From an uncultured virus (IMG/VR IMGVR_UViG_3300028764_000001) (lineage: Duplodnaviria; Heunggongvirae; Uroviricota; Caudoviricetes), in the IMG/VR virus record IMGVR_UViG_3300028764_000001: a DNA stretch of 64,000 nucleotides; one strand, 5' to 3'. The notes under the pieces were generated by a model that was not told the DNA's origin, made no database searches, and saw only the letters and a list, made by a program, of their open reading frames with translations. The position numbers were made by a program, and so were the translations under genes. Positions 1 to 64,000 of the stretch are shown here, piece by piece; the first letter of the stretch is position 1; the number at the start of each line of letters is the position of its first letter.

Positions 1-1029
1 GGTTTAAAAACCCTATCACTAACTAATGATAAGGACTGGCTAGAACAATCAAGGTCTGAATTTAAGGACTTACTACCTGGTGAGAATATAACATTTGTAC
101 AGGGGGGTAAGGTATTTAACTGGGGCAACTTCTCTATAGGTATGGTACAATCAATATCAAGGAACCTGGGGAACTACCAAAAGGAGTTAAACAACATTGA
201 TATGTTACTTATTGATGAGGGTGACCTTATTGATAATAAAACATATAAGGGCGTAATTCAACACTTATGGGGAACATCAGTTAGGCTAATTTTCTCAGGT
301 TCTATATACATGAGTAAGCTTAAGAAAGACCTGGTTCATAATATGAATATAAGGCAATTCGCTGGGGATGAACTAACTATCATCAAGTTAGATGAGATGA
401 TTAAAAAGGGGTACTCTACCCCAGTAATTGTGAAAATGGTCCCAACAGAGTATAACAAGGATAAGAAAAAACTGGGAGGCTATCCCGATGAGTATTCAAA
501 AGTTATATCAACTAGCCAACATGCTTATGGTGTATCCCTGGATAGGACAAGGTATAACTTACAATATGGTAGGACTCCCATGCTTATAGTAACCAAGTAT
601 ATTGAGCATTGTGAAAAGCTTTATTCTTATTATATGAGTTATATATCTTTACTAGAAAAGTCTGTAGGCAGGAAATTAGTAGTGAAAAGAGTTCACCATG
701 ATACTAAAGATAGGAAAAAGATTTTATCTAACTTCAGAGATGGAAAAATTGACATCCTTATATCTAATACATTTATTGCCAGAGGGAAGAACTTCCCACT
801 ATTACAGTATATGCAGAATACTGCTAGCATGGACTCTAATGAAAAGACACTTCAGCTTATGGGTAGGTTGGTTAGAACACATGAGAGTAAGACTAAAACT
901 TACTTAGATGATATTCAATACAATGGTAAATATCTTTCAAAACATGCTAAGCACCGAAAAAACTATTATACTAAAGAGAACCTTAAAGTGATCATGTTAA
1001 ATAGGTTAACACCCAAGAAGTCCTTATAA
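1..1029 (+). CDS. Superfamily 2 DNA helicase (UvsW-like), 5'-truncated by window
   Basis: Frame is open from base 1. Motif II LLIDEGD, motif III SGS, HelicC DILISNTFIARG, motif VI QLMGRLVR. Confidence 0.85.
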   Translation, partial: GLKTLSLTNDKDWLEQSRSEFKDLLPGENITFVQGGKVFNWGNFSIGMVQSISRNLGNYQKELNNIDMLLIDEGDLIDNKTYKGVIQHLWGTSVRLIFSGSIYMSKLKKDLVHNMNIRQFAGDELTIIKLDEMIKKGYSTPVIVKMVPTEYNKDKKKLGGYPDEYSKVISTSQHAYGVSLDRTRYNLQYGRTPMLIVTKYIEHCEKLYSYYMSYISLLEKSVGRKLVVKRVHHDTKDRKKILSNFRDGKIDILISNTFIARGKNFPLLQYMQNTASMDSNEKTLQLMGRLVRTHESKTKTYLDDIQYNGKYLSKHAKHRKNYYTKENLKVIMLNRLTPKKSL

Positions 1030-1064
1030 AAACCCCAGGTACTACTAATTATAAACAAAACAAT

Positions 1065-1472
1065 ATGTCAACTAAAGTAAAGAAAAAGAAGTCACTACTG
1101 CCTGACTTGTCCAAGATGGATATCCTAAAGCCATTATCAATTACTGATATAGGGTCTAATGGTGATCCATGCTTTGGTAAGGCTTATGATCTGTCAACTA
1201 AAGAATGTAAGATGTGTGGAGATTCTGAATTATGTGCAATAGTATTTGCCCAGACAATGAATACCACAAGAGGTGAAATTGAGAAGGAAAAACATTTCAA
1301 GGACATGGATGTATTAATTGATATTCCAGGTGTAAAAAAATACATGAGGAAATTGAAGCGTACGGGGTATATTAAGAAGGATATTATTACAATGTCCATG
1401 GCTAAGTTTGAAATAGCTAAATCAGATACAAGGGATATATATAGAAGTTTAAACAATTTAAAAGAAGAGTAA
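1065..1472 (+). CDS. Hypothetical protein with 4-Cys cluster (possible Zn or Fe-S binding)
   Basis: PCFG...ECKMCGDSELC; A-rich leader; stop overlaps the next start. Confidence 0.7.
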   Translation: MSTKVKKKKSLLPDLSKMDILKPLSITDIGSNGDPCFGKAYDLSTKECKMCGDSELCAIVFAQTMNTTRGEIEKEKHFKDMDVLIDIPGVKKYMRKLKRTGYIKKDIITMSMAKFEIAKSDTRDIYRSLNNLKEE

Positions 1473-1978
1473 TGGATGATAATATACCAGGCTTCCCAGG
1501 TTACCATATAGCTAGAGGTGGGAAGTTATACAATAGGGGAAAGCCAAAACCAACGTATGTTCATAAGAATGGGTACTTAAGGTCTAGGTTAAGAAATGAA
1601 AAAGGTAAAACTTATAACAAAACTATACATAGGCTAGTTGCCATAGCTTGGGTACCAAATCCAAAGCCTGGTATATATAATACTGTATTACATAATGATA
1701 ATATAAGGTTACACAACTTTGATACAAACTTACACTGGGGTACACAACAGGAAAATATAGACCAGGCTATAAAAGATGGTATCATGAATGTAAAGGGTAA
1801 GAATAATCCCATGTATGGTGTACACAGAGATTGTAGGGGTAAAGTAAACAAAACCTTATCAGGTAATAAGAAAACTCAGGTAAGGGGATTATACAAAACA
1901 GGAAACTATAAACTTACTGAGTTAGCAAAAAAGTTTTCAGTAGGAACTAAGAATATAAAACGAATTATAAACATTTAA
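1472..1978 (+). CDS. Free-standing HNH homing endonuclease with C-terminal HTH
   Basis: IHRLVAIAWVPNP...VLHNDNIRLHNFDTNLHWGTQQEN is an HNH_3 pattern; LTELAKKFSVG is HTH-like. Confidence 0.9.
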   Translation: MDDNIPGFPGYHIARGGKLYNRGKPKPTYVHKNGYLRSRLRNEKGKTYNKTIHRLVAIAWVPNPKPGIYNTVLHNDNIRLHNFDTNLHWGTQQENIDQAIKDGIMNVKGKNNPMYGVHRDCRGKVNKTLSGNKKTQVRGLYKTGNYKLTELAKKFSVGTKNIKRIINI

Positions 1979-1989
1979 AACTTAACATT

Positions 1990-2862
1990 TTGGACATAAG
2001 AGATGTAAAAGAAGAACCACAAGTAGTAGAAGGTGGGATGTATTTAGAAAAGATTTATGAGTTACAAAAGGTATTGGTAGACCACTATGTAAAAATTGAA
2101 GGCCTACCACCTTACCCAATTAGTGTAAACACAAAACCCAGCCAGATAATCCTGAAGGATTTTACGGGTAGGGTAATTGAAGAACTTGCTGAAGGGTTTG
2201 AATCTCACCTATTGATTGATGAATTAACAAGTAACAACCTTTATTGGAGTGATGAGGATGGGAGTTCTAATGATTATCAACAAATGGTAAACCACCTTCA
2301 GAACTTAAATGAAGAACAGGCAGATGCAATGCATTTCATGACTGAGTTAATGATCTATTGCAACATTCAACCAGATGATATCCAAGCTTGGATTGATGCT
2401 TATGTAAAGAAGTACAATTTTAATAGTATAAATGCTGGTGCTCCTTATGTTGGTACCGATGGTGATGTAATAGCTAATGCTATAGAATTAGGCTATGCTA
2501 TATTTGAAGGTGATTTAACTCTTAGTAGGGAAGGTGTTAACTTGGTTAAATACATTGATGAAGTAAAACTTAAGTATCTACCTGGGGCAAGATACCTATC
2601 AATGGAATTGATGGAGTTATCTGAAAAATTGCTTTGGAGAGTTACCTACCATATCAACATTTCAAGGAACTGTTTGAAAAACAAACCCTGGAAACAGTCT
2701 GGTGTTATGACTGATGAAACTCTATACCAATCTAAAGTAGTTGAAGCATTTGTATACATGATGACTTACTTTGGGTTTATTGGTATGGGAAGCAAGGAGA
2801 TATACTACTTGTACTTCAAGAAGAATATGGTTAATCAATTCCGTATTAAATCAAACTATTAA
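1990..2862 (+). CDS. All-alpha dNTP pyrophosphatase (dCTPase/dUTPase, T4 gp56-like)
   Basis: IEELAEGFE, NEEQADAMHF, LKNKPWK and terminal KNMVNQFRIKSNY motifs; TTG start. Confidence 0.75.
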   Translation: MDIRDVKEEPQVVEGGMYLEKIYELQKVLVDHYVKIEGLPPYPISVNTKPSQIILKDFTGRVIEELAEGFESHLLIDELTSNNLYWSDEDGSSNDYQQMVNHLQNLNEEQADAMHFMTELMIYCNIQPDDIQAWIDAYVKKYNFNSINAGAPYVGTDGDVIANAIELGYAIFEGDLTLSREGVNLVKYIDEVKLKYLPGARYLSMELMELSEKLLWRVTYHINISRNCLKNKPWKQSGVMTDETLYQSKVVEAFVYMMTYFGFIGMGSKEIYYLYFKKNMVNQFRIKSNY

Positions 2863-3791
2863 TGGGCAAGGTATCTGGCTCAATCCAAGAAAAATGCCAC
2901 AACTTGGAATTTGCAACCTCCCAGGAAGCTTGGGAAGGTTTAAATGAAATGTTCATATACCATGATAAAAGGTTATTTAAACATGGAGCATCATTTACAT
3001 CGGGTATGTCTGCTGTATATAACATATTCATAAAGATAAGGAAAGCTTGGGTAGACCCAGAATTCGATTATGGTTTAATGTTTAATTACAGGGAACAGAA
3101 ATGGACCACTCTAGTGAATAATTATTTAAACTTAAATAAACTAGACCTACTTAGGTCTAAAGTTCGCTACTTCCAGTCTAAGTATAACCAAAACTATAAT
3201 ATATCTTACTCATTTGATAACTCCCATGATAATGGGAAAGGTTGTTTATTAGCTGCAACATTTTCAAGGAGATTAAATGATGACATCCCAGTTATAACTG
3301 TAATGTTAAGGTCATCAGAGATAACTAAAAGGTTAATATTTGATCTCCTATTAGTACAAAGGATGGCAGAATATGTATATGGTAAAGAAGTAACCTGCAT
3401 GATAAATATATTTGCAACTCAAATGTATTGCAATACAGAAACACTGGTAATGTATAATACTCATAGGCCACTTGCTGATGTACTTGAAGAAAACAAAAAG
3501 AAGTGGATGTCAAAGGGTATAGCAAAAGATTCATGGCCTGAAAGTTTATTAAAAACATTCAATACCTTCATGGATAAACCTGAATCATTTGGGAGTTATA
3601 AGGTTTTCTTAAGAACTGCAAAATGCTTAAGACCTGATTATTACAAGGGGCACTATAAACCTTTAATTGCAGTTAATATGGTTTTAGAATATGATGAGGG
3701 CATTGAATACCCCGAAACCGTCATAAGCTTCTCACAAAGAAAAGCATACAAAAAGAAACATAACAAACAACTTAAAAAACTAGTAGTATGA
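2862..3791 (+). CDS. Thymidylate-synthase-fold protein 1 (divergent, dCMP-type)
   Basis: KGCLL catalytic Cys context; MLRSSEITKRLIFD aligns with RSxD...PFN but has Asp in place of Asn. Confidence 0.65.
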   Translation: MGKVSGSIQEKCHNLEFATSQEAWEGLNEMFIYHDKRLFKHGASFTSGMSAVYNIFIKIRKAWVDPEFDYGLMFNYREQKWTTLVNNYLNLNKLDLLRSKVRYFQSKYNQNYNISYSFDNSHDNGKGCLLAATFSRRLNDDIPVITVMLRSSEITKRLIFDLLLVQRMAEYVYGKEVTCMINIFATQMYCNTETLVMYNTHRPLADVLEENKKKWMSKGIAKDSWPESLLKTFNTFMDKPESFGSYKVFLRTAKCLRPDYYKGHYKPLIAVNMVLEYDEGIEYPETVISFSQRKAYKKKHNKQLKKLVV

Positions 3792-4549
3792 GGATTTACG
3801 CAAACGCTTACGAGTTAATGTCAGAAACTGGCAGAAACTTATGGGAAATGGGTGCAGAGGTTAAACCTAAAACTTATCAAGATAAGGTAATTGAGGGTGA
3901 TGACAACTTTATTACAAAAGAACTTATCTGTGAACAGTATTGTTTAACTGACTTACCAGATGAGGATTTATTATTCTTATTTGACCCACGTTCTAAGGAC
4001 TGGACAAAGGCAGAATTTGTTGAAAGGGTATCAATTGGTAAAAGCCAAAATCCTGGGGAAGCCTATAAACTTAGGCCAGATCTTTGGGAGCAATTCATAA
4101 ACAGTAGAGGGAAGTTCGACTACAACTATAATGACCGGATGAGGTATGAAAAAGCCTTGTTTAGCAGATTAGAGCTGGATAACTTGTCTATAGTAATAAA
4201 GCAACTAATGTTTGACCACCAGACAAGGAAGGCAGTATTACCAATCTACACCCTAGATGATGTATCCAAGATACCAGAGGGCAAAAGGATACCTTGTTCA
4301 ATGTATTATGACTTCTTAGTAAGGGAAGTAAATGGTGAAGAACAATTAAACATAACCTACCACCAAAGGTCTGCAGATTATGTTACCCACTTTGGTAATG
4401 ATGTATTCCTTGCCTGGAAACTAATGCAATATGTTGCTTCACTGATAAAAGTTAAACCAGGGTACCTATACCATACCATAGATTCACTACACAGTTACAA
4501 AAAAGACTGGGTAAAACTTAAAACATCAGTAGGAGACTTCAAAAAATAA
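3788..4549 (+). CDS. Thymidylate-synthase-fold protein 2 (dCMP hydroxymethylase/methylase-like)
   Basis: TRKAVLPIY, RIPCSMYY, QRSADYVTHFGND and HTIDSLHSY motifs. Confidence 0.85.
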   Translation: MRIYANAYELMSETGRNLWEMGAEVKPKTYQDKVIEGDDNFITKELICEQYCLTDLPDEDLLFLFDPRSKDWTKAEFVERVSIGKSQNPGEAYKLRPDLWEQFINSRGKFDYNYNDRMRYEKALFSRLELDNLSIVIKQLMFDHQTRKAVLPIYTLDDVSKIPEGKRIPCSMYYDFLVREVNGEEQLNITYHQRSADYVTHFGNDVFLAWKLMQYVASLIKVKPGYLYHTIDSLHSYKKDWVKLKTSVGDFKK

Positions 4550-4563
4550 TACTACTAACCTGT

Positions 4564-4591
4564 AATGGGAGGACTTAATTGTTCTCCCATT
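4564..4591 (+). other. Intergenic hairpin in front of polA
   Basis: aatgggaggac-ttaatt-gttctcccatt inverted repeat; no strong U-tract. Confidence 0.55.
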
Positions 4592-4606
4592 CGTCACCTT
4601 ATAAAC

Positions 4607-6886
4607 ATGATATCAAGGTACCACATAATAAAGAATTTTAAAGAACTTAAACTACTTGTAAAAGCTTGCAAGGAAACTAAGTATGCAAGCTTTGACTTTG
4701 AATCTAATGCTAAAAGCATATACTCTGATGAGTTCTACCCTACTATACTATCCGTATCATTTCAAGTAGGTTCTTCAGTTATATTACCACTAGCTCATTT
4801 TGATTCACCATTCTTATCAGGTAAAAATAAACCAACCTGGCTTAAGATGTTAGAATACTTTGGTAGACATGTAATTGAGAATCCAGATATAACTAAGGTA
4901 GCATGGAATTGGAAGTTTGATAATCAGATAATGGCAAGGTACAACATCTGGCATAAGGGTAGAGCCTTAGATGGTATGCTTGCAAAATATCTCCTGGATG
5001 AGGAAAGGCCAATGGGTTTAAAAGATATGGTAAAAAGGTATCTACCTGAATTTTCAGGCTATGAAAATTATGAAGGTAGTAAATTGCCATGGGATAAAAA
5101 ACCTTTAGAGGGGTTAAGTAAATATAGTGGACAAGATTCTGACTGTACCTTACGACTTATGCTATTCTTTGAAAAGAAACTCATTGACTTAGGCTTCTAT
5201 AGTTTATATAGAAATTTAATTATGATGGCTAGCAGAGTACTGGAGGATGCTGAAAGAAATGGTATGAAGCTTGATATTGAACTAAATCATGAACTTGGTA
5301 TTAAATATGATGCATTAACAGAAGAGGCCCAAAAGAAACTTAGGGAGATGTCAAGGGTTATGAAGTTTGAAAAGGCTTTAATAAAAGACAGGAGGGAAGC
5401 TTATATATCAAAGATAGAGGATGAAATTGAAGCTATAAATAATGAGATTGAAGAACTTGATGACCAAAAGAAAATCAATGCAGCTAATAAAAAGATTGAT
5501 TCCAGGGAGGAAAAAATAAGCAGGTTAACAGTTGGTGACTTTAGAACTAATGATGAAAAGAAACTTATAGAGCCAATTAACTTTGGTTCACCATTAGTAA
5601 TGGGGGCTTTACTTTACACCCATAAAAAAGGGTTTAAATTCCCCATACAAAACTATACTGATAAAGGTGCACCATCTACAGCTGAAGAGGATATACTAAA
5701 ACTAAAGGATTATGATAAACATGGTTTTATAGATGGGCTTATAGAGTTAAGGGGGTTCCAAACCATTAATTCCACATTTGTAAAAGGTATTGGTGAAAAG
5801 GTTGGATCAGATGGTAGGATTCACCCTAAGTTTAATATACATGGAACAACTACAGGAAGGCTTAGTTCTAACGACCCAAATTTTCAAAATCTCCCAAGGG
5901 TTACAACCAACGAGGATATTAAAAGGATGATGATACCAGGTGAAGGCAAGATATTCATCATGCTCGATTATTCTCAGGCTGAGTTAAGGGTACTTGCTCA
6001 TCTTGCAAAAGAAGAAACCATGCTTATGTGGTTTAGAACTGGTAGGGATATTCACCTTGCTACAGCTTGTAAGAAATACAAAACTGATTATGAGGAAACA
6101 CTTGTAATATATAAGGATGAACAACACCCCGAATATAAAACGTGGAAGAAGAGAAGAAAACAAGCTAAGACAATTAATTTTGGTATAGCTTATGAACAAA
6201 CTGCTATGAAGTTATCTGAGTCACTATCTGAGCCAGGTGCACCAGTTTCAATTGAAGAAGCTCAGGTTGAGTTAGATGCTTGGTTTTTAGAATTTCCAAA
6301 GGTAAAGAAATTTATTGAAAAACAACATAGGTTTGCAGAGAAACATGGTTGGGTTAAAACAATGTTTGGTAGGAAGAGAAGGTTACCCGGAGTATATAGT
6401 GAAGTATATAGAGAATATCTAGAGGCATTAAGATTTGCATCTAATTCACCTATTCAGGGAACTGCTACTGACTTTGCACTATTCTCATCCATATTAATAT
6501 GGGAAAAGATTAAACTAGGTGAGTTACCAAGAATACATGAAAACACAACAGTACATGACTCCATTGTATATGAGGCAGATCCTAAGGATGTAACTCCATT
6601 CTTAATCCATGCACTATGGTCAATATGCAAGAACCCAAGTACTAAACAGTACTTTGGCTTCCAAATTGATGACGTTGAGATGGATGCTGACTTTGGGGTT
6701 GGAAGAAACTATGGTGAAGAATTGCCCTTTGTACCAGGCTATGACTATACTAATCTACTATCAAAAGACTTCAATAAAGATGATTATTACAAGGAATTTA
6801 ATAAAGTACGGGACATCCCTTATTCAGATTTTCCAATTAAGTTCAATGATAACTTTAATAAAAGTAAAGCCCTATATGCAAGATAA
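4607..6886 (+). CDS. polA: DNA polymerase family A with 3'-5' exonuclease
   Basis: ExoI FDFES, ExoII NWKFD, TTTGRLSS...NFQNLP, motif A DYSQAELR, motif B RKQAKTINFGIAY, motif C VHDS. Start moved to ATG 4607, downstream of the hairpin. Confidence 0.97.
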   Translation: MISRYHIIKNFKELKLLVKACKETKYASFDFESNAKSIYSDEFYPTILSVSFQVGSSVILPLAHFDSPFLSGKNKPTWLKMLEYFGRHVIENPDITKVAWNWKFDNQIMARYNIWHKGRALDGMLAKYLLDEERPMGLKDMVKRYLPEFSGYENYEGSKLPWDKKPLEGLSKYSGQDSDCTLRLMLFFEKKLIDLGFYSLYRNLIMMASRVLEDAERNGMKLDIELNHELGIKYDALTEEAQKKLREMSRVMKFEKALIKDRREAYISKIEDEIEAINNEIEELDDQKKINAANKKIDSREEKISRLTVGDFRTNDEKKLIEPINFGSPLVMGALLYTHKKGFKFPIQNYTDKGAPSTAEEDILKLKDYDKHGFIDGLIELRGFQTINSTFVKGIGEKVGSDGRIHPKFNIHGTTTGRLSSNDPNFQNLPRVTTNEDIKRMMIPGEGKIFIMLDYSQAELRVLAHLAKEETMLMWFRTGRDIHLATACKKYKTDYEETLVIYKDEQHPEYKTWKKRRKQAKTINFGIAYEQTAMKLSESLSEPGAPVSIEEAQVELDAWFLEFPKVKKFIEKQHRFAEKHGWVKTMFGRKRRLPGVYSEVYREYLEALRFASNSPIQGTATDFALFSSILIWEKIKLGELPRIHENTTVHDSIVYEADPKDVTPFLIHALWSICKNPSTKQYFGFQIDDVEMDADFGVGRNYGEELPFVPGYDYTNLLSKDFNKDDYYKEFNKVRDIPYSDFPIKFNDNFNKSKALYAR

Positions 6887-7319
6887 AATAACACAAATCA
6901 GTAAGATTAAGCGGGATGTATTAACTGTACACTATAAGGGTGAGAAAATAAACATAAACATTTCCCAGGAATTATCCATAAGTGAAAATGTTATCAACTC
7001 TCAATTAAAAGAGAGTCCTTCTAGTTATGCATTCCTTTGTTTACTAAGAGATAAACAAGTAAAACTCCGTGATACTCTAGAAAGGAGCAAGGATGTTGCC
7101 TATAGTGAAGCTTATATATATTATAAGGGGTCTGGTAGTGGCATTACCAATGAAACAGCACAACATAAGGCTAACTCTAACCCCAAATATAAAAGCTTAT
7201 ATAAAAAATACCTAAGGGCAGTTAGTAAGGCAAGCAACTTTATTTCAATATGCAGGGCCTATGAGGGTAGGGAAAAGATATTACAAACAGTATCAGCTAA
7301 TCTACGTAGAGAACACTAA
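6876..7319 (+). CDS. Helical protein, UvsY-like recombination mediator
   Basis: 147 aa, predicted all-helical; lies between polA and SSB/RecA. True start is ATG 6876 within ORF 6609. Confidence 0.55.
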   Translation: MQDKITQISKIKRDVLTVHYKGEKININISQELSISENVINSQLKESPSSYAFLCLLRDKQVKLRDTLERSKDVAYSEAYIYYKGSGSGITNETAQHKANSNPKYKSLYKKYLRAVSKASNFISICRAYEGREKILQTVSANLRREH

Positions 7320-7358
7320 AGAATTTCTATAAACTATTAATATATAAACAAAAACATT

Positions 7359-7769
7359 ATGAATTTAGCAACAATGCTTGGCCAGTCTCTTATTTCAAAA
7401 GATACTGCAATGTTAATCAACAGTGAGTTATACAAAAGGGGTCAGGTAACTGAGAACCGGGTTATAATCATTACACCTAAAGAAATTGAGGGTAGGACTG
7501 CATCTGGTATAATCATACCCGGAGAAGTAACAGAAGGGGTACCAAGAAAGGGTATCTGTGTTCAAATGGGAGAGTTCACTGAAGAGAATCGGACCTATAC
7601 CTCTGTAGTTGGGATTGGTAATGTACTTACCTATGGCTTATATGCTGGTAAGGAAATTGATCTACTAGAACCCCTATTAGTAAAAGGTTTTAACCCTGAC
7701 AAACATGAACTAAGGTGTATATCAGTTAATGAGATTATGTATTCTGAGTATCCAATTAAACTAACATAA
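7359..7769 (+). CDS. groES: GroES-like co-chaperonin
   Basis: NRVII...EGRTASGIIIP...RKGICVQMG mobile-loop signature; YAGKEI. Confidence 0.85.
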   Translation: MNLATMLGQSLISKDTAMLINSELYKRGQVTENRVIIITPKEIEGRTASGIIIPGEVTEGVPRKGICVQMGEFTEENRTYTSVVGIGNVLTYGLYAGKEIDLLEPLLVKGFNPDKHELRCISVNEIMYSEYPIKLT

Positions 7770-7781
7770 TAAAGTAAAGTC

Positions 7782-8582
7782 ATGAGAGCAGAGAAGGAAG
7801 ACAAAACTAAAAAGAAGAAGTTATCTACAGGTGGTAAAACTGCCCGTGAGAAAATGATGGACCGGAAAAAAGACCTTGAAAAACGTAGTGCAGGTGGTGG
7901 ATTCATATTCCCAAAAGTTGGTACAACAAGGCTACGCCTAAAGTCACCAGGTGATGATGAAGAATTAGCCATTGAGGTAATTCAGTTCTACCTGGGTAAA
8001 GAATTGGGTGGTGTGGTATCCCCAGCAACATTTGATGAACCCTGTCCATTTATGGATAAGTACAAAGAACTAAAGGATTCAGATGATGATGATGACAAAG
8101 CATTAGCAAAACGTCTGGTACCTAAAAGGAAGTATGCAATTGGGTGTGACTCTTACAAGGACGAAAAGGGTAAAGAAGTTGATCAAACTGACAAAGCAGT
8201 ACTTGTTGCAAGAGGTGCTTACCAGGACATTACTGAACTCTACCTTGATGAGGATGAGTGGGGGGATATGACTGATAAAAAAGAAGGGTATGATATTAAA
8301 ATTATCAGAACTGGGGTTGGCCAACTAGATACATCTTATTCTGTATCACCTTGCCAAAAGAAAGCATTACCCAAAGACCGTTCAAATACTTGCGACCTTG
8401 AAAAAATTGTAAGGTCACAAATTCCTTCATTTGAGGAACTTGAGGATACACTTGCTAAGTTCTTAAACTCAGGTGAGGATGGGGATGCTCCAGCAAAAAA
8501 ACCCAAGGATAGTAAATCCAGGGACAAGTTCAAAGAAGGTCTAAAGGACAAAAAGAAAAAGAAAAGAGTAAGAGATATTTAA
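7782..8582 (+). CDS. Putative single-stranded DNA-binding protein (gp32-like)
   Basis: EGYDIKIIRTGVGQLDTSYSV pattern; position just before RecA. Confidence 0.65.
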   Translation: MRAEKEDKTKKKKLSTGGKTAREKMMDRKKDLEKRSAGGGFIFPKVGTTRLRLKSPGDDEELAIEVIQFYLGKELGGVVSPATFDEPCPFMDKYKELKDSDDDDDKALAKRLVPKRKYAIGCDSYKDEKGKEVDQTDKAVLVARGAYQDITELYLDEDEWGDMTDKKEGYDIKIIRTGVGQLDTSYSVSPCQKKALPKDRSNTCDLEKIVRSQIPSFEELEDTLAKFLNSGEDGDAPAKKPKDSKSRDKFKEGLKDKKKKKRVRDI

Positions 8583-8608
8583 TCCTACCCTAATAAAACA
8601 ACAACTAG

Positions 8609-8642
8609 TAAGGGGCGGTATATTATATGTCGCCCCTTATTT
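8609..8642 (+). terminator. Intrinsic terminator-like hairpin
   Basis: taaggggcggtata...tatgtcgcccctta followed by ttt. Confidence 0.65.
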
Positions 8643-8664
8643 CATGTACTAAACAAAAAGATTC

Positions 8665-9813
8665 ATGGCAAAGAAAACTAAGATAGGTATAACCATACCT
8701 ACAAAAAATGAGTTAATGAAAAGGTACCCTGGGATGTCAGTAGCTTCTGAAAATGATGATGATAGATACCCAAGAATACCATCAAGGCATTTAGCCTTCA
8801 ATTACCAAACAGGGGGAGGTCTTCCATATGGTAAAATCATGGAGATATATGGAGAAGAGTCTTCAGGTAAATCTCTAATGGCCTATGATTTCGCTTATGT
8901 AACCCAAGCATTAGGTGGAGTAGTTCTAATAGCAGATGCAGAACAAGCATTCACTAATGCCTGGGCAATAGCAAATGGATTAGATTTAACAAGGATAATA
9001 AGGTTACCTTCAACAGTAGTTGAAGAGATATCTGATTGGCTTGCAGATATGGCAATATATTGGAGATCACAATTAACCCACAATGAACCCATATTATTCA
9101 TATTAGACTCAACTGCTGCGTTGGATTGTATGGTAAATATCAATTCAAAAATGGTAGACTCTAAAGCCGATATGGGTAATAGAGCAAAAGCTATTTACAA
9201 GATGCTAAGGGTACGTTCTGAGTTAATGTTTAAACTAGGTGTATCACAGATATACATTAACCAATTAAGAAAGAATCTAAAAGCTGGTATGTTTGAGAAT
9301 CCTGATACTACACCAGGAGGCGGTGCAATGAAGTTTTATGCTTCTATACGTATTGCTTTTTATGGTGGTAAACAAATCCTTGAAAAGATAAAAGGTAAAG
9401 ATAGGAAAGTAGGCAGGGTAACTTCAATAAGGGTTATGAAAAATAAAGTTGGGCCCCCAAGGGGAACTATAAAGGGTGCACCCATGTATTTCAACCAGGA
9501 TGGTAAAAAAGATATTGGCTTTGATAAGTATTATTTTTTATCCGACTCATTACTAGAAGCCGGTGCTATAAGCAAAAACAATGGTGGTACTTACTCTATA
9601 AAGGGTGTAACTTTATGTAGGGGGGATGAGAAATTCCTTGCATTAATTGAAAAAGATGATGATCTTCGTAGGAAGTTATTACGTAAAGCTAATATCAATA
9701 CTATCAGCACTACAAGAAAGAAAATTGAAGGCTTAGGAGTTAACCTATTTCCAGTAGGTAATGTAAAGTATACGTCACAGGTAAAGGAGGCTGATGAGAA
9801 TGAAGATGAATAG
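8665..9813 (+). CDS. recA: RecA/UvsX recombinase
   Basis: GGLPYGKIMEIYGEESSGKS, DAEQA, ILDS, INQLR, TPGGGAMKFYAS, KNKVGPP. Confidence 0.97.
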   Translation: MAKKTKIGITIPTKNELMKRYPGMSVASENDDDRYPRIPSRHLAFNYQTGGGLPYGKIMEIYGEESSGKSLMAYDFAYVTQALGGVVLIADAEQAFTNAWAIANGLDLTRIIRLPSTVVEEISDWLADMAIYWRSQLTHNEPILFILDSTAALDCMVNINSKMVDSKADMGNRAKAIYKMLRVRSELMFKLGVSQIYINQLRKNLKAGMFENPDTTPGGGAMKFYASIRIAFYGGKQILEKIKGKDRKVGRVTSIRVMKNKVGPPRGTIKGAPMYFNQDGKKDIGFDKYYFLSDSLLEAGAISKNNGGTYSIKGVTLCRGDEKFLALIEKDDDLRRKLLRKANINTISTTRKKIEGLGVNLFPVGNVKYTSQVKEADENEDE

Positions 9814-10702
9814 TTTATTAATAATTGATGGAGAAAATCTATTACACAGGGCATACCATAAGTTCTTAGGCTTCAAGTCTACTGAAGGAGTTCCAACTGG
9901 TGCAATATATGGTTTTCTAAAGATCCTACACTCTAATATATTTAGGTTCAAGCCTGAATATGTTATTGTTACATTTGATAATGGCAGATCAAAACATAGG
10001 ACTAACATACTTCCAGGTTATAAGACACGACCTAAAAAACTGGGTATGGATTATGAGTCATTACAAAAACAAAAAAAGTTGATAATGAAGATCCTTAGAA
10101 GGTTGGGAGTACCTTATGTATTTGATAAATCATTCAGTAATGAATGGGAGGCTGATGATTACATTGCTTACTTAGCTAAAACCTTTGAGGGTGAAGTAAC
10201 TATACTATCCTCTGACAAAGATTTTCACCAACTGATATCTAAAAGGGTAAAGGTAATGAGCCCATCTAAAGACCAATTAATCACTGAAGTTAATTGCATA
10301 AAGTTAACTGGGTATAATCCTGACCAATGTGTTGATTGGTTATCAATGGTGGGGGATGAATCCGATAGCATACCCGGCTATAGAGGCATTGGAGAAGTAA
10401 AAGCTACTGCATTACTTAAGAAATATAACTGTATAGAGAAATTTATAATGGGCGATTACAAAGAAAGTAGGGTAAATAAGCAAACACTTAATGAAGTAAT
10501 GACTAAGAATAGGCACCTTATTGATCTTAACTTCTTTATAAGAAAATACCCAATGGTAAAAAACATACCCATAAAATATGGGAAGGATGAATTTATAAAC
10601 AGGAAGCTAGTAACCATGTTTAATGGGTACTCTCTATCCTCATTCCAGTCTACTGAATTTATAAACACCTTTAAAGAATTAAGCAAATGGAAAGTAAAGT
10701 AA
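9806..10702 (+). CDS. 5'-3' exonuclease / flap endonuclease
   Basis: LIIDGENLLHRAYH, EADDYIA, SSDKDFHQL, GDESDSIPGYRGIGEVKA. Confidence 0.95.
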   Translation: MNSLLIIDGENLLHRAYHKFLGFKSTEGVPTGAIYGFLKILHSNIFRFKPEYVIVTFDNGRSKHRTNILPGYKTRPKKLGMDYESLQKQKKLIMKILRRLGVPYVFDKSFSNEWEADDYIAYLAKTFEGEVTILSSDKDFHQLISKRVKVMSPSKDQLITEVNCIKLTGYNPDQCVDWLSMVGDESDSIPGYRGIGEVKATALLKKYNCIEKFIMGDYKESRVNKQTLNEVMTKNRHLIDLNFFIRKYPMVKNIPIKYGKDEFINRKLVTMFNGYSLSSFQSTEFINTFKELSKWKVK

Positions 10703-11337
10703 AACGTATTATGTTTGTGGGTCCCAGTGGGATAGGCAAGACCCACCTATCCAAGTTTATTGCAGATAAATATGGTATACCATTCATAAGTGGTTCATAC
10801 TCTGATATGGTACCATCAACTAAAGATCAAAGCCATGCTGATATGGTAAGCAAGGATTCAAAGGTAATTTATAATGAAGATTATAAGTTGCTATGGGCAA
10901 GGGCAAAGGTATACTTAGGCTATACTACTAAAGGTTTAAGTTTTGTAACCGACAGGTCATATATTGATAGCATTGCATATTTCATATACAAACTTTCAAA
11001 AGTAATACCCAAGTGTGAAATTGAAGGTTTTGAACATGCAGCAAAAATGCTATTATTCAGGGACTGTACCCACCTAATTGTAATGCAATGTACTGAATCA
11101 ATGGTTGATACCTGGAGAGTTGAAAATAATGAAAAGAGGATATTAAATACATATTTCCAGTGGATGGTATCTATGGTAATGATAGGAGTACTTAAAAGAT
11201 TGGGCTTAAGAACTGGTAAATACTTTGGCCATACATACAGTTACATGCCAATGGGTATAAAAGTACTTGTTTTAAATAACAGGAACATGGAGAATAACAA
11301 AGTACTAATCAGTAAATTCTTGGGCAATGTCAAATAA
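10687..11337 (+). CDS. P-loop kinase, putative dNMP kinase
   Basis: GPSGIGKT Walker A; FVTDRSYIDSIAY matches the TMK/AAA_28-like DRS motif. Confidence 0.75.
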   Translation: MESKVKRIMFVGPSGIGKTHLSKFIADKYGIPFISGSYSDMVPSTKDQSHADMVSKDSKVIYNEDYKLLWARAKVYLGYTTKGLSFVTDRSYIDSIAYFIYKLSKVIPKCEIEGFEHAAKMLLFRDCTHLIVMQCTESMVDTWRVENNEKRILNTYFQWMVSMVMIGVLKRLGLRTGKYFGHTYSYMPMGIKVLVLNNRNMENNKVLISKFLGNVK

Positions 11338-12346
11338 AAGACCCATAGCAATTGCTTTCTCAGACTTACACCTGAATATCTGGACTAAGTTTAACAAAGA
11401 CAACAGCAGAACAATGAACCAGTTCGAGGTTCTTCACTACATAAGAAAGCAATGTATAAAAAAGAAGGTTCCGGCCTTCTTTCTTGGTGATATGCTACAC
11501 AAACCCGAGAGCATCGATAGTGACCTATTCAGGCTTATAATTGAAGAGTTTATTAGGCTAAACACAGAACCCCTTTGGAACTGCTTCTTCATTGAAGGCA
11601 ACCATGAGATAAAGAATAAGAACCAATTGGTAACACTTGGCCAAGGCACTGCCCATACTGATAAGCCATCAGTCTATACCTCACCTGGTATAGTGTCATC
11701 GCTATCAAAAATATTCAACTTTCTAAATCCCATAAATGGGTACGTAGGTTTATATGGTGGATATAAGGTTTGGGGTATATCCTACCTTGACCATAACCAA
11801 GGTTTGAATAAACACTTAACTGAAATAATACTAAGGTTTAATCAGCATGATAAGAACATCCTATTACTACATACAGATTACCCAGGTGCAAAAGATACTG
11901 ATGGTTCTGAAGTTGGTTCAAGTGAAAATATCAATGTAAACCTTATCAATAAATTTGATCTAGTATTATGTGGCCACATACATAAACCACAAAGGCTTTC
12001 AAAAAAGGTATACATGATTGGTGCACCCATCCAACAAAGGAGGACAGATAGGAATTGTGAAATGGGTTATTGGGTAATATACAATGACCTATCTGTTAAG
12101 TTTAAATCCCTTGCAAAGAAGTTCCCCAAATTTATAGATGTTGAAAAGGAAGAAGGTATTAAAGATGATTATAACTATTACACAGTAATTCCTAAGCATA
12201 TTCTAGTAAACACAGATACTAAGAGTAATAGAATTACTGCTAATCTTTCTAAAACTAAACTAGCAAAGAAGTATATGCGTGAAAAAGGCATCAAAGATAA
12301 AGACAAATCAAGGTTACTAACTAAACTACTGAAAGACAATGATTAA
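11327..12346 (+). CDS. Mre11/SbcD-like metallophosphoesterase nuclease
   Basis: SDLH, LGDMLH, EGNHE, LLHT, CGHIH; adjacent to the Rad50-like gene. Confidence 0.92.
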   Translation: MSNKRPIAIAFSDLHLNIWTKFNKDNSRTMNQFEVLHYIRKQCIKKKVPAFFLGDMLHKPESIDSDLFRLIIEEFIRLNTEPLWNCFFIEGNHEIKNKNQLVTLGQGTAHTDKPSVYTSPGIVSSLSKIFNFLNPINGYVGLYGGYKVWGISYLDHNQGLNKHLTEIILRFNQHDKNILLLHTDYPGAKDTDGSEVGSSENINVNLINKFDLVLCGHIHKPQRLSKKVYMIGAPIQQRRTDRNCEMGYWVIYNDLSVKFKSLAKKFPKFIDVEKEEGIKDDYNYYTVIPKHILVNTDTKSNRITANLSKTKLAKKYMREKGIKDKDKSRLLTKLLKDND

Positions 12347-14054
12347 GTTTGGGAAACTAATAATAAAAGGCTTCTGCTCTATCCAGGATTATGAAATTGA
12401 TCTTGATGGGGGGCATATAACTATTATACGAGGAGAAAATGGAGTAGGTAAAACTACGCTCCTATCAGCAATAACATGGGTACTCTATAATAAGACAGCT
12501 AAGGAAGATGCTAAAGACGTAAACACATGGAAAGAAAGAAGGCCAAAAGATTACAGGGGTACTAGTGTAGAGATATACTGGAATAATGGTACAACACTAC
12601 ACCAAGTAATTAGGTGTTCTAACTATGGTGAAAAAGTACATGGCTCAAAGGGTGCTAATAGGCTGATATATCTAATAGAAGGCGTAGAGGTTAAGAATAA
12701 AAGGAAGGATGAGATACAGGCCCTAATTGAAGCTAACCTTACACTATCCTACTCTCTATTCAAGAACTCTATCATGTTTGGCCAGGGCCTAAAGAGATTA
12801 ATACAAGAATCTGGTACAGAGAAAAGGAAACTATTCGAAGAAGTATTCGATGTAAGCTACCTATCAGTAGTAAGAACAGTTGCACAAAAGGAAAGGGACA
12901 AGATAAAAGAAGAACTTAGTTTAATAACAAATCCTTTAAATACAATGAGGGCTAGTTATGAAACTAATAAAGAAACCTACCTAGAACTAAAAGCAAGAGA
13001 ATCAAATCAAGCAACTGCTATAGGTGAAGAACTTGAGGAATATATAACTCAACTAAAGGAAATAAAAAGAACTTTAAGAAGGTACGACCCAGAGATTGAA
13101 AAGTCACTAGCTAAGGCTACTGAAAAAAAGGTCCGGCTTAAAGAACAACTAGAAGAGTTACGAGAAAATTATAACTCTAACAAAAAAAAGGTATCAGATG
13201 TAACTTCAGTTAAAGGCTTAGGTAGTTTAGTAAAAGAGATTATTGGGTTAATCATAATAAACCCTCACTTGGCAATATCAAAGTTAAAAGAACTTGAATC
13301 GGCAATAGTTGAAATGAATAACTACCATGATGAGTATGAAAGGCTTAATAATAAGCTTATTAGCATAAGAGATGAAGAAAATGAGTGGCATAACATAGTT
13401 GAGAAGAATAAGAAGAACCTGGAAATAGCTAATACTATAGAAAAGAAAATTGACATAATCAAGAATGCCAAGTTAGAAGTACTTTCTCCTAAGTATAAAG
13501 AGAAGTATTTGAAATACAAAGAGGAGATAAGAGTTCTGGAAAAGAAGTTATTACCTATTGAAAAGCAACTCAATGATTATAATTGGGTAATAGATGATCC
13601 ACTTGGTAGCAACGGGATCAAGTCATATATATTTGAATCATCAATGGATGGTATAAATGATATACTAATGCAATATGCTGATACCCTGGGATTAAGAATA
13701 GAATTTGGGGTAGACCTATCAAATACAAGGAAGGACTTTTATACACTAGTAGAGATAGGTGGTATAGTAGTTGATTATGCTGATTTATCCGGTGGCCAAA
13801 AGCAATTAGTTAATCTTGCTATGGCTTTTGCAATGTGGGAATCCACTTCTAGTACAAAAGATATTAATATACTATTTCTAGATGAAGTATTTGAAAGCTT
13901 ATCTAGAAGTAATATCGAAATAGTGGTAGACCTTATAAAGCAATTGTCTAAGGGCAAGAGCATATACATCATCACACACCAGGAAAACCTACCCCTTAGC
14001 AATGCTAAGATCTTAAACCTAGACTCTAAGAATGGTCTAACTACCTTTAACTAA
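12339..14054 (+). CDS. Rad50/SbcC-like SMC ATPase
   Basis: GENGVGKT, central coiled coil, LSGGQ signature, LFLDE, ITH. Confidence 0.95.
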   Translation: MIKFGKLIIKGFCSIQDYEIDLDGGHITIIRGENGVGKTTLLSAITWVLYNKTAKEDAKDVNTWKERRPKDYRGTSVEIYWNNGTTLHQVIRCSNYGEKVHGSKGANRLIYLIEGVEVKNKRKDEIQALIEANLTLSYSLFKNSIMFGQGLKRLIQESGTEKRKLFEEVFDVSYLSVVRTVAQKERDKIKEELSLITNPLNTMRASYETNKETYLELKARESNQATAIGEELEEYITQLKEIKRTLRRYDPEIEKSLAKATEKKVRLKEQLEELRENYNSNKKKVSDVTSVKGLGSLVKEIIGLIIINPHLAISKLKELESAIVEMNNYHDEYERLNNKLISIRDEENEWHNIVEKNKKNLEIANTIEKKIDIIKNAKLEVLSPKYKEKYLKYKEEIRVLEKKLLPIEKQLNDYNWVIDDPLGSNGIKSYIFESSMDGINDILMQYADTLGLRIEFGVDLSNTRKDFYTLVEIGGIVVDYADLSGGQKQLVNLAMAFAMWESTSSTKDINILFLDEVFESLSRSNIEIVVDLIKQLSKGKSIYIITHQENLPLSNAKILNLDSKNGLTTFN

Positions 14055-14090
14055 TTAAACTATTAATAACTAAACAAACACAAACATGGG

Positions 14091-14636
14091 ATGGCACGAA
14101 TTAACTCAAAAGCTAAGGGATCAAAAAATGAAAGAGATACCTGTAAGTGGTGGAAAGATTGGACAGGATATGAATTTAGTAGAGTGCCCTCTAGTGGTGG
14201 GCTTAGGTGGTCCCGTACAACGGATACTACGGGAGATATCATCTGTTCAGATAACAAACACTATCTCAGGTTCCCCTTTAGTATTGAGTGCAAAAACTAT
14301 AAGGAAATTAATTTTGAGCATATCCTATTGGGAACAAAGGGAGCAAAAGTCCTCCAATTCTGGAATCAAGCTCTTGAAGATGCGGAGAGGGGGAACAAGC
14401 TTCCTATCCTAATGATGAGGTATAATGGGATGAAAAAGGGAGATTACTTCTTTGTAGTTGATGAACAATTTGGGGGAATACTAATTGATACCATGCCACA
14501 TGAGGATGTAAATGTAATGCTTATAAATGCTAAACATATAAAGCTGATGATTGTAATGGCATCTGATATCATTAAGTATGCTGATTACGCTAAAGTATAT
14601 AAAGAGTCAAGGAAACGATTAAAAGCTAAGAAATGA
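14091..14636 (+). CDS. Holliday junction resolvase (Hjc-like PD-(D/E)XK)
   Basis: NSKAKGSKNER...PSSGG...GDII...SIECK. Confidence 0.85.
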   Translation: MARINSKAKGSKNERDTCKWWKDWTGYEFSRVPSSGGLRWSRTTDTTGDIICSDNKHYLRFPFSIECKNYKEINFEHILLGTKGAKVLQFWNQALEDAERGNKLPILMMRYNGMKKGDYFFVVDEQFGGILIDTMPHEDVNVMLINAKHIKLMIVMASDIIKYADYAKVYKESRKRLKAKK

Positions 14637-15346
14637 AAAAATCATCTAAGTGGTGTATTTTTAACATCAACAACAAACATTGCTTAACCATAGCTAAAGA
14701 ACTTAAGGAAAAAGGGTATGATAAACTAGGGGTAAAGGTAAGCCTACCCACAGTATCAATCCTAAGGAAGAGGCAAAAGGGTAAGGATATTTATGAAGAT
14801 GTCCCACTGCTATTCAACTATGGCTTTGTAAAGATGCCCACTGAGATGGCTTACTCTAGACCACTTTTAAGGAAACTAACTCGTGACATAACTGGGATAG
14901 GCTCATGGGTTAAATCAAATGATACAATGCATGAAAAGAAACTAAGAAGAAGAATTGATGGTGAAGACTTCGATGATTTCTCTAAGGTTGCTATTGCAAG
15001 TAACAATGAAGTAAGGAGATTTAAAAGGATGTCTAGAGAAAATAAGGTATACCAAGCAGATGAAATAATAAACCTAAGTATTGACTCTTACGTAGTACTA
15101 AGGGGCTACCCATTTAATGGTGTTAATGCTACTATAAAAGAAGTCAACCTTGTTACTAAGGAAATAACTGTAATGCTATACCCAGGCAATACTAATATGA
15201 TAGTTAAACTCCCCATGGATAACGTAGTATACTCAATCTATCAAAACTATGATGAGAATAAACTATTCTGCAACAGCACAGAATTAGATACTACAAATAT
15301 CCAGTCTGAAGATATTGAAGATAAACTAACTAAAAGGCAATTCTGA
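14633..15346 (+). CDS. NusG/RfaH/UpxY-family transcription elongation factor
   Basis: NGN domain (KWCIF...VSLPT...PLLFNYGFVKM) plus KOW (YVVLRGYPFNGVNATIKEV). Confidence 0.8.
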   Translation: MKKSSKWCIFNINNKHCLTIAKELKEKGYDKLGVKVSLPTVSILRKRQKGKDIYEDVPLLFNYGFVKMPTEMAYSRPLLRKLTRDITGIGSWVKSNDTMHEKKLRRRIDGEDFDDFSKVAIASNNEVRRFKRMSRENKVYQADEIINLSIDSYVVLRGYPFNGVNATIKEVNLVTKEITVMLYPGNTNMIVKLPMDNVVYSIYQNYDENKLFCNSTELDTTNIQSEDIEDKLTKRQF

Positions 15347-16317
15347 TGAAAAAACATGAAGAGATAGCATGGGCAATGCTGACTGACGTAGAGAAGAACA
15401 GTCTATATTTAACGTTAAACAATGGGATGTCTTCATGGGAAGCTGGAGAAGTATTAAAGCTATCACACTATAAGTATTTAGAACTAAAAGAGAGGGCAGA
15501 GAAATTCTTTAGGCTATTTGTGGAATACTTCGAAATAGGCATAGAAAGTTTATTCAGCCCTCAAACAGTTGCTGATTCAAGGTTTAGGGATTACATAGAA
15601 GCATGCTTAGAAAAACGTATAGTAAGAAGTGAAGCAATAACTTATTGTGGAGATTCCTCTTTAGTTGTACCAAGCATCAGTCAAACCTTCATAATAAAAA
15701 ACATGGATAGGCTAAGCAAATCTGAATGTCAGATAGACATAAGGTTATACAAACTAATCATGGAATTTGATCGATGGAATAACTGGAGAATACTACCCAG
15801 GAAAATACAACAACCTTCAGCATATAAACGAAGGAATAACAAAAGGGATAAGGTATACATTACTTATATGAATAAACTTGCAGAATACAAAGTAAAAGCT
15901 ATTATGAATATCTTCTGGTATGTTCCTCGAAAACCTAATAAAAAAATATACTATATTCCCTTAGTTTCTAGCACTTTATTTAGCGATGGCTACAAGGTAA
16001 TACCCATAAAAACTGATGACACCACCTTAAAAAAACTATCCAAACTATGTATATACATATTTAAAGAAGAAGAACAAGCAGATGTATTTGGTTATATGCT
16101 AACAAGGTATTTCAAGGAAGATTTAAAAGCATCACAAGGTCAAAAGTATTGGCCAGAATACCGGGACTGTTTAACTAGAACAGTAAACTATAACCAAGTA
16201 AACAATATAAACTTTTACATTGATAGACTTGATATGGCATATAACGACTTCACTCATAAACCAGCAAAAAATAAATCCCTACATAATGAAAGGAGAGCTC
16301 CTGATGAAATTTTTTAA
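15346..16317 (+). CDS. Hypothetical protein with N-terminal sigma-70 region-4-like HTH
   Basis: AWAMLTDVEKNSLYL...GMSSWEAGEVLKLS...ERA. Confidence 0.5.
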   Translation: MKKHEEIAWAMLTDVEKNSLYLTLNNGMSSWEAGEVLKLSHYKYLELKERAEKFFRLFVEYFEIGIESLFSPQTVADSRFRDYIEACLEKRIVRSEAITYCGDSSLVVPSISQTFIIKNMDRLSKSECQIDIRLYKLIMEFDRWNNWRILPRKIQQPSAYKRRNNKRDKVYITYMNKLAEYKVKAIMNIFWYVPRKPNKKIYYIPLVSSTLFSDGYKVIPIKTDDTTLKKLSKLCIYIFKEEEQADVFGYMLTRYFKEDLKASQGQKYWPEYRDCLTRTVNYNQVNNINFYIDRLDMAYNDFTHKPAKNKSLHNERRAPDEIF

Positions 16318-16321
16318 AAAT

Positions 16322-16352
16322 TAGTGTATATAATATAAATGTCGTATATTTG
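16322..16352 (+). promoter_or_regulatory. Bacteroidetes sigma-A-type promoter
   Basis: TATATTTG (-7) at 16345-16352 before ORF 16381. Confidence 0.75.
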
Positions 16353-16380
16353 CAAATAATTAATAATTCAACAATTCAAC

Positions 16381-16944
16381 ATGAAAACCAGAGTCAAGAA
16401 ACAAAAGGGAAACGACAAGAAGGCTAATATCAAGGGCATTGCTGGAACCCATGATAGAAAGTCTTACAAGGACCTAAAACGGGAAGCCGTTATAAGGGGC
16501 ATGGCTTTCCAAGATGTGGTAGAAGCAAACATCTACAGCCTAATTTCCTTTATCGAATCCAGCTTATCAAAACCTGACCTTTCATTAATTGATCAATTCG
16601 ATGACTGGGTGGATAATCAATTAGAACTTATTGGTTACTCAGCAGACAATGCAATGAGACATCCTCAACTACGGTTGGGGTTTATTGGTGAAAAAGACGA
16701 AGATGGAAACATCACTAAACACAAAAGAATTAAAGGCTTAACTAAACCTAAGAAAGTAAAAAGGGAACGAGATGAAGCTGGTTTATACAAAGGAACTAAA
16801 AAATCTTACACCTTCGAACTTGCAAGAAGGGGCAAGTCACTTGAGAAGGTTAATGCTAGGGTCCTAAAGAAATTCCCAGATGCCTCACTAAAATCAGTTA
16901 GCATATGGTTCCGAACTGCAAACAGGGAAGCTAAGAAAGCATGA
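16381..16944 (+). CDS. Basic hypothetical protein
   Basis: 187-aa K/R-rich ORF directly after a promoter. Confidence 0.75.
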   Translation: MKTRVKKQKGNDKKANIKGIAGTHDRKSYKDLKREAVIRGMAFQDVVEANIYSLISFIESSLSKPDLSLIDQFDDWVDNQLELIGYSADNAMRHPQLRLGFIGEKDEDGNITKHKRIKGLTKPKKVKRERDEAGLYKGTKKSYTFELARRGKSLEKVNARVLKKFPDASLKSVSIWFRTANREAKKA

Positions 16945-17312
16945 TAAATCAGGATATGGAAAAAGTATTTAATAGCCCCTCACTATTAACCATACTATAT
17001 GAAAGGGCATTATTTGAAAATAGTGATAAAGCCATATACAATGAATACTTTACCTTTTACTTTACTATAGAAGATTTTAGAAGGCTAATACTCATTGAAA
17101 AGCTTTTAAAACCTCACACGGGTAAATATGACACTATAAGATATGGGTTATTAGAAAATACTAAAGCTGATAAGCCTCTATCTGGGTGCACGGTATTTAT
17201 ACATGATGAACTAGATTGGGGTGACTCTTACCACCTAAAAACAAATACTGATAACTTTGAGTATGCTGGAGCACAATATGTTATCAATAATAAAGGGCTT
17301 TATAAATCATGA
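16941..17312 (+). CDS. Hypothetical protein
   Basis: ATGA overlaps at both ends. Confidence 0.7.
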   Translation: MINQDMEKVFNSPSLLTILYERALFENSDKAIYNEYFTFYFTIEDFRRLILIEKLLKPHTGKYDTIRYGLLENTKADKPLSGCTVFIHDELDWGDSYHLKTNTDNFEYAGAQYVINNKGLYKS

Positions 17313-17710
17313 GAAAAGTAAACGACCAAAAGATATATAAGAATAAGTACTACCCCTGGTACTACAAGGAGAGCCTAAAAGTAAATCTTGTACCAATATC
17401 CTATTATACTAGAGAGGAAGCTTTATTTACTCTAGAAAAGCAATTTGGGAATAAGGGCATGCTAGAGCTAAAGGTAATCAAGGGGTCAGTTGCAATAAAG
17501 GAAGGCCTGGAACTTGGTAAGAACTCTTTTAGGTTAGATGGGAAAAGCCACCAAGTAAAAAAATACTATGTCCCACCAGAATACCAATTCAACAGGTCAA
17601 GGAGAAGGACTTACTTCAAGCTTCTAAAAAGAAGGAATAAAGACAACCAGCCATCAGGAGTGGTAAGGTTACATAAAACATATAAACTAAAAACTTATGG
17701 TACTAGGTGA
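17309..17710 (+). CDS. Basic hypothetical protein
   Basis: Overlapping operon ORF. Confidence 0.7.
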   Translation: MRKVNDQKIYKNKYYPWYYKESLKVNLVPISYYTREEALFTLEKQFGNKGMLELKVIKGSVAIKEGLELGKNSFRLDGKSHQVKKYYVPPEYQFNRSRRRTYFKLLKRRNKDNQPSGVVRLHKTYKLKTYGTR

Positions 17711-18236
17711 TACTACAATAGATTGGGTAAAGGTATATAAGAAAAGGGACCTATCCTACAGGTTATGGAAAAGGCTTTTAAATGGGGGAGATTGGCTTAC
17801 CCTATATAAGGATGAAGAAATCCAGCCCAATGACCTACTACTTATTATGAAGATACATAAAATGTATGTCATACCCCTAAAGAAGTTAATAAGAAAGTTA
17901 CCCAAAATAATAGAAGCCTATGAGGCATGGCTACCCACAAGGAATATACCATTCCAAAAAACCAGTAAAGACAAGTACTTAGCTAAAGAATTAGCATTCA
18001 GAGGGTTTGTTCCTATTGCCCAATTTGATTACTCTAATACCAAGTTTTGCTATATAATGAGCAACCGTTCAATAGAAAATACTATATGGGTATACCCTAT
18101 GAAATTCACATTGAACTATGATCAATTACAAAAGGATATTAAAAAAGGCAAGGATATAAACATAAGGTATATATATCCCAATTTTGCAGCCATTGCCTTA
18201 CAAGGTTGCACTAAAATTCAATACTGTAATTTATGA
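17697..18236 (+). CDS. Hypothetical protein
   Basis: Overlapping operon ORF. Confidence 0.7.
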   Translation: MVLGDTTIDWVKVYKKRDLSYRLWKRLLNGGDWLTLYKDEEIQPNDLLLIMKIHKMYVIPLKKLIRKLPKIIEAYEAWLPTRNIPFQKTSKDKYLAKELAFRGFVPIAQFDYSNTKFCYIMSNRSIENTIWVYPMKFTLNYDQLQKDIKKGKDINIRYIYPNFAAIALQGCTKIQYCNL

Positions 18237-18529
18237 TAAACGTAATAAAACAAGAAGAGCCTAAGTTGCCTAAGCTCAAATACTACTTGGCAACATATAA
18301 GAAGTATATGCCAGTTGAAACTGAGATTATAAAACATGTTAAGTACAACATTATACCCACAGATGAAATAACTAGTAAAGAACCATTAGATATCAGTGAG
18401 GATAATACCATTGATGATATTAAAAATGCTATTGCCCAATTGGTGCTATTCAATCAAGAAAACAAGAGCAATATACTTCAAGGAAGTTTGGGAAACTATA
18501 TAATACAGCAAAAGCTCATTAATGAGTAA
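18233..18529 (+). CDS. Hypothetical protein
   Basis: ATGA overlap with the previous gene. Confidence 0.65.
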   Translation: MINVIKQEEPKLPKLKYYLATYKKYMPVETEIIKHVKYNIIPTDEITSKEPLDISEDNTIDDIKNAIAQLVLFNQENKSNILQGSLGNYIIQQKLINE

Positions 18530-18571
18530 AACAACAATAACAATTATTAATTTTTAAAAAACAATTACATC

Positions 18572-19012
18572 ATGGCTAAGAAAGCAAAAGTAAAAGAAGT
18601 AACAGTAGAGTCTACAGAATTTTTAGGCGGTGGCCTTATCAAAATCACCATGTCGGATGGTTCAATCATCTTTGCATTAACAATCACCCAGGAAGTTATC
18701 GACCTAATTGCACCGGAAGCTGATGATGATGATGACGATGATTCGGACGATGATGATGATGATGATGACGATGATTCGGACGATGATGATGATGATGATG
18801 ACGATGATTCGGACGATGATGATGATGACGAAGTCACTGCAGAATCACTTGCCGAAATGGATTATGAAGAACTGGAAGATGTCTGCGATGACAAAGACCT
18901 TGACACTGATCCTGATGACTTCGATGAGGAAGAAGTTGAAAAACTCCGGTCTGCCATCGCAAAAGAACTGGGCATCAAACTTCCCAAGGCTGCCAAAAAA
19001 GGCAAAAAATAA
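18572..19012 (+). CDS. Highly acidic protein with poly-Asp tract
   Basis: Run of about 36 D/S residues, acidic helical C-terminus, basic ends. Confidence 0.8.
   Translation: MAKKAKVKEVTVESTEFLGGGLIKITMSDGSIIFALTITQEVIDLIAPEADDDDDDDSDDDDDDDDDDSDDDDDDDDDDSDDDDDDEVTAESLAEMDYEELEDVCDDKDLDTDPDDFDEEEVEKLRSAIAKELGIKLPKAAKKGKK
18722..18829 (+). repeat. Coding tandem repeat (GAT)n-GAC-GATGAT-TCG-GAC, about 3.5 units
   Basis: gatgatgatgacgatgattcggac occurs three times. Confidence 0.9.
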
Positions 19013-19135
19013 ACCACTAAGGGGGGCTCACAGTACTGGTTATGAACCTTAAGCATAACACTTACTTGACTACCCCCCTTATGTTTTACAACATTTCTTA
19101 AACACAAATATTTAATTTTTACAACAACACTCATT

Positions 19136-19525
19136 ATGGCTAAAGACAAATCAGCTTCAAAAAAAGACGAAGCTAAAGGAAAAGTAAAAGGTGCAGATGC
19201 TACAGCAGAAGCTGCAAAACTGGCAAAACGCGAAGCTCGCAAAGAGGCCCTTAAAGCCCGTCCAGATGGACAACGTCAAAACTCGAAACAGATTGATACC
19301 CTTACGGTAGGTAAAACTACAGTTGAAACATTTGGTTGCTCGGTTCGTAAAACGGGTACCCTGGTAACAACAGTTATCAAAAACGAAAAAGGGGATGCTA
19401 TTGCAGTTGCTGTCACATTCGTTCCGGGTGTTAAGGTGAAAGCCAAAAAAGGTCACGGAATGCTTCAACCGGGAGTTGCTGGTGAAGGCAAGAAAAAGAA
19501 AGGCGCTGAAGAAGACGAAGATTAA
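19136..19525 (+). CDS. Small Lys/Ala-rich protein (probably abundant, possibly nucleic-acid binding)
   Basis: Uses CGC/CGT/CCG codons rare in most of the window; followed by a terminator. Confidence 0.8.
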   Translation: MAKDKSASKKDEAKGKVKGADATAEAAKLAKREARKEALKARPDGQRQNSKQIDTLTVGKTTVETFGCSVRKTGTLVTTVIKNEKGDAIAVAVTFVPGVKVKAKKGHGMLQPGVAGEGKKKKGAEEDED

Positions 19526-19560
19526 TCTTCACAACAAAAACATTAGGTAAATTTGGGTTT

Positions 19561-19590
19561 AAAGGTAGGGGGGCAACTTCCTACCTTTAT
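19561..19590 (+). terminator. Intrinsic terminator
   Basis: aaaggtagggg-ggcaa-cttcctaccttt hairpin. Confidence 0.75.
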
Positions 19591-19611
19591 TCATTTATAA
19601 ACATTCACAAT

Positions 19612-19815
19612 ATGGATGACGAGAAAGAAATTATTTATATTGCACTAAGCAATTCAATAAGTTATTATAGAACTTTACTAGAATCAAGCAAGGAATTGCC
19701 CAAAGAAGATGAAATAATGGCTAAACATATTTTATTAAGAACTGAGCAATTATTAGATATGTATGCTTTGCTAATTGATGGTAATGAGAAACTAATGGAT
19801 AGACCAAGATGGTAG
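19612..19815 (+). CDS. Hypothetical protein
   Basis: 67-aa ORF with A-rich leader. Confidence 0.65.
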   Translation: MDDEKEIIYIALSNSISYYRTLLESSKELPKEDEIMAKHILLRTEQLLDMYALLIDGNEKLMDRPRW

Positions 19816-20198
19816 GATTAAAAGAATTGTTATCACTAATACAAGAGTCACTAATTGACTTACAGGTAGTGGAGGCTAATCTATATGCTGCAAAAGCTAA
19901 AGGTAAACATGGTCTACAGGACATCATGTCTAAAAGGGCTGCAATGGTTAAGTCAAAGATAAGAAGTTACCAAACAAAACTTCTCAACTATGGACATGGG
20001 AACATCCTACATATTAACTTTAGGGTGATTGAAGAAAATGATTTTAAGGTGCCTCAGGAATTTATTCATTACTATATTAATATAACAAGGGAAGAGGGGG
20101 AAGCTCTTTTAAACTATTGGGCAGATACCAAGGGCTTTAAAATACAAATCCTAGAGATTAAGGATATAGATACCCATAAATCCTATAAAAAGCTATAA
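19809..20198 (+). CDS. Hypothetical protein
   Basis: Overlapping operon ORF. Confidence 0.65.
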   Translation: MVGLKELLSLIQESLIDLQVVEANLYAAKAKGKHGLQDIMSKRAAMVKSKIRSYQTKLLNYGHGNILHINFRVIEENDFKVPQEFIHYYINITREEGEALLNYWADTKGFKIQILEIKDIDTHKSYKKL

Positions 20199-20238
20199 TC
20201 ATATACTATAATACAAACCAATAAAAAACAACAACAAA

Positions 20239-20787
20239 ATGGCAAAATCTGAAGTTAAGGTAGCTACTCCAAAGGTAGACGAAGAATTATTATTAAAGAA
20301 CAAAAAGGCAACCAAAAAACTTGCTAAGTATTTTGAAGAAAACAAACTGGATCCTACAGTGGATTACACCAAAAGCAAAAAGCATGGTGAAGCAGTTCGG
20401 GCTTTAGTAGCAGTCATTAATTCCACCAGGGATAAAATCAATGCCACCGCACCTGCTGAAAAAGGTAAGGGTGAAAGAACCAAAGAAAAGGTTGCAAAAG
20501 AAGGTGAAAAACCAAAGGAAAAGAAAGCATCAGTTCTTGCCAAATACGACTACCCATTGGTAAATGGCAAAGAAATGACCTCGGGTGAAAAAAAGAAATA
20601 CAGGGTTAAAATGCGTGCCGGTAACAAACCAGAAAAGGTAGAAAAGGTTACTGACAAAAAAGCTAAGACTTTGGTTGAAGCTAAGCCAGAAAAGAAATCG
20701 GTTAAAGTAGAAGCTCCTGCCGCTGAAGCTAAAAAAACGGATAAGAAATCTGACAAGAAAAAAAAGAAACATACCAAGGAAGATTAA
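20239..20787 (+). CDS. Lys-rich, histone-H1-like basic protein
   Basis: K/E/A-rich; contains KYDYP...EKKKYRVKMR. Confidence 0.8.
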   Translation: MAKSEVKVATPKVDEELLLKNKKATKKLAKYFEENKLDPTVDYTKSKKHGEAVRALVAVINSTRDKINATAPAEKGKGERTKEKVAKEGEKPKEKKASVLAKYDYPLVNGKEMTSGEKKKYRVKMRAGNKPEKVEKVTDKKAKTLVEAKPEKKSVKVEAPAAEAKKTDKKSDKKKKKHTKED

Positions 20788-20895
20788 ATCAACACGGTAA
20801 TAAATAGCCCGGTTCTTATCAAAGTATGAATCTCATTCTAACCCCCGACCGGAAATTGCACATGCTTTTTCCGGTCTTAGTATTTAACTAACATT

Positions 20896-21765
20896 ATGGA
20901 CATAGCAAAAAAACTCCAGGAAACAGAAAACATATATAAGCCTAAACTCAGGGTGCAATACCTAAATGAGGATGGAACTATTCAATCAGACCGATTGGTA
21001 GACCAGGCAATAGAATTTACTAATGGTCCAAAACAAGGCCACACAGGACCTCTAAGAATTGAGGCCAGCCTAATGTGTCAACAGGATGTTGAGTCATTAA
21101 AAGGTTACTTGGATAGAGTATCTTCTGGCTTAACAAGTAAACAGGTAAACCCAAGAGGTAGAACTCCTAATGCAATAACTGAGTTCAATTCTCCAAGGGA
21201 AGAGATCCTAAGCCACATTGAAAACATAGTAAAAAATGATGGTAGGGATCAGGATGAGATTATAACCCAATTAAGGGGTTTAGGATTTGTATTCATGCTA
21301 ACAGAAGACTTCCTTACTTACTTCCCAGACTTCCCATTCAGAGACAGGGATATTGGAGAAGCTAGTACTACTGGTCAATACCCAGCATCACTACAATGGA
21401 TGGTAAGGTGCATCAAAAGGGCAAAGGATCCTAAAACAGATAAGTATGATCCTCAGATTATATTCGGCTTTCAAATAGTAGGAGAAAGGGAAGAGAAATT
21501 TGTTCCTTACTTATATAAAGAACGCAAAAAACCAATCAAGGCAAAAATACCAACTAAATATGCCCTATCATTTAACAACACTGAATTAACCAAGTTCCCT
21601 AAGTACATGATTGAGGAAGAGAGATTAAAATTCTCTACCGAAATGAGACAACTAATTGCCAGTCCAGAAAGAAAACCAACTAAGTTCTTCATACGCTGGT
21701 ATCAGGATGTTATATTCTCAAGTACTTTAAAAGACCAAATGGCAGAAGCCTACGAACGACGTTAA
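20896..21765 (+). CDS. Hypothetical protein
   Basis: 289-aa intact ORF; no motif recognised. Confidence 0.8.
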   Translation: MDIAKKLQETENIYKPKLRVQYLNEDGTIQSDRLVDQAIEFTNGPKQGHTGPLRIEASLMCQQDVESLKGYLDRVSSGLTSKQVNPRGRTPNAITEFNSPREEILSHIENIVKNDGRDQDEIITQLRGLGFVFMLTEDFLTYFPDFPFRDRDIGEASTTGQYPASLQWMVRCIKRAKDPKTDKYDPQIIFGFQIVGEREEKFVPYLYKERKKPIKAKIPTKYALSFNNTELTKFPKYMIEEERLKFSTEMRQLIASPERKPTKFFIRWYQDVIFSSTLKDQMAEAYERR

Positions 21766-21776
21766 TCACACATAAA

Positions 21777-22232
21777 ATGGAACTACACTTTTCAGACCAA
21801 GAAATTAAAATACTAAAAGACATCTGCGATATTCAAATTATATCATTCTCAAATATTCTAAGAGGGAACCTATTAGCAGAGGATGAAGAACTACTATTGC
21901 AGTACCAAGCTTCACTAGATATTGCCAAAAGGGAGGCAAAATGGAAGATAAGCCAATACACAGAACTAAGTAAGCAACCAATGTACTTGGGTATAATGGT
22001 TGAAAAAGATATTTCAATCATGAGGCATATCCTTTTCCACATGGAAGAAGTTTACATAGTAAAATACCCACAAGGGGTAAAAGACCTTTGGAATAAGTTC
22101 TTCTTAATTGAGGAAACAAGGAACCCCGAGATCAAATTATTAACTACTAATATTAAACATGATGAAAAAAGCAAAAAAGCAAAAAAAGCAAAGTATATCA
22201 GTAACAATCGAAAAGTTCTCTATGTCAGTTGA
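21777..22232 (+). CDS. Hypothetical protein
   Basis: 151-aa ORF. Confidence 0.7.
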   Translation: MELHFSDQEIKILKDICDIQIISFSNILRGNLLAEDEELLLQYQASLDIAKREAKWKISQYTELSKQPMYLGIMVEKDISIMRHILFHMEEVYIVKYPQGVKDLWNKFFLIEETRNPEIKLLTTNIKHDEKSKKAKKAKYISNNRKVLYVS

Positions 22233-22494
22233 TTTGCCAAAACAAAAAAGGCAAGTAGTTGGGGGTTTCCCATTAAGTGAATTTACAAAAACAGAATCAT
22301 CTAATATAACATCGGTATTCCATGATGGTAAATCCTGCCTATATATCCAATTCCACAATGGCAAGGTATATAAATATAGTGTATCCTCCACGGGTTATAA
22401 ACAACTCCTTGAAGCCCAATCAATAGGCAAGTTTTTCTTCCAATACATAAAAGATAAATGCTCCTTTGAAGAAGTTGATATTAAACTAGAATAG
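22159..22494 (+). CDS. KTSC domain protein
   Basis: ESSNITSVFHD...LYIQFHNGKVYKY...LLEAQSIGKFFFQYIK. Confidence 0.85.
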   Translation: MMKKAKKQKKQSISVTIEKFSMSVDLPKQKRQVVGGFPLSEFTKTESSNITSVFHDGKSCLYIQFHNGKVYKYSVSSTGYKQLLEAQSIGKFFFQYIKDKCSFEEVDIKLE

Positions 22495-22529
22495 ATGCTA
22501 GGCATACCCTTATAAACCTTTTTTAATTT

Positions 22530-22560
22530 ATTGTATATTCAATATATTGTATTATATTTG
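22530..22560 (+). promoter_or_regulatory. Bacteroidetes sigma-A-type promoter
   Basis: TTG, 19-nt spacer, TATATTTG at 22553-22560. Confidence 0.8.
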
Positions 22561-22582
22561 CAAATAATTAATAATTTAATTT

Positions 22583-22882
22583 ATGCAAAACAGTAACCAC
22601 ATCAAGGATCACAAAGGGAAGATTGCTATGTTAGTAATAGTGGCTGTATTTTCAATCATCAGCTCAAAGAAAGCAGACTATACTCAGGGTTATAATTTCC
22701 CCAAGCCAGACCCTTCTAGGGGTGCAGCTTGGGGCTACGACCCTAAAACTAAAGACTATCGCTATGAAAGCCATTGGCATGGACCTTTACCTAAGCAGGT
22801 AAAACCATCAGCCAAAGACACAACAGATTATGACAGTAGTGATATTGACAATATAATAGATGACATTGAAAGTAGCCGATAG
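22583..22882 (+). CDS. Hypothetical membrane-anchored protein
   Basis: Hydrophobic IAMLVIVAVFSII segment near the N-terminus. Confidence 0.65.
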   Translation: MQNSNHIKDHKGKIAMLVIVAVFSIISSKKADYTQGYNFPKPDPSRGAAWGYDPKTKDYRYESHWHGPLPKQVKPSAKDTTDYDSSDIDNIIDDIESSR

Positions 22883-22921
22883 GCTAATCCACCCTAATAC
22901 CATAGTAAATTTGTATTTTAT

Positions 22922-22952
22922 AGTATATATTGAAAAAATAGTATTATCTTTG
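22922..22952 (+). promoter_or_regulatory. Bacteroidetes sigma-A-type promoter
   Basis: TATCTTTG at 22945-22952. Confidence 0.7.
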
Positions 22953-22980
22953 TTTATTCAAATAATTAAAAAATCAATTT

Positions 22981-23355
22981 ATGAAAACAACAACTGAAGT
23001 ACCTACTACCACAAAGGTAAAGGCTTCCAAAAAGGCTTTAGTACTTGAAGCACAAAAGGCAATTGAAAAGAAGGCTGACAAAAAAGCCACAGTGATTAAA
23101 GAAGTAACACCAACTAACAAAGCAACATTGGTGGAGTCAGTAATCTCAAACCGGGAGGTTAAATACATCTATCCTGAAGATGTGGTTGATACCTTATCAC
23201 GTAAATCCTGGAGACAAAAAATCCGTAACCAACTGGACAAGCTGGAAAGGGATATGCTACGTATCAAGGACCAAGAATCAAAAGAATATCGCCGGGCAAA
23301 GAAAGCTTATCTTTCATACCAGTCAACAGTAATGAAAATTGGTAATGCATCCTAA
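22981..23355 (+). CDS. Basic early protein (KYIYP...RKSWRQKIRN motif)
   Basis: Has its own promoter and a downstream hairpin (23372-23407). Confidence 0.8.
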   Translation: MKTTTEVPTTTKVKASKKALVLEAQKAIEKKADKKATVIKEVTPTNKATLVESVISNREVKYIYPEDVVDTLSRKSWRQKIRNQLDKLERDMLRIKDQESKEYRRAKKAYLSYQSTVMKIGNAS

Positions 23356-23459
23356 TCTGCTTTTACCTTAATGCTCGGGTTTAGGGTAATTCCTAATGCC
23401 TGAGCAATTACTATTCTCAGACTTATTTCTCTATATCTATAATTATTGACCACTATATC

Positions 23460-23732
23460 ATGCTTGACAAAAAGGAAATACTAAAGACGCGAAAGGACCT
23501 GATTGAGCTCCATAAAAGGTGCTTACTCACTCACTTCACTCAAAGATCACTAAAAGCTAAACACAGGAAAAGATTCTTTAAACTTTATGACTTATATGTC
23601 ACACCCACTAATATCCAATACTACTTCTTCAGGGACTTAGAGTTATTTGTATATGCCCTAGTAACCGATAGGCTGGACGAGATATCAGATTACTTCCCTA
23701 AACGTAAGGTTAAACGAAAAAAGAATAAGTAA
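23460..23732 (+). CDS. Hypothetical protein
   Basis: 90-aa basic ORF. Confidence 0.65.
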   Translation: MLDKKEILKTRKDLIELHKRCLLTHFTQRSLKAKHRKRFFKLYDLYVTPTNIQYYFFRDLELFVYALVTDRLDEISDYFPKRKVKRKKNK

Positions 23733-23733
23733 T

Positions 23734-24135
23734 ATGTACCCAGAAGTAATCAAACACACTTACTTAAATAAATCACAGCTTAACATAAGGGATCAGTATG
23801 GTAACACCCTACCTTATGAATCAGAGATTGGTGATTATGCTGATACTAATGGAAACCAATCAGACATGCCAGATTCTGACTTTGTCCCAGACTACCACAT
23901 AGAAGGGTTCTTTAGACAAATGCCAGAAGGTAAACAAAGTGAATTTATCATTGCATACCCAGGAAATTGTACAATGTATATAACTGGAGTACCAAGAAAT
24001 GCACTAACTATAGAGCCATTCAGAATGGGCTCAGTCAAAAGTAAAATCTACAGCTCATATTGGGAAGACCCAAACAGAGGCTACTTATTCCAAATCATTA
24101 TAAAACCCCAAACTAAACAAGTATTTATACCATGA
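23734..24135 (+). CDS. Hypothetical protein
   Basis: Operon ORF. Confidence 0.7.
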   Translation: MYPEVIKHTYLNKSQLNIRDQYGNTLPYESEIGDYADTNGNQSDMPDSDFVPDYHIEGFFRQMPEGKQSEFIIAYPGNCTMYITGVPRNALTIEPFRMGSVKSKIYSSYWEDPNRGYLFQIIIKPQTKQVFIP

Positions 24136-24488
24136 AGACAACTAAGCAATATGTAGGGCAATTTAGACTTGATCAAGAGAACTTCCAGTTTAACCGAGAA
24201 GAATTTCTTGCAATGTTAAACCAAGAATTTCTAGGAAAAATAGGTGTACTCCAATTGGGGGTCATAACCTACCCCAAGTTCAGGAACTGCGTTAAAGAAA
24301 TTGAAACAAAGTTCTGGGCAATATCAAATAAAAAGGTAGGTCAACCATTCTCAGATAAGCTATGGTCTGCTTTCTTTGCAGTATATGTTATAAAAGTAAG
24401 GGCAGAACTATTCCCTGATATTGAGAAAAGCATCACGGAGAAAAGAGAACAACACATTGCTAGAAGAGAGGCAACAATGACAACATGA
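24132..24488 (+). CDS. Hypothetical protein
   Basis: ATGA overlap. Confidence 0.7.
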   Translation: MKTTKQYVGQFRLDQENFQFNREEFLAMLNQEFLGKIGVLQLGVITYPKFRNCVKEIETKFWAISNKKVGQPFSDKLWSAFFAVYVIKVRAELFPDIEKSITEKREQHIARREATMTT

Positions 24489-24778
24489 AAAAACGTATAA
24501 TAGAAGACCTACATGGTCATATCTTTGAAATGGGGGCTTATAGCATCATGGATGTTATACCCCCACCCAATACCTTTGGGGTAAACGAGAATAGGGTCTT
24601 TGACAGGGATATAACATCACAGACATCCTTCATATTAATAAATTATGGAGAGAATAAGGAGAGCTTTGCTTATACCTTTTATGAGAACAGGGTTTATGTA
24701 TATGGGCTATTAACCATTATAGGTTATAATCAGAAAAACGATATAAGACATGTCAAAGAAAAAAGTTACAGAGGTTAA
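24485..24778 (+). CDS. Hypothetical protein
   Basis: ATGA overlap. Confidence 0.65.
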   Translation: MKKRIIEDLHGHIFEMGAYSIMDVIPPPNTFGVNENRVFDRDITSQTSFILINYGENKESFAYTFYENRVYVYGLLTIIGYNQKNDIRHVKEKSYRG

Positions 24779-25670
24779 GGAGGTAAAGTACCACTCAGAT
24801 GGTAAAGTAAGGTTACCAAGGGCATTCGGTATAACACAGTTGATGGCCCCCTATTCTAAACTACCAGAACCCCAACAGTTAGAACTCTTAACAAAGGTCC
24901 AGGATTATGTAATACAACAATGGTTCTTGGGTAATGGTAACCTATGTGGGTTAAGCTTAAGTACTTATGCCTTAGCTAATTTCCTACATTGTGAACCAGA
25001 TAGAGTACAACTATTTATGAGGGACAGGGTACTATCAGCAAAGATATGGGACTCTAGTAAACAAAAAGAACTACTGGAAGGTATACTTGGTCAACAACTA
25101 TCTTGGGTACTAGAAGATAGGATGGAAGCCCAGAGCCAACTAGATTTACTTAAAAGGGCACAGGGTGATACTTACAAAGCTTTTATATCTGGAGAGGTTA
25201 ACAAAGCAATTAAACTTAAATTAGAATCCAGTACTGCACTGCAATCAGTATTTAGAAGTATAGCCGGTGGAAGTACAGTTAATGTATTTAATCAATTAAA
25301 CGTACAGAACAATGGGAACCCAGCAGCATCAGGTGTAACCCAGGCAGAAGCTCTAGCAATTATTGATGAAAATTATTCATTATTAGCACTTGAAAAAGGG
25401 GCAAAGCTTTACTTGGAAGAACACTATGAACTAGATGAATTGCCAGTAGTAGTTGCGGGAGAGCAATCAGGTATAAATACTGACAAAGAAGGTTTAAAAA
25501 TAATGAGAAAAGATATTGCCAAGGTAGTTGATAATTATAAGGCTAATTTGGATGGAGGCGGGAATGATGAAGACTTCCATGATCTTAGAAGGGAGGTTGA
25601 ATTAAGTATTGATGAAGATGAAGAAGACCCAGAATTTATTGACTATGAAGATGAATCTGATGAAGATTGA
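24750..25670 (+). CDS. Hypothetical protein with acidic C-terminus
   Basis: 306-aa ORF ending at a terminator. Confidence 0.75.
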   Translation: MSKKKVTEVKEVKYHSDGKVRLPRAFGITQLMAPYSKLPEPQQLELLTKVQDYVIQQWFLGNGNLCGLSLSTYALANFLHCEPDRVQLFMRDRVLSAKIWDSSKQKELLEGILGQQLSWVLEDRMEAQSQLDLLKRAQGDTYKAFISGEVNKAIKLKLESSTALQSVFRSIAGGSTVNVFNQLNVQNNGNPAASGVTQAEALAIIDENYSLLALEKGAKLYLEEHYELDELPVVVAGEQSGINTDKEGLKIMRKDIAKVVDNYKANLDGGGNDEDFHDLRREVELSIDEDEEDPEFIDYEDESDED

Positions 25671-25685
25671 TTATCATTGACAACC

Positions 25686-25719
25686 AAGCCCCATCTCTTA
25701 ACCTAGATGGGGCTTCTTT
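25686..25719 (+). terminator. Intrinsic terminator
   Basis: aagccccatct...agatggggctt followed by cttt. Confidence 0.8.
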
Positions 25720-25734
25720 ATGTTATATAGGGTA

Positions 25735-25765
25735 ATTGCATATTGAAATAAAATGATTATATTTG
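25735..25765 (+). promoter_or_regulatory. Bacteroidetes sigma-A-type promoter
   Basis: TTG...TATATTTG at 25758-25765. Confidence 0.8.
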
Positions 25766-25796
25766 CATATTAATAATTAAATAAAAAATAAAGCCC

Positions 25797-26438
25797 ATGA
25801 ACGCAGACCAATTAAGCTTAATCAAACATTACCTAAAAGCTGGTATGAATCTTCACCTAAGATTCTATACTGGACCCATGCATGGTACAAGGGAAGTTAC
25901 CCCAGTAAAAATACTCAAATTAGTATTTGAAAACAAAGGGTACTGGTTTAAAACAGATGGAGGTGACTTCCTTACGTACAGTACACCCCTTACCAGTATA
26001 GCAATTGAAGTTGCAGGGAGTTATCAACCTCTATTTGATACTAATGGTAATACCCTAATAAGGCAAAGCCCAATGGATAAATTCACAGCAACCTACTACC
26101 ACTATATTGTATCACAATTTGATTTGGTAAGACCTGGTAGTATGGTAATCATTGACAACATTAATTACAAAGCATTAGGCAGGGTAATTAACAAAGGTAA
26201 CTATGGTGATCTAATGCCCATATTCCAGGACATCCATAAAAAGAAACTAAAGAACTTATCCCATGTAGATATGAAAGATACTGGGATAACACCAGATGAT
26301 ATTATCTTCGATGTAGTGGTAATAAAAATGAAACTGGAAGAAAGGCTATCTGGGATGCCAAAGGTAACTGACATAACCTTTATAGTACCCTTCAATATGG
26401 TATCAGAACTAGGTTTTACAATAACAGAATTAATTTAA
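25797..26438 (+). CDS. Hypothetical early protein
   Basis: 213-aa ORF after a promoter. Confidence 0.75.
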   Translation: MNADQLSLIKHYLKAGMNLHLRFYTGPMHGTREVTPVKILKLVFENKGYWFKTDGGDFLTYSTPLTSIAIEVAGSYQPLFDTNGNTLIRQSPMDKFTATYYHYIVSQFDLVRPGSMVIIDNINYKALGRVINKGNYGDLMPIFQDIHKKKLKNLSHVDMKDTGITPDDIIFDVVVIKMKLEERLSGMPKVTDITFIVPFNMVSELGFTITELI

Positions 26439-26443
26439 AGACA

Positions 26444-27139
26444 ATGAGTAAAAGAGACAGAGACTGGACTATGCCAGTATTAATTGCATTTAACAAAGGG
26501 GAATGGACAGGTTATGAATTACTTATGAGAGCTATTGAAAGGATGACCTCAGTATGCAGCATACCCAAGTATGAACTATTTAAAAAAGTATTAAAGGAGT
26601 ACCACAAGTACAGGTCAATATATGATATGGACCATAATTCACCTTCACTATTAATATGCAGGATGCTTAGCCTTGCTAAAACATGTACTATGTTAACAGT
26701 GCCACAAACTGAACTAGATATCAGGAATATTATGTCGGATATAACCCTGCCATACCATGCAAATTCAAGGTACCCAATTTTACCTAATCTTATGCTAGAA
26801 CACCTGGGTAAACTATTTGATGATTCTACCATGTATATAAATAAAAATATACTTGGCCCTGATCAATCCTTTTCTGATATAAAGGAGATATTTATAAGGA
26901 ACTTCTCTATCAGCTATTTTTCCAACTGGCAGAATAACATAGTAGAGCCAAGGCCCTGGATATTATTATGCATAGAACAAATACTGCTAGTAGTCCCAGA
27001 TAATAGTAAATTAGCCTGCTCAAATTTGATCAATCGATCAGCAGAAGAAATAGCAAAAGACCCAAGAACTTTTGCTAATACTACTTCTATGCAACCCAGT
27101 ATAGTATCAAGATTCTGGTATGCTTTAGGCTTTAGATAA
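26444..27139 (+). CDS. Hypothetical early protein
   Basis: 231-aa ORF. Confidence 0.7.
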   Translation: MSKRDRDWTMPVLIAFNKGEWTGYELLMRAIERMTSVCSIPKYELFKKVLKEYHKYRSIYDMDHNSPSLLICRMLSLAKTCTMLTVPQTELDIRNIMSDITLPYHANSRYPILPNLMLEHLGKLFDDSTMYINKNILGPDQSFSDIKEIFIRNFSISYFSNWQNNIVEPRPWILLCIEQILLVVPDNSKLACSNLINRSAEEIAKDPRTFANTTSMQPSIVSRFWYALGFR

Positions 27140-27178
27140 TACACCTTGCAATGGGCTCTAATTTAGTTATTAGAGTTC

Positions 27179-27209
27179 ATTGCATATTAATATAAATGTA
27201 TTATATTTG
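27179..27209 (+). promoter_or_regulatory. Bacteroidetes sigma-A-type promoter, preceded by hairpin 27147-27184
   Basis: TTG...TATATTTG at 27202-27209. Confidence 0.8.
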
Positions 27210-27237
27210 CATTCAATCAATTTTAAATATAAACACA

Positions 27238-27441
27238 ATGGCCGCATTTAAAGTCAAATTTCATGGTATATCTAAATCATTAAGCCAGCCTTATATAAGC
27301 ATGGCAGTTCCTGGTAAGCTTAGGCAACGTAAACTATCTCCAGTAGAGATAAAAACACACATAGAATGTAATTCCTTAGAAGACGTTCTACCTACACTAG
27401 AAAAGTATTATACAAACATCACAGGACTAAAAATTAAATAA
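27238..27441 (+). CDS. Hypothetical protein
   Basis: Start moved to ATG 27238, downstream of the promoter. Confidence 0.65.
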   Translation: MAAFKVKFHGISKSLSQPYISMAVPGKLRQRKLSPVEIKTHIECNSLEDVLPTLEKYYTNITGLKIK

Positions 27442-27442
27442 C

Positions 27443-28069
27443 ATGGCACAATGTAAATATTGCTACCAAGATCTTGAAACACCCAATGTAGAAACATGCC
27501 CTAATTGTTCAGATGCTATTTACCAACTTACTGAGGTTGGAATATCCTCTGAAATTGCTGGTATAGCATTTAGAACCTTACTCAGAATTGGTTATGGAAA
27601 ACCTACAGAAAAAGAAATTGAACACAAACACAGAGGTATAATAATAGTAGGCCATAAATCAGGCTCCTGGGGTATCTCTGGGGGTATGGTTAGAAGTTTA
27701 GCTCAACCCCATCAACCCCATCAACCAGACTCAATGGACCCTGGTATCCATGGTATGCCCCTAGAGCACACCATATTGATAGGTGGATTTGGTACTGACC
27801 TATTGGGAATAATGGAGAGAGCAGAACTATTCCACCCAGACTTTAGAGACTATGAATTAGAAGCGCCCACATTACACATATCACCCCAGACTACGGAAAC
27901 TTTAAAGGCAGCCAGTAACAAGTTAATAGAAATAGGTCAGAAATTTGAAGAACTTCACTTCTCAAAAATTGATTTTGAAGTACCACAACCAAAAGAAATT
28001 TACCCACACAAATTACAGGAAAGAAAATACATGCCAAACAAAACCTATAAAAACAAAAAACGCAAATGA
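27443..28069 (+). CDS. Hypothetical protein with N-terminal zinc ribbon
   Basis: CKYC...CPNC. Confidence 0.7.
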   Translation: MAQCKYCYQDLETPNVETCPNCSDAIYQLTEVGISSEIAGIAFRTLLRIGYGKPTEKEIEHKHRGIIIVGHKSGSWGISGGMVRSLAQPHQPHQPDSMDPGIHGMPLEHTILIGGFGTDLLGIMERAELFHPDFRDYELEAPTLHISPQTTETLKAASNKLIEIGQKFEELHFSKIDFEVPQPKEIYPHKLQERKYMPNKTYKNKKRK

Positions 28070-28740
28070 ATGACTCCAATGAAAATTTAAAAGTAAAAGA
28101 GATCACTGTAATGTCCAAGACATTTCTTGATCTACCATCAGTAGTTGCTGACATCAATTTCCAGATAAACCTTAGTAAAGAACTATCAAGGCTATCAGCA
28201 AACAGTACTAATGCCCAGGTGCAAATTAACGAAAAGAGGAGTAAGCTTATTAATGAAGGTAAGATCTCCAATGCTCATACCTTAAGACTAAAGAGAACTA
28301 CCTATGATACCTTTGAAGAACTGGGCTATCTAGGTAATGATAAATTCTCTGAAGAGTACATCTTAATCTCTGAAAAGAAATCCAAACTACCTTCTGTCCA
28401 AAGAGAACTAATTATTGATACCTGCAACAATGCTATCAGGAAAATGGTTGCAGGCTACTCAATAAGGTTATACGTTGGGATGAACTTTGGAACTAAGAAC
28501 TCTTCAGCTAGGGGTTATATCCAGGATATAAATCAGGAAGGTAATACCATCCATATTGAACGTACAACTAGGACACTTAACCCAGATGGTAATATGTATA
28601 GTACCAAACTTGAGAAATGGGACCTAAAGAAAACTATCGAAAGCTTTCAATCAGGCAGGTACTATGCTAAAGATGGGAGTAAATTTATTGAAGCTGGTTT
28701 TCCACCTAAAGACATTGATCCAAATGACCAACCTAAGTAA
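28066..28740 (+). CDS. Hypothetical protein
   Basis: ATGA overlap, 224 aa. Confidence 0.7.
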   Translation: MNDSNENLKVKEITVMSKTFLDLPSVVADINFQINLSKELSRLSANSTNAQVQINEKRSKLINEGKISNAHTLRLKRTTYDTFEELGYLGNDKFSEEYILISEKKSKLPSVQRELIIDTCNNAIRKMVAGYSIRLYVGMNFGTKNSSARGYIQDINQEGNTIHIERTTRTLNPDGNMYSTKLEKWDLKKTIESFQSGRYYAKDGSKFIEAGFPPKDIDPNDQPK

Positions 28741-28789
28741 AAAATACAGCAACCTTGCTAAGATAGTAAGGATAAATAACCATAATGAT

Positions 28790-29245
28790 ATGAAAAGGTA
28801 TCCCACCACTGGTACACCAGAAGATGAGGCAGTAAGACTAATCAATAAATTCATATGCTTTGCTCCTGACCTACAAAGGGCTAAACAATGTGCTATTGCT
28901 TGCATACAGGAAAAAGAGAGATCCTTAACTGAGTATGGCCAGAATAGCATGGAATTACAAAACATGGACTTCGAATGGAGGTTCCTAGATAAATGTAAAG
29001 AAGCTATAGCTAAATGGGAACCTGGTGAAAAGAGCCCTACATTAAGAGCTTCATACAGGGATATGGAACACCAGTTACAGCAGAACCACATAGTAAAACA
29101 TCAACTTGATATGGTATATGCAGCAGGGCAGGAATCCATTGAGGTAGTATTAAATCCAAGGCAGTACTCACTAGAACCTAAAGATGCCATCTTAGATAAA
29201 GCCCTAAAAGCAATGTCTGCATGGTTACTATATCAACTTCACTAA
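28790..29245 (+). CDS. Hypothetical protein
   Basis: Likely start ATG 28790 within ORF 28664. Confidence 0.65.
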   Translation: MKRYPTTGTPEDEAVRLINKFICFAPDLQRAKQCAIACIQEKERSLTEYGQNSMELQNMDFEWRFLDKCKEAIAKWEPGEKSPTLRASYRDMEHQLQQNHIVKHQLDMVYAAGQESIEVVLNPRQYSLEPKDAILDKALKAMSAWLLYQLH

Positions 29246-29258
29246 GCCTTTTTATAAT

Positions 29259-29289
29259 TTTGATTATTGAATAAAATGTATTATATTTG
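29259..29289 (+). promoter_or_regulatory. Bacteroidetes sigma-A-type promoter
   Basis: TTTG (29259), 19-nt spacer, TATATTTG (29282). Confidence 0.85.
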
Positions 29290-29312
29290 TGAATCATTTA
29301 AAATATAAAAAT

Positions 29313-29657
29313 ATGAATAGCGAATCACGGAACATCTACCTAATCACTACTTACCATCTAGCTTTTCATAAAGTAAAGCTAGAAGCTATAGTCCTACCAG
29401 AGGAATTGAGGAACAACATAAACCTATTAGTTGCTACCTGGGCCCATGCTAATATGAAATTACCAAAAATAAAAAGGCTATATGAACATTACCAAGTAGT
29501 GAACTTGGTTAATTCTATATGTACCATACATGTAATGGAACAAGGAGAAACACAGGATGACTTCTCTGGCCTAATAGAACTCAACACAACAAGGCATAGC
29601 AAACTCAATGGTAATGCAGTATTCAACTATATAAAAGAACTCAACAATCAAAAATAA
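29313..29657 (+). CDS. Hypothetical early protein
   Basis: Start ATG 29313 after the promoter. Confidence 0.65.
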   Translation: MNSESRNIYLITTYHLAFHKVKLEAIVLPEELRNNINLLVATWAHANMKLPKIKRLYEHYQVVNLVNSICTIHVMEQGETQDDFSGLIELNTTRHSKLNGNAVFNYIKELNNQK

Positions 29658-29660
29658 ATC

Positions 29661-29915
29661 ATGAAAGAAGCTATTATTCAAGAACTAATATGGGTTAAGG
29701 CCAATATAGTTAAACCAGAGGTATTATACTCAGATGAGCATACCATATCTACATTAATTGCTACTAGCGAAATTGGTGATATAATTGCCTCTCATATATA
29801 TGAAAATGATACCTATGAGTTAAGGGCAGAACTAGAATCAGGTGTACAGGACCCAGACAACATCACCTATCAAGTAATCACAAAAGAGACATATAATTTA
29901 CTAACCACTGATTAA
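29661..29915 (+). CDS. Hypothetical acidic protein
   Basis: Operon ORF. Confidence 0.65.
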   Translation: MKEAIIQELIWVKANIVKPEVLYSDEHTISTLIATSEIGDIIASHIYENDTYELRAELESGVQDPDNITYQVITKETYNLLTTD

Positions 29916-29928
29916 AAGCGACAACATT

Positions 29929-30117
29929 ATGGCAAAGAGATCACCAAAAACAGGAAAAGGCTTCAGCTTAGACTGCAGCTATTATGATAAGGAATTTGAC
30001 ACAGTAGAAGAATTGGTAGAATCCTGCATGGACTCAGGAATGGACCCCAATTACACTATTACAAGAGATGGCAAACTAACACCAGATACTTTAATCGACC
30101 AATACCCAGCAGAATAA
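29929..30117 (+). CDS. Hypothetical protein
   Basis: 62-aa ORF with A-rich leader. Confidence 0.65.
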   Translation: MAKRSPKTGKGFSLDCSYYDKEFDTVEELVESCMDSGMDPNYTITRDGKLTPDTLIDQYPAE

Positions 30118-30118
30118 C

Positions 30119-30358
30119 ATGAAAAAAATATTTATCCTAATAGGGCTAATAGCCTTAACTGCTAGTTCACCAATCCACGTAGCACAAGGTGGATTCTTTG
30201 CTGTAGAAATGACAACATTTAAAGTTAATGATATGACATATGGAGTATTCTATTCAAACTCCACTAGAAGTCGTACTTCTGCTTCACCTTGCGTAGTAAA
30301 CATTACCAAGGACCAACTCGAATGCAACTACCTTCGTAAACAACTTAACAAAAAATAA
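30119..30358 (+). CDS. Small secreted/periplasmic protein
   Basis: Signal-peptide-like MKKIFILIGLIALTA. Confidence 0.65.
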   Translation: MKKIFILIGLIALTASSPIHVAQGGFFAVEMTTFKVNDMTYGVFYSNSTRSRTSASPCVVNITKDQLECNYLRKQLNKK

Positions 30359-30359
30359 C

Positions 30360-30755
30360 ATGAACAATACAGAACTATTAAAACTAGAAGAAGCTCATAA
30401 CCGGGCAAAGAATTACGTAGAGTCATTCCTTAATGGTAGACTTACTATAGAGCAATTCAGGTATCGTATGGTACAGCTAGTAAGGCAATCCACTATTGAT
30501 GCCTTCACTTTAAACGATGGTATACTATTAGTAAACCAATTACTAGATGAGTATATCTCAGACCCAGTAATGTACCGCTACAATATCTGGGATGCATCCC
30601 TTCAAGAACTAAGCATCATAAGCTTATTCAACCCGAATGGTATGATAGAACCAGGGGAAGAAAAAGAGACTCCCAAGAAGGAATCAGTATCTCAACAAAA
30701 ACAAAGGTACCTGGATGAAAAGGAAGGTACAATGACTGGGCCACGTTCTCATTAA
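30360..30755 (+). CDS. Hypothetical protein
   Basis: Operon ORF before a terminator. Confidence 0.65.
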   Translation: MNNTELLKLEEAHNRAKNYVESFLNGRLTIEQFRYRMVQLVRQSTIDAFTLNDGILLVNQLLDEYISDPVMYRYNIWDASLQELSIISLFNPNGMIEPGEEKETPKKESVSQQKQRYLDEKEGTMTGPRSH

Positions 30756-30773
30756 GTAATAAACCCACCAGCT

Positions 30774-30810
30774 AAGGCCTATTCCATTAAGGGGTAGGCC
30801 TTTTTTGTGG
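30774..30810 (+). terminator. Intrinsic terminator with TTTTTTGTG tail
   Basis: aaggcctattcc-attaa-ggggtaggcctt followed by ttttgtgg. Confidence 0.85.
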
Positions 30811-30954
30811 ATTGAAAAAGTGGATGCAACACCCAATGGCCTCACTTACTAGTATTTCCATATTTACAATGCATATATAATCTTAGCTTGTAAGCATAGT
30901 TTTTACTAGGAAGATTGCCTAACCCTTATTAAATTGATAATATTTTGTATTAAT

Positions 30955-30985
30955 ATATATATGTCAGAAAATATTATTATATTTG
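30955..30985 (+). promoter_or_regulatory. Bacteroidetes sigma-A-type promoter
   Basis: TATATTTG at 30978-30985. Confidence 0.75.
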
Positions 30986-31023
30986 CATATTATTATTTTA
31001 ATCAATTTAAAACTCAACCCAAA

Positions 31024-31356
31024 ATGGCTACAACACAGAAACTTATCAAAACAACATTTGACCTACTTACAGAGCATATGCAGGATCCCCTAATCAACCT
31101 TTATAATAGGTGGCAGGATGAAAAACAATATGAAGACTTTAAGGATTACCAAAAGGTCTTACAGGAGATCTTCAATACTAAAATCAAAGGCAAGGACACC
31201 CAGTGTACTTTAACTTTCACTAAAGCAACAAGAAGACCTTTTGGCATTCAGTTCTGGCTCAGGAATAACAATGTAAAGGAGTTACAAAAACTATCTTATG
31301 AAATGAACGTAACACCCACTACATTTAATACAGTATTAAAAAACATACCCGCATAA
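31024..31356 (+). CDS. Hypothetical early protein
   Basis: Start ATG 31024; YNRWQDEKQYEDFKDY...TRRPFG. Confidence 0.7.
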   Translation: MATTQKLIKTTFDLLTEHMQDPLINLYNRWQDEKQYEDFKDYQKVLQEIFNTKIKGKDTQCTLTFTKATRRPFGIQFWLRNNNVKELQKLSYEMNVTPTTFNTVLKNIPA

Positions 31357-31360
31357 CATT

Positions 31361-31633
31361 ATGGCTACAAAAACTCAATCACTCAACACTCTCAAGAAAG
31401 GTGATTACTTCAAAATGGTAACACCTTTCAAATGTATCATCAAAATCAGTGATGATAAAAAGACCATCAGCCACGTAAATGTACCAGAGAAAATATCTAA
31501 AACAGTATATGTATACGATGGCTGGAACAAATATGGCAGATGCTGGAACTATCACCCCTTTAATAATGCATCCTCTGGTGACATACATACTAAGAACAAA
31601 AACAAACTTGTAACAACAGACTTCGAATTTTAA
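31361..31633 (+). CDS. Hypothetical protein
   Basis: LNTLKKGDYF...TDFEF small beta-rich ORF. Confidence 0.7.
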   Translation: MATKTQSLNTLKKGDYFKMVTPFKCIIKISDDKKTISHVNVPEKISKTVYVYDGWNKYGRCWNYHPFNNASSGDIHTKNKNKLVTTDFEF

Positions 31634-31646
31634 ATACAGAAACATT

Positions 31647-31934
31647 ATGACAGGAAAACAAATTGAAGGCATCATTAAACCTCTACTTGGGCCATACATT
31701 ACAGATGACCGATTTGAAAAAGCTATTAATAAAATCATGACACTACATAACACTGCCATCAACAAAGTTAGGGATAAGGCTAAACCCCATGAAGAAGTAA
31801 AGGAGGAAAGAACATATGAAGATATCATGGGAAAACCACTTTGCCCATTCAGGGGAAATGCTTGCTCCAACACTAACGATGGTAAGAAAGGTAACTGTGC
31901 ACGATGTAGAGTATCTGAAATGTATGACGATTAA
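31647..31934 (+). CDS. Hypothetical protein with C-terminal 4-Cys motif
   Basis: CPF...C...CARC. Confidence 0.65.
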   Translation: MTGKQIEGIIKPLLGPYITDDRFEKAINKIMTLHNTAINKVRDKAKPHEEVKEERTYEDIMGKPLCPFRGNACSNTNDGKKGNCARCRVSEMYDD

Positions 31935-31995
31935 GGCTCAATTTCTAGTACCACTTACCCATCCATAGAAAATTATATTTATTTGAACAATTATA

Positions 31996-32026
31996 GTATT
32001 ATATTGTTTTACTTATATTATCTTTG
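31996..32026 (+). promoter_or_regulatory. Bacteroidetes sigma-A-type promoter
   Basis: TATCTTTG at 32019-32026. Confidence 0.7.
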
Positions 32027-32068
32027 TAATGTCAATTTTATTAATCAATTATTTAAAAACTTTACACA

Positions 32069-32575
32069 ATGACAACAACCACAATCGCAAAGAATGCACA
32101 AGGTGCAGCTCCTGCAACAGATTCCAAAACATCTGCCCCTAAGGCAGAAGTAACCAAAACAGTTAAAGGTTCTAAGGAAACCAAGGAAAAGCTATCAAAG
32201 CCAGTTGAAACAATCAATCTGAAATCAGTTCTGCCGGCACTTGACAAATCCTTATTCATTGAAAAATCACGTGGAGGTAACCGGGAAAATGTTTACCACA
32301 AAGAACTCTTCGAAAACCTTACTGAAAAGGAAAGAAAAACACTCCGGAGAAACATGCGTACAAACCTGGAAAGCTTTGCTTCATCATTCATCGAATTCAA
32401 TACCAAGAAGGAAATTGCGAAACTGAAAAAACTGAAGGACTCCTTCGATGCCTATTACAAAAAGGTATACCGGATCAATGATTTAACCGTTGCCTCCATC
32501 CTGCCGGGAAATGCTGGACCAGAAAAACAAAAGGAAGTTGCTAAGATGCTTGAAATCCTCAAAAGCATAAAGTAA
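32069..32575 (+). CDS. Basic early protein, paralog of 40083..40598
   Basis: LDKSLF...ENVY...RRNMRTNLESFASSFI...VY.INDL...KMLEILK aligns with 40083. Confidence 0.85.
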   Translation: MTTTTIAKNAQGAAPATDSKTSAPKAEVTKTVKGSKETKEKLSKPVETINLKSVLPALDKSLFIEKSRGGNRENVYHKELFENLTEKERKTLRRNMRTNLESFASSFIEFNTKKEIAKLKKLKDSFDAYYKKVYRINDLTVASILPGNAGPEKQKEVAKMLEILKSIK

Positions 32576-32600
32576 CCCACCAGTCAGGGGTCTTATAAGT

Positions 32601-32638
32601 AAAAGGTGGTCCTACTTTGGGACCATTTTTTGTGTGTG
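32601..32638 (+). terminator. Intrinsic terminator with TTTTTTGTGTGTG tail
   Basis: aaaaggtggtcc...ggaccatttt followed by ttgtgtgtg. Confidence 0.85.
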
Positions 32639-32727
32639 AATAGGAACTAGTGATGGCCTATAAAATGTTATCCCATCCCAGGATCCCAACCCCATCCATT
32701 AATGAATGAAAAAAATAAGATAATAAT

Positions 32728-32758
32728 TTTGTATATTCAATATATTATATTAATTTTG
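32728..32758 (+). promoter_or_regulatory. Bacteroidetes sigma-A-type promoter
   Basis: TTTG (32728), 19-nt spacer, TAATTTTG (32751). Confidence 0.8.
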
Positions 32759-32801
32759 AAGAGTAATAAATATACAAACAATTTAAAACCCAACTAATAC
32801 C

Positions 32802-33188
32802 ATGACAGAAACAACATTCAGGTTAAGGATCATCCCTAATCAAGGAGCAAAACCTATATTTGCAGACTTACATAGACTAGACTACGATGCACTGCTAGTT
32901 CAATCCAAGGTAGAGGGGACCTTTAAGGTATACCTGGTTAGATCCATCTTCAACAATGAAAAGGTAAGGATAACACCCATGAAGAAGATACAGAAACATA
33001 TCCACCCTAATCAACCTTTCTTAACTCAGCGGGAGGAGGATATGGCTTGGGGAGCATTAAGAAGGAAACTAGCAGATGATGATAGGAGTATATCCGAAGA
33101 TGATATTAATGGGGCAACAGATAAACTTTTCTATGATGCCCATGGTTTTGAACACAACACATTTGAATACTACCCTATAAAACTATAA
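32802..33188 (+). CDS. Hypothetical early protein
   Basis: 128-aa ORF after a promoter. Confidence 0.7.
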   Translation: MTETTFRLRIIPNQGAKPIFADLHRLDYDALLVQSKVEGTFKVYLVRSIFNNEKVRITPMKKIQKHIHPNQPFLTQREEDMAWGALRRKLADDDRSISEDDINGATDKLFYDAHGFEHNTFEYYPIKL

Positions 33189-33192
33189 TAAA

Positions 33193-34323
33193 ATGAAAAC
33201 AAGAATCCTAACAGAAGAAGAACCATTTGCAGACTTAATCTGTTTTCACCTAAGGAAAGAATTCCCAGGTATTACTACATTAAGTACTTGCGAATTAGTT
33301 GAGGCCTTATCCAATGAGATAATAGGCACCAAGGAAGTAAGGTATGGTTCATTGCCAATACCAGAATCCCTGGTAATTATCAGGGAAGCAATCAGGGATG
33401 CAATCAAAGCTGACCTCCCAATCCCTATATTAGTTCCCTGGGGTAGCATCAAAGCAAACTTTTCAAAGAGCTTAGATATTGCCGAGGTATCTGCAATTCA
33501 AAGGCTAGTACAACTTCAAAACAACATCAAGTCATATTACAAACCTGGAGCAGAAATAGTAATCAGGGTGGAAGATACCTCTGCCTATACCTTATTCTCT
33601 CTGGAAAATGATGGAGAAACTAATAAGAACATTGATTCCTACTCCGGGGATATGCAAACCCTGGTTAATATCCTAAGCCCAGCTGATGGGAGTACTGGAA
33701 GCATAAGAGTACTACTCGAAAGCAGTATGCCCCAAGCTCTTAACTTTAACAGCACAGCCTTCTACAAGAACCAAACGAGGATATACAACTACCTGAGGGC
33801 AACTAGAGATATGGAAGATCCCCAAGAGATGATGGCAACAAAACAGTATGATGTACTTAGAGATAATGGCTGGAAAGGTTACATTTCTAAAGTACAAAGG
33901 GAACACTACCTTTCAAATTACAGAAGGATATATGATTGGGATGAGGATACAAACCTCCATAGGCTATCCTTATACTTTGCAGGTGCCTGGAGAAGGTTCC
34001 AACTTAATATGACCGGGAAACAGGAATATTGGGATAAGTTTATCCAACTGAACTACACTGCCCCCATTAAAGGTTTACCTGAAGGTTACGGATATAATAC
34101 CATATATTATCGAACATTGCCTTTATCAGAAGCAAGGACACATATGAGTCCATGGAGGTCAAAGGGTTACCTTAAGATCAATGGCAACACATTAACCCAT
34201 AAACTTACTACCTGGACGGATACTGAATTAATCAGCAGGCTAACCAAAGTAGATATGGTACTAAGCAATGAAGACAATTCACTATCAGTAATAATTGAGG
34301 CTGACTACTTATTAGAAGCCTAA
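33193..34323 (+). CDS. PvcA/IsnA/DIT1 isonitrile-synthase-like protein
   Basis: PIPILVPWGSIK...LDIAEVSAIQRLVQLQNNIKSYYKPGAEIVIRVED and C-terminal SPW resemble the DIT1_PvcA pattern (PI.fvLPaFPfK...PD.aE...L..l...i...Y.pGa.i.i.sD...tPW). Confidence 0.6.
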   Translation: MKTRILTEEEPFADLICFHLRKEFPGITTLSTCELVEALSNEIIGTKEVRYGSLPIPESLVIIREAIRDAIKADLPIPILVPWGSIKANFSKSLDIAEVSAIQRLVQLQNNIKSYYKPGAEIVIRVEDTSAYTLFSLENDGETNKNIDSYSGDMQTLVNILSPADGSTGSIRVLLESSMPQALNFNSTAFYKNQTRIYNYLRATRDMEDPQEMMATKQYDVLRDNGWKGYISKVQREHYLSNYRRIYDWDEDTNLHRLSLYFAGAWRRFQLNMTGKQEYWDKFIQLNYTAPIKGLPEGYGYNTIYYRTLPLSEARTHMSPWRSKGYLKINGNTLTHKLTTWTDTELISRLTKVDMVLSNEDNSLSVIIEADYLLEA

Positions 34324-34343
34324 AACAAAGGGGGAGGATTACC

Positions 34344-34643
34344 ATGGGTAAGGCAATATATAAGGTGCATCTAGTAAGCACAACACCAATAGCAAAAGAA
34401 ATAGTAGTCCAAGTAAATGAAAGACGTTTGGAAGACCTCAGGGCTATGGCAAAAGACTATGGTCTCTTCACTGTAAACATTAGATCAGGGCCAATTTCAG
34501 TAGGATCCCACCAGCTAAGGCAATCACCACAAAGGCTCATCCTGAGATTCTTTGCAGAACTAAGTGGCATTACCTTTGATTCTAACAATAAGGTAAAACA
34601 TTACCCAGGACAAGGCATAATACCATTTGAGAATCCTCCCTAA
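34344..34643 (+). CDS. Hypothetical protein
   Basis: 99-aa ORF. Confidence 0.6.
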   Translation: MGKAIYKVHLVSTTPIAKEIVVQVNERRLEDLRAMAKDYGLFTVNIRSGPISVGSHQLRQSPQRLILRFFAELSGITFDSNNKVKHYPGQGIIPFENPP

Positions 34644-34656
34644 ACTATAAATAAAT

Positions 34657-34687
34657 TTTGATAATTCAGTATTTATATGTATATTTG
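34657..34687 (+). promoter_or_regulatory. Bacteroidetes sigma-A-type promoter
   Basis: TTTG (34657), 19-nt spacer, TATATTTG (34680). Confidence 0.85.
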
Positions 34688-34710
34688 TAGATAATTAAAA
34701 ATAAATAAAA

Positions 34711-35052
34711 ATGACAATTCCAACTTTAACTCAACCCGCTTTCCTCGAATGGCAACGGAACCATTTTACTGAGGAAGAACAAGTACCAGTTCTTGAATTT
34801 CTATCTGGCCTAGAAGGTGACTCTAAGTTCCTAGAACTACTGCACTATTTCAACCTGGAGTCCTACACTTATTCAATCAACGATGATGAAACCATTTGCT
34901 GGCACAACTTCTCATTTGAAATCATGGCAACAGAATTAACTCATGCCCAGGTATATAAAATCATCCAAGAATTACAGGATGACAATCAACCAGTTCCTGC
35001 ATACTCTTACTATATTGGCTCACTTTACTTAACAATCATAGGACTTGCATAA
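34711..35052 (+). CDS. Acidic hypothetical early protein
   Basis: 113-aa ORF after a promoter. Confidence 0.7.
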   Translation: MTIPTLTQPAFLEWQRNHFTEEEQVPVLEFLSGLEGDSKFLELLHYFNLESYTYSINDDETICWHNFSFEIMATELTHAQVYKIIQELQDDNQPVPAYSYYIGSLYLTIIGLA

Positions 35053-35237
35053 TGAAAACAACAGAAGTAAGGCCTCAGAAACCAGTAGTACCCTACCTTA
35101 GATGGTGGGATAGCTTATCCTACAGTGAACACACTGCTATAATCATAGTAGAGAACATGAGCTATGAACAAACATTAGAACAGTTCAAACAAAACATGTC
35201 ATTCCTATACAACAAATATAAACACTTAATAAAATAA
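35052..35237 (+). CDS. Hypothetical protein
   Basis: TAATG overlap; WWDSLS motif. Confidence 0.6.
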   Translation: MKTTEVRPQKPVVPYLRWWDSLSYSEHTAIIIVENMSYEQTLEQFKQNMSFLYNKYKHLIK

Positions 35238-35240
35238 ACC

Positions 35241-35447
35241 ATGAGCAAAGATCTATCAAACCTCCTAACAGAGATGGTATCATTCGTATCTGGCATTACA
35301 CCAGAAGAAATAGCTAAGGCTAAAGCTAAAGTACTTAAGCCAACTGAATTAAAAAACCTCCATCAACTCCAAAGAGAATGGGCAGAAGGTGCCTATGATG
35401 AAGACCCAGAGACTGTAGTATCTGAACTAAGGCATTACATAAACTAA
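35241..35447 (+). CDS. Hypothetical protein
   Basis: Operon ORF. Confidence 0.65.
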   Translation: MSKDLSNLLTEMVSFVSGITPEEIAKAKAKVLKPTELKNLHQLQREWAEGAYDEDPETVVSELRHYIN

Positions 35448-35455
35448 ACATCCCC

Positions 35456-35614
35456 ATGAAAACAATCAAAGTAATCCTCATCCTCTTTACCCTGGTATTA
35501 ACCAGTTGTGCAACCCCAAAAATCAACAACAGGGGCTTATATAATAAACAAACTACTCATTACCCAAAGCCCATAAATACAGGCAGTATTAACTCTAGCG
35601 GACTACACCAATGA
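35456..35614 (+). CDS. Small lipoprotein (52 aa, absent from ORF track)
   Basis: MKTIKVILILFTLVLTS-C lipobox; stop overlaps the next ATG. Confidence 0.65.
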   Translation: MKTIKVILILFTLVLTSCATPKINNRGLYNKQTTHYPKPINTGSINSSGLHQ

Positions 35615-36012
35615 AAACAATTACCACCACAGCAGAAGCTATTGCTATAGTACTAAAGAAAGCTTGCAACTTTCAGAAATATGCAACAGAAAAAGAACTC
35701 ACAGCACTAACAATTGATAAGGCACAGGATGCACTAATAGAAAGACTTATCAAAGAGTTAGGGCCATTCAAATACACCTACAGTAGGCTTCAAATGTATA
35801 ATGCACTTAAATCTCTAAAGGGTCATCAGTATCAGGGTGTTACACTTGTATTAGAGGAGGAAGAATACAACTACCTAATGGTAACTATACTAGAAGGAGA
35901 TGAATTCTCTACCCCATTCAAAGATCCCATTGAATTACTAATGGAATGGCTAGACGATGGAGAAGATGATTACCAAGTACCAAACCTAGATAATTACAAA
36001 CCAGTCAACTAA
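35611..36012 (+). CDS. Hypothetical protein
   Basis: 133-aa ORF. Confidence 0.7.
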   Translation: MKTITTTAEAIAIVLKKACNFQKYATEKELTALTIDKAQDALIERLIKELGPFKYTYSRLQMYNALKSLKGHQYQGVTLVLEEEEYNYLMVTILEGDEFSTPFKDPIELLMEWLDDGEDDYQVPNLDNYKPVN

Positions 36013-36026
36013 TAACAAAGACTAAT

Positions 36027-36250
36027 ATGAAACTAAGGCTAAAACAATTATTGAGCCATTCAACAGTAACCAGATTAAAGAAGGGCAAACCTTCAAAGTA
36101 GTAAGGGTATACAAATCCTATACTGATCAATATGTAATGGCACTAAAAGGGAATGAGAACTCAGCAATAGTGGCTGTCTCTCTATTACCCTTCTTTGAAG
36201 AGATAATAGAATCACAGGAATCTAATTTCCCACCTACAGATAACATGTAA
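36027..36250 (+). pseudogene. Small gene broken by a 1-nt frameshift (or sequencing error)
   Basis: The ATG 36027 frame stops after 24 aa; the -1 frame is open to TAA 36250 and fills the operon gap. Confidence 0.55.
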
Positions 36251-36254
36251 CAAT

Positions 36255-36521
36255 ATGAACATCAAACAATGGGAACTCATCCAACATAGAGAAGGAACCT
36301 GGCATAGCCTATGTAACAATGCAACACCTCTACCTAAAACAAACAAAGATATGAATAATGAATCAATAGCTTCAATAAATCGATGGTACATTAGCCTGGG
36401 CCGGGAAACCATAACTACATTACACACATGGGTCCTCCACAACCCTAATTCTCCTGAACCCTTCACATGCTATTCATATAGGGAATACTTATATACCACA
36501 TTCCACCAATCCCTCCTATAA
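36255..36521 (+). CDS. Hypothetical protein
   Basis: Operon ORF. Confidence 0.55.
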   Translation: MNIKQWELIQHREGTWHSLCNNATPLPKTNKDMNNESIASINRWYISLGRETITTLHTWVLHNPNSPEPFTCYSYREYLYTTFHQSLL

Positions 36522-36535
36522 AACAAGGAAACATT

Positions 36536-36769
36536 ATGAACATAGGATATAAATACTTAATCTGGGTAACCATCAACATACTAATGATGGTACCCGCCTC
36601 ATACACCATATATAAGTTGATGAATGAAACAAAACAACCTACCTACAAAAGGTACATCGAATGGATTATGGACGATTCTAATAATGGCCTACATGAGACA
36701 TTATACATTGTAGCTGTACTAATCATCCTATGCTTTATCATTGATACCACTATTCTTCTCCCACTCTAA
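36536..36769 (+). CDS. Small membrane protein (2 TM)
   Basis: Two hydrophobic segments. Confidence 0.6.
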   Translation: MNIGYKYLIWVTINILMMVPASYTIYKLMNETKQPTYKRYIEWIMDDSNNGLHETLYIVAVLIILCFIIDTTILLPL

Positions 36770-36790
36770 AACAAAGAAATAATCTAAATT

Positions 36791-36961
36791 ATGATACAAC
36801 CAATAAGCCAATACCAATGGTATAATAACTTAACCAAGGCTGATTCTTATTTCATTTCTAATTACTTATCTAAGTATTACAGTACACTATATGGGGTACA
36901 TCTAACTATGGCTAATGTCATGTACATAGGTTACAGTATGTATCATAAATCTATACATTAA
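36791..36961 (+). CDS. Small hypothetical protein (56 aa, absent from ORF track)
   Basis: MIQPISQYQWYNNLTKADSYF...; last gene before a terminator. Confidence 0.5.
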   Translation: MIQPISQYQWYNNLTKADSYFISNYLSKYYSTLYGVHLTMANVMYIGYSMYHKSIH

Positions 36962-37022
36962 AGGTACATCAAACCAAGGTACATTATACAACATTCTTAT
37001 ACATTAATCTAATAAGCTAATC

Positions 37023-37062
37023 AAAGGTCTTCATGGATATCTGTCCGTGGGGATTTTTTGTG
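37023..37062 (+). terminator. Intrinsic terminator with TTTTTTGTG tail
   Basis: aaaggtcttcatggata-tc-tgtccgtggggatttt followed by ttgtg. Confidence 0.75.
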
Positions 37063-37140
37063 ATCGAAATCTGAGGACTCTGTCACAGCCTTCCAGCCAT
37101 AGTCTACTATAGCTCTACAGCGATAAAGCCAATCCTCTTA

Positions 37141-37420
37141 AGGTACCTTAAATGAGGCCTCAAAAAGGCCTTTTCAGAGCTTTTTACTAGGGTAAAGCTA
37201 AGGGTAAAAAGGCAGAGGATTGGTGAGGATTAAGGTACATTTAAGGCCCATAGGATTCGATGTTTTAAGGCCCAAATGTCACCAGCTATGGCCCCTTAGG
37301 ATGTAGGCTTAGGCCATAAATTAATAAGGGAATAAGGCCTTTATTAGCCCCATTAGGAAGTAAATTTATTCACCATGGATGGCCCCAAAGGTAAAAGGTA
37401 TTAAGGAAATATGGCCTATA
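37141..37420. repeat. Non-coding GGCC array 1 (9 sites)
   Basis: GGCC at 37156, 37167, 37245, 37269, 37290, 37312, 37336, 37381, 37413. Confidence 0.85.
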
Positions 37421-37530
37421 TACCTACCCATTCCAAGTAAAAGCTTTAATTGCAAAGGTATATTATCTTAGCCAGTTAACTTACATTTTACTAGGAATCA
37501 TACCTAATCCTTAAATAATGATATAAAAAG

Positions 37531-37561
37531 ATTGTATATACAATATATTATATTATCTTTG
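37531..37561 (+). promoter_or_regulatory. Bacteroidetes sigma-A-type promoter
   Basis: TTG...TATCTTTG at 37554-37561. Confidence 0.8.
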
Positions 37562-37606
37562 TGTATTCAATTATTATATACAACAATTTTAAAAATGACT
37601 AAACTT

Positions 37607-38077
37607 ATGGCCACAACCAAATTTGCTTTAATCGTATTAACCTCAAAGGTTGATCCTTCCATTACCCAGTATAATGATAACAGTGATGATCACCATTGCC
37701 TATGCAATTGCCTATCCCGTTCTACTGATAAACCTTTTCTAGAGGAGGAAGCTAGAAGACTAAGTACCCTTAATGATAATACTTATAAGGTAATTAAAAC
37801 TACTGATCTCACTATTTTAAAGGGATTTACAGAAGTCCTTTCTAAGGAATGCTTAATCATAGAAGATTGGGAACACTTCGACACTTCAGAAAAGCCAGAT
37901 AAGGAATTCTCAGAACAACTTGCAAAAGATCCCCTAGATGCTTACCTTGAAGAAGCCAGGAAAAGGAACTACACTGAGCTATCAGATAAGATAGAACATG
38001 GTAAGAACCTAATGGATGCCTTACATATCTTCGATCAAATATGCATCATTGCTTACATTAAATCAATCACTAAATAA
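37607..38077 (+). CDS. Hypothetical early protein
   Basis: Start 37607 (or 37595); leader acaacaattttaaaaatgactaa is identical to the one before 39028. Confidence 0.7.
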   Translation: MATTKFALIVLTSKVDPSITQYNDNSDDHHCLCNCLSRSTDKPFLEEEARRLSTLNDNTYKVIKTTDLTILKGFTEVLSKECLIIEDWEHFDTSEKPDKEFSEQLAKDPLDAYLEEARKRNYTELSDKIEHGKNLMDALHIFDQICIIAYIKSITK

Positions 38078-38088
38078 AACTACATCAA

Positions 38089-38478
38089 ATGAAAACAATC
38101 AACCCTTGCTTGGTAATCCTTATTGCCATTCCCCTACTTATTTCCCTTGCTTGCTATTCCCAAGTTCCCTGGAAGGATAACATCCATAACCCAGATAATG
38201 CAGATTACATTGCTGAGGTTGCCTTTAACCTGGATCTCCCAGACTCTATGGTAACCCAATCCTTATTTAACGAAAGGTATCTGCCTTCATACCAAATGGG
38301 CAGACCCAGGGTAATCTACAAGAAGCCTAAAGCTAAAAGAGATTCCACTACTAATATAACTTATATAGATGGCTACGTAAGATACCCAGTATACGTTACC
38401 CGGAACAATAAGGTATATATATCAAGGATATCGAAGAAGGGGAACTATTATAGGAAGTATATATCCTTAGCCCAATGA
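38089..38478 (+). CDS. Hypothetical exported/membrane-anchored protein
   Basis: N-terminal hydrophobic segment ending SLAC; basic C-terminus. Confidence 0.65.
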   Translation: MKTINPCLVILIAIPLLISLACYSQVPWKDNIHNPDNADYIAEVAFNLDLPDSMVTQSLFNERYLPSYQMGRPRVIYKKPKAKRDSTTNITYIDGYVRYPVYVTRNNKVYISRISKKGNYYRKYISLAQ

Positions 38479-38669
38479 AAATGATCTTAGTGATTTATCC
38501 AATACCCTGGTCTAGGGTAAGGCCAATGCCCATAATAGTATTTGCCTCAGGTATGGTATTAATAATCCTTCCAGCATGGCTATTCCAATTATCAGTTAAG
38601 GAACAGAATGAGACTATAGAATCATATAAACCTTTAAACATTACACCTCATGAAGAAGACATCACCTAA
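38475..38669 (+). CDS. Small membrane protein
   Basis: ATGA overlap; hydrophobic core. Confidence 0.5.
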   Translation: MKMILVIYPIPWSRVRPMPIIVFASGMVLIILPAWLFQLSVKEQNETIESYKPLNITPHEEDIT

Positions 38670-38774
38670 GAATGAACTGGGCTTTGGCATTATAATACTT
38701 ATCATTGCCATCTGCTGTATACTTGCATTTACTTAAAGTGTTCACTACACTGACAAAGGCTACCTAAGCCTTAT

Positions 38775-38822
38775 TAGGATCTTGAGTTTTTAGTCATTCT
38801 CAAGATCCTATTTTTGTGTGTG
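38775..38822 (+). terminator. Intrinsic terminator with TTTTTGTGTGTG tail
   Basis: taggatcttgag...ctcaagatccta followed by tttttgtgtgtg. Confidence 0.85.
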
Positions 38823-38858
38823 AAAGCCACTAGCTATGCACTTGCTTCGGAAGGTTCA

Positions 38859-38941
38859 GGCCTTTATATGCTCCGTAGATGGCCCTAATGTTATTTTGTA
38901 TTTAGAGGCAAGGCCTACATCTCAGGCTTACCTTTAGGGCC
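38859..38941. repeat. Non-coding GGCC array 2 (4 sites)
   Basis: GGCC at 38859, 38881, 38912, 38938. Confidence 0.7.
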
Positions 38942-38950
38942 CTAATTAAA

Positions 38951-38982
38951 TTTGTATATATGAAATAAAATGATTATATTTG
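38951..38982 (+). promoter_or_regulatory. Bacteroidetes sigma-A-type promoter
   Basis: TTTG (38951), 20-nt spacer, TATATTTG (38975). Confidence 0.85.
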
Positions 38983-39027
38983 TAGACTATAATAATATAG
39001 TAACAACAATTTTAAAAATGACTAATT

Positions 39028-39444
39028 ATGCAAAACCTACAAAATTTTACCCAACTCCTTGCCCAACAAATCCTGGATAACCCAGTACCAGACATGGATG
39101 ATGCCCTAACCTCTGAAGGACAGATCATAATGGACTTCCCTGGTTACTCAAGTATGGAACTATCTGTAATACTGGTTGAACACTCTACACCAATGGGTCT
39201 CTCACTTGCCATACTCTTAACCGAGGACGATACCGAAGAAAATACTAACTTCTATACTGAACTCTACGAAGGTATTCTCACCATCGCTGCCATACTAAGG
39301 GACTACCTAGAATCCATCTTTTCAGAAAATACCAACTCTGATGCCTGCTCATTCTCTATAAACTGGGACACTCACCATGGTGCTCAACCTGGGGAAGACG
39401 GACTTTGGGAACTAACCCTGAATATAACGGATTACCTTTCATAA
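39028..39444 (+). CDS. Very acidic early protein (no Lys, one Arg)
   Basis: 138-aa monocistronic cassette, D/E-rich. Confidence 0.75.
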   Translation: MQNLQNFTQLLAQQILDNPVPDMDDALTSEGQIIMDFPGYSSMELSVILVEHSTPMGLSLAILLTEDDTEENTNFYTELYEGILTIAAILRDYLESIFSENTNSDACSFSINWDTHHGAQPGEDGLWELTLNITDYLS

Positions 39445-39465
39445 CCAGCTACCTAGCTACCTACA

Positions 39466-39502
39466 AAAGGTACCCTTATTACTTGGGTACCTTTCTTGTG
39501 TG
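39466..39502 (+). terminator. Intrinsic terminator with TTGTGTG tail
   Basis: aaaggtaccc...gggtaccttt followed by cttgtgtg. Confidence 0.8.
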
Positions 39503-39529
39503 ATTACCTTTCAAACCCACTAGCTACAG

Positions 39530-39790
39530 GTGTTAGGCCTTCAGCATCTGGCCTTATAGAACTCAGGATGAGGGGCCTTATTGAATCCATTGATGGCCTT
39601 TTTCTAAAAGCCACCGGCTACGAGGGCCCAGCGGTAAAGATTAGGCCCTATTGGGATTTAAAGCTTTCTCCATCTATGGCCCTGCCCAGGCATAAGGAGC
39701 ATGGGATTTAGGGGATAAAGTATAGGCCTTAGATGGATAGAGATAAGGTACCTAAACCTTTCAAAGCCAGGAGCTAAGGCATCGTAACCA
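39530..39790. repeat. Non-coding GGCC array 3 (8 sites)
   Basis: GGCC at 39536, 39550, 39574, 39595, 39625, 39644, 39678, 39725. Confidence 0.85.
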
Positions 39791-40015
39791 CAACGCATTT
39801 CCCAATATGCATGTAATAAAAATATGTCATTTTTTAATGTCATTTTGTTGTATTCTTTTAACTATTACATTAATGTTTTTTAACTGTCAAAATAATTTAT
39901 ATTTAAAAAAATAAACTACTTTTGAAATGTCAAACGGACAAAGATTTTTCTTTTTTACTTTGTACTGATTACAAAAACGCTCTTTGAATTTTTTTATTTA
40001 TTTTTTATCAAAAAA

Positions 40016-40046
40016 ATATCTATTAAAAAGAAAAACTATATATTTG
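40016..40046 (+). promoter_or_regulatory. Bacteroidetes sigma-A-type promoter
   Basis: TATATTTG at 40039-40046. Confidence 0.7.
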
Positions 40047-40082
40047 ATTTTTTATAAAACAACAATCTAAATTTAAAAAAAA

Positions 40083-40598
40083 ATGACTACATTAAGCAGT
40101 GACTCAAAAAACGTTATTAATGCAAATAACGAAATTTCAAAAGCAATTGAAACAAGTTTAAAAAAATCTACTAATAAAGTAGAGAAAAAAGAAGTTGTAA
40201 AAAAAGATTTGAAAAAAGAAGCTACAACAACAAAAGCAAATGAGTATTTGCTTTCTATGCTAGATAAAAGTTTATTTGTTTCTAATTCGGGAATGAGTAA
40301 AGAAAATATTTATAAAGCTTCTATTTTTGCAACATGCATTACTGACAGAGATAAAAAAACAATCCGTAGAAAAATACGCAATAATATGGATAGTTTTATT
40401 AGTTCTTTTATTTCGTATGAAACAAATAAAAATACTGATAAAATTAAAAAACTATTGACTGCATTTAAAGACTTTTACACAAATGTATATTCTTTAAATG
40501 ATTATTCATTAAATAGTTTAATTAGTGCGAACACTGATACTGTAAAAAAGGATAATGTTATTAAAATGCTTTCAATTATCAAAAAGTATGACAAATAG
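40083..40598 (+). CDS. Basic early protein, paralog of 32069..32575
   Basis: LDKSLF...ENIY...RRKIRNNMDSFISSFI...VYSLNDY...KMLSIIK. Confidence 0.85.
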   Translation: MTTLSSDSKNVINANNEISKAIETSLKKSTNKVEKKEVVKKDLKKEATTTKANEYLLSMLDKSLFVSNSGMSKENIYKASIFATCITDRDKKTIRRKIRNNMDSFISSFISYETNKNTDKIKKLLTAFKDFYTNVYSLNDYSLNSLISANTDTVKKDNVIKMLSIIKKYDK

Positions 40599-40610
40599 TT
40601 TTATCATTCA

Positions 40611-40651
40611 AATAACAACATACATAGTGTATGTTGTTATTATTTCTTTTT
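40611..40651 (+). terminator. Intrinsic terminator built without GG/CC
   Basis: aataacaacatac-atagt-gtatgttgttatt followed by atttcttttt. Confidence 0.75.
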
Positions 40652-40694
40652 ATCTAATTAATTTAGTAGTTAAGCATTTTAATAATAAAAAAGC

Positions 40695-40952
40695 ATGAAT
40701 ATAAATAATGATATTAATTTAGAACAACATTCAATATATAAAGATTTTGTTAAACAATATAATATTACATTGCTATCTTTTTATATTGATTTGAATTGTA
40801 GTGTAATGTTATTTAGTTATGATAATTTAGATATAAAATATCAATTGAATAAAGATTTATTCATACATGAAATATCTATTTATTTTGATTGTTTAGATAT
40901 TGAATTGATAAATATTTGTAGTGATAAATTCTTATTATCAATTGAATTTTAA
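40695..40952 (+). CDS. Hypothetical protein lacking Gly, Pro and Trp
   Basis: 85-aa ORF with no GG or CC dinucleotide. Confidence 0.6.
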   Translation: MNINNDINLEQHSIYKDFVKQYNITLLSFYIDLNCSVMLFSYDNLDIKYQLNKDLFIHEISIYFDCLDIELINICSDKFLLSIEF

Positions 40953-40972
40953 ATTATTATTAAATCAATTTT

Positions 40973-41030
40973 AAAGTACATTTAAAGGACTATTATTAAT
41001 GTCCCCTATAAATGTACTTTAATTTTTTTT
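40973..41030 (+). terminator. Intrinsic terminator-like hairpin
   Basis: aaagtacattta...taaatgtacttt followed by aatttttttt. Confidence 0.7.
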
Positions 41031-41201
41031 ATATGCAAACACCGTCCCCCTATTCCACACAGAGATCCCACACTGCCTCGTATAAGGTTCGAACCCATTA
41101 GGTGATACCCTCCCAATGATTACCTTCCCACTATCCTACCAAGCCCACTTCCCATAAAAAATATCCAGCACTTTTCATCCCTCGTATAAGCTCTCTTACC
41201 T

Positions 41202-41244
41202 CACACAAAAAAGGTAGAGTTAACTTCCCAGTCTACCCTACCTT
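41202..41244 (-). terminator. Minus-strand terminator with TTTTTTGTGTG tail
   Basis: The reverse complement reads aaggtagggtagact-ggga-agttaactctacctt followed by ttttgtgtg. Confidence 0.75.
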
Positions 41245-41299
41245 ATAAAATCAATCCAGATCTTTTACTCAACCGTTGTTCAAATAATATTCAAAAAAA

Positions 41300-41545
41300 T
41301 CAAATTATGCGGGGTTTCCTAAACCCTTTGGATATTAATATAGTCAATATCATTCCCACCAATATAACCTCTAGCAAAGGAGAGAATACCCAAATAGTAA
41401 TCAAGGATAACATACTCAATGTATCTTGCTTTATCCCCTTTCTCCTTACTCCCCCATCCATAAAGAAAAGAAAAGTAACAAATACCAACCCTATAATATA
41501 GCCTAACCATAGGCATATCATACCAAACGTATATAGAGCTCCCAT
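41300..41545 (-). CDS. Small membrane protein (2 TM)
   Basis: Two hydrophobic helices; start overlaps the upstream stop. Confidence 0.6.
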   Translation of the reverse strand: MGALYTFGMICLWLGYIIGLVFVTFLFFMDGGVRRKGIKQDTLSMLSLITIWVFSPLLEVILVGMILTILISKGFRKPRII

Positions 41546-42087
41546 TATACTAAGGATTGTTCTATGAGTTTAACTAATAACTTTGCTCTAGAGGTTACCT
41601 CAGTCTTCCCATGGGCACTAGTGTGAGATGAGTAATCACCCTGTCCTGGTTTAATACCTCGGTAGTAGGTACATTCCTCTTTGGTAAGGATCTCATGTAC
41701 CTGGGTCTTTTCATATACATTTGAACCATCATCCCCAAAGGTTAATTTCTCTGGTAACATTTCCCATAGTTCCCCTGAGGTATATGCAGGGATTAAAGGG
41801 ATATCCTCATACCAATCACTTTCATCTACCATACACCATACCTCTTTGGTATTAGGTTCTAGGAAGTATTCATGCTTTTCAGTAGGACTAAGTTCCTTAA
41901 CCCTCCAGAAGTTAGCTGGCATAAAATTGTTGAACTTCCCTGAACCATATATCTTCATACATAATTCTGGATTTAAAATACCCTGTTCTAATCCCATAGT
42001 AGGGGTAGCCAATTGGTCATAATCTAAGGTTTCATCTGGCTTGTATGCCGATAGATGAAACCTTACTGGTTTTGTTTTAGCTTCCAT
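41545..42087 (-). CDS. Hypothetical protein
   Basis: IPAYTSGELWEMLPEKL...SRAKLLVKL pattern; 180 aa. Confidence 0.75.
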   Translation of the reverse strand: MEAKTKPVRFHLSAYKPDETLDYDQLATPTMGLEQGILNPELCMKIYGSGKFNNFMPANFWRVKELSPTEKHEYFLEPNTKEVWCMVDESDWYEDIPLIPAYTSGELWEMLPEKLTFGDDGSNVYEKTQVHEILTKEECTYYRGIKPGQGDYSSHTSAHGKTEVTSRAKLLVKLIEQSLV

Positions 42088-42181
42088 AAGAATAAGTTTA
42101 TTAATTAGTAATACAATTTAATTATAAGACAAAGAAAATTACTAGAACACTATTTAGATTATGCAGGATTTACCCTTTTAT

Positions 42182-42649
42182 TCAATCTGGCATATCTATT
42201 TTTCTATAATGGGTAACCAATGAATCTGATATACCCCACCTTTCCGGCCCCCAAGTAAGGAATACCATACAATTAGAGGTTTTAGTTACAAGGTACCTCC
42301 CATAATCATCAGGGTAATGGCCCTTTAACTGAGGTTCATATTCTATCCAATCAGTTTCATGTCTGATTGGGATAGAATAAGCCTCACATTTCTTGTAGTG
42401 GATAGCTTTAGCCATCCCTTGGTTAACTATTAGGTCTAAATCCTTTACCATACCCAAGATTAAGTCATATTGACTCTTCTCATGGAAGTATAAAGGGCCA
42501 TATTTTATAAGAAAGGCCTTATAAGCAGAGGTCAAAGAGAATTTAGGGTCCCTTTTAATGGATTTGTCCACTACTAATACAACTCTTTCTAAGACTGATA
42601 AATGATTATCAGACATTAGGATGGTAGTTATAGCATCTGTTTTATTCAT
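42182..42649 (-). CDS. Hypothetical protein with C-terminal DUF551-like segment
   Basis: DWI...PDDYGRYLVT...VTHYRKIDMP. Confidence 0.6.
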   Translation of the reverse strand: MNKTDAITTILMSDNHLSVLERVVLVVDKSIKRDPKFSLTSAYKAFLIKYGPLYFHEKSQYDLILGMVKDLDLIVNQGMAKAIHYKKCEAYSIPIRHETDWIEYEPQLKGHYPDDYGRYLVTKTSNCMVFLTWGPERWGISDSLVTHYRKIDMPD

Positions 42650-42980
42650 TACCCTTAATCTCTTTAGCCCACTCTTCTAGCCATTGAACTACATTAGTAT
42701 CCTCAGGTGTATCAAATTTAAAACTAAATGTAATAGTTTCAGGATTTTCTAGGCTTAATTCCTTAACTTTAGCTAAATACCAAGCCTCTTTATCCAAATC
42801 CTGCTGAATAAGGCTAAGACTTAAACCTTTTAAGCCAATTCTCATCCTGTATTTAAATGCATTCATTATACAGAAGTCAATGGTACTCTTGTAACCCCAG
42901 ATATTTAACATCATATCAATTACTTCTACTGGGTACTGGTTATAGTGAGATGGGTGATTTACTTGTTCTTCTTTACTCAT
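42642..42980 (-). CDS. DUF3310 protein (T7 gp1.7-like nucleotide kinase family)
   Basis: EQVNHPSHY...EVID...NAFKYRMRIGLK...QDLDKEAWYL. Confidence 0.85.
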   Translation of the reverse strand: MSKEEQVNHPSHYNQYPVEVIDMMLNIWGYKSTIDFCIMNAFKYRMRIGLKGLSLSLIQQDLDKEAWYLAKVKELSLENPETITFSFKFDTPEDTNVVQWLEEWAKEIKGNE

Positions 42981-42982
42981 AA

Positions 42983-43666
42983 TTAAAATGTTGTATCATA
43001 GGTTATATCATCAAATACAATAGGTACCAGTTTCTGGAACTGTCTTAATAATGGGCACATGAGTTCCCTCATCTGTGGATGAGCTACCTTTTGAGCACGT
43101 TGTTTGAAAATAGTTCTCCATTCCCTTAGGTTAGCAGTAATCACTATCTCAGTTTTCAGTGCATTAGGTAATACTGATCTAGCTTCCTGAGCAACCCAAC
43201 CTTCTTTTAATAAATCCAGGTAAACCTGTTCACTGTTAGACATTGAGTGATACCATAATTTGGTAACCCTATCAATCTTCATGTAGTTGTGTTCATTGAG
43301 GATTTTAACTAAGTCAAGTTGTTCATCACTAAGCCAGAATGGCTGGATGAATGTAAGCTCATTACCAAACTTTTCCTTTGCATAATTACAGTACCTTGTA
43401 CTTTCCTGGGAAAATGACGCAATTCGATGACGTACTAATTCATGGGAGATACCCCGGTCACATACAAATAAAACTGAAATTGACTGATGTTCTAGTACTG
43501 ATTCATGGCCAAGTTGTATTAACTTAGCAATAAACTTCTCAGCACTTTCATCAGTAATAAGTTCTTCACTCTTGTAACAGGTTCTTCCTGCACGTTCAAT
43601 GCTCTGTATAATTGTCTTGCCATTAATATCTGACAAGATCTGGGTAGATGGTTTAATTAATTTCAT
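42983..43666 (-). CDS. thyX: Flavin-dependent thymidylate synthase
   Basis: GHESVLEH, RGISHELVRHRIASFSQESTRY, ARSVLP, NLREWR, AHPQMR. Confidence 0.97.
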   Translation of the reverse strand: MKLIKPSTQILSDINGKTIIQSIERAGRTCYKSEELITDESAEKFIAKLIQLGHESVLEHQSISVLFVCDRGISHELVRHRIASFSQESTRYCNYAKEKFGNELTFIQPFWLSDEQLDLVKILNEHNYMKIDRVTKLWYHSMSNSEQVYLDLLKEGWVAQEARSVLPNALKTEIVITANLREWRTIFKQRAQKVAHPQMRELMCPLLRQFQKLVPIVFDDITYDTTF

Positions 43667-43667
43667 G

Positions 43668-44102
43668 TTATGTTATTATTATGTTAAACTTCTTGGATAA
43701 TTTCTTTAGCTTCTTGTAGATTGTCACTGTATCTTCTCTGGCAAGAGAATCAATACCAGTTGATATTGCATTCAACAGTGTTTTCATACTCTGTTTTGCA
43801 ATGCGGTATTGATATTCTTTCTCTACTTCATCACTCCATAATTTATATGTAGCATTAACATTGGTTACACCCAAACGGGTTAATACTCCATTAGAGTGAA
43901 TTATGGCTGATAATTTAACTTGGTTACCAAGCAAGGCTACCTTAGTTTCTCGGTTAACCTCTTTTACAAAAGACTTATCAACTGTATATTGAGTAACGCA
44001 TAATATTTCATCTCCAATACGAAGTAATACTTCCGGAGCTTTTACAAAAGGAATTTTTGGTGTATCCCGTACAACCATAGAGTTTTTCTTCTTCTTTGCC
44101 AT
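43668..44102 (-). CDS. Hypothetical protein
   Basis: 144-aa ORF heading the minus-strand block. Confidence 0.7.
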   Translation of the reverse strand: MAKKKKNSMVVRDTPKIPFVKAPEVLLRIGDEILCVTQYTVDKSFVKEVNRETKVALLGNQVKLSAIIHSNGVLTRLGVTNVNATYKLWSDEVEKEYQYRIAKQSMKTLLNAISTGIDSLAREDTVTIYKKLKKLSKKFNIIIT

Positions 44103-44215
44103 GTTCTAGTTAGTTTATTAATTATATATAACAATATGATCAGGGTAGTACCAACTAGAAAACTATTTGCAATACCACTATGGCCATATATATAATAATA
44201 ACTAACTCATTCTAT

Positions 44216-45259
44216 ATGAATAAACTTAGAGTACTTGGAGTATGCCAAGGGCAAGGTGCGTTACTCTTCCCACTTAGAAAGCACCTAATTGGTAATGTAG
44301 AACCAAGGGGATGTTTCCATACACCAAATGAAGAACAATGGAGGATAAACTTCGGGGATATACCATTTGTACGCAAGATTGATCAACTAAATCTACCCAA
44401 ATATGTTGATATTATAATAGGTTCACCTAACTGTGGTACTAGCAGTATACTATCCTACTCTCGTAAGAAGACCCTGGGCAAACCAAAAGAGGATGAAAGC
44501 ATCAATACCTTCATTACTATAACCCAGCAATTACAACCTAAGGTATTCCTTATGGAAAATCTACCAAAGCTTTTAGACTTCATAACACAAGGAGAATGGG
44601 AAACTCTATTCCTGGATTATGACTTAATCTTCCATACATCTTCAGTAATGGAGTATGGCAATTCCCAAAAGAGTAGGGTAAGGCTTACATTAATAGGTGT
44701 TCGAAAAGGCTTGTCTAGTTTTAAATTAGAAGCATTCCAAAGAGTTTTCAAAGTACGTGATGTTAAGTTTACTAGAGAGCTTCTAGAAGACACTAGGTTA
44801 TTACCTAAATTCTTTCCAATGAATGGAAACATACGGGAATTAAGTTCTCATAAAGTTTGTATGTATGATTATCGAGATGGCCTTAAAACTAAACTGGGCC
44901 TCAAAGAGATAAAGAAATTATGGGTAGGCGATTTTAAGGAGTGTTATAAATGGCCAATCAATTCTGCTAAGATGAAAACCCTACCTGGTGTTTATCGTAA
45001 TAAACCAGATGGGTACCCTATGACTGCTAGAAAACAAGATAGGCAGTTTAAACCAAACGGTGAGATCATGAGCCCAGCTGAATTAGCTGTAATCCAGGGT
45101 TATCCATTGAAGTATAAAATATACTGCATTGATACTGATACTAAGGAAAGGAACTATTGGATTAATAAAGGTAGGGTATCAATCACTAAGGGTCCCTCCT
45201 ATGAAATAGGGTTATGGTTTAAAAAATGTCTACGGAAATCCCTCCTCGCGGGCGTCTAA
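44216..45259 (+). CDS. Divergent DNA cytosine-C5 methyltransferase-fold protein
   Basis: Motif I variant VLGVCQGQGA, IV IIIGSPNCG, VI FLMENLP, VIII QKSRVRLTLIG, IX ELAVIQGYP; motif X is atypical. Start ATG 44216. Confidence 0.8.
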   Translation: MNKLRVLGVCQGQGALLFPLRKHLIGNVEPRGCFHTPNEEQWRINFGDIPFVRKIDQLNLPKYVDIIIGSPNCGTSSILSYSRKKTLGKPKEDESINTFITITQQLQPKVFLMENLPKLLDFITQGEWETLFLDYDLIFHTSSVMEYGNSQKSRVRLTLIGVRKGLSSFKLEAFQRVFKVRDVKFTRELLEDTRLLPKFFPMNGNIRELSSHKVCMYDYRDGLKTKLGLKEIKKLWVGDFKECYKWPINSAKMKTLPGVYRNKPDGYPMTARKQDRQFKPNGEIMSPAELAVIQGYPLKYKIYCIDTDTKERNYWINKGRVSITKGPSYEIGLWFKKCLRKSLLAGV

Positions 45260-45375
45260 TAACTAGCTAATATATATATATAAATATATATAACTAATAA
45301 TAATAATTGGGTATAGGTATATGAGGTACGGTATATAACTTTCGATCTGAAAACAATTTAAAATAAAACAGTGAT

Positions 45376-46074
45376 ATGAAAACAACAATCGGTATTATGG
45401 GGTTAATAATCCTAGTAGTGGTTTATTTTTTATTTGTAACCTTTTCCTCTAACAAAAAACTGAAGGATGAAATTGCTATCAATGAAATTAAAACTGATTC
45501 AATTAAAAAGAGTAAATATATTGAGGTAGCTAAACCTTTTAATGTTTACCTAAAACCTGATAAGGTAATTCAGTATCTTCCAGACCCTACTAATAAAAAC
45601 AGGTATGATAGTTTGAAACTAGCATATAAACAGATACTACTATTAAGTAATACAACAGGTACATCAATTATAACTAACACAGTTCATGATACATTGAGAA
45701 TAGCTAACTCATTCTTGTTACAATATCCAGAAGCTAATAAACTAATTTCATTTGAATTGAGTAAATCTAGGATGGTTTTACAAATGCTTAGGATAGATGG
45801 TATACCAGTTGCTAACATCTACGACCTAAACCTTGACAACTATCAATACAGGTTCTCAGATAATAACATGACCACTAAAAGGATAGGGCAGTTTCATTTA
45901 TACCCTTCTCTGAATTACTCCTACAGAATACTTAACAATCTTCATGACCTCGACTTAGATTTAAATATCAAGACCACTAATTTCATTTATAAAGCAGGTG
46001 CTAATACTTTTTATTACCCTGGCTGGGATAAACTTGGCTATGATATCAAGCTATCCGTACAATATAACTTATAA
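45376..46074 (+). CDS. Membrane-anchored protein, candidate spanin
   Basis: N-terminal TM helix; C-terminal amphipathic beta-strands ending YDIKLSVQYNL. Confidence 0.5.
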   Translation: MKTTIGIMGLIILVVVYFLFVTFSSNKKLKDEIAINEIKTDSIKKSKYIEVAKPFNVYLKPDKVIQYLPDPTNKNRYDSLKLAYKQILLLSNTTGTSIITNTVHDTLRIANSFLLQYPEANKLISFELSKSRMVLQMLRIDGIPVANIYDLNLDNYQYRFSDNNMTTKRIGQFHLYPSLNYSYRILNNLHDLDLDLNIKTTNFIYKAGANTFYYPGWDKLGYDIKLSVQYNL

Positions 46075-46076
46075 GT

Positions 46077-47579
46077 ATGGCAGTCAGAATAGATACCTCA
46101 AAAAAATGGTTGTCATCACAAGAAATAAAAGAATTATCCACAGCAATAAAGGATGTATTCTTTTTCTCTATGTTCATTTGGGTAGTACACCCCAAACGTG
46201 GTAAGGTAAAGTTTGACTTATACCCTTACCAACGTTCTGTGTTATACCAATTCCTTGCAAAAAGGTTTAACATTATCCTTAAGTTCAGGCAAGCTGGTAT
46301 TACAGAGTTAATTGCAATGTACTGCCTATGGTTGGCAATGTACCATCCAAACAAGAAGATTAACATTATCTCTATTAAAGATACAATTGCTAAGAAGGTG
46401 TTAAAGAAGATTAAGTTCATGTATAAGAACCTACCCTCTCACCTTCAAACACCAATAATCAATGGTAGGGGTGGCGAGATAGGATCAACAACAGAAATAG
46501 AATTCATAAATGGATCACTCATCACCTCCATCCCTACCACTGAGGATGCTGGACGTTCAGAAGGTTTATCCCTATTAGTAATTGATGAAGCAGCAATTAT
46601 TCGATGGGCATCTACTATCTGGGCTTCTGCATTCCCGACATTATCAACTGGTGGTTCAGCAATAGTAAACTCTACCCCATATGGTGTTGGTAACTTCTAC
46701 CATAGTTCTTGGGTAGATGCAGTATCTGGAGAAAGTCCTTTATCACCAATACGACTTAGGTGGCAAATGCATCCTGAACGTGATCAAGATTGGTACGATG
46801 AAATGTCTCAGGCATTAGGAAACAAAAGAACTGCTCAAGAAATTGATGGTGACTTTTTATCATCTGGTAATTCAGTATTTGACTTAGCAGATATCAAGTC
46901 AATCGAAGAGATGCTTTCAGAATACCCTGCAATAAAAACCAGATTTAATGGGCAATATAAACAATTCGATTTACCAGACAGGAAAAAACGATACTTCATT
47001 GGTGCTGACTGTTCAACTGGTAGAAGTAGTGATTACTCATCCTTCACTAATATGGATAAAGCTGGAGAAGAGGCCTCTGTATATAAAGGTAGGATGCCTT
47101 TAAATAAATTCAGCAGGTTACTTGCAGATGAGGGTCAGAAATATAACTTTGCCAGACTTGGGCCAGAAACTAATGATGTTGGTATGGCAGTTACTATGTA
47201 CCTACAGGATGAGGGTTATCCAAATATGTACTACTTTACTAAGCTTTTAAAAAAGAAAGGCAAACATAAACCAGAAACAGAACAATTCCCTGGTTGGCTT
47301 ACTACTACAAAGAACCGCTCTTTAATTGTAGAAGGTTTAGAAAAAGATATCCGAGAAGACAATGTAATTATCAAAGATCCATTCTTTGTACAAGAAGCCT
47401 ATACTTTCATTTATGATGGTGTAGGCCGTCCTGTAGCAATGGGCAAACATCAAAGAAGTTCATCAGTAGATATTGATCTGGAAGGAGAAACTTATGCTGA
47501 TGATGATATATTTGGGAAATCTATAACCAACCATATAAGGAAAGCCCCATCTAACAACGTAGTAGTTTTACCTCAATAA
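46077..47579 (+). CDS. terL: Terminase large subunit
   Basis: LYPYQ, LKFRQAGIT, LLVIDEAA, NSTPYG, nuclease IGADCSTG...ADDD. Confidence 0.95.
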   Translation: MAVRIDTSKKWLSSQEIKELSTAIKDVFFFSMFIWVVHPKRGKVKFDLYPYQRSVLYQFLAKRFNIILKFRQAGITELIAMYCLWLAMYHPNKKINIISIKDTIAKKVLKKIKFMYKNLPSHLQTPIINGRGGEIGSTTEIEFINGSLITSIPTTEDAGRSEGLSLLVIDEAAIIRWASTIWASAFPTLSTGGSAIVNSTPYGVGNFYHSSWVDAVSGESPLSPIRLRWQMHPERDQDWYDEMSQALGNKRTAQEIDGDFLSSGNSVFDLADIKSIEEMLSEYPAIKTRFNGQYKQFDLPDRKKRYFIGADCSTGRSSDYSSFTNMDKAGEEASVYKGRMPLNKFSRLLADEGQKYNFARLGPETNDVGMAVTMYLQDEGYPNMYYFTKLLKKKGKHKPETEQFPGWLTTTKNRSLIVEGLEKDIREDNVIIKDPFFVQEAYTFIYDGVGRPVAMGKHQRSSSVDIDLEGETYADDDIFGKSITNHIRKAPSNNVVVLPQ

Positions 47580-47591
47580 ATAAATAAGCTT

Positions 47592-49097
47592 ATGGCATTC
47601 TTAGGTATCAATTGGGATTGGTCATCCTTCTTAAATAGAAAACAACCAAAAAAAGCACCCGACAACAACGACGTTGGCACTGGCCATGGAATTATACCAC
47701 CCGGTAGAACATCGGTAGCTAACGACACTGAGTACACTATAATGAGTTCTATTAAGGGTATGACAAAGATGGTCACACCTACTTTTAGGACTGAGCTAAT
47801 CCCACTAATAAGGGATCTGTATAAGGTAAACCCGGATATGAGCATTGCATTGCAAGATATGTTCAAATTATCCAACACTGGTCATAAGGTAACTTTTCCA
47901 AATAATACAGATGAAGAAGCTGCTGCAATGACAGAACATCTTCAGAATGCAACTAAAAATTGGACAAGGTATACAGCTGGTATTGATGGTTTGGTAAACA
48001 AATTCATTGTACAATGCTTAATAGGTGGAGCAGTATCTATAGAAGCTGTACCTAATAGAAAACTAAATGGTTTAGCAACTATCCTGTTTATCAAACCAGA
48101 AGAAATAATCTTTGAGAGATTAAATGATGGTGTATATCAACCATATCAGATAAACAAGAGTGCTTCCTTCATGGGAGAGAAGAATAAAAACCTGGGTGTA
48201 CCATATATAAAGCTAAATAACCAGACATTCAAATATGTATCAATGTACAATGATACTGATGAACCATATGGAGTACCACCATTCCTATCAGCACTGGATT
48301 CATTAAAGACCCAAGCTGATATGAAAACCAACCTTAAGCAAATCATGGAACTTATGGGTTTACTTGGATTCCTGGAAGTTACCATGGAAAAACCCGATAG
48401 GTTAGCTGGTGAAAGTAATAAAGCTTATGAAAATAGGCTAAAGCGTACTTTAACTGCTTTAAAACAAAACATTGCAAGTGGGATGAAGGATGGAGTAGTG
48501 GTTGGTTATAATGAAGACCATGAATTCAAATTAAACTCTACTACAAAGAACTTGGGTGGTATTGATAAGGTATGGGCATTGAATCAGCAATCCCTAGCAA
48601 ATGGGCTAGGTACCAGTGGTACCATCATTGGTGTTAATGCAACAAATTCAGAAGGCGGTGCGGGCATAGTACTTAGTAAAATGATCTCCCAACTGAGGAA
48701 TATACAAATGATAGTAATACATGTACTAGAATTTATCTATTCACTTGAATTACGCTTAGCGGGGTTTAATAATAAAGGAGTAAAGATATCTTTTACAACC
48801 TCTACTATTTCTGATGAAATGAAAATCCAACAGGGACTTGAGGTTAAGATCAGGAACTTAACTGCAATGTATGCTCAGGGCTTAATAAGCCAAGATGACT
48901 TTGCAAGGGAGATGAATCTGGTAAAACCAGCAATGGCTAAACCAAGACCCATAGTACTTGCACCTGGTGCTGGTGTATCATCTCCAGATGCTGCAGCAAA
49001 GAAACAGAAAAGAGAAAAAGGTAAAGATACTTCTGATCGTAAGGTTAGGGATAAAGTAAAAGTAGTACCCAAAAGGAAAGATCAAAAAAACACTTAA
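47592..49097 (+). CDS. Portal protein
   Basis: 501 aa directly after TerL; YGVPPFLSAL; basic tail. Confidence 0.85.
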   Translation: MAFLGINWDWSSFLNRKQPKKAPDNNDVGTGHGIIPPGRTSVANDTEYTIMSSIKGMTKMVTPTFRTELIPLIRDLYKVNPDMSIALQDMFKLSNTGHKVTFPNNTDEEAAAMTEHLQNATKNWTRYTAGIDGLVNKFIVQCLIGGAVSIEAVPNRKLNGLATILFIKPEEIIFERLNDGVYQPYQINKSASFMGEKNKNLGVPYIKLNNQTFKYVSMYNDTDEPYGVPPFLSALDSLKTQADMKTNLKQIMELMGLLGFLEVTMEKPDRLAGESNKAYENRLKRTLTALKQNIASGMKDGVVVGYNEDHEFKLNSTTKNLGGIDKVWALNQQSLANGLGTSGTIIGVNATNSEGGAGIVLSKMISQLRNIQMIVIHVLEFIYSLELRLAGFNNKGVKISFTTSTISDEMKIQQGLEVKIRNLTAMYAQGLISQDDFAREMNLVKPAMAKPRPIVLAPGAGVSSPDAAAKKQKREKGKDTSDRKVRDKVKVVPKRKDQKNT

Positions 49098-49109
49098 TAA
49101 TATAAAGAC

Positions 49110-50588
49110 ATGTTTGAAGACATATTAGTACTTGGCAATGGCCATACCTTAATAACAGGACATAAACCAAAGGGTATAGGTGAACAAGCTTTATCAGATA
49201 GCATATTTAAAGATGCTAAGGTAGCTGAAAGCCTATCATCATTTGGTTTATTTGGTAGTGGTATGAATTATAATACCTTCTACCCAGACTTAAAACCTGA
49301 AGATATCAACCCAGTAGATGGTGACTTTATTGAACCAGTGTACAGAATGTTATCTGAATGTATTGTATCTAAATATATGCCCACTGATTTTAGTCAGAAC
49401 AATGTATTGAAGAACTCAATGCACCTATTAGTAGGCCAGACAATTAACTGTGACCATGAAACAGATACAGGTAATGCAATTGGTGCAGTAAAGAATGTTA
49501 TGTGGCAAGAGTCATATACTGATAACATTAACGGTAAGAAGGTATTTGTCCCTGCTGGTATAAATGGTCTATTTAAAATTGATGCTAAATCTAACCCAAG
49601 GTTGGCAAGGGGCATATTAATGGACCCACCATCCATCCACAGTAATTCAGTAACTGTAAGGTTTACCTGGATGCCATCACATGTAAAAATGGATATCAAT
49701 CAGTTCTACGATAAAATAGGAACTTATGATGATAAGGGAGAACTTATTCGTAGGGTAGTAACTGAAATAATATGCTACATGGAAACCTCACTAGTATCTG
49801 CCGGTGCTGACCCATTCGCAAAACAGATAAGGGACGGCAAAATTGTATTACCTGAAACTGCTGCAGCAAACAGCTTTTCAGAAAAAACAATGAGCAAAGG
49901 TACTAAGACCCCATCATTCTATATGGATTACAAAGATCTATCCAGAATGGAAACAATACACAATACTATGATATTTAATTATGAAAGGGAAACCAACTTA
50001 AAAAACAAAGACAATATGAATGAATTAGAACAATTCCTTGCCATTCTATTTGGTGACGGCGTACTTACTTTATCTGAAGGTGCTAAACCTGATAAGGAAA
50101 CTGCACTAGCACTAATTCAGGGTATGGTAACTAATGGCCCTTTAAAGGATGCCGAAATTACTCAGCTTAAAGCTGATAAAGAAAACCTGTCATTAAGTAT
50201 CACTGCTAAAGACACAGAAATTGAACAGCTTAAAGCTGATAAACCAGATGCTGCTTTAGTAGCCTTAGGAACAAGTTTATTATCTGATGCCCGTGTTGAA
50301 ACTATTGCAAACTACAATAAAGTGGTTGGTGAAACACCAGATGCCTCTATTGTAACCATGCTTAACAGTGCAAGCCATGAAACTTTGGTAGCATTAAACA
50401 AAGGTTACAACCAACAGTTAGAAGAAAAATTCCCACTATCCTGTAGCAACTGTGGTTCACATGATGTAAGCCGGGCCTCATCTTCTAAAGAAGTCCAGGA
50501 AAGTAATTCAAAAGAAGAGGTAAAAGATACCCAAACTTCTATTGCTGCATTACGTGAAAGGAAATTCCGGTCAGAAAAACAGAATTAG
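49110..50588 (+). CDS. Prohead protease/scaffold
   Basis: NCDHE...AIG, SNSVTV, ETSLVSAGADPFA; C-terminal coiled coil with CSNCGS. Confidence 0.75.
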   Translation: MFEDILVLGNGHTLITGHKPKGIGEQALSDSIFKDAKVAESLSSFGLFGSGMNYNTFYPDLKPEDINPVDGDFIEPVYRMLSECIVSKYMPTDFSQNNVLKNSMHLLVGQTINCDHETDTGNAIGAVKNVMWQESYTDNINGKKVFVPAGINGLFKIDAKSNPRLARGILMDPPSIHSNSVTVRFTWMPSHVKMDINQFYDKIGTYDDKGELIRRVVTEIICYMETSLVSAGADPFAKQIRDGKIVLPETAAANSFSEKTMSKGTKTPSFYMDYKDLSRMETIHNTMIFNYERETNLKNKDNMNELEQFLAILFGDGVLTLSEGAKPDKETALALIQGMVTNGPLKDAEITQLKADKENLSLSITAKDTEIEQLKADKPDAALVALGTSLLSDARVETIANYNKVVGETPDASIVTMLNSASHETLVALNKGYNQQLEEKFPLSCSNCGSHDVSRASSSKEVQESNSKEEVKDTQTSIAALRERKFRSEKQN

Positions 50589-50652
50589 TGGAATCAAACT
50601 CAGAGAGATAGATATCCCTTATAAACACTCTTATTAAAAAGAACAAAAAAGT

Positions 50653-51114
50653 ATGAACAATCAAATGACGTTATTGGGGGATATCACCCCAAAAAATGTG
50701 ATTCACAAAAATGAGTCACATAAATTGGCCAATGCTTTCCCTGTAGAAGCGGGCAAAGTAATTGTTGAAGGCCAACAGGTAGTTATACTACCAAATGGTA
50801 ATATCCGGGGTTTTGAAGCTGCAGATAATTTGAACCATATCATTGGTATAGCAATCAATGGTTCTGCACATGCTGCTTATGGTGCAAGTTTACAACATGG
50901 GCCTGTTGATGTTACAGTATTCGTAAGAGGCTATGCCATCACTTATGGTTTTGCTTCTGAAGCCATTAATGCCGGACCTGTTAAACCAAATGGTACACTT
51001 GATGCTACCTTACGTTTCTCCCAATATGCGCAAGCTGAAGTAAATGACCCAGTTATTGCCATTGCCCTTAACCCTGCAGAATTGGGTGAACTTGTACAAT
51101 TACTAATCCTGTAA
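50653..51114 (+). CDS. Head decoration/cement protein
   Basis: 153 aa beta-rich (IIGIA...VTVFVRG) between protease and MCP. Confidence 0.65.
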   Translation: MNNQMTLLGDITPKNVIHKNESHKLANAFPVEAGKVIVEGQQVVILPNGNIRGFEAADNLNHIIGIAINGSAHAAYGASLQHGPVDVTVFVRGYAITYGFASEAINAGPVKPNGTLDATLRFSQYAQAEVNDPVIAIALNPAELGELVQLLIL

Positions 51115-51126
51115 CAACATAAGAAA

Positions 51127-52254
51127 ATGGAAGATAATAAAAAAATTGATCTGTCTCAATTGAAGGCAAATGACTTCGTAAAAGAATTCCCACAGATGGT
51201 CCAATCATTGGATGCAGTTAGGGGGGGTAGTGATAAAGTAAAACCAGTAGAACTTTCATTTGATGAATTGGTTCAGGAAAAATGGGGTATATCACAGGAT
51301 GATGTATTAAGCCGGGTAGGTATTAACACAAAGGTTGATACCATGGAAAACATTTTCACAATGCCAGATCCAAACATCCGTTGGGTAGTTCCTGAAATTA
51401 TCCGTACTGCTATTACATTGGGTATGCGCCAGGCACCTTTCTATCCAAACTTAATTGCAAGTGATCAGCCAATTACTGGGCTATCCGCAATCATGCCATG
51501 GATCAATATGAGCGATGCTGCTCCATCAAAATTGGGGGAAGCTGAAACCATCCCACTGGGTACTATCAGTTATGGACAGAAAACAGTTAACCTGTTCAAA
51601 ATCGGTAAAGGTGTAAAAATTACAGATGAGGTAAGAAGTTATGTATCACTTGATGTAATGTCAATCTTCCTTCGTGACTTTGGTATTCAATTGGGTTATG
51701 CAATGGATACTCTGGCAATGGATACTTTGATTAATGGTAATAAACCAGATGGTTCAGAAGCCGTCTCAGTAATTGGTGTAAAAACTGTTGGTGCAATTGC
51801 TTATCGTGATTTACTCAGGGTATGGATCCGTTCTGCAAGAATGGGCCGAGTATTTAGTACCATGATTGGTGGTGAAGAAATTGCCATTGATATCCTGGAT
51901 TTGCCAGAATTTAAACAACGTATGTTGGGAACAACTGTTGCAACATTAAACATCAAATCACCGGTACCAAGTTCTTCTGACTATTTCATTCACCCAGGTG
52001 CTCCTGATAACACAACGTTATTAGTTGATAAACGTGCTGCAATGATTAAACTTACAGCAAAGAACCTTACACTTGAAAGCGAAAGAATTGTATCAAATCA
52101 AACTGAAGCAGTCTATGCAAGTTTGACTACTGGCTTCTCTAAGATGTTCCAGGATGCTTCCATCTTAATTGATCAAAGCAAACTGTTCTCAGCTTATGGT
52201 TTCCCAGCATTCATGAATATCGACCCTTACTTAAGTGTAGCATTGGGACAATAA
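51127..52254 (+). CDS. Major capsid protein (HK97 fold)
   Basis: 375 aa; WVVPEII, LGEAETIP, KIGKGVKITDE; followed by a terminator. Confidence 0.9.
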   Translation: MEDNKKIDLSQLKANDFVKEFPQMVQSLDAVRGGSDKVKPVELSFDELVQEKWGISQDDVLSRVGINTKVDTMENIFTMPDPNIRWVVPEIIRTAITLGMRQAPFYPNLIASDQPITGLSAIMPWINMSDAAPSKLGEAETIPLGTISYGQKTVNLFKIGKGVKITDEVRSYVSLDVMSIFLRDFGIQLGYAMDTLAMDTLINGNKPDGSEAVSVIGVKTVGAIAYRDLLRVWIRSARMGRVFSTMIGGEEIAIDILDLPEFKQRMLGTTVATLNIKSPVPSSSDYFIHPGAPDNTTLLVDKRAAMIKLTAKNLTLESERIVSNQTEAVYASLTTGFSKMFQDASILIDQSKLFSAYGFPAFMNIDPYLSVALGQ

Positions 52255-52274
52255 CCTGTTTTTTACAAACTTGA

Positions 52275-52307
52275 AAAAGAGGCTGCTAATATATGGTAGC
52301 CTCTTTT
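52275..52307 (+). terminator. Intrinsic terminator after MCP
   Basis: aaaagaggctgc...gtagcctctttt. Confidence 0.8.
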
Positions 52308-52343
52308 ATACTTAAAACAACAACACAACAAAAATATATTATT

Positions 52344-52736
52344 ATGGCAAAAACTAAAAAAATAACGCTTGGTGCTCAGTCAAGTTATTTCCATGACCCT
52401 TACACAAATACATCTATCGCAAAGGGTGAAGTAGTTGAAATTGAAGAAAGTAAATTACGTACTAAAAGGATACGTAGTGCAATGGCTTCTGGTCACTTGG
52501 AAATTGCTACATCTATTGATGTTGAACTAGATGAACTTGATGGTGAAAAACTTATCAAAAAAATTACAGCTTTAGCAACTTCTGGTAAGGATTCAAAGAA
52601 AGCTGCAAGTGCATTCAACAATGATGAAGTTTCATACCTTTGTGAAAAATTCGAAATTGAACCTGAAGAATCAGATACCAAACAAACTTTGGTAGATGCA
52701 TTATTCGCTAAAATTATTGAACAGTCAAAAAACTAA
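52344..52736 (+). CDS. Hypothetical head-associated protein
   Basis: Start ATG 52344; C-terminal helical segment TKQTLVDAL. Confidence 0.7.
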   Translation: MAKTKKITLGAQSSYFHDPYTNTSIAKGEVVEIEESKLRTKRIRSAMASGHLEIATSIDVELDELDGEKLIKKITALATSGKDSKKAASAFNNDEVSYLCEKFEIEPEESDTKQTLVDALFAKIIEQSKN

Positions 52737-52754
52737 TCCTCAAAAAACATAGGC

Positions 52755-53576
52755 ATGAAGGTAGGTTATTCATTTACCAAAAATAGCTTGATGGTTACAT
52801 TTAGAGATATATCCAGAGAAGTCCCGGTCGGTAGTACATACCACTGGGACTTTGGTGATTCTAATGTAGCCGAAGATGATAAAAACCCGTCCCATACTTA
52901 TTCGTTGCCTGGTTTTTATCTAGTAATACTAACAATAACCCCAAATGGGGAAACACTACCCCAAAGTTATAAAGTGGTAATTGGGGTAAGTGATAAAGCA
53001 ATAACCACATTATCTGATTCAGTCTATAACCTTATAGACTTTATCCTCCCAGCAGGATTCATTACACCAACTGATTATGAGTTCACTAAAAGAATTTATA
53101 TTGAGAAATGGCAACTATATATACAGCCTCTAGTAGACCATGATATTCCACAAGAAGAATATAATAATGAATTATACTATGAAGCACTAGAAAACCAGCT
53201 AATAATGGAATTGGCTGTATATGATTGGATAAATGCAGAAATGCTAAATCTAATGGGCTCACTATCCCAATATGGCTCATCAGGATCCTCAGATGGAGGC
53301 AACAATGGTGAAGTAAAAAAGATTACTACAGGTCCTACAGATGTAGAGTTCTTCAGCTTAATTGATACAGCATATAAAACTCTTGTAGCTGCAATAAAAA
53401 AGGATGGCATAGTAGACGTAATTAAAAATAACCTCTGCATGTTATCAGCAAGGCTTTCCATATACATCCCAATTTGCTCAATGCTTCCTACTGGGGTTAT
53501 TGTACCAGAGGTGGCAAATCGAAGAGAACCAGGATTATTGGGTGGACCCAATCCAACATTCCCCATTAGAAAATAA
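52755..53576 (+). CDS. PKD-domain head-tail adaptor
   Basis: TYHWDFGD...NPSHTYSLPGFYLVILT (PKD); VKKITTGPTDVEF is adaptor-like. Confidence 0.75.
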   Translation: MKVGYSFTKNSLMVTFRDISREVPVGSTYHWDFGDSNVAEDDKNPSHTYSLPGFYLVILTITPNGETLPQSYKVVIGVSDKAITTLSDSVYNLIDFILPAGFITPTDYEFTKRIYIEKWQLYIQPLVDHDIPQEEYNNELYYEALENQLIMELAVYDWINAEMLNLMGSLSQYGSSGSSDGGNNGEVKKITTGPTDVEFFSLIDTAYKTLVAAIKKDGIVDVIKNNLCMLSARLSIYIPICSMLPTGVIVPEVANRREPGLLGGPNPTFPIRK

Positions 53577-53579
53577 GTC

Positions 53580-54059
53580 ATGGACATAAAATCTAGGATC
53601 CCAGATTCAATGTGGGGTAGGTATAAAAAAATTGTAGTAGACTTCTTAGATAGTGATGTGGGTAAAAAGGTAATAATTTGGAAAAAGGCAATCACCACAC
53701 CTTCCCAATTTGGTGAAGACAGCCCAAACACCTTTTATCCTGATATCCAGTTAGAAGTATTGGTAGGGGATAACTTTTTCCGTACCTGGCCAATAAATAG
53801 GGCAACACTAAGTGGAGAATTAGACAACCAAAACTGTTCTATATGGGTATCTGCTAAAAAACTACTAGAACTGGGTTATTTAAACTCTAATGGTTATTGG
53901 GCTTTTGATAAAACCTTAGACAGGTTCATAATAGATGGTATAACCTATAAAACCTCAGGTGATACAGAAACAGCCCAAGCAAAAGATACTTCATTGCTTT
54001 TCATGGTGGTATTAAAGAGGGAAGAGATTGATAACAGTAGACAACCAATAGCTGATTAA
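53580..54059 (+). CDS. Head closure protein (putative)
   Basis: Size and position; DRFIIDGITYK. Confidence 0.6.
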   Translation: MDIKSRIPDSMWGRYKKIVVDFLDSDVGKKVIIWKKAITTPSQFGEDSPNTFYPDIQLEVLVGDNFFRTWPINRATLSGELDNQNCSIWVSAKKLLELGYLNSNGYWAFDKTLDRFIIDGITYKTSGDTETAQAKDTSLLFMVVLKREEIDNSRQPIAD

Positions 54060-54062
54060 ACC

Positions 54063-56237
54063 ATGGCAAAACTATCTAAATACATAAAGAATAACATTAC
54101 CACAACAGAGCCTGGTTTTATGCTAGATGCTAGAGTGGGTGAACTAATTGGCCAAGGTGGTAATATACCAACAATCACAGCTAACTCACTAGCCTTTTTT
54201 GATAATTTCCCAAACTCAGGTTTTTATCAAAACATAGGGGCATTGGGTGGTACATACTCTGCAATGTTTAGTGCACCATTCTTAAAACAGAGAGTGGATA
54301 CCATTGATAAAGTATATACCAGGTCAATAGATGTATCTATAGGTCCAGGTGCTATAATACCAGAATTTAGGTTATATGGTACAAGCCAACTTTCAATACC
54401 AGTACCTGAAGCAGAAGAAATCAAACTAATCCTTGGTCATCAAACATATACTGTAAATGTAAGTACAGCAGAGAATTTTAAAATAAGTGCTGATGTAACT
54501 GGTTGTAGTGTTGTATTTCCATCACTTGGGAGTGTTTCTAGGTCTATAACCTTTATAATCCCAACCATATCACTGCCTATTACTTTTAACGGAGTACTGA
54601 TACCAGCAGGTAATACTGTATTTGCCATATATACACTTGGTGTATGGGCAATAGATTCTACAGTAGTGAACATACCAGTAATACCAAACTATTCTGATAT
54701 AAGTGTACAGTATAAAGTTAATGAAGACATTACACTTATAGAATTTTCTGGGGGTAAACTGTTAACAACATCACCAACTATATTAGGCTTCTTAAAAGAT
54801 GACAAGGTATTACTCTCAAAACAAAACAATTTAAATGAAATAGGTGTATACCAGATTACAATAAAAACTATTTCCTATGCTTTATTACAACCAATATCTT
54901 TAGGCATAAACTTAAATATTATAAGGGTAATGGGATTTGGTTCATACCAAAATCAGTTTGATGGTTTTGATACATCTACTATATCTTTTTTAAGACTAGT
55001 GGACAAAGCAGACTATTCAGGTCAAAATGTATATGAAAATGTGGGAGGTGTTGAATCAACTACTAAAGCTGATGTTGAATTATCAAAGAGAGCTGGCTAT
55101 TCATCCTATGCAGGATATTCAAATAGTGCTGGGGCTGATGAAGATGGTAACAATATACCTGCAACTTATGCTACTAAAGAGGCTTTAGATTCATCAATAA
55201 GACCAGATACAATGCTTGTCTATGAGAAGGCTACATTTATATCAAATGATTTTGGTGATATGCCTAAAAGTACATTTGAATTGTCAAAACTTCCAATAAG
55301 TATAGCAGGTATTATTGGATTATATACTTACCAAAGGATGCAATGGGATTATGCATCTCCACAATTATTAAATGGTAAGGTACTTACCATAAATAATGAT
55401 TCAATGAGGGATGGTGCAACCAATGATCTTTATGTTAAATACTTCACTCAAATACCAAACTTAGCATTAAGTGCAAAAGAAAATATTGGTGTTGCAGCCG
55501 GACTAATTTCAGAATTAAAAGATGGTGTTGGAACAACAGGAGATACACTTCAAAAACTATATAACCTTATTTTAGGAGCTACTGAACAACAGGTTGTTCC
55601 GAATATAGCTGCAAGAGACGCCTTTAATATACCTCGTTTACCATATTCATTATTTGTGGCTGACGACGGAGATGGTAAATGGGCTGTTTACCAGGCCATC
55701 ACAACAGGTATGGCTGCAAGTTTTGTGAAGATATCTGACCCAGACTTATTAAATGCTGTAATGTCATCGGCTCAAATAAAGTTAGCATATGAAAGTAATC
55801 CAGATACAAATGCGCTTACAAATGCGCTGCTTACTAAACTTAATTCATTAACAGCATTAACTTCAGATCAATTAAAGATACTGAACACAATACCACTTGT
55901 TTGTTCAGATGAAACAACAGATATTACAGCTTCTACAACAGTAAGAAAGAACAGATATGTTTTTCAAACAGCACAAAGTTTCACAAACATAATTGGGGAA
56001 TTAATTGTGCCAGCTGTTGGTGGAACGTTCACTGTCATTGTAAAGAAAAATGGAGTATCTATTTTCTCAACCAATTTGACTTTTAATGGAGGTGCCAATA
56101 CAACGAGAACAGCCACTACACCCGCTGTATTGACTTCTAATCCTATAAGTTTTGCTATTGGTGATAATGTAGAGGTTTTTGTAACTGGAATTGGCTCAAT
56201 CACAGCAGGACAGGGATTGACAATCTATTTAATGTAA
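54063..56237 (+). CDS. Fibre/appendage-like virion protein
   Basis: 724-aa mosaic; ADEDGNNIPATYATK and GDTLQKL are fibre-like segments; beta-rich C-terminus. Confidence 0.6.
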   Translation: MAKLSKYIKNNITTTEPGFMLDARVGELIGQGGNIPTITANSLAFFDNFPNSGFYQNIGALGGTYSAMFSAPFLKQRVDTIDKVYTRSIDVSIGPGAIIPEFRLYGTSQLSIPVPEAEEIKLILGHQTYTVNVSTAENFKISADVTGCSVVFPSLGSVSRSITFIIPTISLPITFNGVLIPAGNTVFAIYTLGVWAIDSTVVNIPVIPNYSDISVQYKVNEDITLIEFSGGKLLTTSPTILGFLKDDKVLLSKQNNLNEIGVYQITIKTISYALLQPISLGINLNIIRVMGFGSYQNQFDGFDTSTISFLRLVDKADYSGQNVYENVGGVESTTKADVELSKRAGYSSYAGYSNSAGADEDGNNIPATYATKEALDSSIRPDTMLVYEKATFISNDFGDMPKSTFELSKLPISIAGIIGLYTYQRMQWDYASPQLLNGKVLTINNDSMRDGATNDLYVKYFTQIPNLALSAKENIGVAAGLISELKDGVGTTGDTLQKLYNLILGATEQQVVPNIAARDAFNIPRLPYSLFVADDGDGKWAVYQAITTGMAASFVKISDPDLLNAVMSSAQIKLAYESNPDTNALTNALLTKLNSLTALTSDQLKILNTIPLVCSDETTDITASTTVRKNRYVFQTAQSFTNIIGELIVPAVGGTFTVIVKKNGVSIFSTNLTFNGGANTTRTATTPAVLTSNPISFAIGDNVEVFVTGIGSITAGQGLTIYLM

Positions 56238-56256
56238 CATTTAAAAATAAAATAAT

Positions 56257-56886
56257 ATGACTGATTTAAGTAAAGGTATTTTGATCTTCTGGTTGCTTGC
56301 AACACGTAATTACGAAACAGCAATAGAAGGCATTGATTACGAAGTAAGAAACCCAAACGCAGCATGTCCGAATACGGATGGCAACCCTATAGATTTCACA
56401 GGTGCACCAGGAGCTGAAAATTATGAATGGCTTCTTAAACCGGACGGTGTCCATGTAGGTGTTGATTATCGTATCTATAAAGAAAATATTGCTCAACGAC
56501 CTACTCAAATAAAAGATGTTGAGTATCCTAATTATAGCATCTATTTAACTGAATATGGAGTTGTAAGACGTTCGAATGATGAATTAATTGCAGCTATCCG
56601 ACAAATGGAAAGCAAGGCCAATTTATCAGTTCAGGGTGAAGCGGATAAGAACAAAATGGCAATGATGTCACCTGCTGTTTATATGGCACAGGCTCAAAAT
56701 TTACCTCTAACTACGGATTTGCAAACAGTGGCAGATAGACTTATTGAAGTGGCAAATAAAGCAAATCAGAATGCTGCAAATGCCCAATCTCTAATTTCAG
56801 TTGTAACAGCTGGTGGAATCCCGGATATTGATTCAGGATGGGAGTATGATAATATTACTCCACAAGGATTTCCTTTCAACTCATAA
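56257..56886 (+). CDS. Hypothetical protein (possible fibre chaperone)
   Basis: 209-aa ORF after the fibre gene. Confidence 0.6.
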   Translation: MTDLSKGILIFWLLATRNYETAIEGIDYEVRNPNAACPNTDGNPIDFTGAPGAENYEWLLKPDGVHVGVDYRIYKENIAQRPTQIKDVEYPNYSIYLTEYGVVRRSNDELIAAIRQMESKANLSVQGEADKNKMAMMSPAVYMAQAQNLPLTTDLQTVADRLIEVANKANQNAANAQSLISVVTAGGIPDIDSGWEYDNITPQGFPFNS

Positions 56887-56889
56887 GCT

Positions 56890-57711
56890 ATGTTTATTCA
56901 TTCAGGCAAACAATATATTGAAAGAAGTATGCATTTGATAGACCCATATAGATTTGTAGTTCCCTTGCCAATGCAATCTTTTGTAGCGCCAGTTGGATTC
57001 AACCCAGACACACAAGAATTGAATATTGCTAAGTCCTATTTTGCCTACTCAGATGTGAATAAGAAGTATGTATTTAGTATTTCTTCTGGCTACCCAACAA
57101 CTGTATTACCAGCTGTTTCTGGACGTTCATATGCATATTCAGAAAATGGTAGTACCCTATATACAGCAATAGGAAGTGGGACAGTTACGTGGACTATAGG
57201 AAGTGATAGAAGGGTTATAATTGTTATAGATTCAAGTGCAACTATACAAGCTAGTTTGCCTATGGGTGTGATTTGGGCGTATTTAGGTAATAAAGTAACA
57301 TCTGTTATTGGTAATGGTACGACGGTAAAATATATACATTGCGAATCATTAAATTCCATTACATCAATACCACCATCCTCATTTTATTATGCTCAATCAT
57401 TGACAGGTGTATTGACTATCCCACCAACAATGACGGTTATTGGCTATCAATCATTTTATAATGCATGGTACATGACGAAAATAATAATCCCAAGCACTAT
57501 TATAAGTATGGGAAATGATTGTTTTTCACAATTACCTGTTTTATCCGAAGTTGATTGTTATGCTATAAATCCTCCGTCGTTTACGTGGAATCCTGATTTT
57601 GTTGGTTCACATCCAACTGGACAAACTCTGCACGTTCCTGTAGGGAGATTGGCGGCATATAGAGCGGCAAATATTTGGAAAGATTTTATAAATATTATTG
57701 AGGATTTATAA
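56890..57711 (+). CDS. BspA-type leucine-rich repeat (LRR_5) protein
   Basis: ITSIPPSSF...LTIPPTMTVIGYQSF...IIIPSTIISMGNDCF...LHVPVGRLAAYRAANIWKDF. Confidence 0.85.
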   Translation: MFIHSGKQYIERSMHLIDPYRFVVPLPMQSFVAPVGFNPDTQELNIAKSYFAYSDVNKKYVFSISSGYPTTVLPAVSGRSYAYSENGSTLYTAIGSGTVTWTIGSDRRVIIVIDSSATIQASLPMGVIWAYLGNKVTSVIGNGTTVKYIHCESLNSITSIPPSSFYYAQSLTGVLTIPPTMTVIGYQSFYNAWYMTKIIIPSTIISMGNDCFSQLPVLSEVDCYAINPPSFTWNPDFVGSHPTGQTLHVPVGRLAAYRAANIWKDFINIIEDL

Positions 57712-57751
57712 GAAGTATTTTTATTTAACTCAGGAGGCGGGTAATTAAAAA

Positions 57752-57824
57752 AACCTCCATCGCCATTCACACGGCTCTCACGCCGTGCAAATATTTAAGG
57801 TGCAGACACACCACGACAGAGGCT
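57752..57824 (+). other. Putative structured RNA/leader
   Basis: Perfect cacggc-tctcac-gccgtg hairpin inside an outer cctc..tcg / cga..gagg stem. Confidence 0.45.
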
Positions 57825-57849
57825 AAACTAAAAGCAAAAATAAACAGTA

Positions 57850-58032
57850 ATGAGGGAACCTTTTAAAAGTATGATTGTAAAAGGGCTAAAGAGATTAGCA
57901 GAAAAAATTGAAACTGGTTACTATAATGAACTAACAGATGACCAATATGACAAGTTAAGATCTGCTACACTATTATACCTAGAAGTCGAAATTGAACTAG
58001 AACAACAAAGACATGGAACTACTAAGAATTGA
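57850..58032 (+). CDS. Small hypothetical protein
   Basis: 60-aa helical ORF. Confidence 0.55.
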   Translation: MREPFKSMIVKGLKRLAEKIETGYYNELTDDQYDKLRSATLLYLEVEIELEQQRHGTTKN

Positions 58033-58486
58033 TCTAACTTTCTTTCTAACAGTATTTGGTATTATATGTGGTGTACTTGGGGGTTCTGGTGGTTTAATCA
58101 TTGCCCTTATTTACCTACGTAAGAACCATAAACTAAAAGAACAGGAAATTATTATCAATACCCAAAGGATTCAAACTAGTGAAACTAAACCTCTGTATGA
58201 CCTATTGGCCGAACTTCAGAAAGATAAAGAGATATCAGCTAAAGAAAAAGAATCCTATAGGTTAGAGATTGAAAATGGGCATAAAGCAAGGGAAGCTCTT
58301 GAGAAAAGGATAAGCGATATAGAAGATAGGGAAAGAAAGAGGGAGATGTTACTCCTTGAAACTGAGAAGTCAAAATTAATCCTTGAAAGAGCAATAGGCT
58401 ATGGTATACGCTGCACTACAGGTGAGGCAGATTGCCCAATACGTAGTGAACTAAAACAATTAAAATTAAGTTTATATGGCAAATGA
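58013..58486 (+). CDS. Membrane protein with coiled coil (holin/antiholin candidate)
   Basis: N-terminal TM; overlaps the endolysin start. Confidence 0.6.
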   Translation: MELLRIDLTFFLTVFGIICGVLGGSGGLIIALIYLRKNHKLKEQEIIINTQRIQTSETKPLYDLLAELQKDKEISAKEKESYRLEIENGHKAREALEKRISDIEDRERKREMLLLETEKSKLILERAIGYGIRCTTGEADCPIRSELKQLKLSLYGK

Positions 58487-58970
58487 CATTTTAAAACACT
58501 ATGAGGGTTTACATGATGGGGACCTTCACCAAATTGGGCTACAACCTAAAATGGATCCAGTAGGAATCTGGACTGAAGGTTGGGGAAGGGCAATGTTATA
58601 CAAAGGCAAGTTTCTCAAAGGTTCAGCTAATGAAGCTATAGCCAATAAACTGGCAACCATCAAAACTATTGAACAGGCAGATGCTGCATTGGTATCAGAC
58701 CTTAACCCAATATGGGCTATCATTGCAAGGAAGATAACCATACTATTAACCCAGTTACAGAAAGAGACCCTTGCATCTCATATATATAATACTGGGGGTA
58801 GTAGTACACTATACAACCTTATTAACTCTAGGTCACCAGAATTAGCTAATTGGTGGATGGCACATTACATTACTGGGCAAGGTAATCCAAAGCCACAACC
58901 TGGTCTAGTGTACCGGAGGAAAACAGAAGCATTATACTTTACTACGGGTGTTCTTAAATTCTACAACTAA
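58476..58970 (+). CDS. Endolysin, GH24 lysozyme
   Basis: HYEG...DPVGIWTEGWG catalytic E-D-T, YNTG, GLVYRRKTE. Confidence 0.92.
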   Translation: MANDILKHYEGLHDGDLHQIGLQPKMDPVGIWTEGWGRAMLYKGKFLKGSANEAIANKLATIKTIEQADAALVSDLNPIWAIIARKITILLTQLQKETLASHIYNTGGSSTLYNLINSRSPELANWWMAHYITGQGNPKPQPGLVYRRKTEALYFTTGVLKFYN

Positions 58971-58988
58971 CCTTATTAATAAAAGGCT

Positions 58989-59681
58989 ATGAACTCACCA
59001 AAAGTAACAATAAGGTTTGGAAACTCTAAGCCTTACCCGCAAATACCAAAAAATGTAGTACCTGACAATCCAATTATATTAGATGTTGATATACTAAGGG
59101 CAATTAGAGATGAAAACCCCCAATCAACCCAATTAGCTACTCTCTTTGATGATAGTAAGGACCCATATACTGAGTGGTGGTCTAATAATAATGGTGCTAT
59201 GTTTGGTTCAAATACAGAACTCCAGAACTTAGTTTACTTGGGTGTAATAAAAAATCTACCAAGTATCCTAGATCCCAAAAAGTGTTATTATTTAAAGCTT
59301 GCTAGTAAAACATTAAATTCTTTAAATGTATCAGGACTAACTAACCTATTAATGATAGAGTGCAGCAATAATACAATTAGCACTTTAAACCTTAATGGAC
59401 TAAACCTATTACAAACTGTTAATTGTAACAATAACACCATAACCTCATTGAGTATGGATAAAGTATCAAATGATTTCAATCTTTTTGGTTGTGGTGGTAA
59501 TAGCCTGAGTCCAAGTGGTATACAGCTACTATTTAGTACTATTGTAAAAACTAGTAATGAAGGGGGTTATATATACCTAGCTGATGGTACTAACTCACCT
59601 TACCCTATGTGGCCACAACAATCAATTGATGATTATAACCTTCTTATATCTAGGAACTGGGAAATTGTATATAATCCTTAA
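58989..59681 (+). CDS. Leucine-rich-repeat protein
   Basis: LNVSGLTNLLMIECSNNTISTLNLNGLNLLQTVNCNNNTITSL. Confidence 0.8.
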   Translation: MNSPKVTIRFGNSKPYPQIPKNVVPDNPIILDVDILRAIRDENPQSTQLATLFDDSKDPYTEWWSNNNGAMFGSNTELQNLVYLGVIKNLPSILDPKKCYYLKLASKTLNSLNVSGLTNLLMIECSNNTISTLNLNGLNLLQTVNCNNNTITSLSMDKVSNDFNLFGCGGNSLSPSGIQLLFSTIVKTSNEGGYIYLADGTNSPYPMWPQQSIDDYNLLISRNWEIVYNP

Positions 59682-59693
59682 ACATAATATAAA

Positions 59694-59963
59694 ATGAAGA
59701 AACTAAAAAAACTTTGGCTTAAACTTGTAGCTGACTTAAAGTCTGCTACACCTAAAATCTACAAGTGGATAATGGGCATCCTAATTGGTCTGGCTGGTAT
59801 GGCAGTTACAATATCCTATGCTTTTGATACTTTACCAGCAGCATGGCAAACATTAGTACCTGAGACAATATTAAAAGGACTTGCAGGACTTGCTCTACTT
59901 GGTGCTGTTCTGGCAAAGAAACAGAATATAAAGTCTACTGACCCACCAGCTACTATAGAGTAA
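59694..59963 (+). CDS. Holin (2 TM) candidate
   Basis: 89 aa, two TM helices, basic N-terminus, near the endolysin. Confidence 0.65.
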   Translation: MKKLKKLWLKLVADLKSATPKIYKWIMGILIGLAGMAVTISYAFDTLPAAWQTLVPETILKGLAGLALLGAVLAKKQNIKSTDPPATIE

Positions 59964-59997
59964 CCATACACAATACTAATTATATAAACTATATAGG

Positions 59998-60561
59998 ATG
60001 GCATCTAATAAGGTAAACATAAACATTCCCACTCCTACCATTGAGATTAAACTCGAAGGAGATTGGGCAAAAGCTGTAATGATGCCCCAGTTAGTTGTAA
60101 AATCAATTGCAGAAGGTTATGAGTTAGCAACAAGAGATTGTTCTAAAGATATCATAAGGATAGTAAAACAAGCTTTAAATACTGGCTTACCACCACCTGG
60201 TGCTCATTGGCCACCATTATCACCCACAACAATAAAGTCACATGGTAACCATACTGTATATAAAATGACTGGTTTTTATGAGAGGTCAATAGGTGTACAT
60301 GTATATAAGGGCAGGGTACTAATTGGTATCCCCCTTAATATACGTGCTCCTGGGGGTTTAACTATAAATCAACTTGCTATCCTACTTGAACATGGTAGTA
60401 CTAATAAGGGTGGGGGGGGTATACCACCAAGGCCCCTTTGGGCACCTTCATTAGAAGCCTATGGTGGTACTAAAAGAATAAAGAAGGTAGTTATACAAAA
60501 TATAAAGAACTGTATATTTAAAAATACGGGTATAAGCCCTAAACAACTCACAATTCAATAG
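59998..60561 (+). CDS. Tail completion / virion morphogenesis (neck) protein
   Basis: WPPLSPTTIK...TG...LEHGS...IPPRPLW. Confidence 0.8.
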   Translation: MASNKVNINIPTPTIEIKLEGDWAKAVMMPQLVVKSIAEGYELATRDCSKDIIRIVKQALNTGLPPPGAHWPPLSPTTIKSHGNHTVYKMTGFYERSIGVHVYKGRVLIGIPLNIRAPGGLTINQLAILLEHGSTNKGGGGIPPRPLWAPSLEAYGGTKRIKKVVIQNIKNCIFKNTGISPKQLTIQ

Positions 60562-60563
60562 CC

Positions 60564-61235
60564 ATGGTAAATACCCAAGAGATCATAGAGAGATCCATAT
60601 ATTCTGCACTACTATCAATTGCTATTAATCAAGGTTACTCTCTAGACCCAGCTAATTATTTGCCTGCAACACCACAATCAGCTATCACTTTTGAAAGTGA
60701 TAAAAAAGCACTACTAGACTCGGGAAAATCATTTGTTGGTATATATGGTGCAGGTAACAACCAATCAAGGGGAATAAAAGAGTGCCCAAGGATAACACTA
60801 GAACCTCAGGGTTTCTTTCCTGGTGATATGGGCTTCCCCAAACAACAAGTTGATAAAAGCGAAGATGGTTCATTTTTAGTAAGTGAGTCAAACTATACTG
60901 AATCTGTTGATCAGTTGGTAAATATCCACTTAACTGCTAACAATATATCCGATATGAGGTTATTACATAACATATTAAACTCATCAATTCCTCAGAGGGG
61001 TTATATAAAACCCTATATATATGATTTAAAACCTTTTGATGGGAATATATACATACAACTATCAAACTTCTTTTCACTGCCTGATACTGATAAGGGTATA
61101 ATGGAAAAAGTATACCAATTCATGGTTAAGGATACAATTTTAAATGAGTTATTCATACCAACTGGTGAAATTATATCTCCTATAAAAGACATATCATTGC
61201 TACTAAGTGAAATTGAGTTACTTAAAATAAACTAA
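60564..61235 (+). CDS. Tail terminator (putative)
   Basis: Size and position immediately before the sheath gene. Confidence 0.6.
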   Translation: MVNTQEIIERSIYSALLSIAINQGYSLDPANYLPATPQSAITFESDKKALLDSGKSFVGIYGAGNNQSRGIKECPRITLEPQGFFPGDMGFPKQQVDKSEDGSFLVSESNYTESVDQLVNIHLTANNISDMRLLHNILNSSIPQRGYIKPYIYDLKPFDGNIYIQLSNFFSLPDTDKGIMEKVYQFMVKDTILNELFIPTGEIISPIKDISLLLSEIELLKIN

Positions 61236-61265
61236 TAATTATCAACTTAATAAATTAAAAAACGT

Positions 61266-63122
61266 ATGCCCAATTCACCTAATGTAAAGATTGGCTTTGA
61301 AAACCAAAATGTCCAAACCAGTGCACCATCCTTAGGTGTATCTCATGTATTGGCAAGGACTACCAAGGGCTCATTCAATGACCCTAGTAAACTAATAAGA
61401 AATATATCTCAGTTCAGAGATGTATATGGTAGTGAGATAGTACCTGATGGGACAATATCTAATATTGAAAAAGCCCTATCGGGTGGTTCCACATTACGTA
61501 TTTGCCGTGTACCTGGGGGAGGTATAGAAAAAGCAGTTGCTTTATCTGCAGTCTATGATGAGGCAGATGGTGTAGTATATACTGATTCATTAACAGTGGT
61601 TACTGATGATATTGGAGACAGCTTCAAAATAGTTATCACAATGGGTGATTCTAGGTTAATTGAACCAATAAATAAGACAGTATTTACACTTGAAGTTGCA
61701 ATGCGTACTAAAGAGTACACTGACTACCCCAACAAACTTATTAAGGTAAAACTTAATACCAATGGCCTTTTAGTTGTAGAACTTTACAGTAATGTATACC
61801 GGTACACAGATGTAAATCCAACTAACCTAGTAGAGTCTATACCTGTAATGTTACTAAAAACTGTTGATGTAGCAGGTAAATATGTAATAACTGATGTTGA
61901 TACATCCCGCTTTAGTAGCTTATTGAACAATCAATCAAGTACAAACTTAGAATTTGTAATTGGTGCATTAACTAAATCCACTACAACTGTAGGTACTGTA
62001 GATACTGTTACACCACTTACAACTGTAACGGGTTTACTTAACTATATTGACCATAATAGAGATAGGTTTAAATATGGTACTGCTGATACAATTGGATATG
62101 GTAATGAGGACAACACTGGCTCTGTATTTACTGAAGGCTTGATCTACTTATTCGACGGTGGTAATACTGGTATTGCATCCACACCTGAAGATTGGATAGC
62201 CTCTATTGAATACTTAAGGGATTATGTAGATGCATATCAGATAACTTGTTCACACTTGAGCCAGCACCTTATTGAAGCTGATGCAAAAGAAGTACATATT
62301 GCAATGGCCAACTTTGTAAATGAAGTAGAAGAATTAGTGTATTATATTGACATACCAAAATATAAAACTCCTGGTACCCCAATGGTATACAGTGAACTCA
62401 TCGCTTGGGTAATTGATATGATTACAACAATTGGGCATTCAAAATATGTAGCTTACTTTGGTGGGGGTTACAAGTATTACAACTCAACTGGGGTTTTAAA
62501 AAACTGCGATAATATTGGAACCATACTAGGCTTAGGTGATGCCTGTGCAACTGCTTTTGGCCCTTGGTACCATTTCTCAGGAGTAAACCGGGGTTTAGTA
62601 ACTGAATCTGTTGGTCCAGTTTCACCAAACTATGGTTCACCTTCAAACTACAATAAATTAAATGAGATAGCTAATGCTTATATTAATATGTCTGTAGTTA
62701 AGGATACCAGGAGTATGGGAAAACAAACTATGTTATTCCATAACTTTACTTCTCAAGTATTGGACAATTCTGAAAAATTCTTGGGTATAGTAAGGTTAAA
62801 CTTATACCTAAAGAAACTGTTGCGACCAATCCTAGAGTCTTATATTGAAGAGCCTAATACTTTCTCCACTTGGAATAGTTTATACTACATTGTTAAACCA
62901 CTCCTTGATAAACTGGTTGGTTCAGCAATGGTTAGCTATACTTGGTATGGAGATCAATTTGCAACCTCTTTTAAAGACATGGAAGTTAACAAAGAGGCTG
63001 ATGTAAGGGTAGGTAAATACCTAGCTAAACTATCCTACATAGATATAGTTGCTATGCAAGAAATTGTACTAAGTGTTACTATAGATGCTGTTGCTGGTTC
63101 TGTAACTATTTCAAAAACCTAA
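61266..63122 (+). CDS. Contractile tail sheath protein
   Basis: SPNVKI...TTKGSFNDP...FRDVYG; PWYHFSGVNRG; IVRLNLYLKK...EPN. Confidence 0.9.
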   Translation: MPNSPNVKIGFENQNVQTSAPSLGVSHVLARTTKGSFNDPSKLIRNISQFRDVYGSEIVPDGTISNIEKALSGGSTLRICRVPGGGIEKAVALSAVYDEADGVVYTDSLTVVTDDIGDSFKIVITMGDSRLIEPINKTVFTLEVAMRTKEYTDYPNKLIKVKLNTNGLLVVELYSNVYRYTDVNPTNLVESIPVMLLKTVDVAGKYVITDVDTSRFSSLLNNQSSTNLEFVIGALTKSTTTVGTVDTVTPLTTVTGLLNYIDHNRDRFKYGTADTIGYGNEDNTGSVFTEGLIYLFDGGNTGIASTPEDWIASIEYLRDYVDAYQITCSHLSQHLIEADAKEVHIAMANFVNEVEELVYYIDIPKYKTPGTPMVYSELIAWVIDMITTIGHSKYVAYFGGGYKYYNSTGVLKNCDNIGTILGLGDACATAFGPWYHFSGVNRGLVTESVGPVSPNYGSPSNYNKLNEIANAYINMSVVKDTRSMGKQTMLFHNFTSQVLDNSEKFLGIVRLNLYLKKLLRPILESYIEEPNTFSTWNSLYYIVKPLLDKLVGSAMVSYTWYGDQFATSFKDMEVNKEADVRVGKYLAKLSYIDIVAMQEIVLSVTIDAVAGSVTISKT

Positions 63123-63137
63123 TTAAATTAATAACAC

Positions 63138-63599
63138 ATGGCTAAAATAAAAAATCCTAGGAAGAAATTCCTATGGGCGATAACATTTATCAATCACCCA
63201 ATAAACACTTACCTATTTCAAAAGGTAAACCTTCCTGAAAAATCGCTGGAGCAAACTGAACATGCGGATGTAAACCGAGATGTAAAGACTGCTGGCCGTG
63301 CAAAAATTGGTAACATGACTGCTGAGAAACTGGAGACAACTTCTGGTTCTGATACTTGGTTATGGGATTGGATGCAAAGTATCCAGGACACAAAACTTGG
63401 TGGTGGCTTAACCCCAGAACAATATTGGGAAACTGTAAAGGTAGATGAACTTGCAGAAGATGGGGTATCAGTTTTAAATACCTGGATCCTTGAAGAAGTC
63501 TGGCCATTAAAACTAAATGGCCATGAATGCGAAAGAAAAAGTTCAGACAATACAATTGAAACTATTGAATTTTCAGTAGGTGACTTAGATAAACTTTAA
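63138..63599 (+). CDS. Tail tube protein (T4 gp19-like)
   Basis: FQKVNLPE...KTAGR...WDWMQ...WILEEVWP...IETIEFS. Confidence 0.9.
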   Translation: MAKIKNPRKKFLWAITFINHPINTYLFQKVNLPEKSLEQTEHADVNRDVKTAGRAKIGNMTAEKLETTSGSDTWLWDWMQSIQDTKLGGGLTPEQYWETVKVDELAEDGVSVLNTWILEEVWPLKLNGHECERKSSDNTIETIEFSVGDLDKL

Positions 63600-63611
63600 T
63601 ATATCCAGCAT

Positions 63612-63647
63612 TAAAAGGTATGGCTCCAAAAGGGTCATACCTTTTAT
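63612..63647 (+). terminator. Intrinsic terminator after the tube gene
   Basis: taaaaggtatggctc-caaaa-gggtcatacctttta. Confidence 0.8.
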
Positions 63648-63681
63648 AGTTTTATAAACATAAACAACAACAAACAACACA

Positions 63682-64000
63682 ATGGAAACAACACAACCAC
63701 AAACAAGAACATTTGAATTTATTGCTCCTTCGGGGCACAGTTACACTATCAGGGAACAAAATGGTGAGGATGATGATATCCTATCAAACCCAGTAAGGGC
63801 AAAAACTTTACAGAATCTATCAGACTTTGCATCGGGTTTAATTGTAACTAACACACGTAATAGTGGAAGACTTACTTCTGATGAAATACAAGAACTCCCC
63901 GCTTTAGACAGGTATGTAATACTATTCAACTCTAGGGTATTTTCAATTGGCAAAGATGTTGATTTTGAATTTGATTGGGGGAAAGAGAATGGTGGTATAG
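63682..64000 (+). CDS. Tail assembly/baseplate hub protein (T4 gp26-like), 3'-truncated
   Basis: APSGHSYTIREQNGEDDDIL...LPALDRYVILFNSRVFSIG; open to the window end. Confidence 0.65.
   Translation, partial: METTQPQTRTFEFIAPSGHSYTIREQNGEDDDILSNPVRAKTLQNLSDFASGLIVTNTRNSGRLTSDEIQELPALDRYVILFNSRVFSIGKDVDFEFDWGKENGGI

Follow-up and report, generated by a model that had tools for sequence, protein, structure and literature searches.

We lean towards the view that the phage genome studied here carries a conserved cassette, predicted to act on cytosine nucleotides before replication, beside a family A DNA polymerase (PolA), and that its C5-methyltransferase, GGCC arrays and AT-rich island are separate things. 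The window, i.e., the whole 64,000-nt stretch of DNA analysed, covers ~80% of the ~80-kb genome of a myophage that belongs to a large family. All genes named in the original prediction are present in the window. That prediction joined cassette, methyltransferase, GGCC repeats and AT-rich island into one sequence-specific system, and this is not supported. The cassette and its surroundings comprise the following features:

1..1029, plus strand: helicase, C-terminal part (Pfam Helicase_C, E 2.4e-10), upstream of the cassette; 78/80 related loci
1472..1978, plus strand: HNH endonuclease (PHROG 59, E 2.5e-25), adjoining the cassette; only 50/80 related loci
1990..2862, plus strand: all-alpha NTP pyrophosphatase, MazG / dimeric dUTPase-dCTPase type (Pfam dUTPase_2, E 1.9e-7; PHROG 12184, 173)
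2862..3791, plus strand: TS-A, divergent thymidylate-synthase-fold enzyme (AF2 model and structure matches); 80/80 related loci
3788..4549, plus strand: TS-B, thymidylate synthase (TS) homologue with Asp at the N177 position (Pfam PF00303, Thymidylat_synt, E 1e-16)
4565..6886, plus strand: PolA with 3'-5' exonuclease (Pfam DNA_pol_A, E 1.2e-73; exo1, E 9e-18)
10687..11337, plus strand: small P-loop protein, possible nucleotide kinase (Pfam AAA_28, E 1.4e-7; PHROG thymidylate kinase, E 1.2e-4)

The pyrophosphatase, TS-A and TS-B form a trio that is core to the related loci (79-80/80, with the pyrophosphatase in 79), and PolA follows it. The HNH endonuclease gene has probably inserted next to the cassette as a mobile element. 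The gene first described as dCTPase-like is an all-alpha NTP pyrophosphatase by Pfam and PHROG (the PHROG match being NTP pyrophosphohydrolase), but specificity for dCTP is only putative. Its EExxE and EExxD motifs (E64/E65/E68/E71 and E108/E109/D112) are invariant in 13/13 aligned orthologues. Similarly, the kinase claimed for the replication block is there as a P-loop protein, found in 57/80 related loci (flank length caps this number), but it is only possibly a nucleotide kinase; its match to solved proteins is confined to the P-loop.

Two TS-fold genes with the dCMP-type Asp had been predicted, and both TS-A and TS-B do keep the catalytic Cys, with D161 and D205, respectively, at the position of N177 in E. 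coli ThyA, 11 residues past the conserved Arg as in ThyA. TS-A belongs to a family of 223 clusters, has no match in Pfam or NCBIfam, and none of its 721 homologues carries a name. The AF2 model (pLDDT 84.9) matches TS-superfamily chains only, with MilA, T4 dCH and AfhB as the best Foldseek hits and VIA Z scores of 13.0 for the HY126 dCMP hydroxylase (9iqu), 11.8 for MilA and ~10 for ThyA. Residues C128, R150, D161 and Y88 are conserved in 97/97 full-length cluster representatives. The Arg-Arg pair and conserved His/Tyr of the nucleotide site are lacking, as read by eye from the alignment. The sequence and the model suggest that TS-A is a second TS-fold enzyme with intact catalytic residues, putatively for a cytosine nucleotide.

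TS-B scores 47 bits where the equivalog cut-off is 174.55 bits, and R167-x-P169-C170, Q193-R194-S195-x-D197 and D205 are invariant. Its closest solved relatives are AfhB (E 8e-12) and MilA (E 2e-8). Under rules given in the available part of PMC13326640, which also holds a D169N rule, an acidic residue at the L143 position marks the hydroxymethyl/hydroxyl class and a hydrophobic one the methyl class. TS-B has an invariant Arg there, which falls in neither class, and keeps Asp197, the D169 equivalent, in 14/14 sequences. Because the Arg fits no published rule, the proposed product of TS-B is not assignable as 5-methyl- rather than 5-hydroxymethyl-dCMP.

According to the accessible portions of two sources, Asp at TS position 177 specifies dCMP and goes with cytosine-modified metavirome contigs (PMC8670742), in which Asp-177 TS homologues adjoin a pyrophosphohydrolase and PolA (PMC8670742; bioRxiv 10.1101/2024.12.05.627091); a neighbourhood of TS, deaminase, pyrophosphohydrolase and PolA marks modified contigs (bioRxiv 10.1101/2024.12.05.627091). 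Judged by its sequences, the trio is a cassette of the known pre-replicative cytosine-replacement type plus an extra TS-fold enzyme, TS-A. The claim that cytosine is modified at the nucleotide level finds support here in the pyrophosphatase, the Asp-type TS-fold enzymes, the kinase-like P-loop protein and PolA.

The trio also occurs in C. perfringens phages and in Muddy-type actinophages, where TS-A is less secure. Clostridium phage A2 has the same gene order, including PolA, and its middle gene matches TS-A with an hhalign probability of 97% (E 4.8e-11). The order in Muddy is kinase, dUTPase-like gene, gp47, TS gp46, PF00383 deaminase gp45 and PolA, with a helicase at the equivalent position upstream; gp47 matches TS-A weakly (probability 18.5%, E 0.0013). 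Proteins of the gp47 type are found in 85 cultured actinophage records, and in 23/30, among the matches listed, the gp47-type match overlaps or adjoins a gene with a thymidylate synthase annotation. A limited literature search found no report of modified DNA in Muddy-type phages.

In the route that we propose, the pyrophosphatase would convert dCTP to dCMP, and TS-B (via Cys170 and Asp205) would place a one-carbon group on C5 of dCMP to give 5-methyl- or 5-hydroxymethyl-dCMP. The phage P-loop kinase, together with host kinases, would rebuild the triphosphate, and PolA would put the modified nucleotide at every C, whatever the sequence context. Against global C5 replacement, the strictly conserved C5-methyltransferase would be left without a substrate. 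GATC also shows avoidance: the window has 114 sites against 188 expected, and two relatives that share its gene set have almost none (2 in 77 kb and 25 in 85 kb). This suggests that the DNA remains vulnerable at a C-containing site; the near-elimination in the relatives argues against bulky global protection.

The other genes of interest are as follows:

42983..43666, minus strand: ThyX flavin-dependent thymidylate synthase (Pfam Thy1, E 5.4e-47)
44180..45259, plus strand, likely start 44216: divergent C5-cytosine methyltransferase-fold gene, first of the packaging operon (Pfam PF00145, E 3.1e-15)
46077..47579, plus strand: large terminase (TerL; Pfam Terminase_6N, E 6.5e-6; PHROG 2, E 1.2e-32)

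The methyltransferase-fold gene does head the packaging operon as had been stated, and the order of methyltransferase, 45376 ORF and TerL is kept in 4/4 relatives. It is core, being present in 13/13 complete relatives, and it has conserved motifs I-IV, VI, VIII and IX, P-C being replaced by S/N-C. The solved relatives are only M.HhaI and M.HaeIII, through a catalytic-domain match (E ~1e-4). As a core late gene, it would most simply methylate a fixed DNA motif. The separate ThyX is present as well but is not tied to the system: it is an accessory gene, found in 1/13 complete relatives, there between TS-A and TS-B. A Pfam search of 104 ORFs covering the whole ~80-kb genome turned up no tailoring enzyme, whether TET, glycosyltransferase, deaminase or another kind, and a PF00383 deaminase occurs in 0/13 complete relatives of the window's phage family.

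The repeat arrays and the island are located as follows:

30739..30842: GGCC array 1, 4 sites, two of which form a terminator-like hairpin; ~110 bp upstream of AT-rich repeat D1
36589..37240: GGTAC / AGGTACA-enriched stretch, partly overlapping small ORFs
37156..37417: GGCC array 2, 9 sites, consensus T-W-W-GGCC-Y; then repeats D2, D3 and D5 at 37459-37594
38859..38942: GGCC array 3, 4 sites; then repeat D1 at 38949-38993, containing TTTG...TAnnTTTG
39536..39729: GGCC array 4, 8 sites; RNA fold z-score -1.51, not significant
39787..41041, plus strand: RCC/GGY-free low-GC island (~20% GC) with ORFs 40083-40598 and 40695-40952

The ~1.25-kb island is real, with zero RCC/GGY across 1254 bp; dinucleotide-preserving shuffles average 7.0 and reach zero in 0/5000. 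RCC ranks 1 among 148 comparable motifs in the window, a motif picked after the fact in an island with only 6 CC and 6 GG dinucleotides. The island's 171-aa ORF has homologues in 4/4 complete relatives, each at its genome's longest RCC/GGY-free gap, and the gene is low in GC in all four (with a <26% GC window in 3/4). An RCC-free island was also expected in relatives with the same genes, but there RCC/GGY ranks only 15-56 of 148 and sites occur inside the islands (9 in relative G005, positions 1700-2380). We suspect that the AT-rich island represents a conserved cassette of early genes.

The claim of dense arrays stands for GGCC, since four clusters hold 25/106 of the window's sites, spaced mostly 19-34 bp apart (range 11-78). 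GGTAC enrichment is weaker; the ~650-bp stretch has 9/147 of the window's GGTAC/GTACC positions and 4/13 of its AGGTACA. GGCC arrays were found in only 2/4 complete relatives examined, and the window-wide GGCC count of 106 matches the Markov expectation of 105.5. The WGGCCY arrays, short sites in repeated copies that precede AT-rich promoter-like repeats of the early region, are probably bound by protein.

The original prediction, that 5hmC is made at the nucleotide level and the C5-methyltransferase-fold enzyme then performs non-methyl chemistry in an RCC-like context, with RCC density tuned, now appears very improbable. It could draw on the existence of every named gene, the core status and unusual S/N-C of the methyltransferase, an island depleted beyond dinucleotide expectation, the top rank of RCC in the window, and the low-GC island gene kept in all four relatives. 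However, RCC is not special in the four relatives, the arrays are patchy, and GGCC is not enriched overall, which leaves the tuning unsupported. The sequence-specific second step fares no better: nothing ties the methyltransferase to RCC, and it is missing from trio-bearing Clostridium phage A2 and Muddy. TS-B also lacks the acidic residue of hydroxymethylases, and the motif was chosen once the sequence had been seen.

It is unlikely that the cassette reshapes nucleotide pools only (e.g., dCTP to dCMP to 5-methyl-dCMP to thymidylate, or other salvage), leaving virion C canonical and the C5-methyltransferase as the sole DNA-modifying enzyme. This would explain why a core methyltransferase that requires unsubstituted C is kept, and GATC avoidance implies unprotected DNA. 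The deaminase of 5mC phages yields dTTP from 5mdCTP, in the available text of bioRxiv 10.1101/2024.12.05.627091; Muddy has its PF00383 deaminase immediately 3' of the TS-B counterpart, and ThyX is missing in 12/13 complete relatives. However, with that deaminase in none of the complete relatives, the thymidylate route has no known final step in this family; the window's phage encodes ThyX, and Asp-177 homologues go with modified-DNA contigs in what is accessible of PMC8670742. Quite unlikely, in our estimate, is that the two TS-fold enzymes work on cytosine nucleotides, one after the other or side by side, and so produce an undescribed base, or two, replacing C globally. The strict pairing and order in Bacteroidota-type and Clostridium phages would fit, as would the same order in actinophages (with the weak gp47 match), the invariant catalytic Cys, Arg and Asp of TS-A, its lack of family model or name, its nearest solved structures (the cytosine-specific AfhB and MilA), and the TS-B Arg that matches no product rule. 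The missing nucleotide-site residues of TS-A speak against it, and GATC avoidance speaks against a bulky group.

The cytosine-nucleotide cassette that we favour resembles T4-type dC replacement (gp56 dCTPase, gp42 dCMP hydroxymethylase, gp1 dNMP kinase) in its pyrophosphatase of the all-alpha superfamily, T4 gp56 presumably being a dUTPase_2 family member. Both also have a TS-fold enzyme that carries the Cys and, at the N177 position, Asp, together with a kinase-like P-loop gene and a polymerase of the phage's own. In contrast to T4, the window's phage has a second TS-fold enzyme and no glucosyltransferase (104 ORFs, Pfam), T4 genes are absent among the BLAST matches, and TS-B has Arg rather than Asp/Glu at the L143 equivalent (rule from the available part of PMC13326640).

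Post-replicative hypermodification by a phage C5-methyltransferase with TET (5mYOX), and CmoX carboxymethyl transfer, are described in the accessible parts of PMC8256090 and PMC12783734. There a phage-encoded C5-methyltransferase-fold enzyme could mark cytosine sequence-specifically, and this gene type also occurs here, but Pfam gave no match to TET/JBP, a glycosyltransferase or a CmoA-like protein among the 104 ORFs. The 5-hydroxy-dCMP synthases (RB69 gp48, DLP3 gp80, HY126 AfhB) include the nearest solved relatives of TS-A (Z 13.0) and TS-B (E 8e-12) and share Asp at 177, but their diagnostic D169N is missing: TS-B has Asp197 and TS-A has Glu/Asp (95/97 representatives).

Finally, PaMx74-like phages replace C with 5mC, as reported in the accessible text of bioRxiv 10.1101/2024.12.05.627091. 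Unlike the Xp12 / PaMx74 type (pyrophosphohydrolase, Asp-177 ThyA homologue, 5mdCTP deaminase), the window's phage family lacks the PF00383 deaminase; TS-A has no PaMx74 counterpart, and profile comparison finds no relationship between the pyrophosphatases (E 0.46). However, the order of pyrophosphatase then TS homologue, near replication genes, is shared (pyrophosphohydrolase, ThyA, deaminase in the PaMx74 record), and Muddy, like the 5mC phages, has a deaminase directly after the TS-B counterpart. PaMx74 ThyA matches TS-B with a probability of 91%, and the RSxD...D pattern is present in both.

Most known routes of phage DNA hypermodification begin with the replacement of a pyrimidine before replication by a thymidylate synthase (TS) homologue, and the window carries two TS-fold genes side by side. 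These genes and the features considered together with them are as follows.

1990–2862, plus strand: NTP pyrophosphatase
2862–3791, plus strand: TS-A, TS-fold protein
3788–4549, plus strand: TS-B, TS-family protein
4565–6886, plus strand: PolA
30739–39729: four clusters of GGCC sites (the arrays)
39787–41041: low-GC island free of RCC/GGY, with a 171-aa ORF at 40083–40598
42983–43666, minus strand: ThyX
44180–45259, plus strand: divergent C5-cytosine methyltransferase-fold gene, likely start 44216

All large ORFs of 1–41 kb and 44–64 kb are on the plus strand. The early part encodes replication and recombination proteins like those of T4 (helicase, PolA, gp32-like, RecA/UvsX-like, FEN and Mre11/Rad50). 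After it come numerous small ORFs and a short block on the minus strand, and then the terminase, capsid and tail-tube genes. The remaining 16 kb, with tail, baseplate and DnaB-like genes, are taken from a record 99.98–100% identical across the two stretches compared, giving a genome of about 80 kb. Cumulative GC skew reaches its minimum near 44–47 kb of the window. Pfam matches include a Cpn10/GroES-like protein (7359–7769), a NusG-like protein (14633–15346) and, among the tail genes, a BspA-type leucine-rich-repeat protein (56890–57711). A coding repeat at 18551–19051, rich in CGATGA/GATGAC, encodes an acidic Asp/Glu-rich protein, and similar acidic repeats are found in four of four relatives.

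The pyrophosphatase, TS-A and TS-B genes occur together in 79–80 of 80 loci, with PolA next in 77, and many relatives have variable insertions between the cassette genes. The same gene order is found in Clostridium phage A2 and in Muddy, where the match of gp47 to TS-A is weaker. Proteins of the Muddy gp47 type are present in 85 cultured actinophage records, beside an annotated thymidylate synthase in most of the matches listed. Insertions between TS-A and TS-B measure 0.2–2 kb (loci L006–L075), an HNH endonuclease gene (1472–1978) adjoins the cassette in the window, and PolA matches are split in two or three pieces in related records; all of these are likely to be homing elements.

TS-B is a member of the TS family, with a Pfam PF00303 match over the cut-off (E 1e-16) and a profile that matches 105 TS-family sequences in the PDB. 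The best of these are AfhB, the HY126 5-hydroxy-dCMP synthase (9iqu; 8e-12), and MilA, a cytosine-specific TS-fold enzyme of solved structure (2e-8), with ThyA at 6e-7 or weaker. The catalytic region aligns to the PCH and QRSAD motifs of solved TS enzymes. The catalytic C170 (ThyA C146), R194 (R166) and the H235 and Y237 of the nucleotide-site His-x-Tyr, which sit in I231-D232-S233-L234-H235-S236-Y237, show no variation across 14 sequences; R167-x-P-C170, Q-R-S-x-D197 and D205 are kept in all 14 orthologues. In alignments D205 falls on Asn177 of ThyA, where AfhB and MilA also carry Asp. According to PMC13326640, Asp at position 177 denotes a cytosine substrate, an acidic side chain in place of ThyA L143 a hydroxymethyl or hydroxyl product, and D169N a 5-hydroxy-dCMP product. 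By these rules, as given there, TS-B has the Asp for cytosine and neither of the two product residues: the L143 position holds R167 (14/14, and Arg in Muddy gp46 too) and the D169 position D197. The L143 rule is not strict, however, because PaMx74 ThyA carries Asn at that position; PaMx74 replaces C with 5mC, as stated in bioRxiv 10.1101/2024.12.05.627091.

The gene at 1990–2862 encodes an all-alpha NTP pyrophosphatase (Pfam dUTPase_2, E 1.9e-7; PHROG NTP-PPase) in which the acidic metal-binding motifs EExxE and EExxD are invariant in 13 of 13 orthologues. Sequence searches gave no solved relative and no NCBIfam match. The predicted dCTPase-like gene is present as a member of the right family with its motifs, and dCTP is its putative substrate.

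TS-A had no match in Pfam, NCBIfam or, by sequence, the PDB, and none of the 721 homologues found is named; its family comprises 223 clusters among 1.84 billion representatives. Its fold is that of TS. The AF2 model (pLDDT 84.9) was compared with solved structures (VIA), and the best 50 listed were all TS-superfamily chains (Z 9.3–13.0), with AfhB at 13.0, MilA at 11.8 and ThyA at about 10. All 97 full-length representatives keep Cys128, Arg150, Asp161 and Tyr88, and in a register taken from motif spacing together with a weak hhalign segment (E 0.062), rather than from a residue-level structural alignment, the first three correspond to the catalytic Cys, the R166 equivalent and the position-177 residue. 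The Arg-to-Asp spacing of 11 residues equals that of ThyA. The dCMP-type Asp that had been noted for both TS-fold genes is seen in each, as D205 in TS-B (14/14) and D161 in TS-A (97/97).

Could TS-A be a partner that has lost its activity? A pseudoenzyme is rejected by the conservation of Cys, Arg and Asp in all 97 representatives, which marks TS-A as an enzyme rather than a relic. Prediction of a TS-A/TS-B heterodimer gave a score of 0.25 against a mark of 0.32, which speaks neither for nor against such a complex. Another candidate role was that of a zinc-independent deaminase, standing in for a missing gene: PF00383 deaminases are found in none of 13 complete relatives and not in the nearest record, and the same search is positive in PaMx74 (gene order pyrophosphohydrolase, ThyA, deaminase), Clostridium phage A2 and Muddy. 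In Muddy the match to this dCMP/cytidine deaminase family is gp45 (L084, 1732–2274; E 3.9e-20), which is annotated as hypothetical and lies between the TS-B homologue and PolA. Muddy has both this deaminase and a gp47-type protein, which weakens the idea of a substitution.

The C5-methyltransferase (Pfam E 3.1e-15) matches M.HhaI and M.HaeIII through the catalytic domain only. Its conserved stretches are GSP[S/N]CG, ENLP, QxSRxR, VLGxCxxQG, NxEPR and FGxIP, which we take to include motifs IV (catalytic Cys), VI (ENV Glu), VIII (QxRxR) and I–III (AdoMet). All 27 sequences compared have C73, and the motifs are intact apart from Ser or Asn in place of the Pro of Pro-Cys. The gene is core to the family (found in 19 of 22 records, among them all 13 that are at least 90% complete, the three misses being fragments), and the order methyltransferase, 45376-ORF, TerL is kept in four of four relatives. 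It does head the packaging operon, as had been noted, but as a linked partner of the cassette it lacks support, since neither Clostridium phage A2 nor Muddy has it and both carry all three cassette genes. ThyX, also proposed as a linked part, is an accessory gene, present in one of 13 complete relatives. ThyX and a DUF3310 gene lie between TS-A and TS-B in the complete relative G003 (L097–L100, 29803–30671) and 39 kb from the TS genes on the opposite strand in the window, and look like a mobile accessory pair. It is puzzling to find a core C5-methyltransferase in a phage apparently built for C replacement. A full pathway can be imagined in which TS-A is a new TS-fold cytosine-nucleotide enzyme that, with TS-B, makes a novel C5-modified deoxycytidine, and in which the Ser/Asn-Cys methyltransferase subsequently targets this base, or whatever C remains, at a fixed motif shortly before packaging; we regard this as improbable.

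The original prediction further held that the density of RCC had been tuned across the genome, from the arrays to the island. The island is real and its 1254 bp without RCC/GGY go beyond composition. Homologues of its 171-aa ORF are present in four of four complete relatives (tblastn, E 1e-10 to 2e-20), by which a strain-specific foreign insertion is rejected. Each homologue lies at the longest RCC/GGY-free gap of its own genome (277–451 bp), within a segment under 26% GC in three of the four. These islands also hold the longest gap for 13–33 of 148 other motifs, RCC ranking 15–56. The conserved trait of the island is low GC, not RCC avoidance; the expectation of islands in relatives was borne out for the gene and its composition and not for the motif. 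The island protein was found in two contigs only in a close-match scan of IMG/VR (100% identity), in unnamed viral clusters only in an Atlas search (best score 0.84), and matches Pfam DUF5106 short of the cut-off (E 0.0026). Its non-coding leader (39800–40080) has four copies of a TGTCA-containing word in A/T tracts, which could be binding sites or an unwinding element.

The four arrays comprise 25 GGCC sites with the consensus T-W-W-GGCC-Y, mostly spaced 19–34 bp apart. Downstream of each is an AT-rich repeat of a family seen repeatedly ahead of early ORFs, and three of the arrays follow inverted repeats with T-runs (by eye; one scored). The complete relative G005 has AAGGCC arrays too, and G003 has one cluster of 4 sites; none are present in the relatives G013 and G015. 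With arrays in two of four relatives and RCC at rank 15–56, the tuned motif map is not replicated. Structured RNA was rejected for the arrays, which fold no better than shuffles (z-scores −0.97 and −1.51), and the window has no Rfam family and no tRNA. The AT-rich direct-repeat families before early ORFs (29259–29289, 32728–32758, 34657–34687 and 38951–38982; repeats at 30952, 32013, 32710, 34654, 37513 and 38949) contain TTTG...TAnnTTTG. TTTG-N17-23-TAnnTTTG, presumably a Bacteroidetes-type promoter pattern, is not enriched overall (5 matches vs 5.19 expected, 4 of 5 on the plus strand), and a sigma-70 scan gave fewer matches than shuffles. The repeats resemble this promoter consensus, a hint that the host may belong to the Bacteroidota.

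In all five genomes the 4-mer that is most strongly under-represented is GATC. Against 188 sites expected from a Markov model, the window has 114; of the relatives G013 and G015, one has 2 in 77 kb and the other 25 in 85 kb, where base composition predicts about 206 and 284. This suggests that a GATC-specific nuclease of the host exerts strong pressure. Given that phages relying on site avoidance are not globally shielded, the pattern agrees with a small modification, or with none, and speaks against bulky hypermodification. KpnI resistance, suggested as a check, would not discriminate, because Xp12 5mC DNA is still cut by KpnI according to PMC7653180.

TS-B relatives are encoded in 436 IMG/VR stretches. 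The nearest named relatives in GenBank are contigs without annotation from human faeces, named 'Phage DP', and the 24 public runs listed as containing the exact phage (searched with 1990–6886) are all labelled peat metagenome, with no RNA run among them. A literature search on this phage family and on paired TS genes found nothing specific.

Overall, the original prediction was partly confirmed: the sequence supports the nucleotide-level step, and the other proposed links lack support. The negative result matters, as the motif map behind the impression of a new system was not replicated in relatives. TS-A, alongside the methyltransferase puzzle, is the interesting residue of the finding. A strictly conserved second TS-fold enzyme that lacks a family model and is paired with an Asp-type TS suggests that pathways of this class include a reaction yet to be described. 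The pair occurs in C. perfringens phages as well as in this abundant phage family, and its probable range extends to 85 cultured actinophage records, among them the therapeutic phage Muddy and its relatives. Modification of the DNA, if it occurs, would matter for the sequencing, the restriction and CRISPR escape, and the engineering of such phages.

Compared with known systems, the methyltransferase differs from typical DNA C5-cytosine methyltransferases in having Ser or Asn, rather than Pro, before the motif IV Cys (8 of 8 aligned). Hypermodification by a methyltransferase with TET/5mYOX uses a TET/JBP dioxygenase and a glycosyl or other transferase, whereas Pfam found no TET, glycosyltransferase or deaminase in 104 ORFs of this genome (89 in the window and 15 in the remaining 16 kb). 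The pyrophosphatase shares the all-alpha fold and acidic metal-binding motifs of T4 gp56-type dCTPases, with dCTP use putative. Unlike the canonical dUMP-methylating ThyA, which has Asn177 and an equivalog-level score, TS-B has Asp205 and is far under the ThyA cut-off (NCBIfam best 47 bits vs 174.55). It shares the Asp at position 177 with T4 gp42-type dCMP hydroxymethylases, but has Arg where these have an acidic residue three before the Cys. In contrast to the Asn at ThyA D169 seen in the AfhB alignment for 5-hydroxy-dCMP synthase, TS-B has D197 (14/14) and TS-A has Glu or Asp (95/97). The 5mC cassette of the Xp12/PaMx74 type carries a PF00383 deaminase in cis, and the window's family does not. 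The cassette therefore belongs to a known class, the one described by the MetaGPA work, and relative to that description TS-A is an undescribed addition.

Follow-up and report, generated by a model that had tools for sequence, protein, structure and literature searches.

GGCC arrays in the cassette spacers of a Bacteroidota-type phage family as possible protein-docking sites

The iterons of plasmid and phage origins (P1 oriR/incA, F, RK2, and P4 ori/crr) are 17-22 bp long and well conserved within each replicon, and P1 incA and P4 crr serve as models for auxiliary clusters of such repeats. The operator arrays of ribbon-helix-helix and partition proteins (omega heptads, ParR/parC, and StbA/stbDR) consist of repeats that are contiguous or follow an 11-bp period. 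The ops site with RfaH is the model for antiterminator loading, and the GATC clusters of oriC with SeqA are the model for methylation-gated reading; GGCC is a classic target of m5C modification. P1 needs Dam methylation at pac (PMC12707154). In phi29, the small and abundant early protein p6 coats DNA at 24 bp per dimer, switching early promoters and replication, and, according to that source, reads a pattern of bendability rather than a sequence (PMC10899789). In T4-type phages, PeSLs are composite terminator/promoter motifs located in hyperplastic regions (PMC4122927).

Here we analyze three GGCC arrays in a 64,000-nt stretch of DNA from an uncultured tailed-phage genome (hereafter, the window). 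The preliminary description had given the GGCC positions and their gaps, and all 21 positions and all gaps were exact on recount; the three arrays also fall in non-coding spacers, as it had claimed. Array 1 (37138-37430) holds nine GGCC (37156, 37167, 37245, 37269, 37290, 37312, 37336, 37381, and 37413), array 2 (38820-38955) holds four (38859, 38881, 38912, and 38938), and array 3 (39500-39790) holds eight (39536, 39550, 39574, 39595, 39625, 39644, 39678, and 39725). Together these make 21 GGCC in 712 bp, against 0.96 expected from the GGCC frequency of the remaining window. The preliminary description had assumed roughly one-third GC, but the array spans are 41-47% GC. When each array span was shuffled with its dinucleotides preserved, and with them the GG, GC, and CC counts, about 7.3 sites were expected over the three arrays: 3.1 in array 1 (0 of 2000 shuffles reached nine), 1.1 in array 2 (22 of 2000 reached four), and 3.0 in array 3 (6 of 2000 reached eight). 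The density thus greatly exceeds a GG/CC-preserving background, one of the two comparisons chosen beforehand as able to overturn the description.

Only three of the 20 inter-ORF gaps of at least 100 bp in the window contain at least four GGCC, and these are the three arrays; one further gap (30756-30960) has three. A minor cluster of four GGCC lies at 30739-30841, where two of the sites form a terminator (AAGGCCTA...TAGGCCTTTTTT) containing the word CCAGCTAAGGCC, which occurs in relatives as well. GGCC is unremarkable over the window as a whole (106 vs 118 expected) and neutral outside the arrays (maximal-order Markov observed/expected ratio 0.92, z = −1.0; ratio 0.99 in a complete relative), and the excess is therefore a local accumulation rather than a reversal of restriction avoidance. 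The proposal that the arrays run opposite to restriction avoidance, and so might be decoys, fails in its premise. Interspersed AGGTAC/GGTA had been described also; AGGTAC and GGTACC are indeed present in the region (7 of 25 and 5 of 24 window copies, respectively, fall in 36.5-40 kb), but GGTACC is not over-represented when compared to its sub-words (observed/expected ratio 0.99).

Each array sits between a terminator-like hairpin and the Bacteroidota-type promoter of a small ORFan cassette. The distance from array to promoter varies from ∼35 to 315 bp. Array 1 opens with a 14-bp palindrome, TTAAGGTACCTTAA (37138-37151), followed by a terminator-like hairpin (AGGCCT-CAAAA-AGGCCT-TTT, 37155-37174) that uses its first two GGCC. 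Downstream is the promoter region of cassette 1 (37554-37602, + strand), with a TAnnTTTG box at 37554 and a 23-nt exact repeat (ACAACAATTTTAAAAATGACTAA, 37580-37602) that recurs at 39003-39025. Cassette 1 (37595-38669, + strand) comprises three ORFans (37595-38077, 38089-38478, and 38475-38669) and is strain-variable, with breaks in the contigs from other runs at positions 37835 and 38037/38089. It is ended by a terminator-like hairpin on the + strand (38776-38809; 11-bp stem, 12-nt loop, then ATTTTTG), and array 2 begins 11 bp past this hairpin and ends ∼20 bp before the TAnnTTTG box at 38975, which together with the second copy of the 23-nt repeat makes up the promoter region of cassette 2 (38975-39025, + strand). 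Cassette 2 (39028-39444, + strand) is a single ORFan of 138 aa, for which just identical copies were found elsewhere, and a further terminator-like hairpin on the + strand (39466-39494; 10-bp stem AAAGGTACCC/GGGTACCTTT, 9-nt loop) ends it. Array 3 comes after this hairpin and is flanked by a 21-nt direct repeat (39506-39526 and 39756-39776; 86% alike). Between array 3 and a conserved gene lies an AT-rich tract of 16% GC (39800-40082, + strand) with TAnnTTTG boxes at 39917 and 40039. The conserved gene (40083-40598, + strand; ∼24% GC) encodes P0001, a small, basic, all-helical protein of 171 aa that matches neither a known family nor a known fold, and is the only array-adjacent gene that relatives share.

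The preliminary description held that only the 4-mer is conserved, and this was incomplete: degenerate longer repeats are present (TCnCCAnnnATGGCCCy five times, AAAsCCAsnrGCTA four times, and GGCCCTAAT three times), and one oriented motif, tCCATTnATGGCCyy, which we call class I, is found in every window array, with five of five copies on the + strand. The copies are TCACCAGCTATGGCCCCT (37279-37296), TCACCATGGATGGCCCCA (37370-37387), CTCCGTAGATGGCCCTAA (38871-38888), ATCCATTGATGGCCTTTT (39585-39602), and TCTCCATCTATGGCCCTG (39667-39684). Searched as CCNNNNATGGCC, the longer motif is found five times in the window, always on the + strand and always inside an array, against 1.15 expected, and none of 100 shuffles reached five. 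Over 48 non-redundant class I instances the free positions read A31, T40, and T31, and orientation follows the gene strand (19 + vs 2 −), being inverted in one lineage. Other clades lack class I and have GGTRCC-N6-GGCC instead, with GGTRCC seven bases upstream of GGCC at 13 of 99 sites when 1.3 were expected. Each copy of a start box, AAAGCCACTAGCTA (38823-38836, + strand; further copies at 39513-39526, 39607-39620, and 39763-39776), opens a unit of ∼90-150 bp with about four GGCC, and at the 39607 copy a population variant restores the consensus. What most sites have in common is GGCC plus two flank positions, or ∼6 informative positions.

The description had also been staked on the presence of the arrays in relatives, where we found GGCC clusters kept at the same place amid unalignable flanks. 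The unit conserved in relatives consists of array 3, whose place upstream of the 40083 gene is kept, the AT-rich promoter tract, and the small basic gene itself. In all 49 TerL-anchored loci that retain 645 bp or more of sequence ahead of the 40083 homologue, at least three GGCC lie between −700 and −200 of it. GGCC is the top 4-mer upstream of this gene (169 vs 45.4) and is present in 20 of 20 non-redundant groups; dinucleotide shuffles of the same groups gave 56.5 ± 6.5 (maximum 78 in 300 shuffles) against 136 observed; each of the 20 groups exceeded its own shuffle mean, and 12 of them were individually within the 5% level. The most enriched 6-mers are GGCCTT and AGGCCT, and the flanks of GGCC are strand-symmetric across the family (position −1: A83, T45, G35, C5; position +4: T81, A37, C44, G6). 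In the complete 79.5-kb relative, the homologous 4 kb has the highest GGCC density, and lesser peaks occur near 72 and 77 kb. Across the 30 loci of the clade with 72% TerL identity, conservation of the array block (91.5% identity) is on a par with that of coding DNA (neighbouring gene, 89.4%; TerL, 95.6%), whereas the upstream cassette is at 65%. GGCC columns in a close clade are conserved at 0.958 vs 0.856 for the whole block, but the block core itself is at ∼0.95; single GGCC sites decay to AGCC among close relatives, and a variant contig keeps six of seven sites, no more than chance (about 0.18).

We favour, with a probability of roughly 40%, the explanation that the arrays are iteron-like rows for protein docking that control or insulate the cassettes. 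The GGCC rows would be DNA-level docking sites for a sequence-specific DNA-binding protein, probably phage-encoded, with GGCC as the invariant core of each site and longer, clade-specific, partly oriented contexts supplying specificity. They occupy the spacers of the variable small-gene region, each running from a terminator to the host-type promoter that follows it, and one protein coating these spacers would act as a switch, timer, or insulator for the cassette promoters and the 40083 gene. The enrichment, the position, the conservation amid unalignable flanks, the symmetric flanks, and the oriented motif are all observed, whereas the binding of a protein, the kind of protein it would be, and the regulatory outcome are inferred. 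Because strand-symmetric flanks in the family suit recognition of duplex DNA, the protein-binding platform suggested in the preliminary description is the best reading among those it offered. Clade-specific contexts around a fixed core are also the pattern expected if sites and reader co-evolve. However, ∼6 informative positions at most sites are little for a specific protein, the variable distance to the promoter does not fit a fixed activator geometry, and P0001, the one conserved neighbour, has no recognizable DNA-binding fold in Foldseek or Atlas searches (no Foldseek hit at E ≤ 0.001; only unnamed viral clusters from Atlas). The decay of single sites, the barely raised conservation of GGCC columns in the close clade, the variant contig, the weak phasing, and the ordinary curvature also count against the docking explanation.

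Roughly helical phasing had been proposed for the arrays. Neighbouring GGCC in the window are spaced around 21-26 bp, and there is a marginal periodic signal (Rayleigh R = 0.48 at 11.5 bp over 17 gaps, p = 0.068 against a jitter null), while the family gives a periodicity near 10.4 bp (p = 0.023) that is driven in part by shared terminators; helical phasing is marginal, and the claim of gaps in multiples of 11 is weak. Predicted curvature, computed with approximate wedge parameters, is ordinary (array means of 11.4, 7.3, and 9.3 vs 9.8 ± 5.2 for the window), with one peak at 37184.

Two further identities do not fit the arrays. As intrinsic terminators they would require a GC-rich hairpin and a T tract, which only 13 of 169 family sites and 2 of 21 window sites (37156 and 37167) have. 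As structured non-coding RNA or tRNA, they had no Rfam match at gathering score or E ≤ 1 and no ARAGORN tRNA even at 80% of default thresholds, and neither stability nor covariation rose above background: fold z-scores were −1.2, +0.4, and −2.1 for arrays 1-3, 92-nt windows at 48 class I sites showed no + strand folding preference (z = −0.99 vs −1.31 on the − strand), a CCAT/ATGG mini-hairpin forms at 8 of the 48, and the RNAalifold covariation term was −0.07, with 2 of 64 pairs compensatory and both from one two-haplotype block.

Among the other explanations, it is unlikely that the GGCC rows are initiator iterons of a replication origin, with the 16%-GC tract beside array 3 as the unwinding element and arrays 1 and 2 as auxiliary clusters. 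The succession of array 3, a 280-bp 16%-GC tract, and a conserved gene is kept across the family, the 21-24 bp spacing resembles that of plasmid iterons, the longer motif is oriented like direct repeats, and the array region has the only negative GC skew on a + strand gene train. Of repeats approaching iteron length, the window has the oriented 14-18 nt motif in five copies (all +), with most sites sharing GGCC and two flank positions. The AT-rich stretch suited to unwinding (39844-40082, 16% GC) adjoins array 3, and arrays 1 and 2 have no such tract beyond their own promoter tracts. Packaging and injection-stop signals had been suggested, but no mark of either shows in the sequence. An origin signal had been suggested too, but none is marked: no DnaA box with at most one mismatch occurs within 34686-42790 (34.7-42.7 kb), and the arrays lie off the GC-skew turning points, which are at ∼26 and 44-46 kb in the window and, for the complete relative, at ∼10 and 21 kb. 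No initiator-like gene stands beside the arrays, with no Rep-like family among the matches of the neighbouring genes, and the replication genes are at 1-16 kb of the window; moreover, each of the three arrays is followed by a promoter, and promoter boxes lie within the AT-rich tract.

A role for methylation appears quite unlikely, although the genome encodes a cytosine-5 DNA methyltransferase-like protein 4.4 kb from the arrays (44180-45259, + strand), which is a candidate reader or writer of GGCC. The phage enzyme would methylate GGCC, and the dense clusters would be read by their methylation state, timing replication, packaging, or promoters. The Dam requirement of P1 pac (PMC12707154) counts as supporting this model, as does the cluster of a 4-bp palindrome far above expectation, seen against shuffles in both window and family. 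The gene is a core gene, with a match in 9 of the 10 relatives' records examined. Its product retains the catalytic Cys, ENL, and QxRxR-like motifs and is predicted to have a DNA C5-methyltransferase fold (model pLDDT 87; M.HhaI, M.HaeIII, and DNMT1 all at TM ∼0.6). GGCC is also unavoided while GATC is avoided (observed/expected ratio 0.58 in this genome and 0.09 in the complete relative), which is compatible with self-protection at GGCC. However, sequence matches to M.HhaI and M.HaeIII span the catalytic core only, the target-recognition part matches no characterized enzyme, and the fold search showed no preference for M.HaeIII (rank 12). Relatives with dense and with sparse arrays alike have the gene, so that the two do not covary, and the terminase genes are 4-9 kb from the arrays with an opposite-strand block intervening. 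It is less probable still that AT-rich phages have repeatedly and convergently evolved GGCC arrays as a control signal, in which the methyltransferase would write and a methylation-sensitive protein would read an m5C-based clock. Such a clock, equivalent to GATC/SeqA at oriC or Dam at P1 pac, might distinguish newly entered, replicating, and mature DNA and so switch early cassettes, replication, or packaging.

We also doubt, to much the same degree as for methylation-state reading, that the arrays act through transcription, as back-up terminators, pause sites, or loading sites for a NusG-like antiterminator recognized on the non-template strand or in RNA. The strand-specific longer motif runs along the gene strand (19 vs 2), the arrays start at or just past terminators, 33 of 169 family sites lie in stems of at least 6 bp when controls gave 16 ± 4.5 (13 of them being the terminator-like sites), and flanks of adjacent sites are slightly more complementary than those of random pairs (0.86 vs 0.56, p = 0.006). 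The phage encodes a NusG-like protein (14633-15346; Pfam NusG, E = 3e-4; phrog_6386 "transcription antiterminator", E = 1e-5). Yet 80% of GGCC sites are outside any hairpin, the folding, strand-preference, and covariation values given above (together with the lack of Rfam or tRNA matches) are ordinary, and the arrays are upstream of recognizable promoters rather than downstream, with the motif inverted in one lineage.

That the conserved spacer blocks might mainly be recombination linkers, i.e., homology patches for PeSL-like cassette swapping, is very unlikely as a full account. Hypervariable cassettes alongside a conserved array block (65% vs 91.5% identity), short repeats common to the spacers of one genome (including the 23-nt exact repeat), and the contig break points from other runs within cassettes all agree with it, and homology junctions lie within 6 bp of a GGCC more often (13.9%) than random (5.0%) or random intergenic (6.7%) positions (n = 552, not independent). 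Nevertheless, 86% of homology junctions are not near a GGCC, and homology patches need no GGCC at all, which leaves the retention of the word amid unalignable flanks unexplained. Recombination linkage may hold alongside any other reading.

The chance that GGCC is a by-product, a relic of decayed terminator stems or a compositional quirk with no function of its own, is slimmer again. GGCCTT and AGGCCT are typical terminator half-stems, and both the decay of single sites to AGCC and the neutrality of GGCC elsewhere in the genome would agree with it, but enrichment over dinucleotide shuffles holds in all 20 lineages, neither the oriented 14-nt motif nor the composite motifs of other clades correspond to halves of terminators, and the block is conserved like coding DNA when other long spacers in the genome have zero or one GGCC. 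Restriction decoys and injection stops, which we group with the by-product explanation, are the least supported of all.

The regulatory DNA of uncultured phages is almost entirely unread, and the GGCC array is recognizable from sequence alone. At least 20 lineages keep it, and it borders rapidly changing accessory-gene cassettes that are expected to carry genes for host takeover and anti-defence. The reader of the rows, if found, would open a way to study how a widespread phage group controls its early genes, and possibly how it replicates or senses methylation, and the clade-specific composite motifs offer a direct route to it by covariation.

Compared to known systems, the docking rows we propose share features with each of those described at the outset. 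Like operator arrays, which are bound cooperatively by a small protein, they form rows of 5-10 short repeats upstream of promoters, although spacing here is 14-47 bp and searches found neither a protein of this kind nor a partition gene. Like iterons, they comprise several clusters in which short oriented repeats recur roughly every two helical turns, with an AT-rich tract and a small gene alongside, and site/reader specificity drifts between lineages; here, however, the conserved part is 4-14 nt, with no Rep-like gene or DnaA box found. The GATC clusters of E. coli oriC/SeqA and P1 pac also have a 4-letter palindromic word of methyltransferase type far above expectation in 150-300 bp, and this phage too has its own DNA methyltransferase; the word here is GGCC (m5C type) rather than GATC (m6A), and there are three clusters rather than one. 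An analogy with phi29 p6 is suggested by the 21-26 bp spacing in the window and by P0001, a small, basic, conserved protein encoded next to the arrays, but P0001 has no similarity to p6 in Foldseek or Atlas searches. The arrays of this study sit in a Bacteroidota-type phage family. The PeSLs of T4-type phages share with this locus spacers with a terminator and an early promoter that flank small ORFans in hyperplastic regions, cassettes that swap between close relatives, and repeats shared between spacers; the composite boundary is present here as hairpins (37155-37174, 38776-38809, and 39466-39494), TAnnTTTG boxes (37554, 38975, and 40039), and variable ORFan cassettes. This phage is of another lineage with a TAnnTTTG promoter type, and its junctions are just mildly enriched at the sites. 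Whereas a PeSL, as summarized for T4-type phages (PMC4122927), is a stem-loop plus a promoter, the spacers here carry an extra 130-290 bp with four to nine GGCC-core sites.

The three GGCC-rich non-coding spacers that we call arrays 1, 2 and 3 (37141-37430, 38820-38950 and 39500-39790) together contain 21 GGCC in 712 bp, whereas 0.96 would be expected from the rate in the rest of the window, and the coordinates and gaps listed for these sites in the preliminary description were exact in every case. The excess persists against dinucleotide-preserving shuffles of each span: array 1 holds 9 sites as compared to 3.1 (none of 2000 shuffles reached 9), array 2 holds 4 as compared to 1.1 (reached in 22 of 2000), and array 3 holds 8 as compared to 3.0 (6 of 2000), so a background that preserves GG and CC does not account for any of them. 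Of the 20 inter-ORF gaps measuring 100 bp or more, only the three array gaps hold at least four GGCC; the gap at 30756-30960 has three. Because GGCC is neutral elsewhere in the genome (106 in the whole window vs. 118 expected; maximal-order Markov O/E of 0.92 outside the arrays, z −1.0), the arrays are a local accumulation. GGCC, GCGC and CCGG are not avoided in either the window or a complete 79.5-kb relative. GATC is clearly avoided in both (O/E 0.58 and 0.09, respectively), which points to probable GATC-specific restriction pressure from hosts, and CTAG is avoided in the complete relative (O/E 0.5).

Conservation was assessed in loci anchored on the large terminase (TerL), taken from the best 80 of 583 confirmed relatives, and in a second set of 51 loci anchored on P0001, the 171-aa product of the gene at 40083-40598. 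The only genes common to window 33-48 kb and six relatives by tblastn were this gene, a methyltransferase, the gene at 45376, and the terminase. The 40083 homologue was present in 52 of 78 terminase loci, and all 49 terminase loci with at least 645 bp of upstream sequence had at least three GGCC between −700 and −200 of it; the loci anchored on P0001 showed one to three GGCC clusters in the 1.5 kb upstream, with sites much scarcer on the downstream side. After redundancy was collapsed, 89 upstream regions formed 20 groups whose upstream regions do not align with one another. When these were pooled, GGCC was nonetheless the most enriched 4-mer (169 vs. 45.4 predicted from the remainder of these loci) and occurred in all 20 groups, and the segment from −1200 to −200 held 136 GGCC as compared to 56.5 ± 6.5 in dinucleotide shuffles (maximum of 78 in 300). 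Every group exceeded its own shuffle mean, 12 of the 20 individually at or below the 5% level. In the complete relative, GGCC sites are densest in the homologous 4 kb (5, 10, 0, and 13 per kb), with smaller peaks near 72 and 77 kb and zero to two sites in most other kilobases. Because GGCC clusters are thus kept upstream of 40083 homologues in relatives and exceed a GG/CC-preserving background in the window, we conclude that the feature is real and kept.

Within the clade at 72% TerL identity (30 loci), DNA identity was 91.5% in the array block and 93.2% in the AT-rich promoter tract, as compared to 89.4% in the 40083 gene, 95.6% in the terminase, and 65% in the upstream cassette. Since the whole block is conserved, a comparison within this close clade gave no information on selection at single GGCC columns. 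In one type of locus (L017), the array block at about −700 to −390 from the 40083 homologue occurs as two haplotypes differing by a replaced segment of 30-45 bp, one carrying the palindrome GGGATATATCCC and the other GGGCAATAATA...GCTAAT.

The view that only the 4-mer is conserved is incomplete, as longer shared sequences surround some of the GGCC sites. In the window, TCnCCAnnnATGGCCCy is common to five sites, AAAsCCAsnrGCTA opens four units, and the order within a unit runs from this start box through one to three TTAGGCCY-type sites to one ATGGCC-type site. Five copies of the pattern CCNNNNATGGCC were counted in the window, every one on the + strand and within an array (1.15 expected; 0 of 100 shuffles reached 5). 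Across the family, the consensus tCCATTnATGGCCyy rests on 48 non-redundant instances of an anchored pattern, with A31, T40, and T31 of 48 at the unanchored positions; over the 20 groups, its orientation was with the genes 19 times and against them twice, and it was on the + strand in 10 groups and solely on the − strand in one. Other clades, including the complete relative, were without this motif, and at 13 of their 99 sites GGTRCC stands seven bases upstream of GGCC, where 1.3 would be expected. Across the family, the site type that a genome uses may be tCCATTnATGGCC, GGTRCC-N6-GGCC, or another. Immediate flanks of GGCC are strand-symmetric in the family (A83 T45 G35 C5 at −1; T81 A37 C44 G6 at +4). 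An invariant core whose extensions differ from clade to clade is what one would expect of co-evolving binding sites. Among the matches listed, literature on GGCC, intergenic repeats and promoters in bacteriophages, judged by title or abstract, held no description of these arrays, and literature with CCATTAATGG concerned eukaryotic CArG boxes or unrelated oligonucleotides.

The window is most of the genome of an uncultured tailed phage. It encodes DNA polymerase A (4565-6886), a RecA/UvsX-like protein (8665-9813), SbcCD-like proteins (11327-14054), a gp32-like protein, a 5'-3' exonuclease, a PDDEXK resolvase and a NusG-like antiterminator (14633-15346), which matched Pfam NusG at E = 3e-4, short of the curated threshold, and phrog_6386 ("transcription antiterminator") at E = 1e-5. 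A Cpn10/GroES-like protein (7359-7769) and an HNH endonuclease (1472-1978) lie inside the replication module. Further on are a cytosine-5 methyltransferase-like gene (44180-45259), a T4-type large terminase (46077-47579) and a capsid protein (51127-52254). Genes are on the + strand almost throughout, the exception being a block at 41300-44102. GC skew is negative across ∼17 kb (27000-44000) although the genes at 27-41 kb share the + strand orientation of the remaining genome, and the complete relative likewise has negative skew over ∼11 kb around its arrays. A MazG/dUTPase_2-like pyrophosphohydrolase (2038-2862), a thymidylate-synthase-like protein (3788-4549) and, on the minus strand, ThyX (42983-43666) and a DUF3310 "nucleotide kinase" (42642-42980) form a nucleotide-metabolism set that, with the C5-methyltransferase-like gene, could point to modified bases; for ThyX, tblastn against six relatives gave no match at E ≤ 1e-4.

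A Shine-Dalgarno-like word precedes only 3 of 53 gene starts, and TAnnTTTG boxes, a consensus of the Bacteroidota promoter style, lie upstream of cassette genes; start-codon contexts and boxes together point to a putative Bacteroidota host. Metagenome bins holding TerL relatives carry assorted Bacillota labels, which were set aside because binning of phage contigs is unreliable. Judged by terminase (71-73% identity), the nearest phages in the databases are uncultured records from faecal and rat material, together with one that lacks an informative source. The window's DNA is present as contigs in 24 runs labelled peat metagenome, with no RNA run listed among them, and a DNA search of a phage collection with the array region gave no match. 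By description, the phage would fit "Flandersviridae" (PMC8008677), with polA, Bacteroides hosts and a variable locus of unknown ORFs, in outline.

Every array is placed between a terminator-like hairpin (37155-37171, formed by the first two GGCC; 38776-38809; 39466-39494) and the next promoter box (TAnnTTTG at 37554, 38975, and 40039). The ORFan genes of the intervening cassettes (37595-38077, 38089-38478, 38475-38669, and 39028-39444) had no family match, and only identical copies were found in the viral collection. The spacers have short repeats in common; one of them, exact over 23 nt, occurs in two promoter regions. At 37835 and 38037/38089, inside the first cassette, contigs from several independent runs terminate or become different, and the cassettes thus vary between strains; this strain-variable spot breaks assemblies, and a viral-collection record starts at 38111. 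One variant contig kept GGCC at 6 of 7 sites, which was not significant. Copies of (A)AGGTACAT (36895, 36963, 36978, and 37234) lie directly upstream of array 1, partly within a 56-aa ORF (36791-36961), with TGTACAT at 36923. Downstream, 39800-41030 is an island of ∼19% GC in a 35% GC genome that contains the AT-rich promoter tract, the 40083 gene, an 85-aa ORF (40695-40952), and a long AT hairpin terminator (40611-40641). It is followed by a non-coding tract (41030-41295) whose + strand has many C and few G (C 85, G 25; CC 35, GG 3), the composition of a Rho-utilisation site; the tract closes the + strand gene train and precedes the converging minus-strand block, and similar G-poor tracts occur near arrays in relatives (e.g., locus L091, 3300-3400).

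Our preferred reading is that the arrays are DNA-level rows of putative protein-docking sites with a GGCC core, which would fill the spacers of a variable cassette region and the stretch directly upstream of one conserved gene. We place its probability at about 0.4, because both the reader protein and the functional outcome are putative. P0001 is small, basic and helical, adjoins the arrays, and has homologues only on phage-like contigs. Its AlphaFold2 model is a helical bundle (pLDDT 73) that matched nothing in the PDB at E ≤ 0.001 and bears only a weak likeness to ribosomal protein bS20, and the Atlas placed the protein only in unnamed viral clusters. With no known family or fold matched, we rejected it as an obvious DNA binder. 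The gaps, described as near multiples of 11, were exact as numbers, but their periodicity in the window was weaker than this wording suggests (Rayleigh R 0.48 at 11.5 bp, 17 gaps, p = 0.068 vs. a jitter null). In the family, marginal phasing was found near 10.4 bp (R 0.27, 78 gaps, p = 0.023 vs. a jitter null). The preferred phase is ∼4 bp rather than 0, partly from shared terminators with a 14-bp gap. Curvature from phased GGCC and A-tracts was discarded, as predicted values were not elevated.

A replication origin is an unlikely alternative: the order of array, AT-rich tract and conserved gene is suggestive, but a search out to 2 kb from each array gave no DnaA box and the GC-skew extremes are located away from them. 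Less likely again is a platform gated by methylation, for which the modelled methyltransferase would be the candidate enzyme. Its model (pLDDT 87) has a predicted DNA C5-methyltransferase fold, matching the CP-933R methyltransferase, DNMT1, M.HhaI, and M.HaeIII, each at a TM of about 0.6. However, phmmer, profile and fold searches match only at the level of the catalytic core or fold and do not reveal its target, and this core gene was matched in 9 of 10 relatives' records whatever their array density, with no covariation between the two.

Signals coupled to transcription are about as improbable as a methylation-gated platform. In the family, stems of at least 6 bp hold 33 of the 169 sites (16 ± 4.5 with shuffled flanks), 13 of the 169 being terminator-like, and flanks of adjacent sites are slightly more complementary than those of random pairs; hairpins and terminators account for a fifth of the sites. 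Against this, folding around the 48 motif instances had no + strand advantage (z −0.99 vs. −1.31), Rfam had no family match for the arrays, and RNA covariation was not found (term −0.07): the 2 of 64 pairs that appeared compensatory in RNAalifold fell in one block and did so only because the two L017-type haplotypes differ. Fold z-scores of the arrays were −1.2, +0.4, and −2.1. ARAGORN found no tRNA in the arrays at default thresholds and, at 90% and 80%, a tRNA-Gln and a tmRNA-like match inside cassettes, outside arrays. Array-overlapping matches appeared only at 70% and were scattered, and tRNA pseudogenes were dismissed.

That the arrays are recombination linkers, a role compatible with the other readings, is more doubtful still. 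In the close clade, 13.9% of homology junctions (552 non-independent positions) fell within 6 bp of GGCC as compared to 5.0-6.7% in nulls. We rejected GGCC as a site-specific recombination point, this enrichment being only two-fold and mild. Least probable of all is a by-product with no function of its own.

Iteron clusters are among the nearest described systems to these putative docking rows, and their fit is incomplete. Neither they nor the three phage systems that follow match the arrays fully. The PeSL boundaries that flank cassettes in T4-type phages (PMC4122927), methylation-site clusters such as P1 pac (PMC12707154), and the phi29 p6 complex, which has a register of 24 bp (PMC10899789), are likewise among the nearest and fit in part.

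Follow-up and report, generated by a model that had tools for sequence, protein, structure and literature searches.

Organization of the locus

The window, which is the whole stretch of 64,000 nucleotides analyzed here, contains an AT-rich island that carries two plus-strand ORFs, each followed by a hairpin. The island and the features within and beside it are as follows.

39536..39729, no strand assigned: array of GGCC-core palindromes, 8 motifs with the consensus TAWGGCCYTWA, adjoining the left edge of the island
39790..41040, no strand assigned: the island, 1251 bp, GC 0.198, without RCC/GGY and distinct from the remaining genome in its dinucleotide signature
39790..40082, plus strand: AT-rich leader, 293 bp, GC 0.177, with -7 promoter-like boxes and an A-rich run before the ATG
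39917-39924, plus strand: -7 promoter-like box TACTTTTG in the leader
40039-40046, plus strand: -7 promoter-like box TATATTTG in the leader
40083..40598, plus strand: ORF1, 171 aa; its N-terminus is disordered and rich in Lys, its C-terminal domain helical and conserved
40611..40650, plus strand: ORF1 hairpin terminator, a 14-pair stem at 40611-40641 with a 3-nt loop and a T-rich tail
40695..40952, plus strand: ORF2, 85 aa, GC3 0.09, an uncertain gene
40971..41031, plus strand: second hairpin, with 18-nt arms that are 94% complementary at 40971-41022, then a T run
41036..41260, no strand assigned: right flank, C-rich and non-coding, about 67-75% identical to the closest relative, L092
about 41205-41244, minus strand: terminator-like hairpin within the right flank

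Plus-strand ORFs extend to 40952 and minus-strand ORFs occupy 41300-44102, in agreement with the first-pass annotation of this DNA, which had placed the island where transcription from the two strands converges. A C-5 cytosine methyltransferase gene is found at 44180-45259, and the island is located about 5 kb upstream of the terminase genes. Only 3 of the 14 pairs in the ORF1 terminator stem are G-C, and the stem sequence bears out the earlier observation that this terminator is built without GG or CC. At the right island edge, the plus-strand unit is predicted to end with the second hairpin. A tRNA scan and an Rfam search over 38500-42200 gave no match, nor did a DNA search of a phage collection with 38800-42200.

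The predicted structure of the ORF1 product has a mean pLDDT of 73.9, rising above 90 for residues 80-170. A Foldseek search of this model against the PDB returned no match at E up to 0.001; matches in BFVD were limited to two uncharacterised gut myovirus proteins, and those in the ESM Atlas to unnamed viral clusters. The best Z for ORF1 from VIA-align wide, 6.5, was under the level that is meaningful for helical bundles, and DUF5106 was rejected as a candidate for ORF1 (18.6 bits vs a cut-off of 28). Pfam and PHROGs assigned no family to ORF1 or ORF2.

Base composition and edges of the island

The GC content of the island is 19.8%, as compared to about 35-36% elsewhere. In 100-bp windows, GC is 0.44-0.51 immediately outside the edges and 0.17-0.23 immediately inside them, and the boundaries are thus as abrupt as had first been claimed. 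The difference is not confined to base content. The island has a rho(CG) of 0.80-0.82, compared to 0.26-0.27 in coding and intergenic DNA elsewhere, and a rho(GG/CC) of 0.29-0.93, compared to 1.39-1.68. Within a C-rich zone, the plus strand of the island has a G>C skew of +0.11. A search for iterons within the island revealed weak AT-rich repeats only.

Together, ORF1 and ORF2 encode one Gly and no Pro in 256 codons, as compared to 6.0% and 4.0% in bulk. Among 86 ORFs they have the lowest GC1 and Gly plus Pro content and the highest FYMINK share, and GC3 is lowest for ORF2 (0.09) and next lowest for ORF1 (0.16). Low GC3 does not by itself indicate high expression in this phage, as the GC3 of the major capsid gene is an ordinary 0.30. 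Low GC also extends to GC1 (0.25) and equally to the non-coding parts of the island. This AT pressure on GC1 and on non-coding DNA, together with the escape from the genome-wide dinucleotide bias, hints at a DNA-level property beyond an expression cassette.

Conservation of ORF1 and its low-GC setting

Relatives were represented by 78 TerL-anchored loci (L011-L088); in 41 of these the upstream flank is 9028 nt or longer. An ORF1 homologue was found in all 41, at TerL identities of 72-75%, in 40 with the window protein as query and in the last with a clade-specific query, at positions 4378-9028 nt upstream of TerL. Each of the 13 loci sampled has a low-GC island around the homologue (876-1620 bp, GC 0.20-0.26, flanks 0.28-0.37), and in this genome and two complete relatives the island is the sole stretch below 0.27 GC. 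Fourteen other flanking ORFs were tested and were not conserved there; the exceptions are TerL, the gene preceding it and the methyltransferase. With an E-value limit of 0.001, the ORF1 family comprises 499 representative clusters. ORF1 is the signature gene of the phage family and encodes a small, family-specific helical protein.

Across 12 lineages the GC of the island follows that of the flank and lies below it by a nearly constant amount, about 0.08-0.14, and in all 12 rho(CG) is higher in the island than in the flank. Both island edges are common to this phage and L092. Neither L092 nor any of the 78 TerL-anchored loci has ORF2, and a neighbouring 180-aa gene is also missing in L092; the surroundings of the island therefore do turn over.

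This pattern bears on whether the island is a recently acquired low-GC insert, such as a classical moron or another horizontally moved cassette. Sharp edges, a promoter and terminators of its own, deviant composition and codon use, and the loss or gain of ORF2 and the 180-aa gene between this phage and L092 are what such an insert would be expected to display. However, every relative with enough flank has both ORF1 and the low-GC setting, the island's GC tracks that of the flank, the edges are shared with L092, and two peptide patterns detected no ORF1 relative in species-representative bacterial and archaeal genomes. For ORF1, the foreign-insert reading is largely refuted by these comparisons, and we regard it as very improbable for the island. 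Foreign low-GC DNA without a conserved position, which the first-pass annotation had raised as the alternative to its own reading, does not describe an island that keeps its place in relatives. A compositionally deviant phage cassette need not be a recent import.

A trinucleotide void that follows mostly from composition

The island had been singled out for the absence of ACC, GCC, GGT and GGC from 39790-41040. A recount found none, and also agreed with the 18 sites counted by hand in bases 1-300. The nearest sites on either side, at 39787 and 41041, are 1254 bp apart; the runner-up gap is just 159 bp, both in the window and in the whole 80,045-bp genome. Across the window there are 2949 RCC/GGY sites (46.1 per kb), and in the window outside the island no trinucleotide is more over-represented than ACC/GGT (1.24 times its Markov expectation). 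The GG dinucleotides that remain in the island are at 39936, 40289-90, 40388, 40550 and 40987, and the CC dinucleotides at 39801-2, 40364 and 41003-5; every run ends in GGA or begins with TCC, as first described.

Several null models were applied. The island is expected to hold 12.2 sites under a mononucleotide model, which matches the dozen estimated earlier, and 7.0 under a first-order Markov model. No site-free outcome was obtained in 5000 mononucleotide shuffles or in 5000 dinucleotide-preserving shuffles. As a post-hoc control for the choice of pattern, 180 strand-symmetric trinucleotide patterns were considered, and in none of 4000 dinucleotide shuffles was any pattern with an expectation of at least 7.0 absent. 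With amino-acid sequences and position-specific base composition held fixed, the 768 coding bases are expected to contain 3.9 sites and contained none in 66 of 5000 resamples; the 477 non-coding bases are expected to contain 3.8-4.3. The void thus exceeds local composition, and the codon-aware null takes it close to chance. Even under this null it remains improbable, and some extra bias against GGY/RCC may be present in this phage.

The depletion covers GG and CC generally, with CCA/TGG found twice (9.8 expected) and AGG/CCT three times (9.9 expected). Nor is the void kept in relatives. Their islands carry 8-19 RCC/GGY sites per kb, and 482 sites were observed in total where 654 (mononucleotide) or 713 (Markov) were expected, a ratio of about 0.7 in a sum over 73 island segments from non-independent loci. 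L092 also has a 580-bp gap in RCC/GGY, spanning the leader and most of ORF1. The void is specific to this phage, the islands of relatives being only mildly low.

One explanation of the void is selection, with RCC/GGY as all or part of a modification or nuclease target that this segment must escape. The phage encodes, besides the C-5 methyltransferase, a divergent ThyA-like enzyme beside a pyrophosphohydrolase, and the absence of sites withstands the dinucleotide-preserving and pattern-corrected nulls, and ACC/GGT is over-represented in the rest of the window; the gap in L092 points the same way. The failure of the void to persist in relatives, however, argues against selected motif avoidance, as does the depletion of GG/CC beyond RCC/GGY. 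The few GG/CC that remain are accounted for by codon context, and the case is built on only 8 runs, two of them pairing with each other as the arms of a single hairpin. Selection for the void is accordingly considered quite improbable. The striking word void mostly follows from composition and should not be taken as evidence for a genome end or a modification-free zone.

Genome map and contig ends

The genome map closes as a circle of 80,045 bp, with the join at window positions 6412-14411, away from the island. Twenty-four sequencing runs are listed for this phage, all of them peat metagenomes, and contigs from three of four independent runs (X13, X15 and X19) cross both island edges. These observations bear on the proposal of the first-pass annotation that the island is a physical genome end, a first-injected segment or a pac site. 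Contig ends do cluster near the island. In a tally of 44 of the 80 listed ORF1-anchored loci, 40 were kept (contigs of 78-92 kb); the ORF1 homologue lies less than 2.5 kb from a contig end in 15 of these, where 2.3 would be expected if ends were uniform, and within 500 bp in 6, where 0.5 would be expected. The placement of the island 5 kb upstream of the terminase genes, near the methyltransferase gene and beside phased repeat arrays, is also suggestive. The pac site of P1 contains arrays of methylation-sensitive hexamers, of which the surroundings of the island are reminiscent.

The contig ends near the island are found on either side of ORF1, at distances of 12 to 2918 bp; they spread across about 3 kb and have no site in common. 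Five of six contigs checked have end overlaps, of 55, 55, 99, 101 and 119 bp, and the sixth has none; the overlaps are assembler-sized and differ in sequence, and one falls in an ordinary gene. Double-length contigs of 153-173 kb also occur among relatives. A genome end at the island is not supported, given the circular map, the bridging contigs and overlaps of just 55-119 bp at differing places in five complete relatives, and we judge the packaging or first-injection reading improbable.

Leader and promoters

The leader was searched with the Bacteroidota promoter consensus as quoted in PMC4747536. In the window, the leader contains Bacteroidota-type -7 boxes alone, with no full -33/-7 match, and a box TACTTTTGAA(A/G)TGT is common to this leader and that of L092. 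Full TTTG-N19-20-TAnnTTTG matches are found in the leaders of clades b and c. In the genomes G002 and G006 there are 4-5 full matches genome-wide, two of them in tandem in the island leader. A scan for sigma-70 promoters showed no excess over shuffles, and CTCGTATAA was not enriched as a genome-wide promoter word. Between the window and L092 the leaders have short matches only, while ORF1 is 68% identical. The RNA fold of the leader is weak (z +0.70), and that of the right flank gives z -0.77 on the plus strand and -1.97 on the minus strand; no structured RNA is claimed for either.

It had also been suggested that the segment must stay unmodified, for reading by unmodified host RNA polymerase or for evasion of modification-dependent nucleases. 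Reading by the unmodified host polymerase is plausible, given the sigma-A-type promoters present, but it would not be particular to the island, as other intergenic regions hold host-type promoters that are equal or better.

These parts are the basis for our preferred reading, held at about even confidence, that the island is a conserved, self-contained, host-polymerase-driven and probably early expression cassette. Its anatomy, composition, conserved position, promoter motifs and terminators are directly observed. The cassette would consist of one or more host-type promoters, a long unstructured AT-rich leader, ORF1 and its own terminator, with ORF2 and the second terminator as a putative lineage-specific extra in this phage, and it would end a block of small ORFs that also bears host-type promoters. 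When and how strongly the island is expressed, and why it is AT-rich, are matters of inference; host RNA polymerase would read it, probably early and strongly. The void would be a by-product of 20% GC, of two proteins nearly without Gly (GGN) and Pro (CCN), and of A/T-ending codons, and this phage would represent the extreme tail of a family-wide trend.

Flanking arrays and the possibility of a replication origin

The GGCC-core sites at the left edge are spaced 14-47 bp apart, several at 19-24 bp, and share only about 10 bp. An equivalent array of 4 sites adjoins the island of L092. Across the window, spacings of 19-25 bp between GGCC-core sites occur 10 times, as compared to 1.15 expected at random, and comparable arrays are found in two other intergenic regions, neither of which is beside AT-rich DNA. 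The right flank holds CCTCGTATAAG twice, 104 bp apart. A conserved word of this flank was found, among viral contigs, in this phage and L092 only.

The main rival reading makes the same element a replication origin of the T4 oriF/oriG type, either alongside its role as an expression cassette or as its chief role. In this model a promoter would fire into a sequence-nonspecific AT-rich unwinding element, the transcript would prime DNA synthesis from an R-loop, and the arrays at the left edge, as candidate sites, would bind an origin or regulatory protein. Strong tandem promoters followed by at least 110-150 nt of AT-rich leader, whose AT-richness and length are kept while its sequence is kept poorly, are consistent with this arrangement, as are the TAWGGCCYTWA-like sites that adjoin the island in both phages. 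The phage also has T4-like recombination and replication genes (UvsX-like, SbcCD-like, SSB and helicase), and the G>C skew and non-bulk dinucleotide signature could stem from a locally different mutational regime. On the other hand, about 60% of the island is coding and its conserved element is a protein, and the GGCC arrays recur away from AT-rich DNA. DnaA-box-like words are not enriched in the window (6 vs 9.6 expected), no recognisable initiator gene adjoins the island, and the cumulative GC skew, which is mostly positive, has no origin or terminus pattern centred on it; a short negative GC-skew zone surrounds the island in G002 and G006. An origin at this locus is considered possible but doubtful.

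A broader proposal joins the two functions. The island may be a replication-transcription landmark of the family, in which tandem host-type promoters lead into an AT-rich unwinding zone that overlaps the signature gene and is flanked by phased TAAGGCCTTA-like operator arrays, and in which frequent single-strandedness, from R-loops or heavy transcription, gives the DNA a mutational regime of its own. If so, this regime would be the reason that, in at least 12 lineages, the GC of the island remains some 10 points lower than that of the genome, and that neither the genome-wide CpG depletion nor the GG/CC excess extends to it. We offer this as a speculative and rather unlikely reading. The island is a concrete conserved landmark. 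The three complete genomes examined have one such low-GC island apiece; it carries host-type promoters and the signature gene, with phased palindromic sites next to it, and is a good starting place in the search for an origin, an early switch or a host-takeover protein.

Comparison with known systems

In PMC8008677, Flandersviridae are described as a candidate family of Bacteroides phages, and Flandersviridae-like phages as among the commonest uncultured phages of gut Bacteroidota. Their genomes are collinear, with a structural block that includes a sheath, a helicase and PolA, about 20 kb of ORFs, and monophyletic TerL and PolA (PMC8008677). The gene order found here fits this description: a structural block with a sheath gives way to a helicase and PolA module, and this in turn to a long run of small ORFs. 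The identity of TerL to the human-gut records MT835790 and MT121964, which carry no family label in GenBank, is 71-73%. This phage differs in being 80 kb and from peat, and no low-GC island is mentioned where section 18 of PMC8008677 describes the genomes of the family. A literature search retrieved no paper that joins Flandersviridae with AT-rich or with origin of replication; among those joining it with transcriptom, none looked, in the portions available, like an infection transcriptome. On gene order and TerL identity, the phage is best described as a Flandersviridae-like myophage of Bacteroidota.

The lambdoid morons described by Juhala, Hendrix and colleagues are reportedly autonomous promoter-gene-terminator units of deviant composition. 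They occur sporadically, as additions between genes that lie next to each other in related phages. The island resembles them in its own promoter and terminators, its sharp edges, and a composition and codon use unlike the flanks. However, ORF1 is present in all 41 relatives with enough flank, at a fixed place, while its neighbours change, and moron-like behaviour is seen for ORF2 only.

The first-step-transfer (pre-early) region of T5 is part of a long terminal repeat and occupies a fixed physical end of the genome. Both it and the island are segments with host-polymerase promoters and unusual word usage. Here, in contrast, the map closes as a circle and contigs run across the island; in the assembled contigs, terminal repeats did not go beyond assembler overlaps.

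Iteron origins, such as lambda ori and P1 oriR, have three or more phased repeats beside an AT-rich region, with an initiator gene (Rep or O-like) next to them, DnaA boxes, or both. The array of 8 short palindromes, which in several cases are 19-24 bp apart and which lie directly beside AT-rich DNA, resembles this arrangement. It differs in that its sites have only about 10 bp in common, arrays occur at two other places, no initiator is recognisable and DnaA boxes are not enriched.

A T4-type origin consists of a promoter directly upstream of an A+T-rich unwinding element (PMC3016281). At such an origin a persistent R-loop starts DNA synthesis, and a cloned fragment replicates autonomously in infected cells. 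Minimal T4 origins are about 100 bp with promoters of the MotA type, whereas the AT-rich zone here is 1.25 kb, is mostly gene, and has promoters of the host type. The likeness to T4 lies in promoter boxes followed by a leader of GC 0.177, in an AT-rich stretch whose composition is conserved while its sequence is not, and in the T4-like recombination genes that accompany it.

Anatomy of the island and extent of the void

The island occupies 39790-41040 (1251 bp) and is flanked on both sides by non-coding DNA.

Features of the island and its edges
Left edge: array of GGCC-core palindromes adjoining the island
39790-40082: AT-rich leader, 293 bp; -7-type boxes TACTTTTG (39917) and TATATTTG (40039), and an A-rich run ahead of the ATG; essentially unstructured as RNA (z +0.70)
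40083-40598, plus strand: ORF1, 171 aa
From 40611: ORF1 terminator hairpin, 14 pairs, then a T-rich tail
40695-40952, plus strand: ORF2, 85 aa
3' of ORF2: second hairpin, 18-nt arms, then a T run
41036-41260: right flank, C-rich and non-coding; contains a 104-bp duplication and, on the minus strand, a terminator-like hairpin

As the first-pass annotation claimed, the island is devoid of ACC, GCC, GGT and GGC (RCC/GGY); the void spans 39787-41041, or 1254 bp. Sites of this kind number 2949 in the window (46 per kb); the second-longest gap, in the window and in the whole genome alike, is 159 bp. The accompanying details were also correct: 18 sites in bases 1-300, eight remaining GG/CC runs that each read GGA or TCC, a terminator at 40611 built without GG or CC, abrupt boundaries (100-bp windows of GC 0.44-0.51 just outside vs 0.17-0.23 just inside) and converging strands, with plus-strand ORFs stopping at 40952 and minus-strand ORFs occupying 41300-44102.

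Because island GC is 19.8%, bulk site density, against which the gap is absurdly improbable, is the wrong null.

RCC/GGY sites expected in the island under composition-matched nulls
Mononucleotide composition: 12.2 expected; zero reached in 0/5000 shuffles
First-order Markov / dinucleotide shuffle: 7.0 expected; zero reached in 0/5000 shuffles
180 strand-symmetric patterns, allowing for post-hoc selection: expectation 7.0 or more; absent in 0/4000 dinucleotide shuffles
Codon-aware, coding 768 nt: 3.9 expected; zero in 66/5000 resamples
Non-coding 477 nt: 3.8-4.3 expected (expectation only)

The claim that composition leaves the void unexplained thus stands in part: the shuffles never reach zero, whereas the codon-aware null does so occasionally. 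Given the shuffle, pattern-corrected and codon-aware nulls, the void is real and somewhat in excess of composition, its basis being only eight GG/CC runs, two of them paired arms of one hairpin. The depleted class is really GG/CC in general and not RCC/GGY alone. The observed/expected ratio (rho) of GG/CC is 0.49 in the island vs 1.41 in the remaining window, and other GG/CC words are also scarce (CCA/TGG, 2 vs 9.8 expected; AGG/CCT, 3 vs 9.9).

Coding and dinucleotide composition

The 256 codons of ORF1 and ORF2 include one Gly and no Pro, compared with 6.0% and 4.0% in bulk genes. ACC is used in 0/17 Thr codons, GCC in 0/8 Ala codons, and AGG, the commonest Arg codon in bulk, not at all. Among 86 ORFs, the pair has the lowest GC1 (0.25) and Gly+Pro content and the highest FYMINK share, and ORF2 and ORF1 rank lowest and second lowest in GC3 (0.09 and 0.16). 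The island's non-coding parts are 17.7-18.2% GC.

Outside the island the genome is CpG depleted with GG/CC in excess, in coding and intergenic DNA alike (rho(CG) 0.26-0.27; rho(GG/CC) 1.39-1.68), whereas rho(CG) inside is 0.80-0.82 in both coding and non-coding parts. In all 12 lineages compared, which are related and not 12 independent events, the island exceeds its flank in rho(CG) and lies 0.08-0.14 below it in GC. Outside the island, GATC occurs at 0.61 of expectation, and no trinucleotide is more strongly over-represented than ACC/GGT. The phage encodes a C-5 cytosine methyltransferase (44180-45259). GC skew is negative (C-rich plus strand) around the island, at 22000-44000, as it is at 82-86 kb and 0-6 kb in G002 and 79-85 kb in G006, two complete genomes of relatives. 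Nearly all genes in these zones are on the plus strand, and the remainder of each genome has positive skew.

Conservation in relatives

Anchoring on TerL (terminase) brought in 78 diverged loci. The annotation's expectation that the island keeps its position was upheld in all 41 loci whose sequence extends 9028 nt or more upstream of TerL. An ORF1 homologue was found in 40 by tblastn with the window protein and in the 41st, L013, with a clade-specific query, which also detected it in L016 and L017 of the same diverged clade; the other loci without a match have too short an upstream flank. The homologue precedes TerL by 4378-9028 nt, and no other small flanking gene is conserved there in the TerL-anchored loci. 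The homologue sits in a low-GC island in 13/13 sampled loci (876-1620 bp; GC 0.20-0.26 vs flanks 0.28-0.37), which in two complete 86-kb relatives, as in this phage, is the sole stretch under 0.27 GC. That the island was recently imported is most improbable.

The void itself is absent from relatives, whose islands carry 8-19 RCC/GGY sites per kb; summed over 73 segments from non-independent loci, 482 sites were observed vs 654-713 expected. Selected avoidance of the RCC/GGY motif would account for the void, but this lack of conservation makes it very unlikely.

In L092, the nearest distinct relative (TerL 86-89%), the leader, both edges and ORF1 (63% identical) are present, and ORF2 and the 180-aa neighbour gene are missing. 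The L092 right flank (4527-4814) is about 67-75% conserved with 41036-41260, a stretch found in no phage besides these two. Within it CCTCGTATAAG occurs twice, 104 bp apart, and is no genome-wide motif.

ORF1 combines a disordered, Lys-rich N-terminus whose length varies with a helical domain predicted at high confidence. Its family comprises 499 representative clusters (E up to 0.001). It matched no named family in Pfam or PHROGs and no fold convincingly in structure searches, and two peptide patterns found no homologue in a species-representative set of bacterial and archaeal genomes.

Genome termini

The proposal of a genome end at the island is not supported: contigs from 3/4 independent runs cross both edges, with zero variant sites inside. 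End overlaps of 55-119 bp, at differing sequences, occur in 5/6 complete or near-complete relatives checked (none in the sixth) and are of the kind that assemblers produce from circular paths. Forty-four of 80 ORF1-anchored loci were tabulated, and the 40 from 78-92 kb contigs were used. In 15/40 no more than 2.5 kb separates the homologue from a contig end (2.3 expected), a clustering that would favour an end or pac site nearby. However, these ends are scattered 12 to 2918 bp from the homologue on either side, and are therefore read as breaks in the assembly graph where the sequence is variable and AT-rich. Judged from assembled contigs, a genome end or pac site at the island has very little probability, but a pac site may lie nearby. 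Some relatives' contigs are about twice genome length (153,360; 170,281; 171,784; 172,636 bp).

Phage and family

The phage is myovirus-like. A helicase, divergent ThyA-like enzyme, PolA, SSB, UvsX-like recombinase and SbcCD-like nuclease are followed by a long run of small ORFs of unknown function and the island; to its right are a short minus-strand cassette encoding ThyX and a DUF3310 protein, the methyltransferase, then TerL, portal, protease, capsid and sheath. This order fits that described for the candidate family Flandersviridae in section 18 of PMC8008677. A near-identical IMG/VR record overlaps the window's end and start, which closes the map as a circle of 80,045 bp. The phage was found in peat metagenomes. 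Its TerL shares 71-73% identity with human-gut records, and GenBank relatives at that level come from the gut of humans or rats, so the family would extend beyond guts. The ThyA-like protein (PF00303, E 1e-16) lies beside a pyrophosphohydrolase/dUTPase_2-like and a 309-aa protein (1990-4549), and ThyX and the DUF3310 protein at 42642-43666; this gene set could serve modified pyrimidine synthesis.

Promoters and upstream arrays

The Bacteroidota-type (host-type) -33/-7 consensus, as quoted in PMC4747536, was matched in full (TTTG, 17-22 nt, TAnnTTTG) four times in the window, a number equal to chance expectation.

Full promoter matches and GGCC-core arrays
29259-29289, 32728-32758, 34657-34687, 38951-38982, plus strand: promoter matches, intergenic, just upstream of small ORFs
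37245-37413, 38859-38938, 39536-39725; L092 2331-2540, 3644-3723: GGCC-core arrays

The placement of the matches (plus strand, intergenic, 29-39 kb) does not look random, and they mark the block of unknown small genes as a likely target of host polymerase. Island leaders in other clades carry full consensus promoters; in G002 and G006 the leader has a tandem pair out of 4-5 full matches per whole genome. The window and L092 leaders share the box TACTTTTGAA(A/G)TGT, with a -33 element that is 3-of-4 or none.

The GGCC-core palindrome (consensus TAWGGCCYTWA) forms three intergenic arrays in the window, 21 sites in total, with ten consecutive spacings of 19-25 bp vs 1.15 expected at random. Each array is upstream of an early-type transcription unit, one adjoining the island, and in appearance they resemble operators or iterons bound by a dimeric protein. 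Several runs have contigs that break at 39485-39695.

Interpretation of the island

We favour, with doubt and conviction about equally weighted, a conserved cassette for expression of a family signature protein, driven by the host polymerase and probably early, the void being a by-product. A plain gene cassette does not explain the island's dinucleotide oddity. The main rival, a T4-type origin, is possible though distinctly less probable. The minimal T4 origin consists of a promoter and an A+T-rich unwinding element, with no specific sequence required (PMC3016281). The leader matches that description in that, across relatives, its AT-richness is kept but its sequence is not.
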